NCBI GenBank assembly: GCA_048938105.1
Contig: JBHLMN010000007.1
Location: 96,001-160,000, forward strand
Length of the DNA stretch: 64,000 nt
Reading direction: 5' to 3'
DNA from: Promethearchaeota archaeon
GTDB lineage: Archaea > Asgardarchaeota > Heimdallarchaeia > Hodarchaeales > Hodarchaeaceae
In this document: in pieces, positions 1 through 64,000 of the stretch
Numbering within the stretch: position 1 is the first letter of the stretch
How the letters are laid out: every line of letters starts with the position of its first letter
Notes under the pieces: generated by a model
The model's input: the letters and a program-made list of their open reading frames with translations, nothing else
What the model was told of the DNA's origin: nothing
The model's database searches: none
Program-made: the position numbers and the translations under genes

Positions 1-1
1 G

Positions 2-1714
2 ATACTTAGACAACAGTGGCTCACATATACCCTATTATTCGTTATAGGATTTGTTGGAGCTTTGATTGCATATTGGACATTTCCAGGTGAAGAAGGTATC
101 CAGGCTCTATTAGGATTAGCAGAAACACCATTTGCTAAGTCCATATGGGGAGAGTTGATTGCTAATCTCGATTCGGAGAATTCTGATTTCTTTCTTTACT
201 TTATTTTTCTATACTTTATAGCTTATATGGCTAACGTCTATCCTGTGGCAGGAATATGGTTAGGAGGAGCAGGAACACCAGAGGAAGTTAAATCTGGAAT
301 GGCGGACATTTTTATAGCTAGTCCTCACAGAAAAGAGAGGTTGATATTACGTCACTTAATTTCTCACATTTTTCTTCTTACTTTTTTTACAGTACTGATT
401 TATATTCTTATTCCCCTTAGTTATGAATTTTTAGGTACAAGTGTTAATTATAAAAGGGTTTTTTCAGGTTTCATTTTACTCTGGATTTCTGGAATATTCT
501 TTTTTTCTATAGCGTTCTTTGTAACCTCAACCACCTTGAGAAACGATATCGGACGTGGAATAGCTGGAATAATTTTCTTACTGTCTTTTCTCCTTACATC
601 AATAGTAAACATGAATCCAAACTATAAAGATCTAAAATATCTAAACATACTCCATTATACCAATCCTAATCCAATTCTTACTAAGGGAGAGGTACTTAAA
701 CTTGATAATTTCACGCCTCTAATAATATCCATATTTTTATTAACGCTAGGAGTGTTAATTTTCATTTCAAAAGATCTTTTACCTTTGCTAATTATCCAAA
801 ATCGGAGGATTATTAAAGAAATTGAGTCTAAAGGTGGATTTAAGCATAAATTCTCGAGTTTTCGTGAAAAAATCACCGTAAAGGACTATTTTCGACAAAT
901 AATGAATAAAATATCTCCAATATCAGCTGAACAGTGGCTTGCAGATAGAACAATTTTCATAGTTTTCTTTATCATTTGTTTTTTTGCAGCAGTCTCTATT
1001 ATTATTGGGTTCCCAACAGGAGAAGGTGGATTTACAGAAATGGCTCAGATTTACCAAAATAATCCATTTGCTAAAGCTATTGTACGTAATTCAATGGAAC
1101 AAATTCTTGAAGATCCTCTTGGACCAATTTATCCTCAATTCTATGGATATACATGGCTATATTTTTTCCCATTCATTATTATTGAAGCTGCAAGAGTTGT
1201 AGATAGAGATAATAGTGATAAAACTATTGATTTACTCCTTGGAACACCAACTAGACCAAGAAGCATTATCTTCTATCGCATATTGACAATCGTGATCGAA
1301 TTGATTATTTTGAGTTCAATAACACTGTTATTTATCATTTTTGGAGAGTTCTTTCTTGAGATTAATTCAAAGATTGTTGAACAATTGCTTGCTTTAATCA
1401 TCATCCCATTCACTTATGGAACCATTCTATGCTTTCTTATTGCAGTTGGTCTACTTCTCCCATCACCAGATAATCGGAAGAAATTGGTTTATGCTCTTGG
1501 TGTCTTGGCAATTATTTTAGTTACAATACCATATTTCAGTGAACCTCTCATGCCTCTAAGATTCCTTTCGCCTCTCTATTACATGGACCTAGTTGGACTA
1601 ATTTCTCAGGGTTACCAATTTGAACATGTAAGTTTATTAATCGTTCTTCTCGGGATTTTAATATTTTCTTTGCTTGTTATTTTCCGATCAAGTAATAAAA
1701 CAGTATATGTATAG
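2..1714 (+). CDS. ABC-2 type exporter permease with two tandem permease domains (5' end outside window)
   Basis: Frame is open from base 2 (ILRQQWLTY...). Two similar multi-TM halves (FPGEEG..PF / FPTGEGG..PF; DIFIASPHRK / DLLLGTPTRP; LNILHY / LSPLYY). Confidence 0.8.
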   Translation: MLRQQWLTYTLLFVIGFVGALIAYWTFPGEEGIQALLGLAETPFAKSIWGELIANLDSENSDFFLYFIFLYFIAYMANVYPVAGIWLGGAGTPEEVKSGMADIFIASPHRKERLILRHLISHIFLLTFFTVLIYILIPLSYEFLGTSVNYKRVFSGFILLWISGIFFFSIAFFVTSTTLRNDIGRGIAGIIFLLSFLLTSIVNMNPNYKDLKYLNILHYTNPNPILTKGEVLKLDNFTPLIISIFLLTLGVLIFISKDLLPLLIIQNRRIIKEIESKGGFKHKFSSFREKITVKDYFRQIMNKISPISAEQWLADRTIFIVFFIICFFAAVSIIIGFPTGEGGFTEMAQIYQNNPFAKAIVRNSMEQILEDPLGPIYPQFYGYTWLYFFPFIIIEAARVVDRDNSDKTIDLLLGTPTRPRSIIFYRILTIVIELIILSSITLLFIIFGEFFLEINSKIVEQLLALIIIPFTYGTILCFLIAVGLLLPSPDNRKKLVYALGVLAIILVTIPYFSEPLMPLRFLSPLYYMDLVGLISQGYQFEHVSLLIVLLGILIFSLLVIFRSSNKTVYV

Positions 1715-1717
1715 CAG

Positions 1718-1905
1718 GTATTTTGACCATACCCGTGGAATCAATGAATTCTTAGAATTTAATGACATGTCCTCTATTTTGATTTGCAACGAACAGGTAG
1801 CAAGGAACATACTAAATGGGGAGACCGATTAAAGGTCATTACAGATGGTGATGCCTTTGAATAGATTATTGAAAATCCCAAAGATTGCGGGTACGAATAT
1901 TACTA
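1718..1905 (+). pseudogene. Possible decayed metallo-beta-lactamase-fold gene fragment
   Basis: Reads YFDHTRGINEF... then, in another frame, KWGDRLKVITDGD with stops. Weak resemblance to HxDH-GG and DGD motifs. Confidence 0.25.
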
Positions 1906-2068
1906 GGATAGTAAATGTATCAGATCTGGTGACTAAAGGAATGGTCTCATCAAAAAAGAGTATAAATAAGACCACTATCCAGATGAAAATAATCTAGAAG
2001 TACGAAAAGCTTAAAATCAAGAATGCAGTGACAACGATTATTACACTTCTAGTCATGTGGGATAAACG

Positions 2069-4954
2069 TTGAAGAACAAAAATTTCGTACTAACCTTCTT
2101 ACTTCTTATCAGCTTTTATACTGGAGAATTTACACTAACTATACACTCAAATGTATCCTCTGTTGAGATAACCCAAAGGATTGCTAGTATTCATTACACC
2201 CCGCTATCTCCTATTTGGATTACTAATGACAATGATTTAAATGATTCTTTTCCTGGTATGGGTACCATAGTTGATCCCATTCGCATTGAGGGATACAATA
2301 TTACTGCTGCAAGTGGAGCGTTGATTTATATTAGCGATACAACATTTTATTTTCGCATAACTGATTGTCTTCTTAACGGATTGTCAGCTGCTTCTCAGGG
2401 AATTCATTTTCAGAATGTTGGTAATAGTACCATCAGGAACAACACCATTTCCTACTGTGGAAAAGGAATTGAGTTGAATTCTTCCTCCAATATCAGCATT
2501 ACCAATAATACACTCTTCAGTAACGTTTTCTATAATACTTATGGTATTGACATGAACTATACTTCCAACATTTCTGTTACCAACAATTCAATCTATGATA
2601 CTGGACATGATGCTATTCGGTTGTGGAACTCCGACTTTAACACCTTTACTAGCAATACGATCTATAATAACAATGCCAGTGGGTTTTCTATTAATACTGC
2701 CACTAATATTAAAGTGTTGAGCAATACAATCTATGATAACGAATTTGGGATGCACACATGTCTCTTTGATGATTCTCTCATTGCAGGGAATCTAGTTTAT
2801 GGTCATTTAGAACAAGGAATGAGGTTTTGGTCTTGTGAGAATAATACTCTTTCCGATAATACATTTTTTAATCAAGATTTTGAGGGGGTTGGCCTGTATT
2901 ATTCCGAAGAGTTTATGATTTCTAATAACACTCTTTTTAACAACTCCCGAGGGAAGATAAATCCTTGGGAAGGATCTGCAATCAGTCTCGACGACTCCAG
3001 TAATAATACCCTTATTAACAACAGAGTCTACGACAATAACAGGTCTGGAATCGCGGTTAGCCATACTGGTGAGGGTGGGAACACTCTCGTTAATAATACT
3101 GTCTACAACAATGATGGTAGTGGAATTAGGTTTATTGATGCAGATAATAATACTCTTATCAATAATAGCGTCTATTATAATAGCGGTACTGGAATAGAAG
3201 CTGTGTATAATTCTGATAATAACACCTTGATTAATAACACCGTCTACAACAATGGAGATGACGGAATTGCGGTTGGTTTAGAGTCTAGCTTTGCTTCTAT
3301 TATCAATAACACTATCTACAACAATGTTGGTAATGGGATTTTTATCTGGGACGAATTATCTAGAATGTCTGATAACAACTCTATTAAAGATAATACGATT
3401 TATGGTAACAATTGGGATGGTATTTCGATCTGGTGCTCCTCTAATAATACCATTGTGAATAATACCATCTCCAATAATCAAGAATATTCCATTCGTTTAA
3501 CAGAATCAGGAAATAATATTGTTATTGATAATAACTTCATTAATAACGGTTTCTGGATCCTTGGATACCAAATTAAAGACTATATACAAACAAAAATCAC
3601 TAATAATAACGTTAATGGTAGACCCGTCATCTATTGGCAAGATGTTCATGGTGCAACTGTCCCTTCTGATGTTGGACAAATCATCCTTGTCAATTGTCAT
3701 TCCATTGACATAATTGACCATAATTTACCTTACGCCTCAAATGGAATCATTACAGCTTATTGCACAGATTTATTCATCTCTAACAATACCCTTTCCGAGG
3801 GAGTTATTGGGATATTTCTTCATAATTCCAGTGCTACCATCATTAACAATACTATCTATAACTGCTTTTTTCTTGGTATTGATCTGCATTACTACTGTTA
3901 TAATTCTCTAATCATGAATAATACTGTTTATAACTGCGATGGTCCAATTTGTCTGTATATGTATTCAGAAAACAATTACATCTCTCATAATACCATATAT
4001 GATGGTAGTATTTATGGTGTTGGCCTCTGGGGTTATTGTAAAAATAATGTTATTCATTCTAATCATCTTAGCAATAATGACCATGGAATTACTATAAATG
4101 ACGCTTCAGATAGTAACCAAATCATGAATAATACCATTCAAAACAGCCATAATTATGGTATTAGCCTTGATTTTTGGGGTACTATCGCCTCTAACAATAA
4201 CATCATTTCTTCTAACACTATTCTCAATAATGCGGGCTATGGCATTTCTATTATGAACGAATCATCTCAAGCTAATAGAGTGGAATTGAATGTCATTTCA
4301 GGAAATAACCCAGGTGGTTCTCAAGCTGCAGATGATGGATCAACTAATGTCTTCGCGTATAACTATTGGAGTGATTGGACAAGTCCGGATACAAATAAAG
4401 ATGGAATAGTAGATCATCCCTATAGTATTGATGGTATGGCCAACAACCAAGATAATTATCCCCTGGTGGTTTCACCGACCAATCATTACGTTTTACTACC
4501 AATAATTACCTCTCCACTTGGAGGTGAAATTCTCTCAGGAAAGATCACTATATCCTGGGCTACCTCAGTGGATACTTGGGGTTATGATGTGAAGTATGAT
4601 GTCTCTTATTCAACAGATGGGGGTACGACTTGGACGTTGTTAGGAACAGACTTAACAGGTACGAGTTTTGTCTGGGATACAAAGACTGTCCCCGATGGGT
4701 CAAATTACATCCTTAAGATAGAAGCTAGTAGTTCTGGTGAAATGAATGCCGTTTTCGTCTCTTCTAGTCCATTCACTATTTCCAATTATCCAACCATACC
4801 TCCTACGACGACCATAACGTCTACTACATCCACGATTGAAACAACCACGTCTGAAACAAACCCTACGGAAACACCTGTTGCGACATCCAGCTGGCATGTC
4901 CTGCTGATGCTTCTCTCCCTGTTTGCGATGCTTTCCTTGAAAAAGCGTAAATAG
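2069..4954 (+). CDS. Cell-surface right-handed beta-helix (NosD/PbH1 repeat) protein with Ig/FN3-like domain, Thr-rich linker and C-terminal anchor
   Basis: Signal peptide; many NNTIYNN-xGI repeats; NYWSDW..D.DGIVD.PY motif; YSTDGGTTW/WDT..VPDG domain; TTT linker; TSSW-TM-KKRK. Confidence 0.9.
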   Translation: MKNKNFVLTFLLLISFYTGEFTLTIHSNVSSVEITQRIASIHYTPLSPIWITNDNDLNDSFPGMGTIVDPIRIEGYNITAASGALIYISDTTFYFRITDCLLNGLSAASQGIHFQNVGNSTIRNNTISYCGKGIELNSSSNISITNNTLFSNVFYNTYGIDMNYTSNISVTNNSIYDTGHDAIRLWNSDFNTFTSNTIYNNNASGFSINTATNIKVLSNTIYDNEFGMHTCLFDDSLIAGNLVYGHLEQGMRFWSCENNTLSDNTFFNQDFEGVGLYYSEEFMISNNTLFNNSRGKINPWEGSAISLDDSSNNTLINNRVYDNNRSGIAVSHTGEGGNTLVNNTVYNNDGSGIRFIDADNNTLINNSVYYNSGTGIEAVYNSDNNTLINNTVYNNGDDGIAVGLESSFASIINNTIYNNVGNGIFIWDELSRMSDNNSIKDNTIYGNNWDGISIWCSSNNTIVNNTISNNQEYSIRLTESGNNIVIDNNFINNGFWILGYQIKDYIQTKITNNNVNGRPVIYWQDVHGATVPSDVGQIILVNCHSIDIIDHNLPYASNGIITAYCTDLFISNNTLSEGVIGIFLHNSSATIINNTIYNCFFLGIDLHYYCYNSLIMNNTVYNCDGPICLYMYSENNYISHNTIYDGSIYGVGLWGYCKNNVIHSNHLSNNDHGITINDASDSNQIMNNTIQNSHNYGISLDFWGTIASNNNIISSNTILNNAGYGISIMNESSQANRVELNVISGNNPGGSQAADDGSTNVFAYNYWSDWTSPDTNKDGIVDHPYSIDGMANNQDNYPLVVSPTNHYVLLPIITSPLGGEILSGKITISWATSVDTWGYDVKYDVSYSTDGGTTWTLLGTDLTGTSFVWDTKTVPDGSNYILKIEASSSGEMNAVFVSSSPFTISNYPTIPPTTTITSTTSTIETTTSETNPTETPVATSSWHVLLMLLSLFAMLSLKKRK

Positions 4955-4993
4955 GGCTTTTAGAGGCTCTCATTCATTTTTTGCCATTTGGTA

Positions 4994-5470
4994 TTAATAA
5001 CCTCCACCGAGATCGACGACAAAAGCTATATCATCTTCTGTTGTCACTCCCCATGGTGATGTGACATTATCAGTCGTTCCAGCTAGCGTATAGTCTTTTG
5101 GATTTGCTACGTCAATCAGGTGGACATACCCTAGGTCACTAGCGACATAAGCTATCTCGTTTGTTGCTATATGGGCATAATTATAGCTTCTACCCGTATA
5201 ATTCCCAATTTTCGTCGGAGATGTGAGATTCTTAGTATCTATGAAGTGTAATCCTGTGCTATGATCTGCAATATATATAAGATCACCTACTATATCTACT
5301 CCCCAGACAAAACCGCCAGTATTGATTTTTGAGATTAAGGTTGGTTTTATGGGATTGTTAATGTTAATTATTTCTAACCTGTCGTTCCTGTCTGCTAGAA
5401 ACACCATATCATTTTTGATTTGGATATCAAGAAAACCAGCGGGGCCATCAACATATGAATTAGATTTACT
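4994..5470 (-). pseudogene. LVIVD-repeat (beta-propeller) protein fragment
   Basis: Repeats LEIININNP, LYIADHSTGLHFID, AYVAS..G.VHLIDVANP. Repeat-like frame continues upstream of the annotated Met (SYVDGPAGFLDIQIKND) to a TAG, with no signal peptide, and stops mid-repeat. Confidence 0.7.
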
Positions 5471-5498
5471 CTATTTAAACCCTTTACCTAAATAGAGT
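5468..5498. promoter_or_regulatory. Perfect 10-bp inverted repeat ACTCTATTTA-N11-TAAATAGAGT followed by a T-run
   Basis: Read directly; lies between the LVIVD fragment and the MFS start. Confidence 0.5.
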
Positions 5499-5560
5499 CT
5501 TTTTTAAAATTGCATATTTGGGACATTCTTCAACTTATAAACGATTTTTGAGGATCAAAG

Positions 5561-6871
5561 TTGAATGAACTTATCAACAATGAAAAGAAATCTGATACTA
5601 ACCTTAGGGGTTACTTAGTTTTCCTTATTGGACAATGGGTCTCGATTTTGGGATCAAATATTGTTGGATTTGGTATTATTTGGTTCTTAACTATCACAAC
5701 AGAGAGTGCGTTTGTACTTGGATTAGCTACTTTCTTGAATTTTGCTCCTTTTCTGATAGCAACACCTATTGCTGGAGTTTTTATAGATCGTTGGAGTCGG
5801 AAAAGAGTAATTGCTTTTGTTGATTTTATGCAAGCAGTTTTTACAGTTATTTTGATTGGTTTCTTTGTAGTAGATGTTTTCAGCCCTTTAGAGCTCGTTG
5901 CGATAATTCTAGCTTTAAATACTATTCGTGCTACGTTTGGAGCCTTCCATACATCAGCTGTGGACACGCTTCTCCCAATAATGGTACCGAAAGAGCAATA
6001 CAGTAGGATTAATGGAGTAAATTATCTTGTAAATGGTGCAATTAACATTGTTGGTCCTCTTTTGGGAGCAGTGGTTCTTGGTTTGGTTTCATTACAAAAT
6101 TTACTGTGGTTGGATGTAATAACTTTCCTAATTGCTATTGTTCCAACCTTAATTATATTCATCCCTGAAGTTAAAAAGGTGATTTTAGATGAAGGGGAAA
6201 AGCTGTCAATTAGATCGGAGTTAAGAGAAGGATTGAAATTTATTAGAGAAACACCTGGATTAATTGCACTTCTCTTTGTATTCGCTGGATCTAACTTTTT
6301 TATACCTCCCTTTTTTATTCAATTACCACTTTTTGTGACATCTATTCACTTCGGTAATGAATCTGATTTAGCTTTTCTAATGGCCTCTCAGCAAGCAGGT
6401 ATGCTTATTGGATCAACTATTATGTCTACATGGAAAGGATTTGAGAACCATGCTAGAGGAGTCGCTTTAGGTATTTTTTTGGGCTACTTGGGATTTATGG
6501 TTATGTTACTTGCACCAGTGGGATCATTTTTGGTTATAAGTATTGGTTTGTTTATAACTGGATTTGTTTTGCCAGTAGCAAACGTTTCAAGTGAAGCCAT
6601 TTGGGCTGCTACTGTACCTCGCGAGTTATTAGGAAGAGTTTATGCAGTTCGACGAACATTAGCACAAATGACCGCACCAGTAGCAATGCTATTATCAGGA
6701 ATAATAGCAGAAATCATTGGTTTGTATTCACTTTTAATGCTTTTTGTTATACTAGGAACACTAATTCTGGGATATTCATGGTTTTTCACAGAGTTATCTA
6801 ATGTTGAAAAGATCATTCAAGAAACTAAAGAGCAAGAAAGTATTGAAAAAGTGCAAAGTACACCTCAATAA
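5561..6871 (+). CDS. MFS transporter (MefA/DHA3-like efflux)
   Basis: About 12 TMs; motif A GVFIDRWSRKRV; VPRELLGRV. Confidence 0.92.
   Translation: MNELINNEKKSDTNLRGYLVFLIGQWVSILGSNIVGFGIIWFLTITTESAFVLGLATFLNFAPFLIATPIAGVFIDRWSRKRVIAFVDFMQAVFTVILIGFFVVDVFSPLELVAIILALNTIRATFGAFHTSAVDTLLPIMVPKEQYSRINGVNYLVNGAINIVGPLLGAVVLGLVSLQNLLWLDVITFLIAIVPTLIIFIPEVKKVILDEGEKLSIRSELREGLKFIRETPGLIALLFVFAGSNFFIPPFFIQLPLFVTSIHFGNESDLAFLMASQQAGMLIGSTIMSTWKGFENHARGVALGIFLGYLGFMVMLLAPVGSFLVISIGLFITGFVLPVANVSSEAIWAATVPRELLGRVYAVRRTLAQMTAPVAMLLSGIIAEIIGLYSLLMLFVILGTLILGYSWFFTELSNVEKIIQETKEQESIEKVQSTPQ
6632..6871 (+). repeat. Direct repeat copy 1 (3' end of MFS gene)
   Basis: Aligns to 8198-8440, about 86% identity by hand count. 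Confidence 0.95.
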
Positions 6872-7059
6872 CTTATTACCCAAAACATCTCCCAGCTTCT
6901 AATTGGCTTTACTCTCTTGTACTATTTATCAAGCTACTTCCATAGTAAAGTTTTTAAAGATATTTCGTTTCATAATATTTATCATTGTAAAATAATGTCA
7001 AACGTTATACGTTATACGATATCTCTAGTATAATTTTTTGAGCGATTTAAATAAGGAGA

Positions 7060-8010
7060 ATGAGAAATTTGAGAATTAAAAAGAAATTAGCAATTATGTG
7101 TATGCTGATAGGGTTGATCCTTGCATCTTCCATAAACCGAAGCTCTGCTACCCTCGTCTGGGAAGAGGATTTTGAGAATCCCCCATATAATGATTGGTTT
7201 CTCCATAGTTATTACATTTACCCATATAGTGCGGTAAATTATAATAACCTAGTTATTACTAATGGATCTTTACACCAACCAACTCCTGATGGGATGCAAA
7301 TTTTTGCTACTCATGATAGCTCAGTAGCATATGGAACTTGGAGTTTTGACGTTCAAATAGTTCCTATCGAATTATATAAAGAATTTGAAATTTATGGAGC
7401 AATGACTGAAATAATGTTCATAGGGAACTTCAAAGGTTATAGTGAACCCAAAAGCTTTAACCTGTCCGGATATGATTTCTCTCAAGTTTCTGATAGAATG
7501 AAATCATATGCCCTTTATATCATATCTGGAATATCAAGGTGGGGCTTACCTTTAAATTCAATATCATTATACCTCTGGATTGGAAGGTATTACCAATCGG
7601 ATCAACAAACCCAAAATATCTGGCAAAGTATCGGTTTTAGCGAATTTTCTTCCCCTATCAATGGTTCTCATCATATAGACATTACCCGTGGATCGGCAGG
7701 AGAATTTAAGGTCTATTTTGACTCAGAACTTCTATTTCAAGTTACTAATAATGAAATCACCACTTCAACCTTTTTTGACATTTCTACTTTTGTCGGGAAC
7801 TTAACATTCGATAATCTTACATTTTGTGATAGCGTTGGTAGTTGTCCCCCGACTACGACGACAACGACTACCATGACAACGAATACTACGACTCTGGATA
7901 CAACTCCTACCACCACAACTACTGATAGTGGAACTTTCGGGTTTGAATTTGGAGTGCTGATACTAGTTCTCATCTGTAGTGTGTTCGTTGGTCACAAACA
8001 GAAAAGATGA
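7060..8010 (+). CDS. Secreted beta-sandwich (concanavalin/LamG-like?) surface protein with Thr linker and GF-type C-terminal anchor
   Basis: Signal peptide; WEEDFE; GTWSFDV; HHIDITR..GEFKVYFD; TTTT linker; TFGFEF-TM-KQKR. Confidence 0.75.
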   Translation: MRNLRIKKKLAIMCMLIGLILASSINRSSATLVWEEDFENPPYNDWFLHSYYIYPYSAVNYNNLVITNGSLHQPTPDGMQIFATHDSSVAYGTWSFDVQIVPIELYKEFEIYGAMTEIMFIGNFKGYSEPKSFNLSGYDFSQVSDRMKSYALYIISGISRWGLPLNSISLYLWIGRYYQSDQQTQNIWQSIGFSEFSSPINGSHHIDITRGSAGEFKVYFDSELLFQVTNNEITTSTFFDISTFVGNLTFDNLTFCDSVGSCPPTTTTTTTMTTNTTTLDTTPTTTTTDSGTFGFEFGVLILVLICSVFVGHKQKR

Positions 8011-8197
8011 ACCTGGTGGTACTTCTTAAGAAAACTAAGGATAAGTTCGTATATTATTCTTGATGGAATGTCATCATCTTTTAAACTTCCTTGAGATAAT
8101 TCTCTATTTCAGCAATTTTTATTCTACCTCTTACGGAATATGCTCTATCCTTTTTTATAAATTCCTTATTGATCCGATGAATCTCCAAACTTATTTT

Positions 8198-8440
8198 GGA
8201 AGAGTTTATGTAGTTCGATGAACATTAGCGCAAATGACTTCACCAGTAGCAATGTTATTATCGGGAATTATAGCAGAAATTGTCGCTTTGTATACTGTCT
8301 TAATGCTATGTTTAATATTAGGAACACTAATTCTTGGATATTCATGGTTTTTCATTACCTTATCTAAGGTTGAGAAGATTATTCAAGAAACTAAAGAACA
8401 AGAAAAAAGTATTGAACAAGTGCAAAGTACACCGCAATAA
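8198..8440 (+). pseudogene. Direct repeat copy 2: orphan 3' end of the MFS gene with an in-frame stop (CGA>TGA)
   Basis: GRVYVVR*TLAQMTSPVAMLLSG...QSTPQ matches the MFS C-terminus. Confidence 0.92.
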
Positions 8441-8464
8441 TTTTGTACAAAAAACGTTATTTAC

Positions 8465-9979
8465 CTATCTTAATCCTAAAAAGCTACGAAGTGAAGGATT
8501 CATTTCCGCAACTTTTTCTTTACTCATCAATTCAAAGTATTGTCTCATAATACTAACAGAGAGAAGGATACCCATCCCAGAACCGATTGCCCCAAGAAAA
8601 TCCGCAAAAGCTGCAAGACAACCCATGAATAACCCACTGATTACAGCTATTGTAGGAATATACATCTCTAATCGGCGTTCAACAATCTTTTTGTTTTGAC
8701 GCCAGCCTGGCATCTGCATTCCTGATTGTAAGAACTGGCTTGCTACATCACGCGGCCCCATTCCAGCTGTTTCTAACCACATAACTGAAAAAATGACTGC
8801 AAGAATAATGAGAATGCTTGCATAAATAAAAGCACGAGCTAGGGACTCCATTGGTTTAGCAGGATTAATAACCCCAAAATCACCAATAAGTGAACGAGGT
8901 GGGGTTAAGAAATAGACAAGACCCCCTGTAGGGACATACTGATTAGAAACTTCATCAATCATGAACGTTCCTAAAAATAGGGTTAATGGATTTATAGTAT
9001 TTTGTCCATTGGGGGTAGTAATATTCCAGATTATTTGAGAGATAAAGTAGATATCAGCGAATACGGCTGAAGATAAGATGACTGGGATATTTGATACATA
9101 AAGTAGCTTAATAGGATAGGTTGAACGGATCCCCTTATATTGGGTATAAGAGATTGGAATTTCAATCCGCATTGATTCAAAATAGATCACAATGATAAAC
9201 ACAACAATAGTCGCAATGACAGAGAGGAGAGATAAGGAAGGGAGATTTACATTCTCAGATGGACTATAGCGGAAAAATAAGGCTCCTATTGCTTCAATTG
9301 GCCCTCGTTGTGTTGCCCAAGCCAAAAATGCAAAAGCAATCCCTCTCATCGAATTTACAGCAGGATCACCTAATCCTTCCTCAACGAGTTGTGCTGCAAA
9401 TAATCCTTGGAAAATTTGTAAGCCAACGCCTCCTGCAATAAAAAGGGAAATTCCTGATCCTAAACCCCACCCTTTCTGAACTATTTCATCAAGTAGAATG
9501 ATGATGATGCCTGCTGCTAATAATTGGGTAATTATTGCTAATTGATCCTCAGGTTTCAGATCAGTTCCATATGTTCCCCCAATTAAGAAAGCAGATGCTT
9601 CTATTATTGTCATTACTACTGACATGACCTTTTGGGCACCAGTATAGAGAGATCTCTCTTCTGGATCCCCCATATTTACACTGATAATTTTTGATCCAAC
9701 TAAAATTTGCATTATAAGCCCTGCTGTGACAATCGGGCCAATCCCGAGCTCGGCCAATGATCCTTGAGTTGAAGCTGTAATTGTGCGTAGATATGCAAAA
9801 GAGTCTGCTCCTTCATATTTAGCACCGATAATTGGTGTTGATGCCATTACAAAATAAATAACAAGAGCAGCAAATGTCCAGACCATTTTTTCATTAAAAT
9901 GCACCTCCCGAGTAGGTTTAGCGACTTCTGGGGTTATTGACATGAATGGCCGAACAGCTTGAAGAAACTTAGAAGTCAT
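8465..9979 (-). CDS. secY: Preprotein translocase subunit SecY/Sec61alpha
   Basis: ELGIGPIVTAGLIMQIL; LDEIVQKGWGLGSGISLFIA; YPIKLLYVSNIPVIL; GAIGSGMGILL. Confidence 0.97.
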   Translation of the reverse strand: MTSKFLQAVRPFMSITPEVAKPTREVHFNEKMVWTFAALVIYFVMASTPIIGAKYEGADSFAYLRTITASTQGSLAELGIGPIVTAGLIMQILVGSKIISVNMGDPEERSLYTGAQKVMSVVMTIIEASAFLIGGTYGTDLKPEDQLAIITQLLAAGIIIILLDEIVQKGWGLGSGISLFIAGGVGLQIFQGLFAAQLVEEGLGDPAVNSMRGIAFAFLAWATQRGPIEAIGALFFRYSPSENVNLPSLSLLSVIATIVVFIIVIYFESMRIEIPISYTQYKGIRSTYPIKLLYVSNIPVILSSAVFADIYFISQIIWNITTPNGQNTINPLTLFLGTFMIDEVSNQYVPTGGLVYFLTPPRSLIGDFGVINPAKPMESLARAFIYASILIILAVIFSVMWLETAGMGPRDVASQFLQSGMQMPGWRQNKKIVERRLEMYIPTIAVISGLFMGCLAAFADFLGAIGSGMGILLSVSIMRQYFELMSKEKVAEMNPSLRSFLGLR

Positions 9980-10188
9980 GAAGTAAACTCCAAATAATCA
10001 CTATAATGAACTTATAACATCTAAATTTTAGATAATAGCCGAATTATGAGTTACAACTTGTCATACCCTCCTTAATTTTCATTTTATAATTTTTTGGTAC
10101 AATTTCCATACTTCATTTTAGTGTTAAAGGTTGTAGTACAATTTTCTAACTAACAGAAAGTATAAAAGATAGTAATTCCTTTTCAGAT

Positions 10189-10956
10189 ATGATGGTGGAG
10201 TCAATTTTCAGTAATAGGAGAAGAAAGAAATTCAGAGGTCTATTAATTGTTATTATCTTATTCCTGTCCATTTTTCATTTTTTATCTTTTTCTCATATCT
10301 TCACTTCAACTGAAAGTAGTGAGGTTATAATTGCTTCTGTAAAACCCTCCAATTATATAAAATCAATGAAAGAATATTTTTCTCAAGACATTGATGGACT
10401 TAATCAAATACAAAATATATTGAAACTAGAAACTCTATCAAGTTTACAACTGATCTTTCTTGGAAAAGCTAGAATAGAGAATGATGTAAATAAGAGTCAA
10501 AATAAAGAAACTCCAACAAATCGATCAATCATCAAGCGAATCATTGAAGAAAGTCCAGGTATAACGCTTCGAAAAATTCAACGTGTAACTGGCCTCGCTA
10601 TCGGAGTTCTTCAGTATCATTTAAATCATTTAGAAACTACTGGAATAGAAACATTAAGGTTGGGCCGATGCAAACACTTCTTTTTAAGTCGATATAATTT
10701 TTCACTGAAGGAAAAAATGTGGTTAGCAGTTATACAGAATAAGAACGTTAAAATAATATTACAGTTTTTGAAATCAAGAGGAAATATCGGTCTTCAAAAA
10801 GACATCGTAAATTTTGCAGGAATCAGCAAGGTTATGGTTTCTTACTATGTTAAACAACTTGAAAAGCTCGGAATAATCAATCGTAATCATCATCGATTAA
10901 AAATCTCTGAAGATTACCTTTACATAATGGATAGGTTTACAGATTTCAAGAATTGA
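10189..10956 (+). CDS. Double winged-HTH transcriptional regulator (COG3398-like) with N-terminal signal/TM segment
   Basis: RSIIKRIIEESPGITLRKI...GVLQYHLNHLE and QKDIVNFAGISKVMVSYYVKQLEKLGII; N-terminal RRRKKFR followed by a hydrophobic stretch. Confidence 0.85.
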   Translation: MMVESIFSNRRRKKFRGLLIVIILFLSIFHFLSFSHIFTSTESSEVIIASVKPSNYIKSMKEYFSQDIDGLNQIQNILKLETLSSLQLIFLGKARIENDVNKSQNKETPTNRSIIKRIIEESPGITLRKIQRVTGLAIGVLQYHLNHLETTGIETLRLGRCKHFFLSRYNFSLKEKMWLAVIQNKNVKIILQFLKSRGNIGLQKDIVNFAGISKVMVSYYVKQLEKLGIINRNHHRLKISEDYLYIMDRFTDFKN

Positions 10957-11093
10957 TTATTTTTTTACAGATAGTTCTCAGAAGCTGTCAAAACAAAGAC
11001 CATAAATATTAGGGATAGATTCACTATCTTTATCTAAGATAGGATAGATTGAAAGACACGTTCTTGAATATCCTGAATTGCTTGGGGATACAA

Positions 11094-11471
11094 ATGACTT
11101 GCCCAGACTCCATAAAAGAATTAAAATTACTAGTCGCGGACTTTATTAACCGTAGAAACTGGAATAAATATCATACAGTAAAAAATTTAGCAATGTCCAT
11201 TTCTATCGAAGCTGCTGAGATAATGGAATTATTTCAATGGCTCACAACTGAAGAAGCAGCAGAGCAAATCAAAACAGATCTTAATCTCAAAACAAAGCTT
11301 GAAGATGAACTTGCAGATGTCCTGATTTATTGCTTAAGCTTAGGTTATCATGCGAAAATTGATCTCAATAAAGTAATACGAGAAAAATTAATTCGGAACG
11401 AAGACCGATTTCCAGTAGAAGTAGTTTCTGGCCAATTAGGTCCATACAGTCCTCATTCATCCAAAAAATGA
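11094..11471 (+). CDS. MazG-like nucleotide pyrophosphohydrolase (dCTPase family)
   Basis: RNWNKYHTVKNLAMSISIEAAEIMELFQW; ELADVLIY. ATG at 11094 preferred to the upstream TTG. Confidence 0.92.
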   Translation: MTCPDSIKELKLLVADFINRRNWNKYHTVKNLAMSISIEAAEIMELFQWLTTEEAAEQIKTDLNLKTKLEDELADVLIYCLSLGYHAKIDLNKVIREKLIRNEDRFPVEVVSGQLGPYSPHSSKK

Positions 11472-11487
11472 AGAAGAAGAATTAGCT

Positions 11488-12552
11488 TCAGCAAGTTCGA
11501 GGTTTTCGGAGATCATATTGTCTATAGGAGAAATCACGACTCTGAATCCATTCAACGATCCCTTTTAATGTTGATTGGAGGGATTTTCCTCGCCCACCTG
11601 CAGCTCTAGGATGACCTCCACCAGAATATTTACTTGCTATATAATCCACTCGATAACGCTCTAGTTCTGACTCGGGTAGTTGGGAATTAACCCTTAACGA
11701 AATTCCGGTAAATTGCTTACCTGGAAATAGTATACAGGAAATCTTTACCCCTTTTTCAAACAAGGTGTTTACTAAAGCGGATGTCATAATCCTCTCTTTC
11801 CCTTGGATAGTGATAATTACATCTGCAAACTCAAATTGATCTCCCAACTTAATACTCCTCTTCCTCAGTGTTCTCAAGCTCAATATCCTCTGCTGATACA
11901 GTTTATTAGTGAAAATTTCTAATTTTTGGTTTGATAAATCATGAAGAAGAGCAAGAACTTCTTCTACAGATTCAGGAGTATGACAAATGTCGTCTAAAAG
12001 CCACGCTTGCTCTTGATGAGTTGCTTCAAGAAAGTTTAGAGGAAAATCTTCTGGTGGAGGTAAAGTAAAACTAGCTGTATCAGTAATAGATGTCAAATCA
12101 GCTAATAACTTTAGATTTGCAGGTAAACAATCATTAAAATGCTTTGATAACAGTGAAGCCGTGCTGGGGGCATTCTCATCAAAAAGAACAATATTTGCTC
12201 TTTTCGTTATAGATTTATTTGATGAATGGTGATCACAATAAAGAACAACTTCTGATTCATTGAAAGGAGGAAGATCAACGATAGCAAGCCAATTTAAGGC
12301 TTTAAGTAAAACACCAAATTCTGGATGACGAAGTTCCTGAAATCCTAGCGGAATGAATACTGCATCTTGAAATTCTTTCAAAGATTTTAAAATAACAGCT
12401 GAGATAATACCATCCGCATCCACAGCATGAAATGCAACCTTGGGTTTAGGTAAGAGAGATAAGGAATGTATAAAACGGAAATCTCTCTTCATCTCATTTG
12501 AAAAATCGGCAATGAAACTTTCCATATCAAATAATAGCGCCATTGATTTCAC
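11488..12552 (-). CDS. DHH/DHHA1 family phosphoesterase (NrnA-like)
   Basis: HAVDADG, VDLP, DHH, GGGHPRAAG. Confidence 0.88.
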   Translation of the reverse strand: MKSMALLFDMESFIADFSNEMKRDFRFIHSLSLLPKPKVAFHAVDADGIISAVILKSLKEFQDAVFIPLGFQELRHPEFGVLLKALNWLAIVDLPPFNESEVVLYCDHHSSNKSITKRANIVLFDENAPSTASLLSKHFNDCLPANLKLLADLTSITDTASFTLPPPEDFPLNFLEATHQEQAWLLDDICHTPESVEEVLALLHDLSNQKLEIFTNKLYQQRILSLRTLRKRSIKLGDQFEFADVIITIQGKERIMTSALVNTLFEKGVKISCILFPGKQFTGISLRVNSQLPESELERYRVDYIASKYSGGGHPRAAGGRGKSLQSTLKGIVEWIQSRDFSYRQYDLRKPRTC

Positions 12553-12594
12553 TTACTTAGGTCTATCCTGTTTAAGTTCTCTAGAAACACATGA

Positions 12595-13239
12595 TCACAA
12601 AGCGATTATTCTCTTGAAAGAGATATTTCTTTTCTCAAGGAAATCAAGAGCTAGAGCTGTGTTTCCTAAACTATCTCTATGATGAGCATCAGAACCTATA
12701 GAGAACCAGTATTCATCATCGAGATAATCAAACCATCTATCCATGTAATTTCCATAACCTGTGTTTAATTCGACTATGATTTCAAATTCACGTATTTTAT
12801 CTAGCACATAATTCACTTTTGATTCTGGTACACGAGTAAAGCGTGTGTGAGCTAACCCCACATTATATTCTGGATTCTTTCTTTTGAAATTCAGAACCTG
12901 TCGGAATTTTTTCTCCCAAGATGACTGCGCTAGAACGTATTCAAATAGAATCAAATCCCATTCAAAGGCTTCGAGGGAATTTAAGGATATAATTGAAGAG
13001 GTATCTACCTCTATGCCAATAAAAACCTTTGTCGCCGAAGGATGACTCCGTATTTCATCAAGTGTAGTGAAATATTCATCTAAATCCAAATCTGAAAGGG
13101 CTGGTTTCCAGGTAGAGTAATGATCAGTGATACATATTTCTTGAATTCCTCTTTCTGTGCTAGCTGAAATCATCTCTCGAGGACTGAAAAAACCATCAGA
13201 GAACGATGTATGGATGTGATAATCGATGATTCTAGCCAT
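12595..13239 (-). CDS. PHP-domain phosphoesterase
   Basis: DYHIHTSFSDG, ITDH, GIEVD, LAH, ELN, GSDAH. Confidence 0.92.
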   Translation of the reverse strand: MARIIDYHIHTSFSDGFFSPREMISASTERGIQEICITDHYSTWKPALSDLDLDEYFTTLDEIRSHPSATKVFIGIEVDTSSIISLNSLEAFEWDLILFEYVLAQSSWEKKFRQVLNFKRKNPEYNVGLAHTRFTRVPESKVNYVLDKIREFEIIVELNTGYGNYMDRWFDYLDDEYWFSIGSDAHHRDSLGNTALALDFLEKRNISFKRIIAL

Positions 13240-13402
13240 TTGTTTTCTAGCATTTTCTTGTGTAAAAGTATTTTATCTTTTTGGGGTAGACGCTATTTTC
13301 AGATACTCAGATCCTAATGGTTATTTCATAAACACAATATGTAAATAGAGATCCATACATTAGTTTTTGATGCCATGATCCGATTTTTGGAGGATTAAAA
13401 CG

Positions 13403-14167
13403 ATTTCTAAACTAGCAGTCCTGATAGATCCCAACAAAGGTGAAGCAACGGAACGGATGTTTCAGGCATTAAAAGGAATTTTAACAGAATGCGAGGATTC
13501 GACAAAACTTCCTCTAGAGATCTGGGTTGGGGACAGTTCTGAGATTTACAGAGGAGTTCATCGTTATTTAAAGAGACTTCACCAATTAGAAATCCAACTT
13601 CCCCCTGTAGTTATATTTCCTGGTCACCCTTTACAGATTTCGTCTTTAGCTGACTATATCCAAATGCCTACCCTTCTTAATACTTATAGGTTCAGGATCA
13701 AGGTAGTACTCAAGTTAGGGAAAAAATATCATTGGTTGATGAAATGGTGTAGAAGACCTCTTGGTAAACATTGGCCTATTGATCGTAAATATGGATACAT
13801 GGTTCTTAGTCCTCAATCATCCGTGGGTAAAAAGCTCCATGCTAAAGAATTATCTGATGAACAGGCATATGAAGAAATAACTGATAAATGGAGGGATTAT
13901 TGGTCAATGATCTATCTTGAAGCAGGCTCAGGGCGGTTTGGTGCTTCAATAGCAGAGCGATTGGATTTAGTAAGAAAAGTAAAAGAATTTGCTTATGAAA
14001 AAAAAGCAACTTTAATTACTGGAGGAGGTATCCGTACAAAAGCTCAAGTTGAGGACTTGGTTGATGCAGGATCCGATTTAATTGTAGTATCAACTGTACT
14101 AGAGCAATCAAAAGATCCTAAAGAATTAATGGAACAGTTTCTTGATGCAGTTGGCAAAACCAAATAA
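13403..14167 (+). CDS. Geranylgeranylglyceryl-phosphate synthase (PcrB/GGGPS) family, divergent; probable non-AUG start
   Basis: LIDPNK lies in frame upstream of the first ATG (13457); FPG, YLEAGSG, GGGIRT. Confidence 0.8.
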   Translation: MSKLAVLIDPNKGEATERMFQALKGILTECEDSTKLPLEIWVGDSSEIYRGVHRYLKRLHQLEIQLPPVVIFPGHPLQISSLADYIQMPTLLNTYRFRIKVVLKLGKKYHWLMKWCRRPLGKHWPIDRKYGYMVLSPQSSVGKKLHAKELSDEQAYEEITDKWRDYWSMIYLEAGSGRFGASIAERLDLVRKVKEFAYEKKATLITGGGIRTKAQVEDLVDAGSDLIVVSTVLEQSKDPKELMEQFLDAVGKTK

Positions 14168-14500
14168 GGATCTCTTTGATTACACTCGATAAAGGCTAAT
14201 ATCTTAGATTCTTCAATTTTTTTCGAGTTTTTGAATCAAAAGGAGGTTTTATCTCCTTCATAATTCTGAGGTCAAATTTAGAATGGACTCCTAAGATGGG
14301 AAGAAGTCCAGGTTTTTTCCGTTTGAGTTTCTTCTTTCTTTTTGATGGGAGTAAATATTTCTTTCCTTGCCTCAAATAGAGACCTCACTCTTGTATTTCT
14401 ATATTCTAGCTATCTAACAATGAGTGATATATTTTCGATTTATAAAATCCTAACTAAATATATAATATTTTATATTTCGGAAGTATATAACTCCTAATTG

Positions 14501-15034
14501 CTATTCCAGCTTTTTTCCATATTCAAATAGATTTCCCACGTCATAAATATCTAATTGAACCTTTGATAGGGGAGTGGCTACTTTTAAGGGTTGATTCTTG
14601 GAAATATTAACGATTTCTCCTGTTTTTAAATTAACTTTAATCTTGTCACCTGTTTCAATGTTATCAGACATAATTTCTGAAGCCACCATAAGAGGTAAGC
14701 CTGAATTAATGGTGTTCCGTTTATAGATCGCTCCAAAAGACTCCCCAATGATCATTTGGACACCAAGGGCTCGAAAACAATCAACAGCTTGCTGTCTGCT
14801 ACTTCCAGCACCAAAATTCATACCAACAATTAGAATATCCCCAGATTTTGCCTTATCAGAAAAGTCTTGCCATCCTTGGAGATTACCAAAGGTATATTGG
14901 CCCATTTCATTGATGTCAGTAATATGTAAATGCTTATTGTGAAAAATCATGTCTGTATCTATATCGTCAATGGATTTTCCCTTGCTGTCCTTTATTACCA
15001 TTGCTCTTCCTTCAAGAATAATAGGTTTTTTCAT
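14501..15034 (-). CDS. leuD: 3-isopropylmalate dehydratase/homoaconitase-family small subunit (copy 1)
   Basis: DIDTDMIF, NFGAGSSRQQA, SFGAIYKRNTINSGLP; start at MKKPII. Confidence 0.88.
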   Translation of the reverse strand: MKKPIILEGRAMVIKDSKGKSIDDIDTDMIFHNKHLHITDINEMGQYTFGNLQGWQDFSDKAKSGDILIVGMNFGAGSSRQQAVDCFRALGVQMIIGESFGAIYKRNTINSGLPLMVASEIMSDNIETGDKIKVNLKTGEIVNISKNQPLKVATPLSKVQLDIYDVGNLFEYGKKLE

Positions 15035-15056
15035 TTTTTCACCTCTAAACTCATCA

Positions 15057-16310
15057 TTATAATTCTGGAACTGATATCTCACCAGCTAAAGCAGATGCAG
15101 CAGCAGTAGCTGGAGATGCCAAATATGTATCTCCTGAACCTTGTTTACCAGCAAAATTACGATTTCCAGTAGATATTTGCACCTCACCTTTTCCAGTCAT
15201 CCCAACTTGACCTGCAGCACAGCCACCACACCCTGGGTTGGTAATGATAGCACCAGCTTCATATAGAATAGTGATAAGACCATCATTCAATAATTGTCCA
15301 TAAACTTCTTTTGTAGCAGGGACAATCTTCATCATGACGTTTGGATGAATCTTTTTATTCTTGAGTATTCTTGCTACAATAGAGATATCTTCATATCGAC
15401 CATTAGTACAACTAGCGACAACTACAGAGTCAACTGGCGTTCCAGTAACTTCAGCAACAGGTTTAACATTAGCTGGGGAAGGTGGTAAAGCAATTAATGG
15501 TTCAAGACCTGAAAAATCGAATTTTAATTTTTCAATGTACTCCACATCTGTGTCTGATTCATATACAGGGAATTCACGACCACTTCGTTCTTTACAGTAT
15601 TGAATGACCTTTTCATCAGGGTGAATCAGTCCAATAATACCCCCCATTTCGGTAACCATTGATGCAAGGGTTATTCTTCCAGCTAAATCAAGGGATTCGA
15701 CAGTATTTCCATAAAATTCGATCGATTTTCCTAGGGCTCCCTTGGAACCAATCTGTTGAAGAACCCCAAGAGTCACATCCTTAGCAGAGGCGTTTCTTGC
15801 AGGTTTGCCTTCAATAGTGATAGTCATTGATTCGGGTACTTCAAACCAAGTTTTACCAGTCTTAAATGCGAAAGCAATATCCTGATCACCCATGCCTTGA
15901 CCAAAAGAGCCAATAGCCCCAAGTATGTTCAAATGTGAATCCGTTCCAACAACAGTGCTGCCAGGAATAGCTATACCTTTTTCAATCATAACATGGGATC
16001 CAATACCTGCGTCAACATCATAAAGATTTTCACGGGCCAATTGATTCCGAGCAAAAACGCGTGAAATATGTTGGTTTTCCGCATAACCAATGGTTTTTGC
16101 TGGAACAACGCAATCAAAAGTAAAGAAAGTTTTCTTCGGATCAGCTACTTGAGGTTCATTTGGGTAATATTTTTCTAAATTCTTGACAACATTAGCGCCA
16201 CCAAAATCTCTTGCAGATCTAACATCAATTTCCAACCAAACGATACTTCCTGGAGTAACATCCTCTGCTGTGTGGTTTGCAATGATTTTCTCGATGATAG
16301 TTTTTCCCAT
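15057..16310 (-). CDS. leuC: 3-isopropylmalate dehydratase/homoaconitase-family large subunit (copy 1)
   Basis: GTDSH, SCTNGR, CGGC (4Fe-4S ligands), STGNRNFAGKQG; start at MGKTIIEKI. Confidence 0.9.
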   Translation of the reverse strand: MGKTIIEKIIANHTAEDVTPGSIVWLEIDVRSARDFGGANVVKNLEKYYPNEPQVADPKKTFFTFDCVVPAKTIGYAENQHISRVFARNQLARENLYDVDAGIGSHVMIEKGIAIPGSTVVGTDSHLNILGAIGSFGQGMGDQDIAFAFKTGKTWFEVPESMTITIEGKPARNASAKDVTLGVLQQIGSKGALGKSIEFYGNTVESLDLAGRITLASMVTEMGGIIGLIHPDEKVIQYCKERSGREFPVYESDTDVEYIEKLKFDFSGLEPLIALPPSPANVKPVAEVTGTPVDSVVVASCTNGRYEDISIVARILKNKKIHPNVMMKIVPATKEVYGQLLNDGLITILYEAGAIITNPGCGGCAAGQVGMTGKGEVQISTGNRNFAGKQGSGDTYLASPATAAASALAGEISVPEL

Positions 16311-16599
16311 CAGTTTGTACACCTTTTTATTATTGGTAATAAGCAACGATAAAAGGAATAATCGTGAAATCGCCTATAAATCATCAACATATCATTTTGT
16401 AGTTTCGATTATAAATTTCATTGAATCAGCAAATCAAGGATAAGAATCTCTATTCATCTAAAAAACACAAGTAACACTATTACGAAACTCAAAAGGGGGA
16501 AAACATAAGGAGTTGATTTTAGTTTTCTATTGAAATTACATTCCCGAATACATATAATTATATATTAAAAGATATATCAATAATCGAAAACTTGCTAAG

Positions 16600-16833
16600 T
16601 TGAAATTGGAAGCTATCAAAGTGACGCTTGAAATCAAAGAGGACACTAATCTTCATCGTAAGGCCGAAATGGAGTTAGTCTGTCCCTGGTGTCATACTCA
16701 TAGCATTACTACCATTATTAACCATGGTACACTTCGTTTGAGATGCACTGATTGTGGGATGGATGCATTTATAACTAGAATCCCACGAAATAAGAAATTA
16801 TCTGATTACATTTCCCGTCGTTTAATTTCGTGA
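16600..16833 (+). CDS. Small zinc-ribbon protein (start may be 16669)
   Basis: CPWC-x15-CTDC, basic C-terminus. Confidence 0.6.
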   Translation: MKLEAIKVTLEIKEDTNLHRKAEMELVCPWCHTHSITTIINHGTLRLRCTDCGMDAFITRIPRNKKLSDYISRRLIS

Positions 16834-16844
16834 TGACTTATCCT

Positions 16845-16891
16845 AATAATAAGGTTTCTTATTTAGTCATTGAGAGTACACTCTCTTCAAT
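16845..16891. promoter_or_regulatory. Two adjacent inverted repeats upstream of leuC copy 2
   Basis: AATAAG-gttt-CTTATT and GAGAGT-ac-ACTCTC. Confidence 0.35.
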
Positions 16892-16940
16892 AAAGAATTT
16901 AACTCATTCAACTATTCTGTAACTGAAGAGGAATTTAGCA

Positions 16941-18203
16941 ATGACTGGACAGACACTCATTCAGAAAATTCTTGCAAGAGCTGCAGGGAAAGAAACAGAA
17001 GGGGTATCCGAAAATGAGATAGTATTTGTTTCTCCCCATATGATTCTTAGTCATGATAATTCTGCTGCTATTTCAAAAACTTTCTATCAAATTACAGGAT
17101 CTGATGGTAAAGTTTGGGATCCAAATAAGATTTTCATTGACCTAGACCACGCGGTTCCTCCACCTGATTATAAGAAGGCAGAGAATCATAAAATAATCAG
17201 AGAATTTGTAAAAAAGCAAGGAATAAAACATTTTTATGATTGTGGGACAGGGATTTGTCATCAAGTTCTTCCCGAAGAAGGTTTAGTTCCTCCAAACGTT
17301 GTGATTCTAGGTTCTGATTCTCATACAACGACTCATGGAGCATTTGGGGCTGCTGGCATACCAATAGGTCGTACTGAAACAGCATCGGTATGGGCAATTG
17401 GAGAAACATGGCTTAAAGTCCCTGAAACGCTTAAAATTAACTTGAATAACTATTTACCTAAAGAAGTATTTGCAAAAGATGTCATTTTAGATATTATTGG
17501 ACAAATTTCGGCTGATGGAGCTACATACAAATCAATAGAGTTTTATGGAAAAGCTGTAGAGAAATTGTCTATCAGTGATCGAATGACGATCAGTAATATG
17601 TCAGCAGAGGCAGGGGCAAAAGCCGGGATCTTTCCAATTGACAAAGTTACTGATACTTGGAACAAACAGTTTGATTTTACTTATGAAAAACTTGAAGCTG
17701 ACGATGATGCGAGCTATGAACAAGAGCTCTCTTTTGATCTTGCTAACCTGACACCAAGGGTAGCAAAACCTCACAAAGTTGACAATGTTGTTCCTATCGA
17801 AGATCTACCAAAAACCAAAATAGATGTCGCACTTCTTGGTACGTGCACAAATGGTAGAATCGAAGACCTCCGAATTGCAGCAAAAATTCTAAAAGATAAA
17901 AAAGTTCATTCTAATATCAGACTACTTATTTATCCAGCTTCAAGAAGGATTCTTAATCAAACAATTAAAGAAGGGATTATGGAAATTTTTGTAGAAGCTG
18001 AAGGCCAAATAGGAGTACCAGCCTGTGGGCCCTGTTTAGGGGAGTATGGTGGAACCCTAGCTCCAGGAGAAACAGCCATTTCAACGGCAAATAGGAACTT
18101 CAGAGGGAGAATGGGAACTAGAGATGCTGAAATTTATCTAGCCAATCCTGCAGTGGTTGCTAAATCAGCAATAGCAGGGTATATTACTAATGAGGAGGTC
18201 TAA
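16941..18203 (+). CDS. leuC: 3-isopropylmalate dehydratase/homoaconitase-family large subunit (copy 2)
   Basis: SHDN, LDH, GICHQV, GSDSHT, TCTNGR, CGPCLG, NRNFRGRMG. Confidence 0.93.
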   Translation: MTGQTLIQKILARAAGKETEGVSENEIVFVSPHMILSHDNSAAISKTFYQITGSDGKVWDPNKIFIDLDHAVPPPDYKKAENHKIIREFVKKQGIKHFYDCGTGICHQVLPEEGLVPPNVVILGSDSHTTTHGAFGAAGIPIGRTETASVWAIGETWLKVPETLKINLNNYLPKEVFAKDVILDIIGQISADGATYKSIEFYGKAVEKLSISDRMTISNMSAEAGAKAGIFPIDKVTDTWNKQFDFTYEKLEADDDASYEQELSFDLANLTPRVAKPHKVDNVVPIEDLPKTKIDVALLGTCTNGRIEDLRIAAKILKDKKVHSNIRLLIYPASRRILNQTIKEGIMEIFVEAEGQIGVPACGPCLGEYGGTLAPGETAISTANRNFRGRMGTRDAEIYLANPAVVAKSAIAGYITNEEV

Positions 18204-18208
18204 AAACT

Positions 18209-18721
18209 ATGAAATTTGAAGGAAAAATGTGGATCTTCCCTGATGATGACATTAATACAGATGTTATTTTCCCTGGGAAATATACGTACGAGCCCCTAAC
18301 TCCTGAACAAATGGCAAAATATGCCATGGAGGATTACGATCCCAACTTTGCAAAACAGGTTTCTAGGGGTGATATTATTGTTTCGGGGAAGAATTTTGGA
18401 TGTGGTAGTAGCCGTGAACAAGCTGTAATCTGCTTGGTAACAGCTGGGGTAGGTTGTGTTATTGCTAAATCTTTTGCACGAATATATTACAGAAATGCAA
18501 TAAATCAAGCTCTACCACTTGTTATTTCACCAGAATGTTCTGATTTCGTTATAGAGAATAAAAATACGCTTGATAACGAAAAAATTTTAGTAGATTTTGA
18601 TGTGGGTATCATTAAACTCCAAGCGAAGGAATTTCACTTCCCTAAACTTGATAGTCAAGCCTTGGAAATCTTTAAAGCTGGAGGGTTAGTAGAGTATACA
18701 CGTAATCGTTTAAAGAAATAA
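18209..18721 (+). CDS. leuD: 3-isopropylmalate dehydratase/homoaconitase-family small subunit (copy 2)
   Basis: INTDVIFPGKY, NFGCGSSREQA, SFARIYYRNAIN. Confidence 0.93.
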   Translation: MKFEGKMWIFPDDDINTDVIFPGKYTYEPLTPEQMAKYAMEDYDPNFAKQVSRGDIIVSGKNFGCGSSREQAVICLVTAGVGCVIAKSFARIYYRNAINQALPLVISPECSDFVIENKNTLDNEKILVDFDVGIIKLQAKEFHFPKLDSQALEIFKAGGLVEYTRNRLKK

Positions 18722-18783
18722 TCTTTTTCATTAAAGAAAGAAATAGGATGATGAAATGAGAGTTGATAATAAAGCTCTATCAA

Positions 18784-20076
18784 TCATCCTTTTTTAGGCG
18801 TAATATCGACTAATTCATAGTCTCGAGATCCAATGCCTTGCGCAAAAGCTGCTGCAAGTTGCGTTTCTGCAATAATTGGTCGAGATTTAGGATCTACGAA
18901 ACAACTTAATAGACCAAATTTTTGAGTACCAGATTCCATCACTTCAGGAATAGGATCAATTCTTCCATGTGGAGAATCCAGTCCAGTTTCAGCTGGAGAT
19001 TCAGGTACCCCTGGTGCTTTTGTAACAAGATCAACACATGCTTGATCAATCGCGATTGGATCGTTTGAATATAGGATCCCCTGATCAGGTACTAAAAGAC
19101 TACCACCTGCACTCGCACAATCGCAATGACTCGTAATATCTATTGCGATGTTAATATAACGGAGCCTTTCTTCACCATCGCTGTTTATTCCTTTCACTAC
19201 TCCAGCTGCGTTGTCCATCATTCGTTCTACCTGCTCAACACTAGGAATTTGGCGCTTTACTGCAAAAATACGCTTCGCTTCTAACTCCTTTGGTAGAATT
19301 CCATAATGACACTTTGCAAAACACATTGTACAGGCTATACATTTATCAGGGTCATGTACTATCTTCTTATTCTCATCTAATGAAAGAGCTTGTGTTGGAC
19401 AAATCCTGATACATTTCCCACAGCCAGTACAATTCTCTGGTCTTTTGACATAGATATTCTGTCCTCCACCCCAATGAGCTCCACCCTTTCCCTCATTACC
19501 AACGCAACCAATTCCCAATTGCTTGAGAGCACCCCCAAATCCAGCACCATCATGTCCCTTGAAGCGTGCTACAATGAGAGTTTTATCTGCCATTCTCAAT
19601 CCCATCGCTAACGCAACATCTTTGATGTACTTCCCTTTTTCGTTATGTACTCTGAAAACCTCTGTTCCTATGATACCATCGTCCATAACAACAGGAGCAT
19701 TCAGAGATCCAATGTTGAACCCATTTCTATTTGCTAAGTATACAAATCCAGGGCCATTCGACATAGTTGCTTCTTTGTGACGTTCATCCCAGAATAACCC
19801 AACTCCTTCACAAACCCAGGGTATTCCTCCAGCTTCACGAACTAAATCTACAACTTTTCTAATGTACATTGGACGAAGATGTCGAGTTTGATTTCTACTT
19901 CCGAAGTGAGTCTTGATAGCGACTATTTCTTCTTCTTTTATCCAATCTTTCAATCCTACATCGACATGGTTCCACAAGTGTTCTAAACGATCTATAAGCG
20001 AGTCTCCCATTCCTATCCCTTTTGTATTGACCATAAACACTTTTGTTTTACTCACAATTCTCACAACATATTTCAA
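18784..20076 (-). CDS. DUF362-family Fe-S protein with inserted 2x[4Fe-4S] ferredoxin domain
   Basis: AIKTHFG, FKGH..AGFGGALKQLGIGC, CTGCGKCIRICP, CIACTMCFAKC, CDC, DPIAIDQA. Confidence 0.88.
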   Translation of the reverse strand: MKYVVRIVSKTKVFMVNTKGIGMGDSLIDRLEHLWNHVDVGLKDWIKEEEIVAIKTHFGSRNQTRHLRPMYIRKVVDLVREAGGIPWVCEGVGLFWDERHKEATMSNGPGFVYLANRNGFNIGSLNAPVVMDDGIIGTEVFRVHNEKGKYIKDVALAMGLRMADKTLIVARFKGHDGAGFGGALKQLGIGCVGNEGKGGAHWGGGQNIYVKRPENCTGCGKCIRICPTQALSLDENKKIVHDPDKCIACTMCFAKCHYGILPKELEAKRIFAVKRQIPSVEQVERMMDNAAGVVKGINSDGEERLRYINIAIDITSHCDCASAGGSLLVPDQGILYSNDPIAIDQACVDLVTKAPGVPESPAETGLDSPHGRIDPIPEVMESGTQKFGLLSCFVDPKSRPIIAETQLAAAFAQGIGSRDYELVDITPKKG

Positions 20077-20253
20077 TTTGAACTTTAAGCATAAATAGCT
20101 GTGTATTAACGTTATCTAATTGGAGTTAAATAATCATAGTATAAGCGATCCGAGCGAAAGACAATAAATCCAAAATAACAATAATTAATTCCAAATAATT
20201 TCACTTGAAAGGTTGAAAACTGATTTTCAATAAAATATAATTTAGAGTGAATA

Positions 20254-20633
20254 ATGATGCCAAACCTTAAGATTGAAGTAATTAAGATATTAGAGGCTAT
20301 ATATGGGCTTATATATATGATGGACGACTAAGACTTTATACTACTACATCAGGTGCTCTTGCTCCACCACTACGATATATGTGTGTCAATTATCAAGATC
20401 CGAATTTCTGGAAAATGTACCTTCCAACAGTTTATGATAATAGTTTAATGCAAATTGGTTGTAGTGGTTATCCCGATACAGATTCTGACTGGTTTGATGA
20501 GGATTTAGATGGCCAAATAAACATGAAACTGGCATACGGATGGATATGGGATAATTGTCCACCAATGTATCCTTTTATTGATACTGGTTTTGGAGAAATA
20601 ACATACGAAGCGGTCAATGACTATTGGTATTAG
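20254..20633 (+). CDS. Small acidic Trp/Tyr/Asp-rich protein; apparently frameshifted near the 5' end (in-frame ATG at 20379)
   Basis: ATG 20254 gives MMPNLKIEVIK; the 20379 frame is open from 20286 (DIRGYIWAY...). One extra A at ~20284 joins them. Confidence 0.5.
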
Positions 20634-20645
20634 CAATTCATTCGC

Positions 20646-20704
20646 AAGTGAGAAGAGACTAAACGATTAACTACCGTGAACATGTAATCTCTTCACTTTT
20701 TTTT
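20646..20704 (+). terminator. Imperfect hairpin plus T8 tract
   Basis: AAGTGAGAAGAGA ... TCTCTTCACTT followed by a T-run just after the 20633 stop. Confidence 0.5.
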
Positions 20705-20912
20705 ATATCAGATGACATCACACAGGGCGTATGAAGAGTATTTCCTTGTTAAAAGGCACACCACTGGGTTAACATTTTTAATTCTGGCATTTATGTTCTA
20801 AAGAAAATGGTATATATTTGTGAAAATATTATTTAATTTGATAGCTAATAACTTGTGAGATGAAAATTTAATAATTGTGGATCTAAAAAATTATGAATGA
20901 GAGAGGAGTCAA

Positions 20913-21869
20913 ATGAGTATTAGTACATTACCAATTTTCGTTAAAGGGTTAACAAAACAATTTACTAGAGATAAACTAGCGTTAGATAACATTAATCTAT
21001 CAGTTGTTGATGGTGAAACCGTAGGTATTCTTGGTAACAATGGGGCTGGAAAAACAACGCTTCTTCGAATTTTAGCTACTTTATCATATCCTTCCACTGG
21101 AATTGTCGAAATCTTTGGTCTGGATCCCAGACAAGAGGCGCATACGATTAAGGAAATGATTGGTTATCTTCCAGAGAATTTTTCATTCTATCCATATTTT
21201 ACAGTTATAGAGATAATCAAGTTTTTCGAACACCTCAACCCTATAGCTAGACCAGATCAGGTTGAATACCGTGAAAAGATCATTAAAATTTTGTTACTTG
21301 AACCATATTTAAATCAAAAAATTAGTACCTTATCAAAAGGAACCTTACATAAAGTTGGTTTATCAATTATTTTGATACATGATCCCCAACTTCTTCTACT
21401 GGATGAACCAACAACTGGTCTAGATCCATTAGTAAGATCAGAAGTTCGAAAGATATTGATTGATCTCACCGATGATTTAGACAAAACAATACTAATTTCA
21501 TCCCATATTCTCGAAGATATTGAGGCTGTTTGTGATCGCGTATTCTTTTTAGAAGCAGGAAAAATGATTTCTGAACCTTGCTGGATTTCTGAACTCCAGG
21601 AAGACTTTTCTAAGCTTCAACGTCTAGAGTTCAGATGTAGTGATATTACGACAGTGATTAATAAGCTCCATAATAACGCTGATGTCCTCTTCTTTGATTC
21701 AAAAGCCAGATTTGTTGATATTTACTGTAAAAAGGATAAGACTGAAAAAATTACAAAAGAAATTCTAATTGATTGTAAGAATTCTGTTAAAGTAAATAAT
21801 TATCCTATTAGTTTAGAGGATATTTATATTCTTAATCATGCTAAGAAAGACTGGGTAGAATTCCTATAA
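20913..21869 (+). CDS. ABC exporter ATP-binding protein (CcmA/DrrA-like)
   Basis: GNNGAGKTT, LSKG, LLLLDEPTTGLDP, SSH. Confidence 0.95.
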   Translation: MSISTLPIFVKGLTKQFTRDKLALDNINLSVVDGETVGILGNNGAGKTTLLRILATLSYPSTGIVEIFGLDPRQEAHTIKEMIGYLPENFSFYPYFTVIEIIKFFEHLNPIARPDQVEYREKIIKILLLEPYLNQKISTLSKGTLHKVGLSIILIHDPQLLLLDEPTTGLDPLVRSEVRKILIDLTDDLDKTILISSHILEDIEAVCDRVFFLEAGKMISEPCWISELQEDFSKLQRLEFRCSDITTVINKLHNNADVLFFDSKARFVDIYCKKDKTEKITKEILIDCKNSVKVNNYPISLEDIYILNHAKKDWVEFL

Positions 21870-21887
21870 AGGAAAGGGAAACCAATA

Positions 21888-23417
21888 TTGCAAATAAAGT
21901 ACCAATATTTCCTTTCAGTTGAAATTAAACATCGTTTAAGAACAACAGTAATGTCTTGGATTTATACTATCGTTTTATTAATTTCAGGGATATATTTATT
22001 TTTTATGACAGTTTTTTTTAATGAAATAGATCTAAACAAATACTTGTTTCTCCTTTTATTCTTCCTAATACTATTTTTTCCTCAAAATAATGACATATTT
22101 TCACGGGAAATAACGTCAAATATGGTTGATTATGTAATTATGACTTCACCCATTTTTAAAACAATTTTTCTTTCAAGAATATATGCTAATGCATTTTTTA
22201 TGATTGTTCCAGGATTGCTAATACATTTTGGAGCGTTTTTAGTTCCAAGATTATTTATTCAGCTTGATATTGTAAATTATGCCATCTTATTGTGTTTAAT
22301 ATTCTTCTTACTGCTTTTTTGGTTTTTACTTTCAACACAGATTCTTTTAATCCTGCAGTTTAAGATTTCTGATTCATTAATCTGTACTTTACTATATTTT
22401 GGAATAATTCTCAGTTTAATTTTTATTACATCTTTCTTTAGTACTTTAATGGGTTCATTAAAGTTTGGTTCTGTATTTATTGGTTTTATTTCAGAAGATA
22501 ATATGATCATTTCACTTTTTTCCCTTTTTGTGGGTTGTTCAGTTCTATCAGTCACATTATCGTATTCAATAGAGCATTGGATTGTAAATATCTCTAAAAA
22601 GATGGAAAGAAGAGAAGAGGATATTAAACATCCTTATTCTCTTTATAATTTAATTGGATGTTCAAACAATCTTAATAAAAAGGATTTTATTTTTTATTTT
22701 GTTGATATTTTATGTGTTTCCATATTTCCCTTCTTTTTGGATTCTACTTTCTATAATAATATCATCTTAAGAACAGAGTCTTTTTTCATAATAATTTTTC
22801 AGAATTTCATAACACTAATCACCATTAATTTCATCATCGCCATCTTATATACAGTAATTAGAGTGCTTCCACAAGTCACTGCAGAGAAACAATTTAACAT
22901 GGAGGAACTTTTATTATCAAAAATTTCAGCTTTTAAATATTTGAAAGAAAAATGTAAATTATTGTATCGTCCATTTTCAGTTTTCTTATTAATACCAGTC
23001 TGTCTTTTCACAATATTTTCAATGTTCATTTCATTTATTCTGAATAGACCATTTCCACTTGTAGATTATTTTGAAATTCTTCTCCTATTAATGATGATTC
23101 TGATCATCCTAGTGGCATATTTTACATCACTTTTGATTTTTCTCTGGCGTTTTTTACCGGCAAGAGACCTATTAAGATCATCTATTATTACTATTTTTGG
23201 AATAGAAATCCTTGCAACCGTCATTTCTATATTCTTTTTTCCCCCAGCTATTATTTTTGCAATAATCTTGTCTAGTCTTGGACTTCAAGTAATTATATTT
23301 GATTCAGCGGTTAATAACAGTTTTTTGTTTATATATGGAAACTTGGCAAATCTTTCTCTAATTCTATTATTTGCATCATACATTCTTCTAAAAGCCGATA
23401 TAAAATTCCATTCATGA
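21888..23417 (+). CDS. Divergent ABC-2-type permease, two tandem halves
   Basis: Very hydrophobic (I/F/L-rich); FSREITSNMVDYVIMTSP and VTAEKQFNMEELLLSK motifs; directly follows the ATPase. Confidence 0.7.
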   Translation: MQIKYQYFLSVEIKHRLRTTVMSWIYTIVLLISGIYLFFMTVFFNEIDLNKYLFLLLFFLILFFPQNNDIFSREITSNMVDYVIMTSPIFKTIFLSRIYANAFFMIVPGLLIHFGAFLVPRLFIQLDIVNYAILLCLIFFLLLFWFLLSTQILLILQFKISDSLICTLLYFGIILSLIFITSFFSTLMGSLKFGSVFIGFISEDNMIISLFSLFVGCSVLSVTLSYSIEHWIVNISKKMERREEDIKHPYSLYNLIGCSNNLNKKDFIFYFVDILCVSIFPFFLDSTFYNNIILRTESFFIIIFQNFITLITINFIIAILYTVIRVLPQVTAEKQFNMEELLLSKISAFKYLKEKCKLLYRPFSVFLLIPVCLFTIFSMFISFILNRPFPLVDYFEILLLLMMILIILVAYFTSLLIFLWRFLPARDLLRSSIITIFGIEILATVISIFFFPPAIIFAIILSSLGLQVIIFDSAVNNSFLFIYGNLANLSLILLFASYILLKADIKFHS

Positions 23418-24232
23418 CTTTATATAAAGGATTTACATTGATCGATACTGATTCTCGTTTCAATAAGCCAAAGATAACAATAATTTCGGTCTTTTTTGTA
23501 TGGAATGTGACAAATGATCCAAGAACTAGTCTCAACAATATATACATGTCCTTGGTAATCCTTTAACGCTCCTAAACCAACTATTGGGAAGCATCAAATA
23601 TCTCTCTACATTTCGGACACTGCTAATAGACATTTTCACCGTATTCCCTCCCATTTATTCGTGAGATTATGATCTGCTTTTGATCTGGTACAATCTGCAC
23701 ATCTCTCTCGTCTTAAAATATGGCTAAAGAACTTATCATTCCTAAATAAAAGACCTAAATCCATGATCCAGAAAAGAAATGTATAAAAAAAATAGTATTA
23801 TCGTTCCTTTCATAGTAGAGGATTCAAAGAGTTTAAGGAAGCTGAAGGGAAGAAAACTTCCTTTAACCCATATCTCCACCTGCCAGAATAGCAGATTCCT
23901 GACTGATAGATAGATCATGAAACCCAATAATCATAACAGTACGCCCGCTAGGAGGGTTGGGTGGGGTTCCCGAACTCTTATAGAGAACAGGGGGATAGCA
24001 TAGAGACTACTTTTTTGCGGATCACAATCATAAAAATGGTTATAGCTTCCTAAATTTCTTGGATTAATGGCAACAGTTTCCAACCCTCTCTTGCCCTGAT
24101 TATAAGAATCCTGTAGTTTTTAAGATCATACGAGTTGAAAAAGAATCCTAAAATGATCATCAAAAATCCGAAATGCTTTTTATGAATTTGAACACTTACA
24201 TCTAGATATAGTCATTAGGAAAGTTAAATCTA

Positions 24233-24700
24233 GTGCCTCTTGACAAAAAGAAATTAGATGCATTGTTAGAGGAAATAAAACGGTTAGAAGAAAAACCAGT
24301 TCCAAAACAAAGAATATCTAAACTTCGGACTATTGTTTCAAACGATACTTCAATATCCCCCGTAAAAAAAGACTTTCTTTTGACTACAGAGAAAAAAGCC
24401 TATTTTAAAATCAATCATTATTACAAATTGGTCATGCTATCGATTGAGGACACAGCTACTGGTTTTGAGATCTGGATTAAGGGAGTTCTACCACTACTTC
24501 TTCGACAACATAGCCTCGAACGTGAGGAGTGGGAACGAATTTGTGATCTAGGGGATAGTGATAAACAACTCGAGAAAGAAATGACTCAGGATTGGAGAAC
24601 ATTTTACCAAGAGACCATTCAAAAAGGCCTTATTGATACTGAGATCTTGACTTTAATCAATGAAGGCAAATTACGAGTTAAAAAAATGAGGTTAGAGTAA
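24233..24700 (+). CDS. Hypothetical soluble protein
   Basis: 155-aa ORF with normal composition; no motif recognised. Confidence 0.65.
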   Translation: MPLDKKKLDALLEEIKRLEEKPVPKQRISKLRTIVSNDTSISPVKKDFLLTTEKKAYFKINHYYKLVMLSIEDTATGFEIWIKGVLPLLLRQHSLEREEWERICDLGDSDKQLEKEMTQDWRTFYQETIQKGLIDTEILTLINEGKLRVKKMRLE

Positions 24701-24811
24701 GAAGCATGTGCATAGAAAGAAAGAGCAAATTTGGGTTCAACTACCTATTATCACAATGAGGAGGTATAAAAAATAAGCATAAAATCTTTCCTTAACAGTT
24801 CTAGTAGTAGA

Positions 24812-25465
24812 GTGACAGTATTAGAGTTACTAATCTTAATCCTCTCAATATATCAATTAATAACTCCCTTTCCCCCTCTGAAAATAATCGCAGCACCTGA
24901 AACGCATGATGATAGTATGAACTCCGAAATAACAGCTGATTGGGGAGATGTTGTGAATGTAGTATATTCTCTGTGGTTAGACGAGGCACATACTATCGAA
25001 AAAGCAGGCAATATTAATGTGGTCTTGGAATATATCTATCTCAGAAGGACTAAAGATGAAATGATTCCTGAAGAAGTAGTAAACCTTTTTCCTGAATCAG
25101 CGAAAGGAAAACTAAAGCAAATCTATGTGCAACCTTTTATAAATGCCATCATTGGAATGCGAGTCAATCAGGAAAAGAATTTTACAATAAAAGCAGAAGA
25201 GCATGGGCTAAGTGATGAGAATTTTTATTATCACATCAAAATACTCGCAATTCTGTTTGATGTTTCAACACTGACAACTAATATCGAAACATCTACTTCC
25301 ATGAGTTCTCTTACTCCCTTAACCAGTAGTAGTAGTAGTAAAATCGAATCCAGTGTTTCTACTCCTGAAATTTCGTCATTTCCGAGTTATTTTCTCACCA
25401 TTCTTTTTCTTTCAGTTAGTGCTTTTATCATAAACAAGAAAAAGAAAAAAAAAGAAGGAAAATAG
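24812..25465 (+). CDS. Surface-anchored FKBP-type peptidyl-prolyl isomerase-like protein
   Basis: Signal peptide; GDVVNVVYSL; FINAIIGMRVNQEKNFTIKAEEHG (FKBP/SlyD-like); Ser/Thr linker; SSF-TM-KKKKKK. Confidence 0.65.
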   Translation: MTVLELLILILSIYQLITPFPPLKIIAAPETHDDSMNSEITADWGDVVNVVYSLWLDEAHTIEKAGNINVVLEYIYLRRTKDEMIPEEVVNLFPESAKGKLKQIYVQPFINAIIGMRVNQEKNFTIKAEEHGLSDENFYYHIKILAILFDVSTLTTNIETSTSMSSLTPLTSSSSSKIESSVSTPEISSFPSYFLTILFLSVSAFIINKKKKKKEGK

Positions 25466-27646
25466 TTATTGATAGGGGGTAACTATTTCAATGACATCGT
25501 TGTAATCTATTCCAAGTTCTTCTATTTTCGCAATGGAGGGACAGCCTTGTTTACTCCATCCTCGACGCTCGTAGGCAGCATCTTGAAGTCTAGCATAATT
25601 ATCTTCGCGATAATTTCGTAGGATTTTCATTTTTTCTTCTATGGATTTTCCTAAGGGATCTTCTTTAATCTCTTCTTTGATCTGTTTATCATACCGTTCT
25701 GCACGGCTTTCATATTCTTCCTTTGTAACAGGACCCATTGCACGATATGGGAGATTTGAGTCACTTGCTCTAAGCCCTTTTCCCTGACGAACATTGAGAA
25801 TACGCTGGAAATTATATACTCTCTCTGACATCCTAATAAGATCATCAGGAGTTGATTTTCTCCCAGTTACACCACTGAAGTATTCAGCATACCAATTTAC
25901 ATGCTTAGGGATTTTTGCACGCGCATCAGGTAATGTTAAAGGCTTTTGGGGATTCTCATTGTTGTCAGATGGAACCACATCATTCCACGGTAATTTACAA
26001 AGACCATTAAGTCCAAACCATGTTCGCCAAAATGGAAACCAGGCTAATGCCTCAGCTTTATCTTCAAATGTGGGAAGATTACCCCGAACAGAATCTTCGA
26101 AAATAAGCCACGCTTCATCATGTTGCGGACCTTTCAATGTTAAACCATATCCACCCTGTTGAGCTAACGATTCTTTAGTAACATATTCTGAGAATTCAAG
26201 TCCTTTATGCTCCATTCCGATATCCTGAACGAATTGGGGATCTGCTCCATATTTCTCAGCAAAGATTTTCTTCATTTCGACAATTCCTTGCCCAACAATG
26301 ACTCCAAAGCCCTTTCCCCGTGCTATTTGATGAATTAATTCCAATGCTACTTCCGCATTTCCAAAGGTAAGTTCAAGACCACCAGTAATCTCCTTGGTTA
26401 AGATTCCAGCTTCATAACACTCCATCACGAATGCTATACCCGTACCTACTGATATAGTATCTAATCCATACGTGTCACAGTAGAAATTGGCTTCTAAAAC
26501 CCATTTTGGATCCCATACACCCCAATTACTCCCACATCCAGCGATTGTTTCATATTCAGGGCCATCCACATGAACTTCCTGACCTTTGAAGGGGCCAGAA
26601 AGGACTTTATGGTTCTTAGAGATGTGGCTACATGCAATAGTGCAGCCAATCCAACAACCATCAGTACCTTTTCCAGTATCAGTATATACAGATCGCATAA
26701 CATCACGTGTATAGGGAAACTGTTCACCTTTCAACTCCTTATGAGCACCAAATCGGAAGTTCTCAGTTGGGAGAAGGTCAAAATCATTCATAATTTCAGG
26801 GAGATGACCAGTTCCAACTACACGCATTTCGTTTTGTTTAGGATCATTTTTGATGATTTCAAGATTATGCTTTTGTCCAACAGCTTTTGCCACATCAAGA
26901 TTGGAGGGGTTATTTATCTTTGAATCCACTTTTGGAGAGCGACATATAAGAGCTTTAAGGTGCTTATTTCTAAAAACGGTGCCTATTCCCCCTCTTCCAG
27001 CTTGTTTACAACTTGCCCACTGACGTTTCTTATTATACCACGAAAAATTAAGACAACCCCATTTAGAATGTTCAGCTCCTCTACCTGATGAGACCACACT
27101 AACCCGATGCTTTTCTTTATCGGATGAATTTACAGCATATTTCTCGGTTAGTTGTTGGGTTAACACATGTGCTTCATTAGGAATGTTTTCTGCTTCCTCA
27201 ATGCGTACGATTCCTTCATCGCCGTTAATAAAGATAATGACGTCCTTCTTAGCTTTTCCTTGTATTTCAATTGCATCAAAGCCTGAAAATTTGACATAAG
27301 GCCCGAAATACCCGCCAACATTGCTATCAATAACAATTCCTGTTAATGGGGAGATTGTAGTAACAATAGATTTCCCTGATCCAGGATAAAAAGTACTTCC
27401 TCCGAGAGGGCCTGAAGCAATGCATATCTCATTCTCTGGATCATCCCATTTGACAGGGTGTTTAGGTAATCCATGCCACATTAGGAATAAATCGAATCCT
27501 TTTCCTCCGATGAATTTCTCTTTCATTTCATCGGTAACGGGTTTTATCTTTATTTCATTGGTTGTTAAGTTGATGTACAGTGTTTTATTTGCATAACCTT
27601 TTTCAATTGCTTTCAATTCATAAGAAAATTCTGTTAGAATGACCAT
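25466..27646 (-). CDS. aor: Tungsten aldehyde:ferredoxin oxidoreductase family protein
   Basis: SPLTG..DSNVGG, KQAGRGGIG, GCWIGCTIAC, GPEYET, CDTYGLDTIS, GLCKLPW. Confidence 0.93.
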   Translation of the reverse strand: MVILTEFSYELKAIEKGYANKTLYINLTTNEIKIKPVTDEMKEKFIGGKGFDLFLMWHGLPKHPVKWDDPENEICIASGPLGGSTFYPGSGKSIVTTISPLTGIVIDSNVGGYFGPYVKFSGFDAIEIQGKAKKDVIIFINGDEGIVRIEEAENIPNEAHVLTQQLTEKYAVNSSDKEKHRVSVVSSGRGAEHSKWGCLNFSWYNKKRQWASCKQAGRGGIGTVFRNKHLKALICRSPKVDSKINNPSNLDVAKAVGQKHNLEIIKNDPKQNEMRVVGTGHLPEIMNDFDLLPTENFRFGAHKELKGEQFPYTRDVMRSVYTDTGKGTDGCWIGCTIACSHISKNHKVLSGPFKGQEVHVDGPEYETIAGCGSNWGVWDPKWVLEANFYCDTYGLDTISVGTGIAFVMECYEAGILTKEITGGLELTFGNAEVALELIHQIARGKGFGVIVGQGIVEMKKIFAEKYGADPQFVQDIGMEHKGLEFSEYVTKESLAQQGGYGLTLKGPQHDEAWLIFEDSVRGNLPTFEDKAEALAWFPFWRTWFGLNGLCKLPWNDVVPSDNNENPQKPLTLPDARAKIPKHVNWYAEYFSGVTGRKSTPDDLIRMSERVYNFQRILNVRQGKGLRASDSNLPYRAMGPVTKEEYESRAERYDKQIKEEIKEDPLGKSIEEKMKILRNYREDNYARLQDAAYERRGWSKQGCPSIAKIEELGIDYNDVIEIVTPYQ

Positions 27647-27761
27647 TAACGATTTCCTCCATTAATTTCAGAACAATGATTAATATGGGGTACAGAGGGT
27701 CTACAAACAACCGTTTTAAATAAAACTATATTAATTTGATTCTTAGTGAGTGAATCTCAAA

Positions 27762-28601
27762 ATGAGTAAGACTCAAAGACATCAACACGAACTACACCTT
27801 CTTTTTTCCGAATTTCTTCAAACGGGTGACAAGAAAAAAGTAACCAAATATTTATTGGATAATAGTAACCTACCAGGTCGTAGAGCAAATCTTGAGCTAG
27901 CTAAAGCCTTCACAAAGGTAATAGAAGAAAACTGGGATAAGAATGAGGAAATTTTATGGAGTTTGATCACTTCTTTAATTAAGATTACTTCAAATCAAGC
28001 CCCTGTAAACGATCCCCAAGAGTTTCTTCCCTTCTGTGCAACGTGGGCTCTTGGTTCAATAGGAGCTATTTCAAAGGTTCATTACACGGAATCTCTCCAA
28101 TTTTTGAGAGAGTTATCTAAAGACTCCCGCTGGCGTATACGAGAGGCCGTTGCTAAAGGAATTCATAGGTTAATTAAAGAGAGAGGCCTTAATCTACTAG
28201 AAGAATTACAAACTTGGATTGTTACTGATCAATGGCTTCCAATGAGAGCAGTAGTAACAGGCGTAGCTGAACCGAGTGTCCTTAAAGATAATCATATTAT
28301 AAACCAAGCATTAGAACTTCACAAAGAAGTCCTTAACCAAGTAAGGAGCAGTAAAAATCGAAAAACCGATGATTTCAAAGCCCTACGCAAAGGATTAGCA
28401 TATTCATTAAGTGTAGTGGTTCAATCAACTCCAGAGGACGGTTTTAAATATCTTGAAAAATTGATAGGATATGAGGATGAGGATATTCTGTGGATTCTTA
28501 AACAGAATCTAGGTAAGAATAGATTAATTAAAAATTACCCTGTAAAAGTAAATGCACTAAATAAAAAGCTGAGACATTCAAACTTGAATCATCAAGAATA
28601 A
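27762..28601 (+). CDS. HEAT-repeat / AlkD-like (DNA alkylation repair-like) protein
   Basis: SNLPGRRANLELA; DSRWRIREAVA; WILKQNLGKNRL. Confidence 0.7.
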   Translation: MSKTQRHQHELHLLFSEFLQTGDKKKVTKYLLDNSNLPGRRANLELAKAFTKVIEENWDKNEEILWSLITSLIKITSNQAPVNDPQEFLPFCATWALGSIGAISKVHYTESLQFLRELSKDSRWRIREAVAKGIHRLIKERGLNLLEELQTWIVTDQWLPMRAVVTGVAEPSVLKDNHIINQALELHKEVLNQVRSSKNRKTDDFKALRKGLAYSLSVVVQSTPEDGFKYLEKLIGYEDEDILWILKQNLGKNRLIKNYPVKVNALNKKLRHSNLNHQE

Positions 28602-28883
28602 TTTTGAACCTCCTCCTACAGGTGGGACACAAGTGACATTATCTCCCTCCTCAACTTTCTCATCAATACCGTTTAGTGATTCTATATCTCTTCCATTAAG
28701 AAGGACGTGATAATGACTCTTGATCTTTCCAGTATCTTTATTAACGATATGTGTCAGTACGGACTTTCCAATTTGGCTCTCTAATGCGATTAACGTTTCC
28801 CTAACGGAAGCTCCCTCTACAAAGAAGGTTTTCCCTCCAACCCAGCGTTCTAGGGGGCCATAAAAAGTGACTGTTACAGTCAT
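28578..28883 (-). CDS. MoaD/ThiS/SAMP ubiquitin-like protein with a C-terminal extension after the GG motif
   Basis: VTFYG.L, VLLNGRDI, GDNV...PPVGGG followed by SKLFLMIQV. Confidence 0.9.
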   Translation of the reverse strand: MTVTVTFYGPLERWVGGKTFFVEGASVRETLIALESQIGKSVLTHIVNKDTGKIKSHYHVLLNGRDIESLNGIDEKVEEGDNVTCVPPVGGGSKLFLMIQV

Positions 28884-28926
28884 GGCTGGATCCTCTGACT
28901 CTGAACTTAGGAAAAAAGGTGGAGAG

Positions 28927-30045
28927 TTAAATCATTTTCTTTACTACTTCTTCAGCTACTTCTAATGTGGTATTAGAACCACCCATGTCATAAGTTTTTA
29001 CTTTTCCCTCCTTAATAACCGCAGATATCCCCTTTTCAATATTTTTCGCAATTTCTAACAAGGACTGATCTCCTTTGGCACCAAGCCACTCTAATAATAA
29101 TTTCCCTGATAAAATGGCTGCTGTAGGATTTACCTTATATTGCCCCGCATACTTTGGAGCTGACCCATGGGTAGGTTCAAAGAGACCGTAAATATTCCCA
29201 TTAGTTGAGGCGCTAGAAGCAAAACCTAATCCACCTACTAATTGGGCTGCAAGATCGCTGATGATATCACCGAACATATTCGTGGTTACCATGACTCCAT
29301 AATCTTGAGGGTTTTTGATCAACCACATACACATAGCATCGATATTTGTTTCCCACATTTCGACCTCAGGATAATCTTTAGCTACTTCAAAAGCGATTCG
29401 TCGAAACATGCCACATGTTTGACGAATTACATTCGCTTTGTGTATCACAGTAACAGTGGGGTATCCAAATTTCTTCGCATATTCAAAGGCAGTGACTAAA
29501 ATTCTACGACAACCTTTCTCAGTAAATACACGACATGAAACTGTAGTTTTTTCTGGATCAAATTTCTGAAATTTATCTAATGAAACAAGCTGTCTAAATT
29601 CTTCCCCGCTATCATACTCAATTCCAGTATAAAGACCCTCTGTGTTCTCTCTAAATGTGATAAGATCAATATCATCCCGATAGTTGAGAGGATTACCGGG
29701 ATAGGCTTTAGTTGGCCGCATATTAGAGTATAAATCGAAGATTTGGCGTAAGCGTACAATAGGTGACCGATAAGAAATGCCAAATTTCTGGACTGTCTTA
29801 ACCACTTCAGGATCTGTTGTTGGACGAGAAGTAATTGCACCAAATAATGCAGCATCTGTTTCTTTCATTCCCTCAACTGTACGCTCAGGAAGAGGATCTC
29901 CTTCAGCTTTGAAAATATCAAACCCAATATCGAGTGGAATGTATTCTGAATCAAAGTTTGTCGCATCTAGCACAATTCTGGCTGCTTCTAAGACGTCTTT
30001 ACCGATCCCGTCCCCAGGCATATAAGCAATTTTATATTTAGTCAT
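28927..30045 (-). CDS. Isocitrate/isopropylmalate/homoisocitrate dehydrogenase family
   Basis: PGDGIG, RENTEGLY, HKANV, NMFGDIISD, FEPTHGSAP. Confidence 0.93.
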   Translation of the reverse strand: MTKYKIAYMPGDGIGKDVLEAARIVLDATNFDSEYIPLDIGFDIFKAEGDPLPERTVEGMKETDAALFGAITSRPTTDPEVVKTVQKFGISYRSPIVRLRQIFDLYSNMRPTKAYPGNPLNYRDDIDLITFRENTEGLYTGIEYDSGEEFRQLVSLDKFQKFDPEKTTVSCRVFTEKGCRRILVTAFEYAKKFGYPTVTVIHKANVIRQTCGMFRRIAFEVAKDYPEVEMWETNIDAMCMWLIKNPQDYGVMVTTNMFGDIISDLAAQLVGGLGFASSASTNGNIYGLFEPTHGSAPKYAGQYKVNPTAAILSGKLLLEWLGAKGDQSLLEIAKNIEKGISAVIKEGKVKTYDMGGSNTTLEVAEEVVKKMI

Positions 30046-30061
30046 TTTTTTCCTTCCTATA

Positions 30062-30622
30062 TTATTTGGTCTCCATAAAGATTTTCAGGGGGCCAAAATG
30101 TAAGAAATCACAACGATGGATAATTTCACCTTCGATTGTCCGTCCTGGTCCTTTATCTCCTTCCCAAGAGTGTTGATAAATATTCTGCATGACTTCATAT
30201 GGAAGTTCGTGTTTCATTGCTAGACCAGCTCCTGTTACTGGGTGTCTAAGCCTGTTACCTGTTTTAGATTTCACTACTTTTCCATCTGATGTCTGAGCAA
30301 ATTCGATTGGTTTGCCTATATCGTGTAGAATGGCACTAGCGATAAGAATATCATGATTAATGGGAATGCCCTGCTTTTCCAGCAAATTGGCTGATTGATG
30401 AGCCAGATTTGTTACAATTTTTACATGATCAACAAAACTCACCTTTACTTCAGGAATAACAAGTGTAAAAGGAAATTCCATATTTTTCCATCCACGTCCA
30501 TCGTTACCCATTTTAAGGGCTTCCACACATACATCTATGACCTTCTGCTGTAAATTTTGGTCTGAAATCAGATCTAACTGATTCGAAAATACTTCTCGTA
30601 CGTATTCTTCCAATATTTTCAC
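30062..30622 (-). CDS. HD-domain phosphohydrolase
   Basis: H...LHDIGKP; RHP; HS; CD. Confidence 0.88.
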   Translation of the reverse strand: MKILEEYVREVFSNQLDLISDQNLQQKVIDVCVEALKMGNDGRGWKNMEFPFTLVIPEVKVSFVDHVKIVTNLAHQSANLLEKQGIPINHDILIASAILHDIGKPIEFAQTSDGKVVKSKTGNRLRHPVTGAGLAMKHELPYEVMQNIYQHSWEGDKGPGRTIEGEIIHRCDFLHFGPLKIFMETK

Positions 30623-30824
30623 CTGGATGTATTATAATCTCTTGATTACTCCATTAATCTACAATTTAAAACTAAAAAGGATGAAATCGTCAATCGAATA
30701 AACATTATTATAATTCATCACCAGTTCTGATATAATACCAACAGGCAATTTCTAATTTATCCACAGATTTATAGGATTATATCACTTAATTTGGCGAAAA
30801 TTTTGTTTAATTAACAGATCAGAT

Positions 30825-32906
30825 TTAAAATCCCATCAAATAACTGAGTTTGATTAGTCTTCGTCTTCGATGTCTTCGACCCCATCTCCGCCGCCGTCTT
30901 CGTCGTTGCCTTTCTTTGTCTTCTTCCTTCCTCTTTTTTCTTCGTCTTCGACGTCGTTTTCGTCGTATATCTTCTTCTTTTTCTTCTTCTTCATTCCTCT
31001 TCTTTTCTTTCTCTTGTCGGTACACCAAAAATCCTTCAACTAAGAAAAAAGAGGCAGCCAAAAAAAGGAGAATAAGACCTAAAGGGATAGAAACAAACCA
31101 ATTCATTTCAAAATCCATTTGCATAAATTGAGAAAACGTTAGATCGGTGTTTGGAAGTACAGGTTCCGCTTCCACAGGAATTGAGCCCAATCCAAGTGTA
31201 AATAAATACCAAAGCATTTCTATTGCAATTAAAGCAATTACTAAAACACCTGCAACTGTTTCATGGTTTTTGCGATATTCACGAATTACCAAATATGACA
31301 AGATAAGCAATAAAAACCAAGTTCCAACAGTTATAAGCCCATGGAGCCAATCAGCAGGATGAGACATGAAAGTATCAGGAAGAAAATACCAATGACCATT
31401 TGTATGCTTGAAAAAATAGAACATTTCATCGATTGTATGATGAATAGGAAGCATAAAAAAATAAGGACTTCGCGAACTCACCTCTGCTCTTGAGTATGAA
31501 AGAAAAGGGTTCTGACCAGAGGTCATTTTTATATCAACTTCAATAATTCTCCCTAATAGTGGTACGCTTGTAAATACTGTGGCACTCATATCAATAAGAA
31601 TCATAGGGCTAATAAGTCCCAGAATAAATAGTATAAATCCAAAATAATGCTTAATAAACTGAGGGCTTTCTTTGATGACAATACGATAATTTTTCTTGAT
31701 TCTGTAAAAATAGTCGTTAAATATCAGTTTTATAGAAATATAAGGTTCAGGATAAGCTTCAAATAATGAATGATCTGAAAAAAACTGCTTTCCAGAAACA
31801 AAAATCATGATTCCTAAAAGAACACTCTTGATACCTATTTTTACTAGGGATCCCCAGAAATCACTGTAAAGAATTGTATGATCGATGAAAAGAATAAACC
31901 CAGAGGGAATTAGTGGAAGAAGAAAAAAAAGATTATAAATTATTTTTCTACTTTGTCCATCTTTATACAACTGAAAATCAAGGAGTGTATTTAACCAGGT
32001 GGGTACTGATGAGGTTGTCCAGAAAGTCGCTATCCCATCAAAAATAATATAGAAAAGGAGAATTATTCCAATAGAAGTAATAATAAAGATTGAAATATTA
32101 AAGTATTCTTTAAATTGAGAAATAATAGGATTAAATTTTATCAGATAACGAAAATAAATTATTAAATTAACTAAACCCTTTAGAAGGACTGGATATCGTA
32201 CCTTTTGGGTCTTTAAATATACAATCGCTAGAATTAATCCACTAACTATTCGAATGGAGAAATCCCAGATGGCTTGCTCTTCTGAATATTCGACAAGATT
32301 TAAGAGAAAGGGGGGTATACTATAGATTATGGAAGATATTATTAATATCCAGCCTAGTCTGAACCGTTTCTTTATTAAAGCTTGAATTGTTGCTTTTCTG
32401 TATAATAACTCTTCATAAACAGGTATAATTATTATTAATAATAGAATCAATGACAATTGATATTCTATATATCCAATTGCTATTCTTGACATCACAATCT
32501 CTGGCCAGACTTTAATAATATCTGCTGTATCTGATATTATGAGTAAAGAGCTACTTAAATTCTCCAATAGGAAACTAATACATCCCACATAAAGTAAAAT
32601 TACTATAAAAAGAAAACTTCGTGAGCTTATGTCAGATTGGAGTTCGATCTCATATGTTCTAAGTTTTTTGTTAAATAATAAGACTAAAACGAGAATACTA
32701 ATTCCTTTTGCTATAATCATTTTTACAATATGTAAGAATTCATTAGAGTAGGAGAATAAATCACTATTAATCTGCCTGAAGCTTATTATGAAAAATTCTA
32801 TTATTATGCTAAGAATAGATTCGATTGAAAGAATTAATAAGACTAATAGAACGGGTAAAAATAAAATTTTATTAATCTTCTTAGCAAATAACATGGGAAT
32901 AACCAT
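30825..32906 (-). CDS. Polytopic membrane protein with degenerate CPBP (Abi/Rce1) domain and highly charged C-terminal tail
   Basis: PVYEELLYRK retained; the FxxxH and HxxxN motifs appear replaced (IYSIPP, KGLVN). Confidence 0.7.
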   Translation of the reverse strand: MVIPMLFAKKINKILFLPVLLVLLILSIESILSIIIEFFIISFRQINSDLFSYSNEFLHIVKMIIAKGISILVLVLLFNKKLRTYEIELQSDISSRSFLFIVILLYVGCISFLLENLSSSLLIISDTADIIKVWPEIVMSRIAIGYIEYQLSLILLLIIIIPVYEELLYRKATIQALIKKRFRLGWILIISSIIYSIPPFLLNLVEYSEEQAIWDFSIRIVSGLILAIVYLKTQKVRYPVLLKGLVNLIIYFRYLIKFNPIISQFKEYFNISIFIITSIGIILLFYIIFDGIATFWTTSSVPTWLNTLLDFQLYKDGQSRKIIYNLFFLLPLIPSGFILFIDHTILYSDFWGSLVKIGIKSVLLGIMIFVSGKQFFSDHSLFEAYPEPYISIKLIFNDYFYRIKKNYRIVIKESPQFIKHYFGFILFILGLISPMILIDMSATVFTSVPLLGRIIEVDIKMTSGQNPFLSYSRAEVSSRSPYFFMLPIHHTIDEMFYFFKHTNGHWYFLPDTFMSHPADWLHGLITVGTWFLLLILSYLVIREYRKNHETVAGVLVIALIAIEMLWYLFTLGLGSIPVEAEPVLPNTDLTFSQFMQMDFEMNWFVSIPLGLILLFLAASFFLVEGFLVYRQEKEKKRNEEEEKEEDIRRKRRRRRRKKRKEEDKERQRRRRRRRWGRRHRRRRLIKLSYLMGF
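30850..31020 (-). repeat. Low-complexity GAA/GAC/CGA triplet tract
   Basis: Purine-rich triplets; Arg/Lys-rich in the annotated frame, Asp/Glu-rich in the neighbouring frame. Confidence 0.75.
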
Positions 32907-33155
32907 ATTAACAGTAATACTTGAAGTATGTAAGATTATTTATCAGATAAGTTCAGTCTATTTTTTCACCATTCTTCTAAAAGATAATTGATGAAATTTG
33001 TCAGAAAAATAGTTAATTTAACAGAATTTTAATATTTCCCTTTTTGATTAATGAATTGAATTTTCACTCCTGATTGACAAAGTAACTTGTCTCTTTAAAT
33101 CAATACATAAAAAAAGAAAGAGAAATAAAAAAAAGAGTGAAATGGGAGACTAAAA

Positions 33156-35054
33156 CTACTTTTCTCGGCGTTTAATTATTACTGCAATTGCAGCAAATAT
33201 TAAAAGCGCTGGTACAATGGAGAAACCTGGGGTGATGCCAGCTCCACCATCCTCTTCTCCTTCTCCTTCTGTGTCTTCAGGTAGACTTGATGGATCAGGG
33301 AGTTCCTCAAAATCTTGGTTTCTAAGATATGCAGCCAAGTCGAGACTAAGAGAACCATCGCCAAAATAAGTATAGCCATAATCGTCTGTATAATAAGGGA
33401 ATTCAACGAGAACTAAATCAGCCTCAATATCTAAACCCAAGCCTACTATTAAACCTTCATCAGTATACATCAACCATGCATTAATGTCTACCATTACATC
33501 AGCATAGGGTCTTTGTGAGATTGGAAATGGAAAGTCTTCCCAGTCAGTAGTATTCCATTCAACATTAGCAACGCCTGAAAGGTAAAAAACTTTGTAATCT
33601 TTGTTTGCTCGCATTTCATAAACAAAATCGAATTCATTGATGGTCATACCAATGGCAGCAAGTTCTTCTTCTGCTGAAGAAACAGTAACTGAGGATTCAA
33701 TTATGTCTAAGATTTCCGAAATACTAAGTATGGATGATTGCCACATATCCCAATCAGGGGTTATACCAGGAGCAAATGGTATTATTCCACCTGGTCCTCC
33801 ATCTTCAGGTACATAAAATAGCCAGTCTTTCCAGGGACCTGAACCTCTGTATTTAGATACGGGATTACCTGTGAAACCATTCCACCACATTCCTTCTACA
33901 TCGTTTCCATCATAGACATCAACAGCGGTCTCATAATAACAACCATCGACATCTGTGATTTCAAATTCAAAGATTTCTTCACCGATCATATCGTCAGCTT
34001 CGTCTTCATAATAATCTAGTGGGTCCGTAACATCGCTATTGTTCATGAATCCTGAAACATCGTATGAAAAAGACATATCGTCCATTTCAAGGGTAATTTT
34101 TTCATCCTCATCGATTTCTTCTGGGAGTGGGTTGGCTCTTTTCTCCTTAAAAGTGATATCAACATCCATGGTAAGTTCTTTGCCATTCTTCACTAGACTT
34201 CCTTTAACTTGACCACTTACTCTCTTTAAAATACCTGCATAATCCCCTTTTTCATGCCAAGCTATTTCGAGATCTAGGTCAAGATCTGGTTCAAATCCAA
34301 TAGCTGGAGGAGCGGTTACTTCAGTAGTAGTAGAAGTTTCAGTATGAGTGGTAGAAGTATCAGTAGGAGCAGTAGAACTATCAGTAGGAGTAGTAGTAGT
34401 TTCAGCAGCAGCTAAGTAAGCACCCGAACCAACATGACCCGTGACTTCTACTATGAATTCACCGTCTTCTATATTGACATCGAGGTCAACATTGAGATTC
34501 ATTTTAGCTAATACATCATTGAGATCCTCAAACATCTTCTCATATTCATCCCACTCGTCAGGATCAAGATAGAATGGAAGTCCTGGCTCATAATTAACCT
34601 CAAAATCCTCTTCGTAAAAATCCAGATAATCACTTCCAAAAATTGTCGCATTGGGGAGACTTAGGCCAACTCCTTCAGGAATTATGAGCTTGTTACCGAA
34701 GACCTCAGTGATTTCCGGTGGGGCATTTTCGGGGAATGGAATTTCGATGTCTTCTCCTAGAATAACATAAGAATTAAGGACATAGAACCCTCCGTTATCA
34801 TCTAGAGCCATTACTTTCATGGCTAAAGTGCTGCCTGTTAGATCAACAACGAGGTCTCCTAATGAATATCCCATGGGAAGTTCTATCAGTTCTCCCAGTA
34901 TATCTTCGACAGGAACCTCAAATTTGTTAACATCATAAATGAATGTGTCACCTGCTGTCATAACATCTTCATCTATATCTGCTAACCCTATTGATGGAAC
35001 CAATAATAACAAAAGAATACTTGTCGCTACTAAAAATGGATTTTTTCTTTTCAT
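33156..35054 (-). CDS. Highly acidic cell-surface (S-layer-like) protein with PGF-type C-terminal sorting signal
   Basis: Signal peptide, D/E-rich, internal Thr tract, two repeated domains (PGLPFYL..DEW / PFAPGITPDW), ITPGFS-TM-KRREK. Confidence 0.8.
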   Translation of the reverse strand: MKRKNPFLVATSILLLLLVPSIGLADIDEDVMTAGDTFIYDVNKFEVPVEDILGELIELPMGYSLGDLVVDLTGSTLAMKVMALDDNGGFYVLNSYVILGEDIEIPFPENAPPEITEVFGNKLIIPEGVGLSLPNATIFGSDYLDFYEEDFEVNYEPGLPFYLDPDEWDEYEKMFEDLNDVLAKMNLNVDLDVNIEDGEFIVEVTGHVGSGAYLAAAETTTTPTDSSTAPTDTSTTHTETSTTTEVTAPPAIGFEPDLDLDLEIAWHEKGDYAGILKRVSGQVKGSLVKNGKELTMDVDITFKEKRANPLPEEIDEDEKITLEMDDMSFSYDVSGFMNNSDVTDPLDYYEDEADDMIGEEIFEFEITDVDGCYYETAVDVYDGNDVEGMWWNGFTGNPVSKYRGSGPWKDWLFYVPEDGGPGGIIPFAPGITPDWDMWQSSILSISEILDIIESSVTVSSAEEELAAIGMTINEFDFVYEMRANKDYKVFYLSGVANVEWNTTDWEDFPFPISQRPYADVMVDINAWLMYTDEGLIVGLGLDIEADLVLVEFPYYTDDYGYTYFGDGSLSLDLAAYLRNQDFEELPDPSSLPEDTEGEGEEDGGAGITPGFSIVPALLIFAAIAVIIKRREK

Positions 35055-35213
35055 TCTAATTTCCTCATTTTTTCAAGAAGTCTTTATATCATAAAGATTC
35101 ATGTAAGATTCCATCTTATGAAAAGATATAAGATTTTCTAAATTATTTATAAAAAAATATTGAATGAAGAATTAAAGTTGTATTAAAGATATTAGTTTCA
35201 AATTCATATCACA

Positions 35214-35879
35214 TTACTGAGATTCTTTATGATTCAATTCAGCCAATTTGACACGAGTCACGAGAAATAGTAACCAGCTAGGTAGCAGTATAATCATGGA
35301 GAAAGCCGAATTAAATCCTAAATCACAAGCAATCAAAATTAAAGCTAATCCTACAAATAAGCTAATGTGTTGGATTAACCTAACATTAGGTTTGAGGTTA
35401 ATTAAATATCTGCTATAGGACATAATTATCAATATTAATCCCATTAATAAGAATATCTTTGTTAAATCTGCATTAAAAAGATTCGGACTTAAAAAATATA
35501 CTAAGAGGATGAATTCTGCAATAAGAATGCTTAAAACACTTCCAAAGCACCCAGAACATATAGAGTAAGACCCAATTTTGAATTCGTGATTAGTTTGAAG
35601 AAAAGGAGCGTGATGACAAAGGTTCACTGTGTAGGAAGGAATCACTCCTGAGAAGTATAGATGCAATTGAAGGAGTCTGGGAATGATTGCCAATCCAGCA
35701 AACATGAACATTCCGATTAGAAATTGTCGAGTAATCCATTCTTCATCTAAAGGACTTGAATAACTATTGTTTAAAACTGTAATTATAATAAAACTAATTA
35801 TCAAAATAATAAAAGGAGTACCAATAGTTAGAGCTTTCTTTATTAAAATACTCAAAGTGAGGCATCCTAAATTTGGCAA
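35214..35879 (-). CDS. Membrane protein, DUF2085-like
   Basis: LCHH...ICSGCFG motif between TM helices. Confidence 0.55.
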   Translation of the reverse strand: MPNLGCLTLSILIKKALTIGTPFIILIISFIIITVLNNSYSSPLDEEWITRQFLIGMFMFAGLAIIPRLLQLHLYFSGVIPSYTVNLCHHAPFLQTNHEFKIGSYSICSGCFGSVLSILIAEFILLVYFLSPNLFNADLTKIFLLMGLILIIMSYSRYLINLKPNVRLIQHISLFVGLALILIACDLGFNSAFSMIILLPSWLLFLVTRVKLAELNHKESQ

Positions 35880-35964
35880 TTAACCTTAGTGATAATGAAA
35901 TTTAAAACTACTTAGAAATTTATGTTATTGAAGTTGATTAAGAATTAACACCTTGGGGAACCTT

Positions 35965-36960
35965 ATGAAAATTATGGTAACTGGTGGAACAGGGTTTATA
36001 GGAAGTCACATTGTGGACGCTCTGGAAAGAAGTTTTCCTCCTTCGAACATTTCATTGATAGTACGGGATTTAACGAAAGCAAACATGAGATCAAAAGCTG
36101 GATTGTCTATTTTTCAAGGAGATATTACTAATCCTAATTCATTAAATTATGCAATGAATGATTTTCATCCTAATGTGATTATTCATGTGGCCGCCCTTGC
36201 AGATGATTGGGCTCCCCTTTCGCGATTAATGGAGGTCAACGCCCAAGGTACTCAAAATGTTATTGATGCAATGGTTCAATCGAATTCAGCGCACTTTATA
36301 ATACACATTTCCTCCTCAGGGGTTTATCCACGAAAAACATCAATTCACTTAACAGAAGATACTCCGTATGGCCCCTATGGTAACTATCACAAATCTAAAG
36401 TTGTTGCTGAAAAGATAGTCAAGGATGCTATCGAAAAGAAACTCATAGATGCGACCATTATACGACCTCCTAATGTAATGGGAATTAGAGATTTTACACA
36501 TATGGCAAAAATGTGTCAAGTGATCAAAAAGGGAAAATTTCCAATGATACGTAATGGACAAGCCCTGCAAACATGGGTTGCCGCCACAGATTTAGCTCGA
36601 GCTGTAATTCTTGTTATAAATCAACAAGATAAAGCGATTGGTCAGATATATAACATAAAATCTTTTGAAATTACGGTAAAAGAATTATATGACCAAATTG
36701 CTACTAAATTAAATGTTTTAGAACCTCCGAAGAATTATCCTTATTTTCTGGCATATATTGTAGGCTTTATCTCTGAGATTATTGGAAAAATTAAACATAA
36801 GCCATCAACTCTCAATCGTTACCGTATTATTAAATTCGGCAAAAACCGTCTTTTTGACGATTCAAAAATCCATTCTGAACTAGGTTACCACCCTGAAACA
36901 TCAGCAGAAGAAACAATCACTGCTACAGTTGAATGGTTACTAAAAGAAGGGATCGTATAA
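35965..36960 (+). CDS. NAD-dependent epimerase/dehydratase (extended SDR, 3-beta-HSD-like)
   Basis: TGGTGFIG, YHKSK, IRP..V.G. Confidence 0.92.
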   Translation: MKIMVTGGTGFIGSHIVDALERSFPPSNISLIVRDLTKANMRSKAGLSIFQGDITNPNSLNYAMNDFHPNVIIHVAALADDWAPLSRLMEVNAQGTQNVIDAMVQSNSAHFIIHISSSGVYPRKTSIHLTEDTPYGPYGNYHKSKVVAEKIVKDAIEKKLIDATIIRPPNVMGIRDFTHMAKMCQVIKKGKFPMIRNGQALQTWVAATDLARAVILVINQQDKAIGQIYNIKSFEITVKELYDQIATKLNVLEPPKNYPYFLAYIVGFISEIIGKIKHKPSTLNRYRIIKFGKNRLFDDSKIHSELGYHPETSAEETITATVEWLLKEGIV

Positions 36961-36983
36961 GAATAAATGCAGGTTGTGAACGT

Positions 36984-37481
36984 ATGGAAGCATTATATAT
37001 CGTTAAAACACTCTGTTATGCCCTAGAGAATCAAATGCATTTTGTGACCCGTGATTTAGACATAAAAGATTTACGCTGGAGACCAGAAATTGGTTCACCA
37101 GCAATAGGGTGGACGGTAGGGCATGTGCTCGTTAATCATGATTTTATTGCAAACCACAGATTTTGTGGTAATCTCATAACTCTCTCTGATGAGTATATTA
37201 CAACTTTTGGAATGGGCTCAAAAGGCGACTTCCCTAAGACATTTACTTTAGAAGATCTATTTGATAAATTTAAGCTTGTGAATGGAAAAATAACAAGAAA
37301 ACTAGATTCTGAAACTAATGATTGGCTTGAGGAATCTTTTGATGACTCTGGTTTTCCCCCAAATTGGCAAAATAAAAATATTGGAAAAGCATTCATTTTA
37401 CATTTCAACCATGAATTCACTCATGCGGGGCAGATCTTAGAAGTTCGACGCATGCGGGGTTGTGAAGCATGGGGATTCTAA
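36984..37481 (+). CDS. DinB family protein
   Basis: IGWTVGH ... HEFTHAGQI. Confidence 0.88.
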   Translation: MEALYIVKTLCYALENQMHFVTRDLDIKDLRWRPEIGSPAIGWTVGHVLVNHDFIANHRFCGNLITLSDEYITTFGMGSKGDFPKTFTLEDLFDKFKLVNGKITRKLDSETNDWLEESFDDSGFPPNWQNKNIGKAFILHFNHEFTHAGQILEVRRMRGCEAWGF

Positions 37482-37511
37482 AAACTCTGTGAATTACGAA
37501 GAGGAAATATT

Positions 37512-38537
37512 TTGCTTCAAAATATTGAAAGAATTGTAAGAGTAGAATGGATTGCTCAAGAACTTCTACAACGATTTGAAACATCTGGCCCATTAATTGA
37601 AACAATCATTGATATCTTTCCAGATAATGTCCAGATAAAAGAGGAAACCTACAAACCATCTCATTATCTCATTATCCAAGGATCTTTTGATCCTCCAACT
37701 TTATCGCATATAGATCTTATTTCTAAAGCAATTGACCACCGTTTTAAACTCGATCCGTCAGATAAATTTAAAGTTATACTCTTACTTTCTCTTTCTCATG
37801 TAGATAAAAAAATAAATGTCATAAATCGCTCATTGCTAGGTTATCGAGTTGAGATGTTGGAGACATCATTTTCTTATCTTAAACCAAAGATACCTATTTC
37901 AATTGGTTTGTCAAATGTGGCACGATACATTGATTTGATAGATGCAACTCAGCAATTTTCTATTAATGTGAAAAAAATTTCTTTTATCATGGGAATGGAT
38001 GTCTTTAAAAAACTTCTGGATCCTTATTATTACTCAAAGTCTTTAGATCAAGTATTACCCTTGATTTTTAGAGCTGATTATCTAATTGCAGGTAGAGAAG
38101 ACGTTTTCTCAAGAGAAGAATTTAATATATTCCTCAATGAACATTTACATCACCAATTTCATAAAAACATTCATTTCTTATCAATGCCAAAATCCTATAG
38201 ATTTCTTAATGCAACCGCTATTCGAGAAAAATATTCTAAAAAGCAATCTATTCAGGAGACTTATCTTCATTCCACAGTAAAAAAATATCTAGAAAAGAAT
38301 AATATATACTATTTAACTTCTAAACGGATAGCAACAAAAATAGCAATCCAATTAGTTGTACATTTGACATTAACAGCTGGTAAAGATCAATTAACAGCTA
38401 TAAAAATCTTGGAACAGTTGTTACCGGAAATTGAGAGTGATACTTCGCTCCAACAGAAATTAATTTCTGAGTACAAAATAGGAAAAAAGGGGGAAATTAG
38501 AAAAAAATGGATTCAAATAAGCAACCTAATTTCATAA
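37512..38537 (+). CDS. Nicotinamide/nicotinate mononucleotide adenylyltransferase (NadD/Pof1-like)
   Basis: GSFDPPTLSH, LSLSHVDK, MGMD...LLDP.YY, NATAIR. Confidence 0.8.
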   Translation: MLQNIERIVRVEWIAQELLQRFETSGPLIETIIDIFPDNVQIKEETYKPSHYLIIQGSFDPPTLSHIDLISKAIDHRFKLDPSDKFKVILLLSLSHVDKKINVINRSLLGYRVEMLETSFSYLKPKIPISIGLSNVARYIDLIDATQQFSINVKKISFIMGMDVFKKLLDPYYYSKSLDQVLPLIFRADYLIAGREDVFSREEFNIFLNEHLHHQFHKNIHFLSMPKSYRFLNATAIREKYSKKQSIQETYLHSTVKKYLEKNNIYYLTSKRIATKIAIQLVVHLTLTAGKDQLTAIKILEQLLPEIESDTSLQQKLISEYKIGKKGEIRKKWIQISNLIS

Positions 38538-39112
38538 GAGAACTCCAAACAATTATTAGCAAACCTAAACAAATAGAAAATACGTACCCAATGTCTTATG
38601 GATTACTTCATCGATATACTAAAGAAATTATTATTCCTATGATGCATCAAAAGGATTTAACAATTGCCACAGTTGAATTAACAACCTGTGGTCTCATTAG
38701 TGATCTCCTAACAGGATCTAGTGGGGCTTCACAGATTTTTATTCTTGGAATGACCCCCTACTCAAATGAGATGAAGATTAAATTAGGAATACCCCGCGAG
38801 GATTTATCATTCAAGGGTTATGGGGTTGCGTCTCCTGAGATCGCTAAACAACTGTCACAGCGAATAAGGGATTATTCAGGAGCAAAAATTGGCTTGGCAG
38901 AGACTGGATTAATAACATCAGCAGAATTAAGGAAAAGAAGAACAAAGAAGGAAGCTGGTGAGGTATATGCAGCTATAACTTTCAACGAGGAAGTGTCAGT
39001 TACAAAATTACAGATCCAAAAAGGTCTGAAACGAAGAGAAATGCGCCAAGAAATAGCTTTCCGTGTTTTACGATTTCTAGAATCTTTTTTGACTCCTTTA
39101 GGAACCGATTAA
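38507..39112 (+). CDS. CinA C-terminal / PncC-like protein (catalytic Ser apparently lost)
   Basis: IATVELTTCGLI (canonical TAESCTGG), GAS, YSNEMK, ETG. Confidence 0.82.
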   Translation: MDSNKQPNFIRELQTIISKPKQIENTYPMSYGLLHRYTKEIIIPMMHQKDLTIATVELTTCGLISDLLTGSSGASQIFILGMTPYSNEMKIKLGIPREDLSFKGYGVASPEIAKQLSQRIRDYSGAKIGLAETGLITSAELRKRRTKKEAGEVYAAITFNEEVSVTKLQIQKGLKRREMRQEIAFRVLRFLESFLTPLGTD

Positions 39113-40653
39113 TTATTAACTTTATAGATGACATCAAGGAGAGTTCCATCCCGAAATTCAACTGCCGTGCAAATCTCATCTGTGAAATCAGGCTGTAAAG
39201 GAGCCGCCTGACTATAAGCCATATCTCGTAGTTCAGTAATATCTGTTATATCTATCTCTGCTTTTGTCAATTTATCTTTGAGTTTAGTTCTCCTTGGATT
39301 AACAGCTATACCTGCATCGGTTATCACAACATCTATCATTTCTCCAGGTGTTGAGACAGTAGTTACTCGATCTCGGACAATTGGTACCTTTCTAGCAATA
39401 GGACATGTAATAATTGTTAACTGAGCAGCAGCTGCATCAGTATGTCCTCCAATACCATGAAGTAGTAATCCATCTGAATGTGTATTGACATTTACGTTGA
39501 AATCAATATCAATCTCAGTTGCTCCAAGAGCTACTACATCAACAAAGTGTGCAAGTGGACCTCCTGGAGCCCAAATATTGTAAGAATTCTGAGCTGACCA
39601 CTCATAATGACAGGGATTTTCTCGTAAAGATCTAGCAGCAGCAAGATCAAATGACTGTCCATCAAATATCTTCCTCACCAAACCTTCTTCCAGCAGTTTA
39701 ACTGCTGCCTCTGTGGTCCCACCGTGAATAAATGATCCTTGGATTTCTCTTTCAATCATCAATTCGTGTAAGAATCGTGTTGTTCCAAGGGATACTCCTC
39801 CCGCCCCTGCTTGAAAAGATAATCCTTCCTTTATATATCCAGCGGCTTCTGCTACTTTGACTACCCGTTCCGCAATTTCTAGATGACCTTTTGTTACATT
39901 TCTTCCAAGGGAGCCTGCTACAATCTTATTGGGATCTCCAATACGATCTACTGTTACTATATAATCTACTTTATCTCCCTTTATACTCACAGGATAAACA
40001 GGTTCATCGGTTAAGAGATTATCTGTTACAAGAACCACTTTATCTGCGTAAACTGAATCAGTTTCGTTAGCGAACCCGCAAGCACCGTAAGCAGAAGGTC
40101 CTTGACATCCGTTCATGTTACCCATTTCATCCACAGCGGGAGCAGCAATAAAAGAAACGTTAAGATGGAGTTCTCCGCACTCTACAGCGCGTGCTCGTCC
40201 TCCATGCGAACGTAAACTGGTAGGAATGTCTATTTCTCCTATAGAAACAGCTTTACCAATGGGACCATTCATCGATCCAGAAATACAGCCAATTACACCA
40301 GAATGAATGTGTTCAATAAGAGGTTCATGATTAGGAAATAAAGCAGTAGATGCTATAGTTAAATTTTTGTAACCCATTGAAGCGATAGTATCCATAACCT
40401 CACAAATGACAAAATCGCCGTATCTGAGATTGTGAATAAAGCCAATGGTCATACCATCACTAAGATTTACCTTTGAAATGACCTGTTCTAAATCATCGAA
40501 TATTCGTTTAGTTTTACTCGTAGTAATGTGTGAAGGGTACTTACGTCCAACTTTAGATCCTTTAGGTACAGTTGAATATGCTCCTCTGTAAGGTTCATAT
40601 GTTCTATCAAATATCTTTTCTGGTACTTCTCTTCTAACCGCATTTATTACCAT
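39109..40653 (-). CDS. citF: Citrate lyase alpha subunit / CoA-(ACP) transferase
   Basis: HNLRYGD, LRSHGGRARA, FQAGAGG, DGQSFD, LGATEIDIDFNVNV, EFRDGTLLD. Confidence 0.9.
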   Translation of the reverse strand: MVINAVRREVPEKIFDRTYEPYRGAYSTVPKGSKVGRKYPSHITTSKTKRIFDDLEQVISKVNLSDGMTIGFIHNLRYGDFVICEVMDTIASMGYKNLTIASTALFPNHEPLIEHIHSGVIGCISGSMNGPIGKAVSIGEIDIPTSLRSHGGRARAVECGELHLNVSFIAAPAVDEMGNMNGCQGPSAYGACGFANETDSVYADKVVLVTDNLLTDEPVYPVSIKGDKVDYIVTVDRIGDPNKIVAGSLGRNVTKGHLEIAERVVKVAEAAGYIKEGLSFQAGAGGVSLGTTRFLHELMIEREIQGSFIHGGTTEAAVKLLEEGLVRKIFDGQSFDLAAARSLRENPCHYEWSAQNSYNIWAPGGPLAHFVDVVALGATEIDIDFNVNVNTHSDGLLLHGIGGHTDAAAAQLTIITCPIARKVPIVRDRVTTVSTPGEMIDVVITDAGIAVNPRRTKLKDKLTKAEIDITDITELRDMAYSQAAPLQPDFTDEICTAVEFRDGTLLDVIYKVNN

Positions 40654-40680
40654 TAGAATCAGCTTTTACCAACTAATTTC

Positions 40681-40701
40681 CCCTAAAAATCATTTTTAGG
40701 G
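40681..40701. promoter_or_regulatory. Perfect palindrome CCCTAAAAAT-C-ATTTTTAGGG upstream of citF
   Basis: 10-bp arms with a 1-nt spacer, 28 bp upstream of the citF ATG. Confidence 0.6.
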
Positions 40702-40821
40702 TGGTTGAAAAATTGAGAAATATCTTTTGTAGGAAGGAAAATACCAATTTAGAAGATTGAGATTTAATAAAAAAGCTTTAAATCATCTTAACTGGAATAT
40801 ACTAGATTTTTGAGGCATTAG

Positions 40822-41601
40822 TTATTGAAAAAAAAGCTGATTAATGATGGTTTGAAGTTTAGGATCTGAAGGTTCCCCTTCCCAAATGATACTTTTATCT
40901 AGACAAACAACTCTTGTAGTGAAATCACGTAGAAAACTCATTCTGTGAGTCACTAAAATTATTGTCAGATTTTGCTTCTGATGAAGCTGCTGAATCAAAT
41001 CCATGATAGCTCGTTCTATTCGGAAATCTAAAGCGGCAGTGGGCTCATCTAATAACATTATTTTAGGATTACTAGCTAATGATCGTGCAATCATTACTTT
41101 TTGTTGTTGACCTCCGCTCAGGTGCCCAATAGGCCGTTTACGGAACTTCCACATATCAACTGAACGAAGGGCATTCTCAATATATGGATCAGTCCTTTTC
41201 ACACGCTTCAAAAATCCAACTTGAGCATATCGTCCCATAGCAACAACATCTTCAACAAGAGCTGGAAAATTACGATCAATGTTGTGAATTTGAGGGACAT
41301 ATCCAATATTAATGCCTTGATGATATTCTTCACATGGCTGCATTAGTGGATCTTTACTATAAAATCGAATAGTTCCATAACTTAGTGGAACGAGATTTAA
41401 TATTGCTTTGAGGAGAGTTGACTTTCCTGATCCATTTGGCCCACAAATTCCAAGTATTTCTCCTTCGTAGACATCGAGATTTATATTAGCCAATGCAACA
41501 ACGTTTTGATAAGCAACAACAGCATTGTTTATACATATTAAAGGAGTCAAACTCCTCTTTACACCAGACATATCAATTTCAGTTTCAGTTGTGGTAGTCA
41601 T
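40822..41601 (-). CDS. znuC: Zn/Mn ABC importer ATPase
   Basis: GPNGSGKST, GYVPQ, FP..VEDVVAMGR, LSGGQQQK. Confidence 0.93.
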   Translation of the reverse strand: MTTTTETEIDMSGVKRSLTPLICINNAVVAYQNVVALANINLDVYEGEILGICGPNGSGKSTLLKAILNLVPLSYGTIRFYSKDPLMQPCEEYHQGINIGYVPQIHNIDRNFPALVEDVVAMGRYAQVGFLKRVKRTDPYIENALRSVDMWKFRKRPIGHLSGGQQQKVMIARSLASNPKIMLLDEPTAALDFRIERAIMDLIQQLHQKQNLTIILVTHRMSFLRDFTTRVVCLDKSIIWEGEPSDPKLQTIINQLFFQ

Positions 41602-41619
41602 ACTCGATCACTTCGAAAG

Positions 41620-42648
41620 TCATCCATGTTCATGAGTGCGTGGAGTCTTTCTAGAGAGCTTCCGTTTATCTATTACCACGTCACCTCTTCGATGGTCGTC
41701 ATGAGCAACATGTGAATGAGGGGTATCTGATTGTAGGCATTCAGGATCTTCACAAGACCCCTCATCAATAATTTCTCCACAATATGGGCATTCTGTTGGC
41801 AAGTGAGCCAAATGAGAGAAACGTCGTTTGGGAGAGATAAAAAATGAAATAAGGAATATTAGTGTAATTAATGTAACAATTGTAGATCCAGAAGGCAGAT
41901 CAAACACTACTGAAAGGTATAATCCTCCAACAGTTGAAAAAACTCCAAAAATCCCAGCTAAAAATAGTAAGCGATTAAATTTGAAAGTAAGTTGGTAAGC
42001 AGCTGCCGCAGGAGTTACAATCATCGCAAAGACTAATATGGCACCAATTGCTTTTAATGAGACTGAAATTGTCATTGAAACTAAAACCAAGAAGATGTAT
42101 GTTAATAATCGAACAGGAATACCAGAGACTCGCGCCGATTCTTCATCAAAAGTCATGAAATATAGCTCCTTTTTAATCACAAAAATCACAATGATGATTA
42201 AAAAGCTAAAAAAGATTAATAGATTGAATGTATTTGGACTAATTATCAGAATGTTACCGAAGAGTATTGAGGGGACATCAGTGCTGTACACTGGCATAAG
42301 ACTAATGAACAGAATAGCTAATGCCATGAAAAAAGAAAATATGACACCAATTATGATTTCATCTTTCATCATTTTCTTTTCATTTACATAACCAATACTA
42401 ATCGAGGATATTATTGAAAAAAGCATGATCACTAATAACGGATCCCAACCTAGTAGAATTGCTAAAGCTGCACCAGCAAACGCAGAATGGGCAATTGCCT
42501 CCCCCAAAAAAACCATTCCTCTTAATAGCACAAATGATCCAATCAATGCACAAATAATTCCAATCAAAATAGCAGCGATGAGTGCTTTTTGCATAAATGG
42601 ATATTGGAGATATTCCCAGAAGGCATTGGGATTAAAGATGATTTCCAT
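41620..42648 (-). CDS. znuB: Zn/Mn ABC importer permease with Cys/His-rich C-terminal tail
   Basis: GEAIAHSAFAG, LFGNIL, TPAAAA; tail CPYC..C..C..HSHVAHDDH..HEHG. Confidence 0.92.
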   Translation of the reverse strand: MEIIFNPNAFWEYLQYPFMQKALIAAILIGIICALIGSFVLLRGMVFLGEAIAHSAFAGAALAILLGWDPLLVIMLFSIISSISIGYVNEKKMMKDEIIIGVIFSFFMALAILFISLMPVYSTDVPSILFGNILIISPNTFNLLIFFSFLIIIVIFVIKKELYFMTFDEESARVSGIPVRLLTYIFLVLVSMTISVSLKAIGAILVFAMIVTPAAAAYQLTFKFNRLLFLAGIFGVFSTVGGLYLSVVFDLPSGSTIVTLITLIFLISFFISPKRRFSHLAHLPTECPYCGEIIDEGSCEDPECLQSDTPHSHVAHDDHRRGDVVIDKRKLSRKTPRTHEHG

Positions 42649-42659
42649 GACGAAAGAGT

Positions 42660-43118
42660 TCACTCTGAATATCCCCCTTCTTCTATTTTGCTTTCTGCCG
42701 TGCAAAGGTTTCCTGCTTTGATGGCCTCTTTTAATTCACAATCATCTTGATGAAATTTAGTAATAGCCTCAATAAATTCACAAGAAACAATTGGTGTTAA
42801 TCTTAATGCAACTTTTCTTCTTACTGATGCGGTTAGATCTAATGTCTCTTGAAAATAATTTTCAAGCAAATGCATATGCCAAGTTATATGTAAAGCATGT
42901 TCCTTTCCTATCTCAGTTAATCCTACTAATTTATGGGGTTCCCATGAGATTAGCTTATTTTTTTGTAGTTTTTTGATTAAAGAATGGAGAGTTTGACGAC
43001 TACGATCGAAATGATATTCTTCATTTAATATTTGAAACAAATCTCCAGCACGAATGGGTCTTTCCCAATCATAAAGAAATAAAAGAATAAGTTTTTCCGA
43101 ATCAGAGAGGCCAACCAT
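42660..43118 (-). CDS. DtxR/MntR-family regulator (metal site partly degenerate)
   Basis: wHTH, LTEIG...A....HMHLLENYF...L. Confidence 0.8.
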   Translation of the reverse strand: MVGLSDSEKLILLFLYDWERPIRAGDLFQILNEEYHFDRSRQTLHSLIKKLQKNKLISWEPHKLVGLTEIGKEHALHITWHMHLLENYFQETLDLTASVRRKVALRLTPIVSCEFIEAITKFHQDDCELKEAIKAGNLCTAESKIEEGGYSE

Positions 43119-43301
43119 GATTCATCAACAAAATAGACTGGTTTTCACTTTGACTTTTAAATATGAAAGTCGTTTGAAGATTTTTTCCATAGGTTGATAA
43201 ATTTTTCCATTACAAAATATTTTTTAAAGAAACTTTAATTTAGTGAAACGATTTATCTTAAATTATTTTCTTACAAATTATAGCATAATTAAGTGGTTTA
43301 A

Positions 43302-44345
43302 ATGCTGAATAAAAGGAACCAGATATTTTTAACAGTTATAACCTTTATATTCCTATTTATTAATGGATTACTAGTAACAAAAGCAGCTAATCCTGATTTT
43401 CAGCAAGATTCTAATTTAAAAGTTGTTGTATCATTATCAATGATTGGTGATTGGGCTCAAAATGTAGCTGGGGATGTATTCACTGTTACCAATATTGTTA
43501 GTGGTCTCGAGAATCCCCACACATATGACCCTAAAGCTTCAGAGGTAGCTACTGTTGCTAGTGCTGATCTTTTTATCAGATTTGGCCTTTCAGGTTTAGA
43601 ACCTTGGGTAGATTCTGTTCTTCAATCAAGTTCTCCAACAAGAATTTTGACTTTAATTAATGTCTCGATTGAAGAATATATGGAATATGACCCTGTAATT
43701 GGTAAAAAGAACCCACACGTTTGGATGAGTCCCATAAACGCAAAAGATATGACATTTAAAATCTATCAGGCATTTGCACAACTTCTACCAGAAAATGATG
43801 CCACTCTTTACAATAATTTTCTTTCCTATCAAAAAGATCTCGATGATTTACTAAACCGAATTGACCAAGCTAAAGAGTCTTTTAATGGTACCAAAGTAGT
43901 AGTTCATCACCCTGCGTTTATTTATTTTTTAGATCTACTTGGTTTGGAACGAATCGGTGCGATTGAAGAGGTTGAAGGTGCTGAGCCTTCAGCAGCTCAC
44001 GTTGCTGATTTGTCAGATAAAATGCTACAAGAAGAATGTAAACTTATTATCAATCAACCTCAATTAGATAAGGAAGATGTTGAAGCGTTAGCACTTGACA
44101 CTGATTCACAAGTTGCTGTATTAACTCCATTACTGGGAGTAGAGGTTGAAGATTCTCTTAAAGCTGAATATGGAGATACAATAGATAATTACATTGAAAT
44201 GTTTGACTATAACCTCTATAAATTAGCACATCCTTATACTCCTTCAATTAAAAACACCCCAGGTTTCGAATCAATCTCATTCTCAAGTTTCCTCTCAATT
44301 TTTATTGTATTGGTGATTTCTCGAAAGAGAAGAAAAAATTCATAA
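43302..44345 (+). CDS. znuA: Zn/Mn ABC substrate-binding protein with PGF-type C-terminal anchor
   Basis: NPHTYDP, NPHVWMSP, HPAF.YF, EPS; TPGFES-TM-RKRRK. Confidence 0.93.
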   Translation: MLNKRNQIFLTVITFIFLFINGLLVTKAANPDFQQDSNLKVVVSLSMIGDWAQNVAGDVFTVTNIVSGLENPHTYDPKASEVATVASADLFIRFGLSGLEPWVDSVLQSSSPTRILTLINVSIEEYMEYDPVIGKKNPHVWMSPINAKDMTFKIYQAFAQLLPENDATLYNNFLSYQKDLDDLLNRIDQAKESFNGTKVVVHHPAFIYFLDLLGLERIGAIEEVEGAEPSAAHVADLSDKMLQEECKLIINQPQLDKEDVEALALDTDSQVAVLTPLLGVEVEDSLKAEYGDTIDNYIEMFDYNLYKLAHPYTPSIKNTPGFESISFSSFLSIFIVLVISRKRRKNS

Positions 44346-44370
44346 TCAGAATATTGTAAAAAGCATATTA

Positions 44371-45243
44371 ATGGTAGATCATTTACGAAGAATTACAAAG
44401 GATATACATCTAGTTAAGGGGAAAAATAATGGAAAATTTCCATTTTCTCATTCTATTATCTTCAATAATTCAAAAGAAACAATCTTAATTGATACGGGAT
44501 GTGGCATTGAAAATCTCCAAACACTAAAAGAAAAATATAATATTTATCGTATCATCAATTCACATACTCATCCAGATCATTCTGCAGGTAATTGGATATT
44601 TAAAAACAATGTTGAGTCTATTGAGGTTCCTATACAAGGATTTAATACAAGTGGAGATATTCTAGCATTATCTAACCGATTTACTGAACCTGGAGACATT
44701 GCAAAATACTGGAGAGATAATATTCCAAAAATTATGGGAATGAAAGATTGTAAACCGACTCTTAGCTTTGATAGCAAATCAGAATTTGATTTTGGAGACG
44801 TTAAGCTCCTCCCCATTTATACACCAGGACATACCATTGACCATTATTGTTTTTATGAGCCAAATGATCAAATTTTGTTCTCCTTCGATATAGACTTAAC
44901 TTCTTTTGGTCCTTGGTACGGCCACATCGAGTCAGATATCTCACAATTTAAAGAGTCAATTACTCGAATTAAAGAGCTAGAAATTAAAATTCTTATTTCA
45001 TCTCATAAAGGTATCATTACAAAGAATATTTATAAGCAATTGGATGAATTTTATAGAAAGATTGAGGAAAGGACTGTAAAAATACGTGGTTTATTAAAAA
45101 GAGGAGTACTTACAATTGATCAACTTGTAGAAGAAAAGCCAATTTATGGAGAATTTCCCTATGTTGAACCTTTGCTTCGTTATTGGGAAACACAAATGAT
45201 TAAAAAACATTTAGTAGAAATAGAACAGAATATTCGGGGATGA
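44371..45243 (+). CDS. Metallo-beta-lactamase-fold hydrolase
   Basis: IDTG, SHTHPDH, TPGHT, SSH. Confidence 0.9.
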   Translation: MVDHLRRITKDIHLVKGKNNGKFPFSHSIIFNNSKETILIDTGCGIENLQTLKEKYNIYRIINSHTHPDHSAGNWIFKNNVESIEVPIQGFNTSGDILALSNRFTEPGDIAKYWRDNIPKIMGMKDCKPTLSFDSKSEFDFGDVKLLPIYTPGHTIDHYCFYEPNDQILFSFDIDLTSFGPWYGHIESDISQFKESITRIKELEIKILISSHKGIITKNIYKQLDEFYRKIEERTVKIRGLLKRGVLTIDQLVEEKPIYGEFPYVEPLLRYWETQMIKKHLVEIEQNIRG

Positions 45244-45250
45244 ATAAGTA

Positions 45251-45685
45251 ATGGCTAAACGTTTACGCGTTGCATACCTTGAACGATGTGTGGGATGTTA
45301 CCAATGTGTTTTGGCTTGTGCTAGAGTCAATGAAAAAGTATTAAGCGTGGATCGCACCTCAATAACGGTGAGAACTGTAGGAGGGTATGAAGGAGCATTT
45401 GCCGTAGTTGTTTGTAGAGGCTGCCTTGACCCACCATGCGTTCCTGTTTGTCCTATAGTAGGGGCAATTCGACCTAGAGAACACGGAGGAGGAGTTATTA
45501 TCGATCGAGAAATTTGTGATTCTACAAAGTGTAATCATGAATGTGTGAAAGCATGTCCGATACCAGGAGCGATCCATATTGATCAAGATCTTCACAATGC
45601 GATTGCATGTAGACAATGTAGTATTTGTACAAAATTCTGTCCAACAGGTGTTTTAATAATGGAGGAACCAAAACCTGGATTTTAA
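45251..45685 (+). CDS. Multi-[4Fe-4S] small subunit (GOR-S-like)
   Basis: CVGCYQCVLAC, CRGCLDPPCVPVCP, C..CNHECVKACP, CRQCSICTKFCP. Confidence 0.9.
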   Translation: MAKRLRVAYLERCVGCYQCVLACARVNEKVLSVDRTSITVRTVGGYEGAFAVVVCRGCLDPPCVPVCPIVGAIRPREHGGGVIIDREICDSTKCNHECVKACPIPGAIHIDQDLHNAIACRQCSICTKFCPTGVLIMEEPKPGF

Positions 45686-45697
45686 GAGGGAAAATAA

Positions 45698-47476
45698 ATG
45701 GATGAGATTCCACAGGACATTCTTGAAATTGATCTTAGCTCACAGAAAGCAAACCGTTACGCAAAACCAGATTTATTCTCCAAATGGATGGGAGGTATCG
45801 GACTTGCAGTAAATTTACTAGAAAAGCACGTACCATCAAATGCAGATCCTTTAGGAAAAGATAATGCAATTATATTCGCCATTGGCCCTTTATCCACATT
45901 TTATCCCATTGCTTCTAAAACAGTTGCCGTTTTCAAAAGCCCACTCACGGGCGATCTAGGTGAATCATACGCAGGTGGCCGTTTATCTCTTGCAATGCGC
46001 TTTGCAGGGTTAGGAGCCATTATTATTAAAGGGCAAGCGGAAAAATCATGTTTTATTACCATTATTGATGAAGAAGTCGAAATTAAACGCGCTGGACCTC
46101 TTGCATACATGTATACTTCGACTCTCGGTAGAGTTTTACGTGAACTGGTTCCAGTAGGTCCAGGAAGACGGTCATCGATTCGAATAGGCCAAGCAAGTGA
46201 AAACCTTGTCAAATATGGGAATGTAATCGTTGATAGTTTTCGTCATTTTGGTAGACTTGGAGTGGGAGCCGTACTTGGCGCCAAGCGATTAAAAGCTATC
46301 ATCATTAGCGGAACCAAAGACATTCCTCTCTCAAACATTGATCGTCGAAGTTATCAAAAAACCTACAAGAATATCTGGAATCAATGTGTTAATACAGACA
46401 GTATGAGAAAATATCATGTTTTGGGTACTCCTCAAAGTGTTTTACCATTAAATGAACTCAATTCTTTACCAACAAAGAATTTCAAGTTTGGACGGTTTGA
46501 AGGAGTAATGGGTATTTCAGGTGAAAAATTTGTAGAAACATATCTTGGTAGACGAGTATCCTGTAATACATGCCCAGTAGGGTGTATTCACATTGCAATT
46601 CTTCGAGAACATTACGGTGTAGATTCTCCAGCTGATTTACACTCACTTGCTGTTCCTTATGATTATGAACCCATGTATGCTCTTGGTTCTAATCTTCAGA
46701 TTAGTGATGGAACAGAATTATTGAAATTGATAGAACAAACTGAACGATTAGGAATAGATGCCATTACGGTTGGAGTGATTTTGGGATGGCTAGCAGAGGC
46801 ATTTGAGAAAGGATTATTAACTGAAAAAGAAACCAAGGGATTGTCCATTAGATTTGGACATGTAAATGACTTTATAGAAGTTATTAAAAGAATAACATAT
46901 CGAAATTCTGAAGATAAAGATCTCTATTGGTATGCTGGAGAGGGATTAAATCAGCTAGTAGAGAAATATGGTGGAAGTGAATTTGCAGTTCGTTTTAACA
47001 ATAACCCACCCGCTGGGTACTCAACTGGTCCTTACAGCATAATTGGCCATGCTATTGGAGCAAGACATTCGCATTTAGATAATGCAGGATATTCGTTCGA
47101 CCAAAAATTTCTTGGGAAGAAGATTTCTCCTACGGACGCAGTTTTAAATCTAGCTAAAGAGGAGGAATGGAGAAATATACTAAATTCATTAATAATTTGT
47201 TTGTTTGCAAGGAATATCTACACTCCCCAACTAGTAAAGGAATGTTTACGGAATCTTGGTACTGATAAAACAGAGAATGAGCTATTAGAATTAGGATTAG
47301 AAATTCAAAAATTAAGGATTAAAACGAAAAAACGATTTGGATTCAGTTATGATACTTTAATCAAAGAAATACCAGACCGTATTTATGAGATGCCAACAGC
47401 TCATGGAAACCTCTCTAAGATCCAGTTAATGGACCTTTTCAACGCTTATGAAGTTCTTCTAACGGAGAGATATTAA
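45698..47476 (+). CDS. AOR-family tungsten oxidoreductase large subunit, probably glyceraldehyde-3-phosphate:ferredoxin oxidoreductase of the heterodimeric GOR type
   Basis: KSPLTG..GESYAGGR, RHFGRLG, SCNTCPVGC, YDYEP, GARHSHLDNAGY; paired with an Fe-S subunit; tpiA nearby. Confidence 0.8.
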   Translation: MDEIPQDILEIDLSSQKANRYAKPDLFSKWMGGIGLAVNLLEKHVPSNADPLGKDNAIIFAIGPLSTFYPIASKTVAVFKSPLTGDLGESYAGGRLSLAMRFAGLGAIIIKGQAEKSCFITIIDEEVEIKRAGPLAYMYTSTLGRVLRELVPVGPGRRSSIRIGQASENLVKYGNVIVDSFRHFGRLGVGAVLGAKRLKAIIISGTKDIPLSNIDRRSYQKTYKNIWNQCVNTDSMRKYHVLGTPQSVLPLNELNSLPTKNFKFGRFEGVMGISGEKFVETYLGRRVSCNTCPVGCIHIAILREHYGVDSPADLHSLAVPYDYEPMYALGSNLQISDGTELLKLIEQTERLGIDAITVGVILGWLAEAFEKGLLTEKETKGLSIRFGHVNDFIEVIKRITYRNSEDKDLYWYAGEGLNQLVEKYGGSEFAVRFNNNPPAGYSTGPYSIIGHAIGARHSHLDNAGYSFDQKFLGKKISPTDAVLNLAKEEEWRNILNSLIICLFARNIYTPQLVKECLRNLGTDKTENELLELGLEIQKLRIKTKKRFGFSYDTLIKEIPDRIYEMPTAHGNLSKIQLMDLFNAYEVLLTERY

Positions 47477-47533
47477 CATATTCTAAGTGACACTAGTTGA
47501 GAGGATTGAAATAGGAAAAAAGGGGGAGGTGAC

Positions 47534-48361
47534 TTAACTAGTTTGCGCAACCTGTTTAGCTTTTCGATTAATCATCATATTACCAAGCCAGATGAATACA
47601 ATAGAGAAAATAAAAGCAATTATTGGTACTCGAAATAGAATATTATTCGTTGGTTGCAACCAAAGCACGAGTAACATTGCTACAAGACTAGGTAGGAATA
47701 AGTATGCTCCAGTTCTTAATACCCAAAAACCGTTAGTACCATATTTTGGGCGATAGCGTCGGGGTAAACCTCCAAAGGATGCAACATCACCAATAATTTG
47801 ATCAATTTGCATATTAGAAGGTATAGAAGGAAAATAAACGATCAATCTCTTGAATTTCCTTCGAAATATACCGAATGTAATGAGATCAAATACTCCAAGT
47901 AGCAGTGCTAATCCTAGTTCTATTCCTAAAGCTATCATTGGTCCTATGATTGGTGCCAAATATATCAATAATAATACTACAGCAATGATTAGGAAGAAGA
48001 TGACTATTGCTCCTAACGAATCACTACTCGCATCACAATCACCACTTCCAGAACAGTCTACATATCTACAATCACCAGTTTTAGAGGTTTCTTTACGTGA
48101 TCTTCCTTGCATTGATGTACGTTTACGATCAGAAGGATACTTTGATGACCGACCACATTGGTAACCACCACACCAATAGTACCCATGCCAACAGGATTCT
48201 TCTATTAAATAATAAGTTTCACCCTCTCCAAATATCCGCCCTTTCTCACGAGAACAGATCGTGTCACGACTAGCTAATGGGAAAATTTCAGCTTTTACTC
48301 CTTGATTAGTACAGATCTCTCGCAAGGTGTTTTCATCAATACCATTAAATTCAATTTCCAT
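47534..48361 (-). CDS. Hypothetical membrane protein with Cys-rich N-terminal region
   Basis: CWHGYYWCGGYQC and DCRYVDCSGSGDCD before about 4 TMs. Confidence 0.7.
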   Translation of the reverse strand: MEIEFNGIDENTLREICTNQGVKAEIFPLASRDTICSREKGRIFGEGETYYLIEESCWHGYYWCGGYQCGRSSKYPSDRKRTSMQGRSRKETSKTGDCRYVDCSGSGDCDASSDSLGAIVIFFLIIAVVLLLIYLAPIIGPMIALGIELGLALLLGVFDLITFGIFRRKFKRLIVYFPSIPSNMQIDQIIGDVASFGGLPRRYRPKYGTNGFWVLRTGAYLFLPSLVAMLLVLWLQPTNNILFRVPIIAFIFSIVFIWLGNMMINRKAKQVAQTS

Positions 48362-48382
48362 AATTAATACCCCAATAATGAT

Positions 48383-49411
48383 TCACAAACAGAATCTGTT
48401 TTTAATTATACGAAGTGCTTTGATATCACCAAATAATAATAATTTAGATCCAGGTTCAATTTTATCTTCGCAATCAGGATTAGCGGTTTTATCGATAGCT
48501 AAAATTGAGACGTTGTATAACTCCTCAAGAGTACCAACTTTCACAGGATCAAATTGGGAATTTAAAAGTAATTCCATTAGATGATATTCAATCTCACCCT
48601 TTTTAGATTTCAGAGTCTGAATGATCCCATCATCAAAACTTGTAGCGATAAAGGCTGGAGCAGCAATCGCAGAAGTACTGATTGCTGCATCTATATCAAA
48701 TAAACCAGTGACTTTTGATGCAAAATCTTGATCAAAAGCACGAATCACAGTTCGTAACCGTGGGTTTAATTCCTTCGCTTTTGTAGCAATCTTAAAATTT
48801 ATCATATCATCATTAGTAACAGCTAACAGAGCTCGAGCTTCAGTGACATTGGCCTGTTTTAAAACTTGATTTTCAGTAGCATTTCCGAATATAACTGCTA
48901 CATTGGAACTTTCCTGCATCTGTTCGACGAATTCAGTTCTTTTTCCATTCTCTTGAATAATGACTGCCGTAGGAATTCCATCTTCAATTAATTCAGTCAG
49001 GATACGAGTTCCAACGTTTCCTAATCCCACCAATATAGTATGTTCCTTCATTGTCTTAGCCATCCATATATTCCAAGCATTCAACCGGTATCTGGCAGTA
49101 AAAGCAACCATACCAACCTCTATAATTCCAATTCCAATGATTATTAATCCTAAGAAGGGATAGACAACGTAAACTAGTTTTAGTATTAGTTCTCCATCGT
49201 GGGGAAAGCTAAAAACTTCCATTGATAATAATAGTGAAATAGAAGCAAGAATTGAATCAATGACATCCCCTGTGAATTTTGGATCAAAAGCTGAACTGTA
49301 AAAAAGTTGGAATATCACAGTACCACAAATAATCGTGGTTAATAGAAGCACTAGAACCCCCTTCAGCTTACTAAAAGCCAAAATAAAGCTGCGTAAAAAG
49401 ATTTTAACCAT
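48383..49411 (-). CDS. 2-TM channel-like protein with TrkA-N/RCK domain
   Basis: HTILVGLGNVG, GNAT....L..ANV, VTNDD..N; no TVGYG filter. Confidence 0.82.
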   Translation of the reverse strand: MVKIFLRSFILAFSKLKGVLVLLLTTIICGTVIFQLFYSSAFDPKFTGDVIDSILASISLLLSMEVFSFPHDGELILKLVYVVYPFLGLIIIGIGIIEVGMVAFTARYRLNAWNIWMAKTMKEHTILVGLGNVGTRILTELIEDGIPTAVIIQENGKRTEFVEQMQESSNVAVIFGNATENQVLKQANVTEARALLAVTNDDMINFKIATKAKELNPRLRTVIRAFDQDFASKVTGLFDIDAAISTSAIAAPAFIATSFDDGIIQTLKSKKGEIEYHLMELLLNSQFDPVKVGTLEELYNVSILAIDKTANPDCEDKIEPGSKLLLFGDIKALRIIKNRFCL

Positions 49412-49532
49412 TTTTATGGTTCCTTTACCGAATCATCTGAACAACAATTTAAAGCAAAAGTGATTTTATTAGATTTGCTGTAATTGAAAGGAATTTGTAC
49501 ACTCTGATTTAGTATGTTATAAGGGATGAGTC

Positions 49533-50369
49533 ATGCGACGTCTAATTGTTGGTGGCAACTGGAAAATGTCAATTACACATGTAGGAGAAGCGGAACGAAT
49601 TGCAAAAAACATCGCGAATGCTCTAGTTAGCATTACTTCTGTGGAAGTATTCATTGCGCCTTCTTTTAATGCATTATACACCATTGGACTGGCACTCGCG
49701 AAAACAAAAATAAAACTCGCAGGCCAAAATATCCATTTTCAAGACAAAGGGGCTTTTACGGGGGAAACATCGATTCTATCTCTTATAGATGCTGGGTGTG
49801 AATATGTTATTTTGGGGCATAGCGAACGACGACGGATATTTGGGGAAACAAATGAGATAATTAACCTGAAAGTTCTAAAAACGATTGAGAAGGGTCTTAA
49901 ACCAGTCTTATGCATCGGAGAAACAGCAAAAGAACGCGCTGAAGACCGTGTAATGGAGGTTAATCAAAGCCAATTAACTGGTAGTCTTAAGAATATTTCA
50001 GAACAACAACTAAAGAATGTGATCATTGCTTATGAGCCAGTATGGGCAATCAACAATAAATTCTTGAATCCAGATGTTGAAATTAAACCTGCAACTCCCC
50101 AACAGGCAAGTGAAGCCCATACAATTGTTCGTGATTGGATTAGAAATCATTATAGTAATGCTGCAGCAGAAAATACACCCATAATTTATGGAGGATCAAT
50201 GAAAGAATCAAATGCTGCAGAATTATTAGCTATTGAGGATATTGATGGTGGTTTAGTAGGTGGAGCATCTTTATCTGCAGAATCTTTTGTACCTATTATT
50301 AGAATCGCAGAAGATCTCTCTGATACTGAATATGTGTGGGAAGGTTCAACTTTGAAGTTTAAAGATTAA
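49533..50369 (+). CDS. tpiA: Triosephosphate isomerase (bacterial/eukaryote type)
   Basis: GNWKM, GAFTGE, GHSERR, AYEPVWAI, YGGS, DGGLVGGASL. Confidence 0.97.
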   Translation: MRRLIVGGNWKMSITHVGEAERIAKNIANALVSITSVEVFIAPSFNALYTIGLALAKTKIKLAGQNIHFQDKGAFTGETSILSLIDAGCEYVILGHSERRRIFGETNEIINLKVLKTIEKGLKPVLCIGETAKERAEDRVMEVNQSQLTGSLKNISEQQLKNVIIAYEPVWAINNKFLNPDVEIKPATPQQASEAHTIVRDWIRNHYSNAAAENTPIIYGGSMKESNAAELLAIEDIDGGLVGGASLSAESFVPIIRIAEDLSDTEYVWEGSTLKFKD

Positions 50370-50558
50370 TACATTCCGAATTTTCTTATACTATAAACAT
50401 TCATGTTAAAGTTAATAGTAATGCAATTCTGACAATCAAAACAATAAGTATTTTACTTCTAAATATGACACTTGTCTTATGTAAATTTTTTATAGTCATG
50501 TATATACTTGCTATTAGCGCGGTTATTTGATATAATTAACCTTCAAGGAGTGTTTATT

Positions 50559-50768
50559 ATGAGTGAAGCAACATATAAGGTCATCCAATTAGTGGGTAGC
50601 AGCCCAAATAGCTGGGAAGAGGCTGTTAAAACCGCTGTTGAAAAAGCTTCTAAAACTCTTCGGGATCTACGGATTGTAACGGTCGATGAACTAGATTGTA
50701 GAGTTGAGGAGGGTAAGATAACAGCATATCGTGCCAGAGTACGTCTTAGTTTCAAAATGGAAGAATAA
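50559..50768 (+). CDS. Dodecin (flavin-binding)
   Basis: YKVIQLVGSSPNSWEEAV..A...A.KTLR...YR.....SF. Confidence 0.92.
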   Translation: MSEATYKVIQLVGSSPNSWEEAVKTAVEKASKTLRDLRIVTVDELDCRVEEGKITAYRARVRLSFKMEE

Positions 50769-50879
50769 AGTCAATATTAACGGTTTTAACACCATTCTCT
50801 TCTTTTTTTCTTTTTAGATTTATTATCCTATTACTTATCAGTAAGTTGCTTACTAAGTATCAAATCATGGAGATTTCTT

Positions 50880-51314
50880 ATGAGTAATAGAAAATACCCA
50901 AAAAGACCTTGGGTTAGTGCTCATGCCATCATTTTCGATCCTAAGAAAAGGATCCTATTAACTAAAAGGGCTGCACCCCCAAAACAGAATTATTGGTTCC
51001 CTCCAGGTGGAGCTATTGATGTGGGAGAAACAGTAGAAGAAGGAGTAAAAAGAGAGATTCTAGAGGAAACTGATATCATTGTTAATAATTTACGATTTAT
51101 TGATTTTATTGATGGTATTACACGCAATACAGAAGGCAAAGTTATTTATCATTTTGTAGTCTTTATGTTCTCCGCTGATTATCTGGAAGGCACAATTAAA
51201 GCCAAAGATGATGCTTTAGAGGTCAAGTGGGTATCAATTCAAGATATTCTATCGGAGAGAGTTTTAGTTCCGAAAGAATTACTATTAATTCTACAAAAAA
51301 TCAATGATCAATAA
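50880..51314 (+). CDS. Nudix hydrolase
   Basis: Nudix box GGAIDVGETVEEGVKREILEET. Confidence 0.93.
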   Translation: MSNRKYPKRPWVSAHAIIFDPKKRILLTKRAAPPKQNYWFPPGGAIDVGETVEEGVKREILEETDIIVNNLRFIDFIDGITRNTEGKVIYHFVVFMFSADYLEGTIKAKDDALEVKWVSIQDILSERVLVPKELLLILQKINDQ

Positions 51315-52111
51315 GTGGCAGTGATTATTTTCTTAATTGCAGCCATATAATCCTCTGGTCCATATAATAGTAGATCATTGTGTCCCGCTCCAGGAATAAT
51401 TAATATCTCTTTATTCTCACTTGCAATGTTCTTATGAAGAGCCACTCCTTCTTCTAAAGGAATGATCATGTCATTTTCTCCATGAATAAATAGTGCAGGG
51501 ATCTTTACTTTTCTAATGATAACCAAAGCAGAAGCTTCTTCCTCCTTATCGGGAGGTAATAACGAAGAAGGAACACTTAAGCGCTTTAGTAAGTTATAAG
51601 TATTGGCAAAACCACTTTCAATTATCAAACAAGCGATTTGTTCTTGGTAATAGCTAGCTATCTCGATAGCTGAAGCACTTCCAAGAGATCTCCCCATCAC
51701 TGAAACTGGTCCAACATAGTCCTTTTCAAAGAGATACTTACGAAAACTCTGGTAAATGATATGAGCGTCTTGAATCATACTAGAAAAAGATGGATTGCCA
51801 TCACTCTGCCCATAACCACGATAGTCGACCACGAAAAAGTTTATTCCCATTTGTTGATATGTTGGTCCAATAAAATCATAATCAGTGGCAATCTCACCGT
51901 TTCCGTGAAAGAATAAAATCGTTGGCGAACGTTTGTACTCATTAGTGCGATAAAAACGTCCCACAATATTGATGTCTTGATCAACTGCGAATGAAAGGGA
52001 GAAAGTGTCTTTAGTTTCTCTAGCATTACCCCGATGCTTTCTAGGATAAAAGATTAACCGAATCACATCGGGATGATCCAGAAATGTCAAATCTCTAGTC
52101 TTTTGTTTCAT
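51308..52111 (-). CDS. Alpha/beta hydrolase (ABHD13/BEM46-like)
   Basis: FFHGNGE, DYRGYG.S.G.P, GRSLG, HGEND, GAGHND. Confidence 0.92.
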   Translation of the reverse strand: MKQKTRDLTFLDHPDVIRLIFYPRKHRGNARETKDTFSLSFAVDQDINIVGRFYRTNEYKRSPTILFFHGNGEIATDYDFIGPTYQQMGINFFVVDYRGYGQSDGNPSFSSMIQDAHIIYQSFRKYLFEKDYVGPVSVMGRSLGSASAIEIASYYQEQIACLIIESGFANTYNLLKRLSVPSSLLPPDKEEEASALVIIRKVKIPALFIHGENDMIIPLEEGVALHKNIASENKEILIIPGAGHNDLLLYGPEDYMAAIKKIITATY

Positions 52112-52140
52112 AATTTATACACCTTTGCAACAAGTTTCAA

Positions 52141-52893
52141 CTAGGTCATTGGTACAAGGATATCGAGAATAATTTTAATAACAACCATTATAGGGACGTA
52201 AACGAAAATAGAAGCAATAAGATCCCAAATATAATGCTCTCCAAGATAAATTACTGAAAAACAGAAAATAGTTGCAAGGGTTAAAAAGAAAAGAATACCT
52301 ATATACCAACCAAGCCAAGGATCGTTTAAAGAGAAAAAGAAACATAAGAGAGCGCCTGCTAACATCATTCCAAAGTGGTTACTCGGTAATCCATTATATA
52401 ATAAACCATTCACATTATCACTTTGCTTAAATTTGAGAAGACGTATTGGCACAACAGGGAGTTCACGGTCAAATTCATTCCACCGAATAGGCACAACTAC
52501 TGGATACAAAAATTGGATAGTCATAGATGTACCCCAAGCTGATAATACCATCACCCCATAACGCCAAGCTTCCTTTCCTTGTAACCCACAAATGAAGATT
52601 TCTATTGCTACTGTAACAGCGAAAACCCAAAACCAAACTTGGATAGCTACGAAATCCAAAACCTTGGTAAGATTCTTATTTGATCTAAGGCGTTTTTGTA
52701 GAAATTGGGTGGGTTTAGGACTCATAAAGACGGCACGACTACGCACTCTATCAGGTGTTTGCCATTTATTAGCACTCAACCAAAAAATTAGCATTACTAT
52801 CATTAAAAGAAGTAAGAATACATTGAAAGGTACTGAAAATGCCTCCTGATAAGCTACGACCACTTCATTCCATATAGCCAAGATTTCACCCAC
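52141..52893 (-). CDS. PAP2/AUR1-like membrane phosphotransferase/phosphatase
   Basis: YPVVVP, NGLPSNH, HYIWD in a multi-TM protein. Confidence 0.75.
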   Translation of the reverse strand: MGEILAIWNEVVVAYQEAFSVPFNVFLLLLMIVMLIFWLSANKWQTPDRVRSRAVFMSPKPTQFLQKRLRSNKNLTKVLDFVAIQVWFWVFAVTVAIEIFICGLQGKEAWRYGVMVLSAWGTSMTIQFLYPVVVPIRWNEFDRELPVVPIRLLKFKQSDNVNGLLYNGLPSNHFGMMLAGALLCFFFSLNDPWLGWYIGILFFLTLATIFCFSVIYLGEHYIWDLIASIFVYVPIMVVIKIILDILVPMT

Positions 52894-53118
52894 TGAAAAT
52901 GTCTAATCTTTGATGTATGGCAAGTGAGAGAAAAATCTATCCAAGTTCTTGTATTTTATGGAAAAAAATCTTTGTTTTTTCCCTGTACATTCTTCCTGTT
53001 TTGATTCGATAGCTAAATTAACCTGATTCTAAGCATCAAAAACGAGTATTATTTTTAGCAATTAATCAAGATTTTCATCTCGAATATTTTTTAAGGAATC
53101 AATGAGAAATATAGATGT

Positions 53119-53766
53119 ATGATCGGATTTCCTAAGAAAATGTATGCTAGCTTATATGTAATATTACTGATTTTCATATCTAACAGTTTTTTAGTTGAAT
53201 CAAGAGCTCAATTTCATATAGAATCTACAGACATCATGACTAAACCACTCATTATACGAATTACGGGCATAAATTGGACTTTAACTTCTCATTCTTCTAA
53301 TAAATACACTTCTGTCGAATTTGTATTGGTATATGAATACGAAAATTATTCTAATGAGAATGTGACCCTAGGTTTTGCAATGATGGGCCCTTATCCTCTT
53401 GAGTCTAAAATTAAACTACAAAACAAATCATTATTCTTTTCAAAACCAAGTGCGATCTGCAGATGCGTTGTAGGTTCAAGAACCTATACTCCTGGTATTC
53501 AAACAAGCAAGGAAAGCTATTCTTCTAACATTAATACTACAGGAATCAATCAACTTCCTATGGGAATATATCGTTTATGGCCCTCTAATCGATCTAATGA
53601 AGTAAATACCTTTGGGGTAGTAATTACTCTCTTAGATGATGGTTCCTTAACTATTGTTTATGAGTATAAAGACAGAGTATTCATAGCCATTGGTTATGCT
53701 TGGATTAATTGTGGACTAGTATGTATTGCTTTTGTTTTAATAAAAAGAAAGTATGATAAAAAATAA
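53119..53766 (+). CDS. Secreted/surface protein with C-terminal TM anchor
   Basis: Signal peptide, several N-x-S/T sequons, C-terminal TM followed by KRKYDKK. Confidence 0.65.
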   Translation: MIGFPKKMYASLYVILLIFISNSFLVESRAQFHIESTDIMTKPLIIRITGINWTLTSHSSNKYTSVEFVLVYEYENYSNENVTLGFAMMGPYPLESKIKLQNKSLFFSKPSAICRCVVGSRTYTPGIQTSKESYSSNINTTGINQLPMGIYRLWPSNRSNEVNTFGVVITLLDDGSLTIVYEYKDRVFIAIGYAWINCGLVCIAFVLIKRKYDKK

Positions 53767-54005
53767 AATTAACTTAAATTTAACTTTATTTGAAGAATCT
53801 AGTTTAATTTTTTTATAGAAGCTTTTATAGTCTTTTATATTACGTTTCATGGGATGAGGTCTGTGATAATCCAAAATGAACACTCACTATTTCTTAAACG
53901 ATGATCTGGTATGAATTTCGTGCTCGAATACCATATGAAAATAGCGTTATTATGTAAATGACGTGACTTTCCTCCCTTTAAAATGCAATATAAAGATAGA
54001 GACCA

Positions 54006-54437
54006 CTATTTCTTCTTCTTATGATTCTTTAATGTTTTCAAAAACCCAGATGCATCTAGGAATGATTGTGCTTTCTCAAAATCAGCCTCATCAACAGCGA
54101 AGGCAATATCAGCGACTTTTCCTGCAAATCGTAAAATATAAAAGGAAAGTAGACGGATATTTTGATCTTCAAACAGCTGAGCAAAGTGTCCAAAAGAACC
54201 AGGTTCATCTAGGATGGATACAACTAAAATATCTTGTGTAGAAAACGGAATTTCAAGTTCTCTTAACGCTTTTATCGTCTTATCTTCGTGGTCAGTAAAT
54301 AAAACCGCAGTACAGACTCCAAAGGCAGTCGTCCCAGCCATTGAAACAATATCGATGTTATATCTGCCAAAAGCTTTGCCAATCTGCGCGAGAACATGAC
54401 TATTTTCTAGATGAATTACAAACTGTTTCAATCTCAA
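54006..54437 (-). CDS. Tandem ACT-domain protein
   Basis: KQFVIHLEN...LA.I...F...NIDI; D.PGSF... Confidence 0.85.
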   Translation of the reverse strand: MRLKQFVIHLENSHVLAQIGKAFGRYNIDIVSMAGTTAFGVCTAVLFTDHEDKTIKALRELEIPFSTQDILVVSILDEPGSFGHFAQLFEDQNIRLLSFYILRFAGKVADIAFAVDEADFEKAQSFLDASGFLKTLKNHKKKK

Positions 54438-54551
54438 AACCCCTAGTAGAGTAATCTACCCTAAGCTTATTTATAAACTTTCACTTCAATTAAAAGAAAT
54501 TATAACTCAATTTTCTGGGAAGATCACATTTATCCTGCTAACAGTGCTTAT

Positions 54552-55295
54552 CTATAAAACCTGAGTCAGTTCTGTAATATTAGAAATAATTTTGTGGAAA
54601 TTGAACTTTGCACCCATATCTTTTTTCGATTTATCTCTAGGAGAGCAAACCCAAAGGGCCTTAATCCCGAATTGTATCGCTCCCTTGATATCTGCGTCAA
54701 TCTCATCGCCTACATGGATAATGTGCTCCTTACTACGATAAGATAAACCTGATATCGCGGCTGCAAATACTTTAGGACTGGGTTTTCTCCAACCCAAATC
54801 TCCTGAGAATATTATCTGATCAAAATAACTAACAATATCAAATTTTCGAAGGACGTCCCAGCCATTCTTCGCCCATGAATGGTTGGATGCTAATACTAAT
54901 GTATAATCATTCTCTTTCAAATAATCTAGAGTCTTTAACATTCCTGGAAATGAATGAATTAAGGGTAAAGCTGAATCAAAGTAATATTCAATGATCTTTG
55001 TAGCTAATGCCGATAACTCTGAAGATAACTCCATGTATTGGCTTAAGACATCAAATAGGATATCATCGTTACGAAACTCCATCTCAGTCTCCTTATTATG
55101 AACTTTTTGTCGAACAGCACTATAATAATCTGTAATTATGTTATCTAATGTAATTTTAGGTATTTTTTGTTGAAGTTCTGGGAATTCAAGTAGAGCTTTT
55201 TCCATATGAGACCAAACATCAAAGGAACTGCGATCAACATACACGAGAGTGTTAAATAGATCCAATGAAACAATATCAAAATCTTTTTGTGACAT
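54552..55295 (-). CDS. HAD-superfamily hydrolase
   Basis: DLFNTL, SN, KP, HVGDEIDADI.GA. Confidence 0.9.
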   Translation of the reverse strand: MSQKDFDIVSLDLFNTLVYVDRSSFDVWSHMEKALLEFPELQQKIPKITLDNIITDYYSAVRQKVHNKETEMEFRNDDILFDVLSQYMELSSELSALATKIIEYYFDSALPLIHSFPGMLKTLDYLKENDYTLVLASNHSWAKNGWDVLRKFDIVSYFDQIIFSGDLGWRKPSPKVFAAAISGLSYRSKEHIIHVGDEIDADIKGAIQFGIKALWVCSPRDKSKKDMGAKFNFHKIISNITELTQVL

Positions 55296-55312
55296 CTGTT
55301 CTAGCTTCCAAA

Positions 55313-56968
55313 TTATGCACGAAAATGACGATATTTCATGTATGTTAAAATCTCATAAAAGTATTTTCCACCAAAAACACCTGATGCTTTCAATCCACCT
55401 AAATGGGGGGTATAATCAGTCATGTGAAGGTGATCGGTGTTGATACATACCCCTGGGGCTTGGATTTCGTCGAAGAAAGGCCCCCATATCTCAGGAAGAT
55501 CAGTATACACTGATGTCCGCAATCCATAAGATGTATTGTTAGCTTGATTAATGGCTTCTTTAAAATTGCGAATTTTCATGATTGGTAACACAGGACCAAA
55601 AGTTTCATGGTACCACATCTTACAGGTAAAGTCTACATTTGTTAAGATAGTTGGCTTATAGAACAACCCAGCCTCATCGTGTTCTCCAGCAAAATTCATT
55701 CGATATCCTCCTGTTTCGACATTAGCACCCTTTTGAAGAGCCTCATCAATCATATCGATGATTTGGTACAATGCTCTCGTTCCAATGACAGGAAGATCAG
55801 TTTTACTGTCTGAAGGTAAGCCTACACGGAGTTTGTCAGCTTTTTCACAAAGAAGTGCTATAAAATCTTCAAAAATGGCTTCATGAAGAAAGAGACGTTT
55901 AACAGCTAAGCAAGTTTGACCAGATCCAAAAAATCGACCATGAATAATATGATCAGCAACCTTGTCAAGGTCAACATCCTTCCAGACCAAACTGGCACCA
56001 CTCCCCGCTAGTTCGGGAACAAAATGCATCCCTCGTCTAACAGCTTTGCTCATTAATTCTAACCCAACATCTGAGTCACCATAGTAAACCATAGCATCGA
56101 GAGGAGACTCACTAACCATATAATTAGCAATTGGTTTACCAGGCCCAATAATGGCTTGGAATGCACTCAAAGGAAAATCCATTTCTTCCATCGTATCGCG
56201 TAACACATAAGCAACAGCCATATTTGTTAAAGGTACCCTAGTAGGTGAACGAATTACAGTTGCATTTCCTGCAAAATACGAAGAATAGATGGCTAAAAGA
56301 CCAAGGCCAATAGCTGCATTATAAGGTGGAAATATCCCGACCGCACCAAAAGGATATCGGTGAAGAATGGTCCTCTCTCCTTTCACTGTACATGGGATCT
56401 CTTTAGAACTAATTCGGGATGTACAGAATTCTACTTCGGCTTTACTTTTTAATGCTTTGAAAACTGTGCTTTGGTATTCAAATAGAGGAAGGGGAGTTCC
56501 CTCTGCTATTGCGATAGATTTGAAATCGTCATAATTTTTCCACATATGTTTAGCCATAACTGCAATACTCTCACCACGTTCTTCCAATGTCAATCCTGCT
56601 CCAGATTTAGCTAAATCCCTGTGCATCAAACCTTTTATTCGAGAGGCTTCCTCTGATGCAATTACTGTTTCTTTTACATTACCTATTGTGAATTCAGCAA
56701 ATTGAATGTCTGCTATTTCTGAAGCAGTAGCTTCAGGCCAACCATGTACTTTAATATGGTCTTTAAGTAACCGCATTTCAGGGCTTTTCTCTGGAAGGAT
56801 TCCCGTGAATCGTCGTGCCATTAAGCGTTGGAATGATCCTTGAGATTTTAACACAGAAGCAAAAAGGATATGAGGAGCTTGAATTACTTTCTCCATATTA
56901 GGAAAAGTTCCTGTTGGAAGCCCTTCTGTTACAATTTCACCTTTGAGTAAATTACCAAATGTTCTCAT
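55313..56968 (-). CDS. Aldehyde dehydrogenase family protein with N-terminal insertion
   Basis: PYN, ELAG, GQTC, ETFGP, YGL. Confidence 0.9.
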   Translation of the reverse strand: MRTFGNLLKGEIVTEGLPTGTFPNMEKVIQAPHILFASVLKSQGSFQRLMARRFTGILPEKSPEMRLLKDHIKVHGWPEATASEIADIQFAEFTIGNVKETVIASEEASRIKGLMHRDLAKSGAGLTLEERGESIAVMAKHMWKNYDDFKSIAIAEGTPLPLFEYQSTVFKALKSKAEVEFCTSRISSKEIPCTVKGERTILHRYPFGAVGIFPPYNAAIGLGLLAIYSSYFAGNATVIRSPTRVPLTNMAVAYVLRDTMEEMDFPLSAFQAIIGPGKPIANYMVSESPLDAMVYYGDSDVGLELMSKAVRRGMHFVPELAGSGASLVWKDVDLDKVADHIIHGRFFGSGQTCLAVKRLFLHEAIFEDFIALLCEKADKLRVGLPSDSKTDLPVIGTRALYQIIDMIDEALQKGANVETGGYRMNFAGEHDEAGLFYKPTILTNVDFTCKMWYHETFGPVLPIMKIRNFKEAINQANNTSYGLRTSVYTDLPEIWGPFFDEIQAPGVCINTDHLHMTDYTPHLGGLKASGVFGGKYFYEILTYMKYRHFRA

Positions 56969-57012
56969 GAATCATCTATCCAACATTGAATTATAAAGAA
57001 AATCCCAATACA

Positions 57013-58569
57013 CTATCTAGAAAATGTTTCTGGTGAAAATTTAAACATTCGTGCGAATTTCATGAGGAGATCCATATCATCAGTGGTGATATTGACTTTA
57101 CCAGCCATCATAGCTTGCATTGCGTCCTGTTTTCCTAACATAATATTCTTCCAAGTCTTAGAGTCTGTTTCAACAGTCATTAGTGCCTGGTCTGTTGTAC
57201 CCTCTTCCACACGACATTGTTGATTCTGAATATATAGTAACCAAGTATCAGCATCAGAAAAGTCGAATTGAATTAAAGCAGTGACACCTTCAGCTCTTTC
57301 AGGACGAAAACCTTTTGGAATTTTCGCCATCATTGTTGAAAAATCAATCTGAACTTCTGGAATTTCCCTTACTTTTCCTCTTTTCTGTTCAACATACACT
57401 TCTCGCTGAATCAGGAACCGCATGATTTCGGAGGTTCCACCACCAATGGTTCCTAAGCGGGCATCGCGATAAAACTTTTCAATACCAGAGTAATCCTTAA
57501 CATATCCCTCTCCTCCCAAGATTTGGATTGCCATATCTGTGACTTTAAGGGCTGCTTCAGTCGCAAACAGTTTAGCCATTGTAGCTTCTTTCGTTGCTGG
57601 TTTTCTTCGTTCTATAATTCTTGCAGCGGTTACAGTCATCAATCTAGCAGCTCGCATAAGCGTCGCCATGTCAGCAATTTTGAATGATATGGCTTCAAAG
57701 CGGGAAATGGGGCGTTCAAATTGAACTCTACTCATAGAGTGCTCAACCGCTATTTCGAAAGGTTTTCTCATACATCCGAGGGACTCCGCTGCAATACCAA
57801 CCCGCTCAGTGTCTAATTCATCCATTAGTATTAAGAATCCTTGGTTCTGCTTTCCTAGTAGGTTTTCAGGAGGGATTTTCATATCTTCAATCTTAAAATG
57901 CGTGTTATGTACTCCACGACGTCCCATTAAATCAAAATCTTTTATGACAGAGAAACCCTCCCATTTTGTTTCAATTATGAATGCAGACATCCCTGACCTA
58001 CTATCTACAGATGGATCTGTAATAGCGAAGGTAACTATTTGATCTGCGATGGATCCATTTGTAATAAACCTTTTTTCACCATTCAATATCCAAACTTGTT
58101 CCTGTTCGTCCCAAATGGCTTTGGTTTCCATACCTGCAGTATCACTACCAACATTAGGTTCAGTAATAGCTAGAGATCCTATTGTCTCTCCTTTTGCCAG
58201 AGGTAATAGGTATTTTTTCTTTTGGTCTTCTGTTCCAAATCGTAAGACAGGAATTGCAGAAAGAGTACAACTTGCACCAAATCCCATAGTAAGAGCTGGG
58301 CTTACAGTCGAGATTTCTTCTCCTGCAATGAGCTGATACATCAAGGATTTCTCCAATCCCCCGTATTTTTGAGGTATCATTATTCCTGTGAAGCCATTCC
58401 TTCCCATTTTACGCATAAGATCGCGCCACATACCTTCTGACATTGGAGCTTCTTTCTCGACCCTCTTAGCAATAGGTACAATTTCTTTCTCTACAAATTC
58501 TCTAGCAACCTCTCGAAATGTAAGTTCATCTTCAGTGTAAAGTAAATCTTCATCATTAATCAAAGTCAT
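57013..58569 (-). CDS. Acyl-CoA dehydrogenase fused to a C-terminal SCP2 lipid-binding domain
   Basis: TEPNVGSD, GEKRFITNG, QILGGEGY, IGGGTSEI; then FRPERAEG...IQFD...DAMQAMMAGKV. Confidence 0.92.
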   Translation of the reverse strand: MTLINDEDLLYTEDELTFREVAREFVEKEIVPIAKRVEKEAPMSEGMWRDLMRKMGRNGFTGIMIPQKYGGLEKSLMYQLIAGEEISTVSPALTMGFGASCTLSAIPVLRFGTEDQKKKYLLPLAKGETIGSLAITEPNVGSDTAGMETKAIWDEQEQVWILNGEKRFITNGSIADQIVTFAITDPSVDSRSGMSAFIIETKWEGFSVIKDFDLMGRRGVHNTHFKIEDMKIPPENLLGKQNQGFLILMDELDTERVGIAAESLGCMRKPFEIAVEHSMSRVQFERPISRFEAISFKIADMATLMRAARLMTVTAARIIERRKPATKEATMAKLFATEAALKVTDMAIQILGGEGYVKDYSGIEKFYRDARLGTIGGGTSEIMRFLIQREVYVEQKRGKVREIPEVQIDFSTMMAKIPKGFRPERAEGVTALIQFDFSDADTWLLYIQNQQCRVEEGTTDQALMTVETDSKTWKNIMLGKQDAMQAMMAGKVNITTDDMDLLMKFARMFKFSPETFSR

Positions 58570-58860
58570 TGGAGATCAACTTATAAAAACAAACTAAGGA
58601 CCTATCTTTTTTCTGATAATTTTTCTTTTTGGGTTTGAATAACAACTTTTGAGGTTAATTCTACTTACTTATTATTATAAATTCACTTCTTGTCTTATGT
58701 TTGTGGTTTCTGTATTTTCTTTTTATTCCTTTCCGCTATTTTCCTTTAATTATATCTATTTTTTCGAAAATCTTTCCAACAGACTAATTTATATACAAAA
58801 AATAATTAATTAATATCTTGCTTTAAGTCTCAAATTTTCACGTTTAAGGTGAATATACTT

Positions 58861-60564
58861 ATGGATCAAGAACCTTTTTTTTGGAAAAAAAACTGGGATG
58901 AAGGTGTAAAAGACCTAGATCCACAACTTTGGGAAACAACTTATCCCCAAGCAATTAGAGACACTTTTGAAACATTACCTAATAATTTAGCCCTTGAATA
59001 TCTCGGTGTGGAAATCACCTTTGGAGAATTAGATCGTTATTCAAATCAATTTGCTCACATGTTAATCGAAGAGGGTTTCCAATTAGGAGATAGGATTGGA
59101 ATCAACTTACCTAACATTCCACAATTCGTTATTGCACTCCTAGGAGCATTAAAGGCAGGGTGTGTTGTCACCGGTGTGTCTTTCCTCCTCTCTGAGGATC
59201 AATTATTATATCAATTGAAAGATTCGGAAACTAAAGGGATAGTCACTTTGGACGCAATTTTTGAAAAAAGATTACTAAGTATTGCTCCGCAGCTGCCAAA
59301 TTTACAATTATATGTTTGTACAAGTATAGGGGGATTTTTACCTAAAATAAAACAGGTTTTAGGTAAACTACTTGGAAAGATACCTAAAGGCAAGGTCATC
59401 CCTCTCAGTGGAAAAACTGTTTTAAATTTCATGGACATTTTTAAAACAGAACGTTATTCAACATCTCTACCAGAAAATAAATTATCTCCTGATGACCTCG
59501 CATATGTTCTCTATACAGGAGGAACCACTGGTCCTCCTAAGGGGGCTATGCTCACACATCGTAATATCATGTCAAATATCTTCATGGTAATGAAGTGGTT
59601 GAACTGGGAGAAAGGCAGTGGGAGTGCACTTTCTGGCTTTCCTTTTTTTCATATAGCAGGTTTGTTTTTCTGTGAGAATTGTATATTCCTTGGTTGGCCT
59701 CAACTACTTGTCCCAAATCCTCGTGATACTGACCATATATGTAAATTAATGAAAAAATATCAACCAACGTGTCTAGTTAATGTGCCCTCTCTTTTCCAGA
59801 TGTTGTTAAAAAATCCAAAATTTAAAGAACTAAATCATTCCAAATTAGACACCTGTATTTCAGCTGCCTCACCCTTTCCTGTCGAATCCCAAAAAGAATT
59901 GGAGAGTATTGTAGGAGATGGTAAATTGCTCGAAGTATACGGCATGACCGAGACTTCCCCCTTAACGACAATGAATCCTTACAGAGGTACTAAAAAATTA
60001 GGGTCTATCGGGTTGCCCTTACAGAATACTCATATTATGTTAGTAGATCCATCAACTGGAGAAGAGGTTAAGCTTGGTGAGACAGGAGAAATTTGTGTGA
60101 AAGGCCCCCAAGTGATGAAATGTTACTGGAATAAGCCTGAAGCTACGCAAGAAACCATTGATGAGGATGGCTACATCCATACTGGGGATGTGGCGATCAT
60201 GGATGAGGATGGATACCTACGAATTGTTGATCGTACAAAAGATATGATTATTGTTAGTGGTTTTAAGGTCTTTTCCAGCAAATTAGAAGATACTCTGACT
60301 GAACATCCAGCTATAAATATGATTGCTACTATTGGAGTTCCCAATCCAGACCGCCCAGGTTCTGAACTTGTTAAAGCATATATCACGATCTCTCCAAGCT
60401 ATACATATGATGGAGACAATGATCGTCTAAAAGAGGAGATAATTAAGTGGGTAAAAGGAAAAGTCTCACCTTATGAGGTTCCAAAAATCATAGAGATTCG
60501 TGAAGAATTACCATTAACTACTATTGGTAAAGTGGATAAAAAGCTATTACGCCAAGAAAGATAA
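58861..60564 (+). CDS. fadD: Long-chain fatty acid--CoA ligase
   Basis: YTGGTTGPPKG, YGMTETSP, TGD, DRTKDMI, GKVDKK. Confidence 0.92.
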   Translation: MDQEPFFWKKNWDEGVKDLDPQLWETTYPQAIRDTFETLPNNLALEYLGVEITFGELDRYSNQFAHMLIEEGFQLGDRIGINLPNIPQFVIALLGALKAGCVVTGVSFLLSEDQLLYQLKDSETKGIVTLDAIFEKRLLSIAPQLPNLQLYVCTSIGGFLPKIKQVLGKLLGKIPKGKVIPLSGKTVLNFMDIFKTERYSTSLPENKLSPDDLAYVLYTGGTTGPPKGAMLTHRNIMSNIFMVMKWLNWEKGSGSALSGFPFFHIAGLFFCENCIFLGWPQLLVPNPRDTDHICKLMKKYQPTCLVNVPSLFQMLLKNPKFKELNHSKLDTCISAASPFPVESQKELESIVGDGKLLEVYGMTETSPLTTMNPYRGTKKLGSIGLPLQNTHIMLVDPSTGEEVKLGETGEICVKGPQVMKCYWNKPEATQETIDEDGYIHTGDVAIMDEDGYLRIVDRTKDMIIVSGFKVFSSKLEDTLTEHPAINMIATIGVPNPDRPGSELVKAYITISPSYTYDGDNDRLKEEIIKWVKGKVSPYEVPKIIEIREELPLTTIGKVDKKLLRQER

Positions 60565-60596
60565 TAACATTCCTTAACTCAATCGAGAATTCCATC

Positions 60597-61256
60597 ATGC
60601 ATATTTTGTATTTATACGGTTTTGCTTCTGGGCCTCAATCAAATAAAGCTCAATTCTTTAAAGAGAAGTTTAATTCACTGGATGTACCCTTTGATATTTT
60701 TGATTATATCCCTAATAGAGAGAGCTTCAGTAACTTAAAGACTTCCAAGTTATTAGAAAATCTCCACTCCTACATCGAGTTAAATTATACTAAAGAAACT
60801 GATATTGTTTTATTTGGATCAAGCTTTGGTGCTTTTTTATCAGTTTGGTATACAAGTAAGCATCCTGAAAGAGTCCAAAATCTTATTTTAATAGCTCCAG
60901 CGTTACGATTTTCTGCACATTTAATCTGTGAAACACATGGAATCAATCCTTCACTCTGGGAAAAACAAGGATTGATAAACGTCTTTCATTATCGATATAA
61001 TGGAGAAATTCCGTTGAAATATACTTTTTATGAAGATCTTGTTGAAAATCCCCTCCCAGATTTTGATAAAGTAGGGATTTCAATTCCTATTCTAATCCTT
61101 CATGGCAAATCAGACAATGTTGTGCCAATAATAGGGAGTAAACAATTTGCAGATAGTAATCGACAAGTCACGCTTCATGAATTAAATGGAGACCACCAGT
61201 TACTAGATCAAAAGGATGCAATGTGGGATTTAGTGAAGGATTTTTTAGGAATATAG
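60597..61256 (+). CDS. YqiA/YcfP-family esterase
   Basis: YLYGFASGPQS.K, GSSFG, HG..D.VVP, DH. Confidence 0.88.
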   Translation: MHILYLYGFASGPQSNKAQFFKEKFNSLDVPFDIFDYIPNRESFSNLKTSKLLENLHSYIELNYTKETDIVLFGSSFGAFLSVWYTSKHPERVQNLILIAPALRFSAHLICETHGINPSLWEKQGLINVFHYRYNGEIPLKYTFYEDLVENPLPDFDKVGISIPILILHGKSDNVVPIIGSKQFADSNRQVTLHELNGDHQLLDQKDAMWDLVKDFLGI

Positions 61257-61268
61257 TTTTTTCCAAGT

Positions 61269-61646
61269 CTACACAAGGTTATAGATAATCTCTTCCAATT
61301 CTTCTCTTACAGCAGTACTGAGTTTTTGTAGTTCCTTCCCTTGAATTGTTGTCGCGTCATATTTGGGATTAGCCCATCCAACTAGCATGGGCCACACATT
61401 CACACCAGTGTTATGTTCATCTTGCACTTTGAGAAGTGGGGCGAGTAAGAGTTCTATCTCACGGTATGTCTTTTTTGACAATTTAAAATTCAACAATGGG
61501 CAAAAATAACGGTCATTTTGTTTTATCAAAGGGCGTACATCTTGGGAATAGCATAAAACATCCTTTCCGAGTTGAAGAACACAACCCGCCTGAAAATCAT
61601 ATCTTTCTATACGAAAAGGGCACCAACCCGTGCTATATGCCTGCAT
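61269..61646 (-). CDS. Unknown four-Cys protein, paralogue A
   Basis: CPFR..FQ.GCVLQLGKD..CY..D.RPLI...CPL shared with the neighbouring gene. Confidence 0.8.
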   Translation of the reverse strand: MQAYSTGWCPFRIERYDFQAGCVLQLGKDVLCYSQDVRPLIKQNDRYFCPLLNFKLSKKTYREIELLLAPLLKVQDEHNTGVNVWPMLVGWANPKYDATTIQGKELQKLSTAVREELEEIIYNLV

Positions 61647-61738
61647 TAAAGACCTCTGGGGGCAGTAAAACCAAGAAATCTGTGATCAGATCTATTTTAT
61701 ACATTTCTTGAATTCTGTGCTTAGTTGTATCTTCTACA

Positions 61739-61751
61739 TTTTTTAAACCTT
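61739..61751 (-). promoter_or_regulatory. BRE/TATA-like element AAGGTTTAAAAAA (copy upstream of paralogue A)
   Basis: Identical 13-mer also at 62316-62328. Confidence 0.55.
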
Positions 61752-61885
61752 ACCAAAGAAAAAACCAGTATTTCCATTAGGGATCTTAATGGATAATTTG
61801 CGCTGCTAAAGATGAATTCAATAGTTCTATTTTCATCCTATTCTTATAATAAAATATCTCATGAACCAAAAGTATCTATATCAGC

Positions 61886-62293
61886 TTAAGTGAGATCAAG
61901 TACAATGTCTTGCAGCTCTTTTCTCACATTTTGGCTTATTTGTTGGATCTCTCTCCCTTTATCTGTGACTGATTCCTTTTTTGGAGTTGTGATCTTGGAA
62001 TTGCGACAAAAAACTGGCCAGAGATTAATGACAGTCTCTTGTTCGTCTTGAACTATTAGAATTGAAGATACAATTTTATCTATTTCTCGATAAGTTTCTC
62101 TAGATAACCTCAATTTTTTTACTAGAGGACAAGTATAATAATATTTCTGTGGTTCTTCTGTCTCATGCCGTATTAAAGGTCTTTGATCTCGGGTGTAACA
62201 GAATTTATCTTTACCTAGTTGAAGAACACATCCTACTTGAAACCCAGGTTTAGCCACCCGAAATGGACAGAATCCTCTCTTTTCGGTTATCAT
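61886..62293 (-). CDS. Unknown four-Cys protein, paralogue B
   Basis: Same motif as paralogue A. ATG at 62293 lies about 25-30 nt from the TATA-like element (leaderless spacing). Confidence 0.8.
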   Translation of the reverse strand: MITEKRGFCPFRVAKPGFQVGCVLQLGKDKFCYTRDQRPLIRHETEEPQKYYYTCPLVKKLRLSRETYREIDKIVSSILIVQDEQETVINLWPVFCRNSKITTPKKESVTDKGREIQQISQNVRKELQDIVLDLT

Positions 62294-62315
62294 TACCTTC
62301 TTCACATCAATTATA

Positions 62316-62328
62316 TTTTTTAAACCTT
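62316..62328 (-). promoter_or_regulatory. BRE/TATA-like element AAGGTTTAAAAAA (copy upstream of paralogue B)
   Basis: Canonical archaeal spacing to ATG 62293. Confidence 0.6.
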
Positions 62329-62493
62329 GGTAATAACCAACGTTTTAGCTGAAATACTACCTCTAATATGTTTTTCAAGTAACAAACTAGCTTAAAATGT
62401 CTTGATTAGAATTCATTTAAATAATTATAATAAATCCTCTTTATTAAAATGCTTTTTTCCTTTCATTCTCGTGCTTTTGAAAGCTGATTACAT

Positions 62494-63231
62494 ATGTATC
62501 TAAATGAGATTTCGGATGAGGCAAGGAGGTGGATGATTTGGTTTCTTTTAAAAGCCAATATAATCATCATTGGCTTATTTATTTTATTAAATGGTATATT
62601 AAATAAAGATGTTCCTCTAGTGCTAATAGCGTTGATACTCCTTCTTATTGGGGGATTTTTAACATATCTAGATATCCAAAATGATCCTTATCAAATGCTT
62701 AGATTATTAAAAATTCAGACCTTCCTTTGGTGGCGTTTACATGGCCCCCTTATTTCTCGTAAATCCTTTTTCTATCACTTTCCTGAAGGAAGTCAGTTAC
62801 AACAACCGCATTTAGTTCGATCCATTTCTGTTCAACAAAAAGACTTGACTCTAGGGGCACGAATGCTTAAAATTGTAAAAATCGTTCAATTATGTCCTGA
62901 ATGTGATGGAAAAAGGAATAAACCAATGACTGTTCAAATAGAATGCTCTCATTGTCAAAATGGAAGACAGATGTACTCATTAGGAGTAATAAGCATTCCA
63001 ATCCCCTGTAATCACTGTTTAGGTGTTGGATGGATCCCTGTACATCCCTGTCCTGTCTGTCGAGGAAAAGGAAGTGTTTGGCGGAAACAAAAAATCCGTG
63101 TTCAAATTCCTCCACACTCATCTGTGGGAACTAAGCTTCGTATACCAGCTCTTGGTAAAATCAATCCAAAAACTCTCCAACAGGGGGATTTGTTTTTGAA
63201 AATCAGAAAAAAGATGTTTAATTTAATCTAA
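62494..63231 (+). CDS. Membrane-anchored DnaJ-like protein (Zn finger + C-terminal domain, no J domain)
   Basis: 2 N-terminal TMs; CPECDG, CSHCQNG, CNHCLGVG, CPVCRGKG; IRVQIPP....GTKLRI...G......GDLFL; no HPD. Confidence 0.85.
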   Translation: MYLNEISDEARRWMIWFLLKANIIIIGLFILLNGILNKDVPLVLIALILLLIGGFLTYLDIQNDPYQMLRLLKIQTFLWWRLHGPLISRKSFFYHFPEGSQLQQPHLVRSISVQQKDLTLGARMLKIVKIVQLCPECDGKRNKPMTVQIECSHCQNGRQMYSLGVISIPIPCNHCLGVGWIPVHPCPVCRGKGSVWRKQKIRVQIPPHSSVGTKLRIPALGKINPKTLQQGDLFLKIRKKMFNLI

Positions 63232-63401
63232 AGCTGTCTTGATCATTTCTTTAAAGTACATCTCTATCAAAAGATTATATATAATGTATCCTGTGATTTT
63301 TTAAGAAAAACATATTTTTATTAAATAAGAAGTGTTCATGGATGATTACACTTTTCTAATCATCATTGGTGAACAAAAAAGACAAAAGGAATAACAAAAA
63401 G

Positions 63402-64000
63402 ATGAATAACAGTGAATTAAAGCAAGCTTTAATTAATGAAGCCAAAGAATTAGAATCATACATAATAGAAAAGCGACGCTATATTCACATGTATCCTGAA
63501 ACTTCTTACGAAGAAGTAAAGACAGGGGCATTTATTGAAGATGAACTTCAAAAAATAGGATATGAAACGCAGAAAATAGCTAAGACTGGTGTTTTGGCGA
63601 TTCTTAAAGGATCTAAAGAAGGAAAAATAGTTGCTCTCCGAGCAGATATCGACGCCTTAAATATTACTGAGGAAAATGATGTACCATACTGCAGCAAAAT
63701 TCCAGGGAAAATGCATGCTTGTGGTCATGATGCTCATGTCGCAATGCTTTTAGGAGCAGCTAAAATCTTATTCAAATATAAGGATCATCTACGAGGTACT
63801 TTAAAAATCATATTTCAACCAGCAGAAGAAGGAGGGGCTGGAGGCCAGAAAGTTGTCGAGGAAGGACATTTAAATGATGTTGATGTCATATTCGGAATCC
63901 ATGTGTGGCATGAACTACCATCAGGAGTAATTGGCACAAGAAAAGGACCGATGATGGCTTCTGCTGATGATTTTGTAATAACAATCAAAGGCAAAGGTGG
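63402..64000 (+). CDS. M20D amidohydrolase/carboxypeptidase (runs off window end)
   Basis: RRYIHMYPE, LRADIDAL, MHACGHDAH, FQPAEE. Confidence 0.92.
   Translation, partial: MNNSELKQALINEAKELESYIIEKRRYIHMYPETSYEEVKTGAFIEDELQKIGYETQKIAKTGVLAILKGSKEGKIVALRADIDALNITEENDVPYCSKIPGKMHACGHDAHVAMLLGAAKILFKYKDHLRGTLKIIFQPAEEGGAGGQKVVEEGHLNDVDVIFGIHVWHELPSGVIGTRKGPMMASADDFVITIKGKG

What the first reader, a model, noticed from the sequence alone, without database searches (positions are those of the whole stretch)
14501..40653. Dispersed set of parts for an unusual tricarboxylate/citramalate pathway: 2x LeuCD + IDH-like + HD protein + lone CitF
Seen: within about 26 kb lie two complete aconitase-family hydro-lyases (14501-18721), an HD + beta-hydroxyacid dehydrogenase operon (28927-30622) and a citrate lyase alpha subunit (39109-40653). 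No leuA/homocitrate synthase, ilv, lysW/X or other biosynthetic neighbours are in the window. Established: CitF is the CoA/ACP transferase of citrate and citramalate lyases; LeuCD-type enzymes can act on citraconate, homoaconitate, dimethylmaleate or cis-aconitate. Inference: these may be a broken-up catabolic module rather than Leu/Lys synthesis. One option is glutamate -> 2-oxoglutarate -> (reductive carboxylation) isocitrate -> citrate -> acetate + oxaloacetate; another is a citramalate variant. The HD protein might process the lyase ACP prosthetic group.
Basis: partly seen in the sequence, partly recalled or inferred. Interest (0 to 1): 0.75.

Follow-up and report, generated by a model that had tools for sequence, protein, structure and literature searches.

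The report
Split tricarboxylate gene module, Asgard archaeon
Two aconitase-like enzyme pairs, a dehydrogenase and a small HD protein scattered in this Asgard archaeon's DNA are pieces of one widespread, unstudied gene set that most likely links citrate and 2-oxoglutarate. Its missing partner is an ATP-citrate-lyase-like enzyme on another contig, not the nearby lone citF gene.

Summary
All the genes are real and intact at the stated coordinates.

**One module.** The two LeuCD pairs and the HD + IDH-like pair belong together. In ten genomes of a sister family they form one operon: HD, IDH-like, LeuCD1, LeuCD2, then an ATP-citrate-lyase-like pair (a succinyl-CoA-synthetase-type ligase fused to a citryl-CoA-lyase-type domain). 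The same set recurs in other gene orders in Planctomycetota, in a MAG labelled Methanomassiliicoccales and in other MAGs. In this genome the ACL-like pair lies on contig C6.

**What the genome lacks.** CitD, CitE, CitX, CitG and any LeuA/homocitrate-synthase-type enzyme.

**CitF.** It is not a core part; it is absent from the family with the intact operon. However, CitF paralogues in this lineage sit beside citryl-CoA-lyase-type genes or an AcnA aconitase.

**Most likely chemistry (inferred, untested).** Acetyl-CoA + oxaloacetate <-> citrate <-> isocitrate <-> 2-oxoglutarate, coupled to ATP. A homocitrate-type substrate is the main rival. LeuC1 lacks the usual catalytic histidine.

**Prior record.** Earlier AI notes of this scan describe the intact operon on other DNA. 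My paper searches found no description.

The parts
14501..15082 (-). LeuD1: small subunit of the divergent aconitase-family hydro-lyase (LeuCD1)
   Evidence: Aconitase_C and LEUD_arch 130 bits, below every equivalog cut-off. The specificity loop reads HLHI, where M. jannaschii LeuD has YLVY and HacB has YLRT. The clade motif is FHN-x-[HY]-L-x-I.
15057..16346 (-). LeuC1: large subunit. It keeps the three Fe-S cysteines but lacks the aconitase His101-equivalent (Cys instead) and has Arg-Asp where LeuC has His-Asp
   Evidence: Alignment to PDB 4KP1. The motifs ARD[FY]xG, FxxDC and GIGSH are conserved across its clade. The clade is monophyletic and separate from canonical LeuC. Orthologues are 76-83% identical in the genus and 55-61% in three other Asgard families.
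16941..18203 (+). LeuC2: large subunit of the second hydro-lyase, with all canonical catalytic residues
   Evidence: PRK00402 527 bits; best equivalog HacA_Meth 468 bits, below its 550 cut-off. The motifs [ST]HDN, [LI]DH, GICHQ, DSH and CGPC are conserved. Its own clade reaches Planctomycetota.
18209..18721 (+). LeuD2: small subunit of the second hydro-lyase
   Evidence: LEUD_arch 169 bits; HacB2_Meth 150 bits, below its 230 cut-off. The loop reads YTYE. The clade motif (Y/L)-T-Y is conserved from Asgard archaea to Planctomycetota.
28927..30045 (-). IDH-like beta-decarboxylating dehydrogenase of a distinct, widespread subfamily
   Evidence: Iso_dh 290 bits, with all NCBIfam equivalogs below cut-off. 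Best PDB matches are an NAD-IDH (6LKY) and Thermus homoisocitrate DH. The motif S-P-I-V-[RK]-L-R-Q and a roughly 13-residue insert are conserved. Orthologues at 48-67% identity occur in many phyla.
30062..30622 (-). HD/HDIG-domain protein, the genome's only copy of a family that accompanies citryl-CoA-lyase-type genes
   Evidence: Pfam HD and TIGR00277. It is a single copy in the genome. It lies beside the ACL-like or CCS/CCL genes in Asgard, Thermoplasmatota, Planctomycetota, Acidobacteriota and other lineages. The AF2 model (pLDDT 92) shows only a generic HD fold.
39109..40653 (-). CitF1: lone citrate-lyase alpha / citrate CoA-transferase homologue. It is an accessory gene, not a core part of the module
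   Evidence: TIGR01584 518 bits, above its 501 cut-off. The genome has no CitD/E/X/G. It is 52% identical to CitF2 on C6. In four genus relatives its orthologue is followed by a 129-aa ORF and an AcnA gene. CitF is absent from family f2, which has the intact module.

Best explanation
**Shown.** LeuCD1, LeuCD2, the IDH-like dehydrogenase and the HD protein are three of the pieces of one conserved gene module.

- The remaining piece in this genome is an ATP-citrate-lyase-like pair on contig C6. The ATP-grasp beta subunit is at C6:282731-284065(-). The alpha subunit, at C6:280593-282734(-), has CoA-binding and ligase domains fused to a citryl-CoA-lyase-type domain.
- That pair lies tail-to-tail with a second CitF.

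**Inferred.**
- The module runs an ATP-coupled version of the citrate branch: acetyl-CoA + oxaloacetate <-> citryl-CoA (lyase domain) <-> citrate + ATP (ligase part) <-> aconitate <-> isocitrate (the two LeuCD-type enzymes, perhaps one half-reaction each) <-> 2-oxoglutarate + CO2 (IDH-like).
- The direction is unknown. It could make 2-oxoglutarate while saving the thioester energy as ATP, or cleave citrate made reductively from glutamate-derived 2-oxoglutarate.
- HD has an unknown accessory role tied to the lyase.
- The lone CitF proteins are probably free-CoA citrate CoA-transferases that feed the same type of lyase without ATP.
For: **Module**
- Ten genomes of sister family f2 carry the co-directional run HD, IDH-like, LeuC1, LeuD1, LeuC2D2, beta, alpha. 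Family f19 has it in a second order.
- A MAG labelled only 'bacterium' has HD-LeuCD1-LeuCD2-beta-alpha. A MAG labelled Eisenbacteria has LeuD-LeuCD-beta-alpha, and one labelled Chloroflexota has HD-beta-alpha-LeuCD1.
- Four Phycisphaerales have beta, alpha, CCL and HD followed by LeuC2D2 and IDH-like.
- A Methanomassiliicoccales-labelled MAG has the full set with unfused SCS and CCL.
- The own genome has one HD, one ACL-like pair and one copy of each LeuCD type. Contigs C42 and C6 share composition.
- In 301 Thermoplasmatota genomes, HD and the IDH-like orthologue co-occur: 87 have both, 7 have only one and 7 only the other, 200 have neither. They are directly adjacent in at least seven.

**Citrate-type chemistry**
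- The lyase domain's best solved match is Hydrogenobacter citryl-CoA lyase 6HXP (E 1e-33). The DHG, HGGA, GHR and NVD motifs are intact.
- In f2 the module holds the only Iso_dh-family and Citrate_synt-family genes, and HMGL-like genes are absent (0 of 7).
- Thermotomaculum hydrothermale, represented by a single 2.3-Mb contig, has this IDH-like as its only Iso_dh gene, no HMGL-like gene, a citrate synthase, and an adjacent CCL-esterase-HD run.
- In 66 of 94 Thermoplasmatota carriers the orthologue is the only Iso_dh hit.
- The IDH-like keeps the Ser113 equivalent of E. coli IDH.

**CitF**
- CitF2-type genes always lie beside a citryl-CoA-lyase-type gene, either fused or stand-alone.
- CitF1 orthologues lie beside acnA in four genus relatives.
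- Sister family f6 has classical icd-acn-citDEFX operons.
Against: - No enzyme has been assayed, so the substrates are inferred.
- This genome also has a canonical aclBA-icd-acn cluster, a citrate synthase and an AcnA. The planctomycete carriers have two further Iso_dh genes each. There the module is either redundant or acts on something else.
- LeuC1 lacks the His101 equivalent needed for aconitase-type dehydration: Cys, or Leu in one lineage.
- Neither LeuD loop matches a characterised one.
- The IDH-like has Ile where IDH has Asn115.
- The ligase half is closer to true succinyl-CoA synthetases than to Hydrogenobacter CCS or ACL.
- The top-scoring, though sub-threshold, curated families for LeuC2, LeuD2 and the IDH-like are methanogen homoaconitase and homoisocitrate dehydrogenase.
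- The CitF link rests on neighbourhood within one order only.
Confidence: 0.5

Rival explanations
1. Same module, different substrate. It makes or splits a citrate analogue, most plausibly homocitrate (2-oxoglutarate + acetyl-CoA <-> homocitrate <-> homoisocitrate <-> 2-oxoadipate). A citrate-synthase-fold, ATP-coupled enzyme would replace the usual LeuA/HCS-type synthase, and the two hydro-lyases would each do one half of the isomerisation.
For: - The best, sub-threshold, NCBIfam hits are HacA_Meth, HacB2_Meth and AksF2_Meth. Thermus homoisocitrate DH scores almost as well as NAD-IDH.
- The module coexists with complete canonical citrate enzymes here and with extra Iso_dh genes in Planctomycetota.
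- Asn115 is replaced and a conserved basic residue lies two positions later.
- No DAP epimerase was found in the genus (0 of 9), while saccharopine-dehydrogenase-family genes are present.
- From my own knowledge: fungi and Thermus need two aconitase-family enzymes for homocitrate isomerisation.
- An earlier AI note, e1-1108437, favoured this reading.
Against: - No LysX-type gene reaches its cut-off.
- All 42 MCR-bearing methanogens in the Thermoplasmatota sample need 2-oxoacid elongation for coenzyme B, yet all lack both the IDH-like orthologue and HD.
- In f2, in T. hydrothermale and in 66 of 94 Thermoplasmatota carriers, this would leave the organism without any Iso_dh-family isocitrate dehydrogenase.
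- Neither LeuD has the HacB Arg-Thr loop.
- From my own knowledge: the known citrate-synthase-fold enzymes use oxaloacetate.
Confidence: 0.27
2. Ordinary leucine/isoleucine or alpha-aminoadipate-lysine biosynthesis genes that happen to lie apart.
For: General family membership only (LeuCD-type, Iso_dh). One IlvD-family gene exists on contig C4.
Against: - The genome has no HMGL-like synthase.
- IlvD was found in none of 29 other genomes of the class.
- No LysX was found.
- All equivalog scores are below their cut-offs.
- LeuC1 and LeuC2 fall outside the canonical LeuC clades.
- The genes are in an operon with an ACL-like enzyme in relatives.
Confidence: 0.03
3. One reading: a CitDEF-type citrate or citramalate lyase pathway, in which CitF is the module's transferase and HD matures the ACP prosthetic group.
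For: CitF passes its equivalog cut-off. Sister family f6 does have icd-acn-citDEFX operons.
Against: - The genome has no CitD, CitE, CitX or CitG.
- CitF is absent from f2, which has the intact module.
- HD follows citryl-CoA-lyase-type genes in lineages that show no CitF in the loci examined.
Confidence: 0.02
4. The parts are unrelated paralogues, and their closeness in the window is chance.
For: In this genome they are 10-20 kb apart, on different strands, and separated by unrelated genes.
Against: They form an operon in many lineages in several different gene orders. HD and the IDH-like co-occur strongly across genomes.
Confidence: 0.03

Closest known systems
Citryl-CoA synthetase (CcsAB) plus citryl-CoA lyase (Ccl) of Hydrogenobacter thermophilus (Aoshima et al. 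2004; PDB 6HXQ, 6HXP); also found in Leptospirillum (PMC2607301)
   Same: It has the same two-step logic: an SCS-type ATP-dependent ligase plus a short citrate-synthase-fold lyase. The lyase domain's best solved match is 6HXP, with catalytic motifs intact. Unfused versions of the module occur in Planctomycetota and in a Methanomassiliicoccales-labelled MAG.
   Different: - Here the lyase is fused to the ligase alpha subunit and preceded by an extra citrate-synthase-like segment (Pfam coverage 10-352 of 357).
- The ligase half is nearer to true succinyl-CoA synthetases than to CCS.
- The alpha C-terminus scores below the NCBIfam CCL cut-off (209 bits against 245).
- It travels with an HD protein, LeuCD-type hydro-lyases and a special IDH-like enzyme.
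- No activity has been shown.
Two-subunit ATP-citrate lyase (AclBA)
   Same: The domain order of the large subunit is the same (CoA-binding, ligase, lyase), and it has an ATP-grasp partner.
   Different: - The genome has a separate canonical aclBA on contig C41, only 24-30% identical.
- The ACL-like beta subunit lacks the Citrate_bind domain of AclB.
Citrate lyase CitDEF with CitX/CitG/CitC
   Same: CitF1 and CitF2 are full-length CitF homologues. Relatives in family f6 have complete citDEFX operons beside icd and acn.
   Different: This genome has no CitD, CitE, CitX or CitG. An ACP-bound mechanism is therefore not possible as described, and CitF would have to use free CoA esters.
Archaeal LeuCD / HacAB (M. 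jannaschii isopropylmalate isomerase 4KP1/3VBA, homoaconitase 4KP2/2PKP)
   Same: Same fold and two-subunit build, with roughly 40-45% identity judged by eye from the printed alignments, and the three cluster cysteines.
   Different: - LeuC1 lacks the catalytic His.
- Both LeuD loops differ from YLVY and YLRT.
- Both form separate clades.
- The genome has no LeuA/AksA-type synthase.
NAD-isocitrate dehydrogenase (6LKY) and Thermus homoisocitrate dehydrogenase (1X0L/3ASJ)
   Same: These are the best solved matches, E 4e-64 and 6e-62. The catalytic Arg, Tyr, Lys and Asp framework aligns throughout.
   Different: It has its own motif S-P-I-V-[RK]-L-R-Q (Asn115 of IDH lost; Arg85 of HICDH is Val here) and a roughly 13-residue insert. 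It is below all curated cut-offs.

Membership tests
Citrate lyase complex (CitDEF) | Alpha subunit CitF | tested here: met
   TIGR01584 518 bits, above its 501 cut-off; Pfam CitF 474 bits.
Citrate lyase complex (CitDEF) | Beta subunit CitE (HpcH/HpaI fold) | tested here: not met
   No PF03328 match in the 99%-complete genome. tblastn with the f6 CitE also found nothing.
Citrate lyase complex (CitDEF) | ACP subunit CitD and its maturation enzymes CitX and CitG | tested here: not met
   No PF06857, PF03802 or PF01874 match. CitC was not searched.
Leucine pathway LeuABCD | LeuA-type (HMGL-like) 2-isopropylmalate synthase in the genome | tested here: not met
   PF00682 gave 0 matches in the own genome, while the control hit 14 of 14 genomes. 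Also 0 of 7 in family f2.
Leucine pathway LeuABCD | Equivalog-level scores for LeuC, LeuD and LeuB | tested here: not met
   LEU2 365 and 445 bits against a 611 cut-off. leud 110 and 149 bits against 246. leuB 213 bits against 353.
Leucine pathway LeuABCD | Upstream branched-chain pathway (IlvD) in the lineage | tested here: not met
   An IlvD-family gene occurs only in the own genome, and in none of the other 29 class genomes.
Homoaconitase / homoisocitrate DH (AAA-lysine or coenzyme B) | Homocitrate synthase (HMGL-like) and LysX-type carrier ligase | tested here: not met
   No HMGL-like gene. The best LysX_arch hit is 100 bits against a 276 cut-off.
Homoaconitase / homoisocitrate DH (AAA-lysine or coenzyme B) | HacB Arg-Thr specificity loop (YLRT); equivalog scores | tested here: not met
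   The loops read HLHI and YTYE. HacA_Meth 468 bits against 550, HacB2_Meth 150 against 230, AksF2_Meth 334 against 540. MCR-bearing methanogens lack the subfamily.
CCS/CCL or ATP-citrate lyase type citrate cleavage | ATP-grasp beta subunit plus CoA-binding/ligase alpha domains | tested here: met
   The contig C6 pair has ATP-grasp_2 plus Ligase_CoA, and CoA_binding plus Ligase_CoA plus Succ_CoA_lig. The phospho-histidine itself was not inspected.
CCS/CCL or ATP-citrate lyase type citrate cleavage | Citryl-CoA-lyase domain with its catalytic His/His/Asp motifs | tested here: met
   Best PDB hit is 6HXP at 1e-33. DHG, HGGA, GHR and NVD align.
CCS/CCL or ATP-citrate lyase type citrate cleavage | Curated family thresholds / AclB citrate-binding domain | tested here: not met
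   The alpha C-terminus scores 209 bits against the 245 cut-off of NF004866. The beta subunit lacks PF16114 Citrate_bind. The ligase half is closer to SCS.
CCS/CCL or ATP-citrate lyase type citrate cleavage | Activity on citrate | not testable with these tools
   This needs an enzyme assay.
Aconitase superfamily hydro-lyase | Three cysteine ligands of the 4Fe-4S cluster | tested here: met
   Both LeuC1 (SCTNG, GCxxC) and LeuC2 (TCTNG, CGPC) have them.
Aconitase superfamily hydro-lyase | Catalytic Asp-His pair (aconitase Asp100-His101) | tested here: not met
   Met in LeuC2 (LDH). Not met in LeuC1: it has Asp-Cys throughout its clade and Asp-Leu in the Methanomassiliicoccales-labelled sister sequence.
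Isocitrate dehydrogenase (Iso_dh family) | Ser113 and Asn115 (E. coli numbering), which hold the gamma-carboxylate | tested here: inconclusive
   The Ser is kept, the Asn is replaced by Ile, and a conserved Arg/Lys lies at +2. My mapping to E. coli numbers rests on memory of the motif.
HD-domain metal-dependent phosphohydrolase | HD fold and His...His-Asp...His...Asp metal ligands | tested here: inconclusive
   Pfam HD, and an AF2 model with a generic HD fold. H66, D101, H127, H151 and D172 are invariant. The His of the HD dyad is Ala in the planctomycete and acidobacterial orthologues.

The most novel reading that the evidence does not exclude
Hodarchaeales-type Asgard archaea run a citrate node built wholly from non-textbook parts.

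- An independently evolved SCS + citryl-CoA-lyase fusion couples citrate formation or cleavage to ATP.
- A two-enzyme 'split aconitase' includes a new kind of aconitase-family protein (LeuCD1) that works without the catalytic histidine.
- A dedicated dehydrogenase subfamily and an HD protein accompany them. The HD protein has a new lyase-linked role.
- Lone CitF proteins have shed the ACP system. They act on free CoA esters to hand citryl-CoA to the same lyase fold, giving an ATP-independent by-pass.
Probability: 0.25. Interest if true: 0.75.

Novelty: new variant of a known kind. Interest (0 to 1): 0.6.

Why it matters
- **Central metabolism.** If the reading holds, a large set of uncultured anaerobes make or split citrate with an enzyme set that standard annotation mislabels as leucine genes, succinyl-CoA synthetase and citrate synthase. 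The set includes Heimdall/Hod-group Asgard archaea (close kin of eukaryotes), many Thermoplasmatota, Planctomycetota, Acidobacteriota and others.
- **Metabolic reconstructions.** This would change reconstructions such as 'no TCA branch' or 'leucine prototroph' for these lineages. It also bears on how ATP-citrate lyase arose.
- **New biochemistry.** It points to two open problems: an aconitase-family enzyme without its catalytic histidine, and an HD protein faithfully tied to citryl-CoA lyases.
- **A possible cultured handle.** The named species Thermotomaculum hydrothermale carries the CCL-HD pair and the dehydrogenase, so part of this could be tested at the bench if the species is in culture, as I recall.

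Tried and rejected
- **Coenzyme B (Aks) elongation.** Rejected. All 42 MCR-bearing genomes in a 301-genome Thermoplasmatota sample lack both the IDH-like orthologue and HD.
- **Leucine/isoleucine synthesis.** Rejected.
- **HD function from structure.** The AF2 model is confident, but Foldseek gave only generic HD hydrolases such as YhaM and Pfu 1XX7. Sequence search of the PDB gave nothing.
- **DUF362/4Fe-4S, AFOR, HEAT and ThiS-like genes between the parts.** Their synteny holds only within the genus, so I did not count them as parts.
- **Literature.** Six searches and three papers consulted gave no description of this gene set. I found only CCS/CCL in Aquificae and Leptospirillum, and ACL surveys.
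- **Reach of the searches.** The search for related loci with a single sequence reached mainly close relatives. The genomes behind loci L060, L062, L134 and L135 are not held, so they could not be surveyed.
- **CitF outside Asgard.** Homologues at about 50% identity are classical (next to a fused CitD-CitE) in two bacterial contigs and lone in one Thermoplasmata MAG. I did not see a CitF + CCL pairing outside this order.
- **Not done.** A reference-anchored phylogeny was not possible because characterised sequences could not be loaded. The tree has no support values printed.

Full report
**1. Observation**

| Gene | Coordinates | Family evidence |
|---|---|---|
| LeuD1 | 14501-15082(-) | Aconitase_C; LEUD_arch |
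| LeuC1 | 15057-16346(-) | Aconitase; PRK00402 |
| LeuC2 | 16941-18203(+) | Aconitase; PRK00402 |
| LeuD2 | 18209-18721(+) | Aconitase_C; LEUD_arch |
| IDH-like | 28927-30045(-) | Iso_dh |
| HD/HDIG | 30062-30622(-) | HD; TIGR00277 |
| CitF | 39109-40653(-) | TIGR01584, 518 bits (cut-off 501) |

- None of the LeuC, LeuD or Iso_dh proteins reaches any NCBIfam equivalog cut-off.
- The intervening genes are unrelated by family: an ABC cassette, an aldehyde:ferredoxin oxidoreductase, a HEAT protein, a ThiS-like gene, an Rce1-like gene, an epimerase, DinB and CinA.

**2. Organism and genome**

- The window is G000:C42:96001-160000 of a 5.85-Mb assembly that is 99% complete with 7% contamination.
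- Close homologues carry NCBI names such as Hodarchaeales, Hodarchaeota and Heimdallarchaeota. This agrees with earlier AI notes.
- Contigs C42, C6, C41 and C4 share GC content and tetranucleotide usage.

**3. What the genome lacks and has**

| Family searched | Result |
|---|---|
| CitE (HpcH_HpaI) | none |
| CitD | none |
| CitX | none |
| CitG | none |
| HMGL-like (LeuA/CimA/HCS/AksA type) | none |
| LysX type | nothing above cut-off |
| DAP epimerase, in the genus | 0 of 9 |

The genome does have:
- a canonical citrate synthase on contig C49;
- a canonical sdh-larA-aclB-aclA-icd-acn cluster on C41;
- an AcnA on C41;
- on C6, a second CitF (52% identical to the window's) lying tail-to-tail with an ACL-like pair.

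The ACL-like pair consists of a 444-aa ATP-grasp subunit and a 713-aa protein with CoA-binding and ligase domains plus a nearly full-length citrate-synthase-family domain.

**4. The key result: one module**

LeuC1 orthologues occur in the genus at 76-83% identity and in three other Asgard families at 55-61%. I fetched 20-kb neighbourhoods around them and mapped the window's proteins onto them.

| Lineage | Gene order |
|---|---|
| Sister family f2 (ten genomes) | HD, IDH-like (54-56%), LeuC1-type, LeuD1-type, fused LeuC2D2-type, ACL-like beta (55-58% to the C6 gene), ACL-like alpha (58-61%); one co-directional, tightly packed run |
| Family f19 | HD-LeuC1-LeuD1, one gene on the other strand, then IDH-like-beta-alpha |
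| Own genus (G138) | LeuCD1<>LeuCD2-DUF362-AFOR-HEAT-ThiS-IDH-like-HD, without the window's ABC cassette |
| MAG labelled only 'bacterium' | HD-LeuCD1-LeuCD2-beta-alpha |
| MAG labelled Eisenbacteria | LeuD-LeuC-LeuD-beta-alpha |
| MAG labelled Chloroflexota | HD-beta-alpha-fused LeuCD1 |
| Thermoplasmatota contig | HD-beta-alpha |
| Four Phycisphaerales | beta, alpha, separate 267-aa CCL, GNAT, HD, three genes, fused LeuC2D2, a hydrolase, IDH-like (48-52%) |
| MAG labelled Methanomassiliicoccales | LeuCD / HD-CCL-SucD-like-SucC-like / LeuCD-IDH-like |
| Thermotomaculum hydrothermale | CCL-esterase-HD, beside a 2-oxoacid:ferredoxin oxidoreductase |

The own genome has just one HD of this family and one ACL-like pair. 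The window's HD is therefore the partner that elsewhere sits next to that pair.

**5. Co-occurrence**

In an even sample of 301 Thermoplasmatota genomes:

| | HD present | HD absent |
|---|---|---|
| IDH-like orthologue present (at least 54% identity to the Methanomassiliicoccales-labelled protein) | 87 | 7 |
| IDH-like orthologue absent | 7 | 200 |

- These genomes are related, so the Fisher P of 4e-58 overstates the case. The pattern is still plain.
- In at least seven of these genomes HD lies directly upstream of the IDH-like gene, as in the window (coordinates).

**6. The individual enzymes**

*LeuC1*
- It aligns with M. jannaschii LeuC (4KP1, E 1e-95) and keeps the three cluster cysteines.
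- It has Arg-Asp where LeuC has His-Asp. By my recollection of the aconitase motifs, aconitase has Gln72 at this site.
- It has Asp-Cys where all active family members have Asp-His (aconitase Asp100-His101).
- These changes are fixed across its clade. The Methanomassiliicoccales-labelled sister sequence has Asp-Leu.

*LeuC2*
- It keeps every canonical motif.

*Tree*
- In a FastTree tree (no support values printed), the LeuC1 type and the LeuC2 type are two separate clades. Each mixes Asgard and bacterial members. Both are apart from the other Asgard LeuC groups.

*Small-subunit loops*
- LeuD1 reads HLHI and LeuD2 reads YTYE, against YLVY in M. jannaschii LeuD and YLRT in HacB.
- Each loop is conserved within its clade.

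*IDH-like*
- It scores best against an NAD-IDH (6LKY) and Thermus homoisocitrate DH.
- Its motif S-P-I-V-[RK]-L-R-Q keeps the Ser113 equivalent, loses Asn115 and gains a basic residue. This motif and an insert are conserved out to Planctomycetota.
- The subfamily occurs at 59-67% identity in Bathyarchaeia, Zixibacteria, Anaerolineae, Bipolaricaulota and T. hydrothermale.

*ACL-like alpha and beta*
- The C-terminal domain of alpha is closest to Hydrogenobacter citryl-CoA lyase (6HXP, 1e-33), with the catalytic motifs present.
- The ligase half of alpha, and beta, are closer to true succinyl-CoA synthetases than to Hydrogenobacter CCS or ACL.
- This looks like an independent SCS + CCL fusion.

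*HD*
- Its AF2 model is confident (pLDDT 92) but matches only generic HD hydrolases.
- In planctomycete and acidobacterial orthologues the His of the HD dyad is Ala.

**7. Which substrate?**

For citrate / isocitrate / 2-oxoglutarate:
- The lyase fold and motifs fit.
- In f2 the module contains the only Iso_dh-family and Citrate_synt-family genes, and there is no HMGL-like gene. f2 also shows only the two module-type hits with the LeuC1 query at E <= 1e-40.
- T. hydrothermale has a citrate synthase, no HMGL-like gene, and this IDH-like as its only Iso_dh gene.
- In 66 of 94 Thermoplasmatota carriers the orthologue is the only Iso_dh hit.

Against, and for an analogue such as homocitrate:
- The module coexists with full canonical sets in this genome and with two other Iso_dh genes in Planctomycetota.
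- The nearest, sub-threshold, curated families are homoaconitase and homoisocitrate DH.
- Asn115 is lost.
- Two hydro-lyases would fit the known need for two enzymes in homocitrate isomerisation (my own knowledge).

Other readings excluded or weakened:
- The coenzyme B version of this idea is excluded. None of 42 MCR-bearing genomes has the IDH-like orthologue or HD.
- A lysine role lacks a LysX system. It cannot be fully dismissed, because no DAP epimerase was found and saccharopine-dehydrogenase-family genes exist.
- Leucine/isoleucine synthesis is excluded by the missing synthase and by the lack of IlvD in 29 of 30 class genomes.

**8. CitF**

- CitF is absent from all seven sampled f2 genomes, so it is not a core part.
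- In sister family f6, every CitF examined sits in a classical citD-citE-citF set, most of them with citX. One set follows icd and a fused aconitase.
- In the window's own order, CitD and CitE are gone.
  - The CitF2 type always lies beside a citryl-CoA-lyase-type gene: the fused alpha in the own genome, G138, G135 and six named Hodarchaeales-type species, or a stand-alone 258-aa CCL in G129, G118 and G106.
  - The window's CitF1 type is followed, in G106, G118, G158 and G160, by a 129-aa ORF and an 896-aa AcnA. That AcnA's orthologue (73%) sits on C41 in this genome.
- These are close relatives, so the evidence is modest.
- It does suggest that lone CitF works on free CoA esters and passes citryl-CoA to a citrate-synthase-fold lyase.
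- Homologues at about 50% identity outside Asgard are classical in two bacterial contigs and lone in one Thermoplasmata MAG.

**9. Comparison with what is known, and novelty**

- The closest described system is the CCS/CCL citrate cleavage of Hydrogenobacter and Leptospirillum. In Leptospirillum, ccsA, ccsB, acnA and ccl are clustered (PMC2607301).
- ACL homologues in Asgard archaea have been reported (bioRxiv 10.1101/2022.10.25.513756).
- I found no paper describing the HD + LeuCD x2 + IDH-like + SCS/CCL set.
- Earlier AI notes of this scan describe the intact operon in Aminicenantes, Anaerolineae and Heimdall-group genomes, with similar readings, one of them favouring homocitrate. They are leads, not independent evidence.
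  - In this genome the module is split over three loci.
  - CitF is an accessory gene with its own lyase and aconitase links.
  - The methanogen test argues against an Aks role.
  - There is a genome-wide co-occurrence count for HD and the dehydrogenase.

**10. Verdict**

- The 'broken-up module' idea is right for six of the seven genes. The CitF/ACP part is wrong.
- The most likely function is an ATP-coupled citrate-to-2-oxoglutarate branch built from unusual enzymes. It is unproven, and a homocitrate-type substrate is the serious rival.

Noticed in passing
window 16600-16833 (+): A 77-aa ORF with two Cys-x-x-Cys pairs (zinc-ribbon-like) lies in the divergent intergenic region between LeuC1 and LeuC2. 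I did not check its conservation in relatives.
   Followed up: no
window 20076-25466: The ABC ATPase, a large permease and two small ORFs between DUF362 and AFOR are missing from the syntenic stretch of genus relative G138, where about 1 kb separates those genes (L040). This looks like an insertion in this genome.
   Followed up: partly
window 18784-20076 (-): A DUF362 protein with a 4Fe-4S dicluster insert converges on LeuD2. The adjacency is kept in genus relatives (L040-L042) but not in other lineages.
   Followed up: partly
G000:C4:112638-113585: A full-length IlvD/Edd-family dehydratase is present in this genome but in none of 29 other genomes sampled from its class. Contig composition matches the rest of the genome. 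It may be a sugar-acid dehydratase or a recent acquisition.
   Followed up: partly
G000:C19 (2.9-kb contig; L007): This short contig duplicates the 3' part of aclA plus icd from contig C41. It looks like a divergent second copy, a strain variant or contamination.
   Followed up: no
L121, L122 (G122:C24, G153:C4): Sister family f6 has icd - fused aconitase - citD - citE - citF - citX in one run, plus a second citDEF set elsewhere. This is a classical citrate-lyase route in Asgard archaea.
   Followed up: yes
A1 alignment; L077, L102, L104-L107: In planctomycete and acidobacterial orthologues of the HD protein the dyad reads Ala-Asp instead of His-Asp, while the other metal-ligand positions stay invariant.
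   Followed up: no
L060 (Thermoplasmatota contig): HD-beta-alpha lies beside archaeal mevalonate-pathway genes (a GHMP kinase, UbiD, LpdD, three AcnX pieces) and before a B12-binding radical-SAM gene.
   Followed up: no
L136 (Thermotomaculum hydrothermale): Between CCL and HD sits a UPF0227/FSH1-type serine hydrolase. A different alpha/beta hydrolase also sits inside the planctomycete cluster. This may be a recurrent esterase or thioesterase companion.
   Followed up: no
window 28578-28883 (-): A ThiS/MoaD-like gene lies between the HEAT gene and the IDH-like gene. This order is kept in G138.
   Followed up: no
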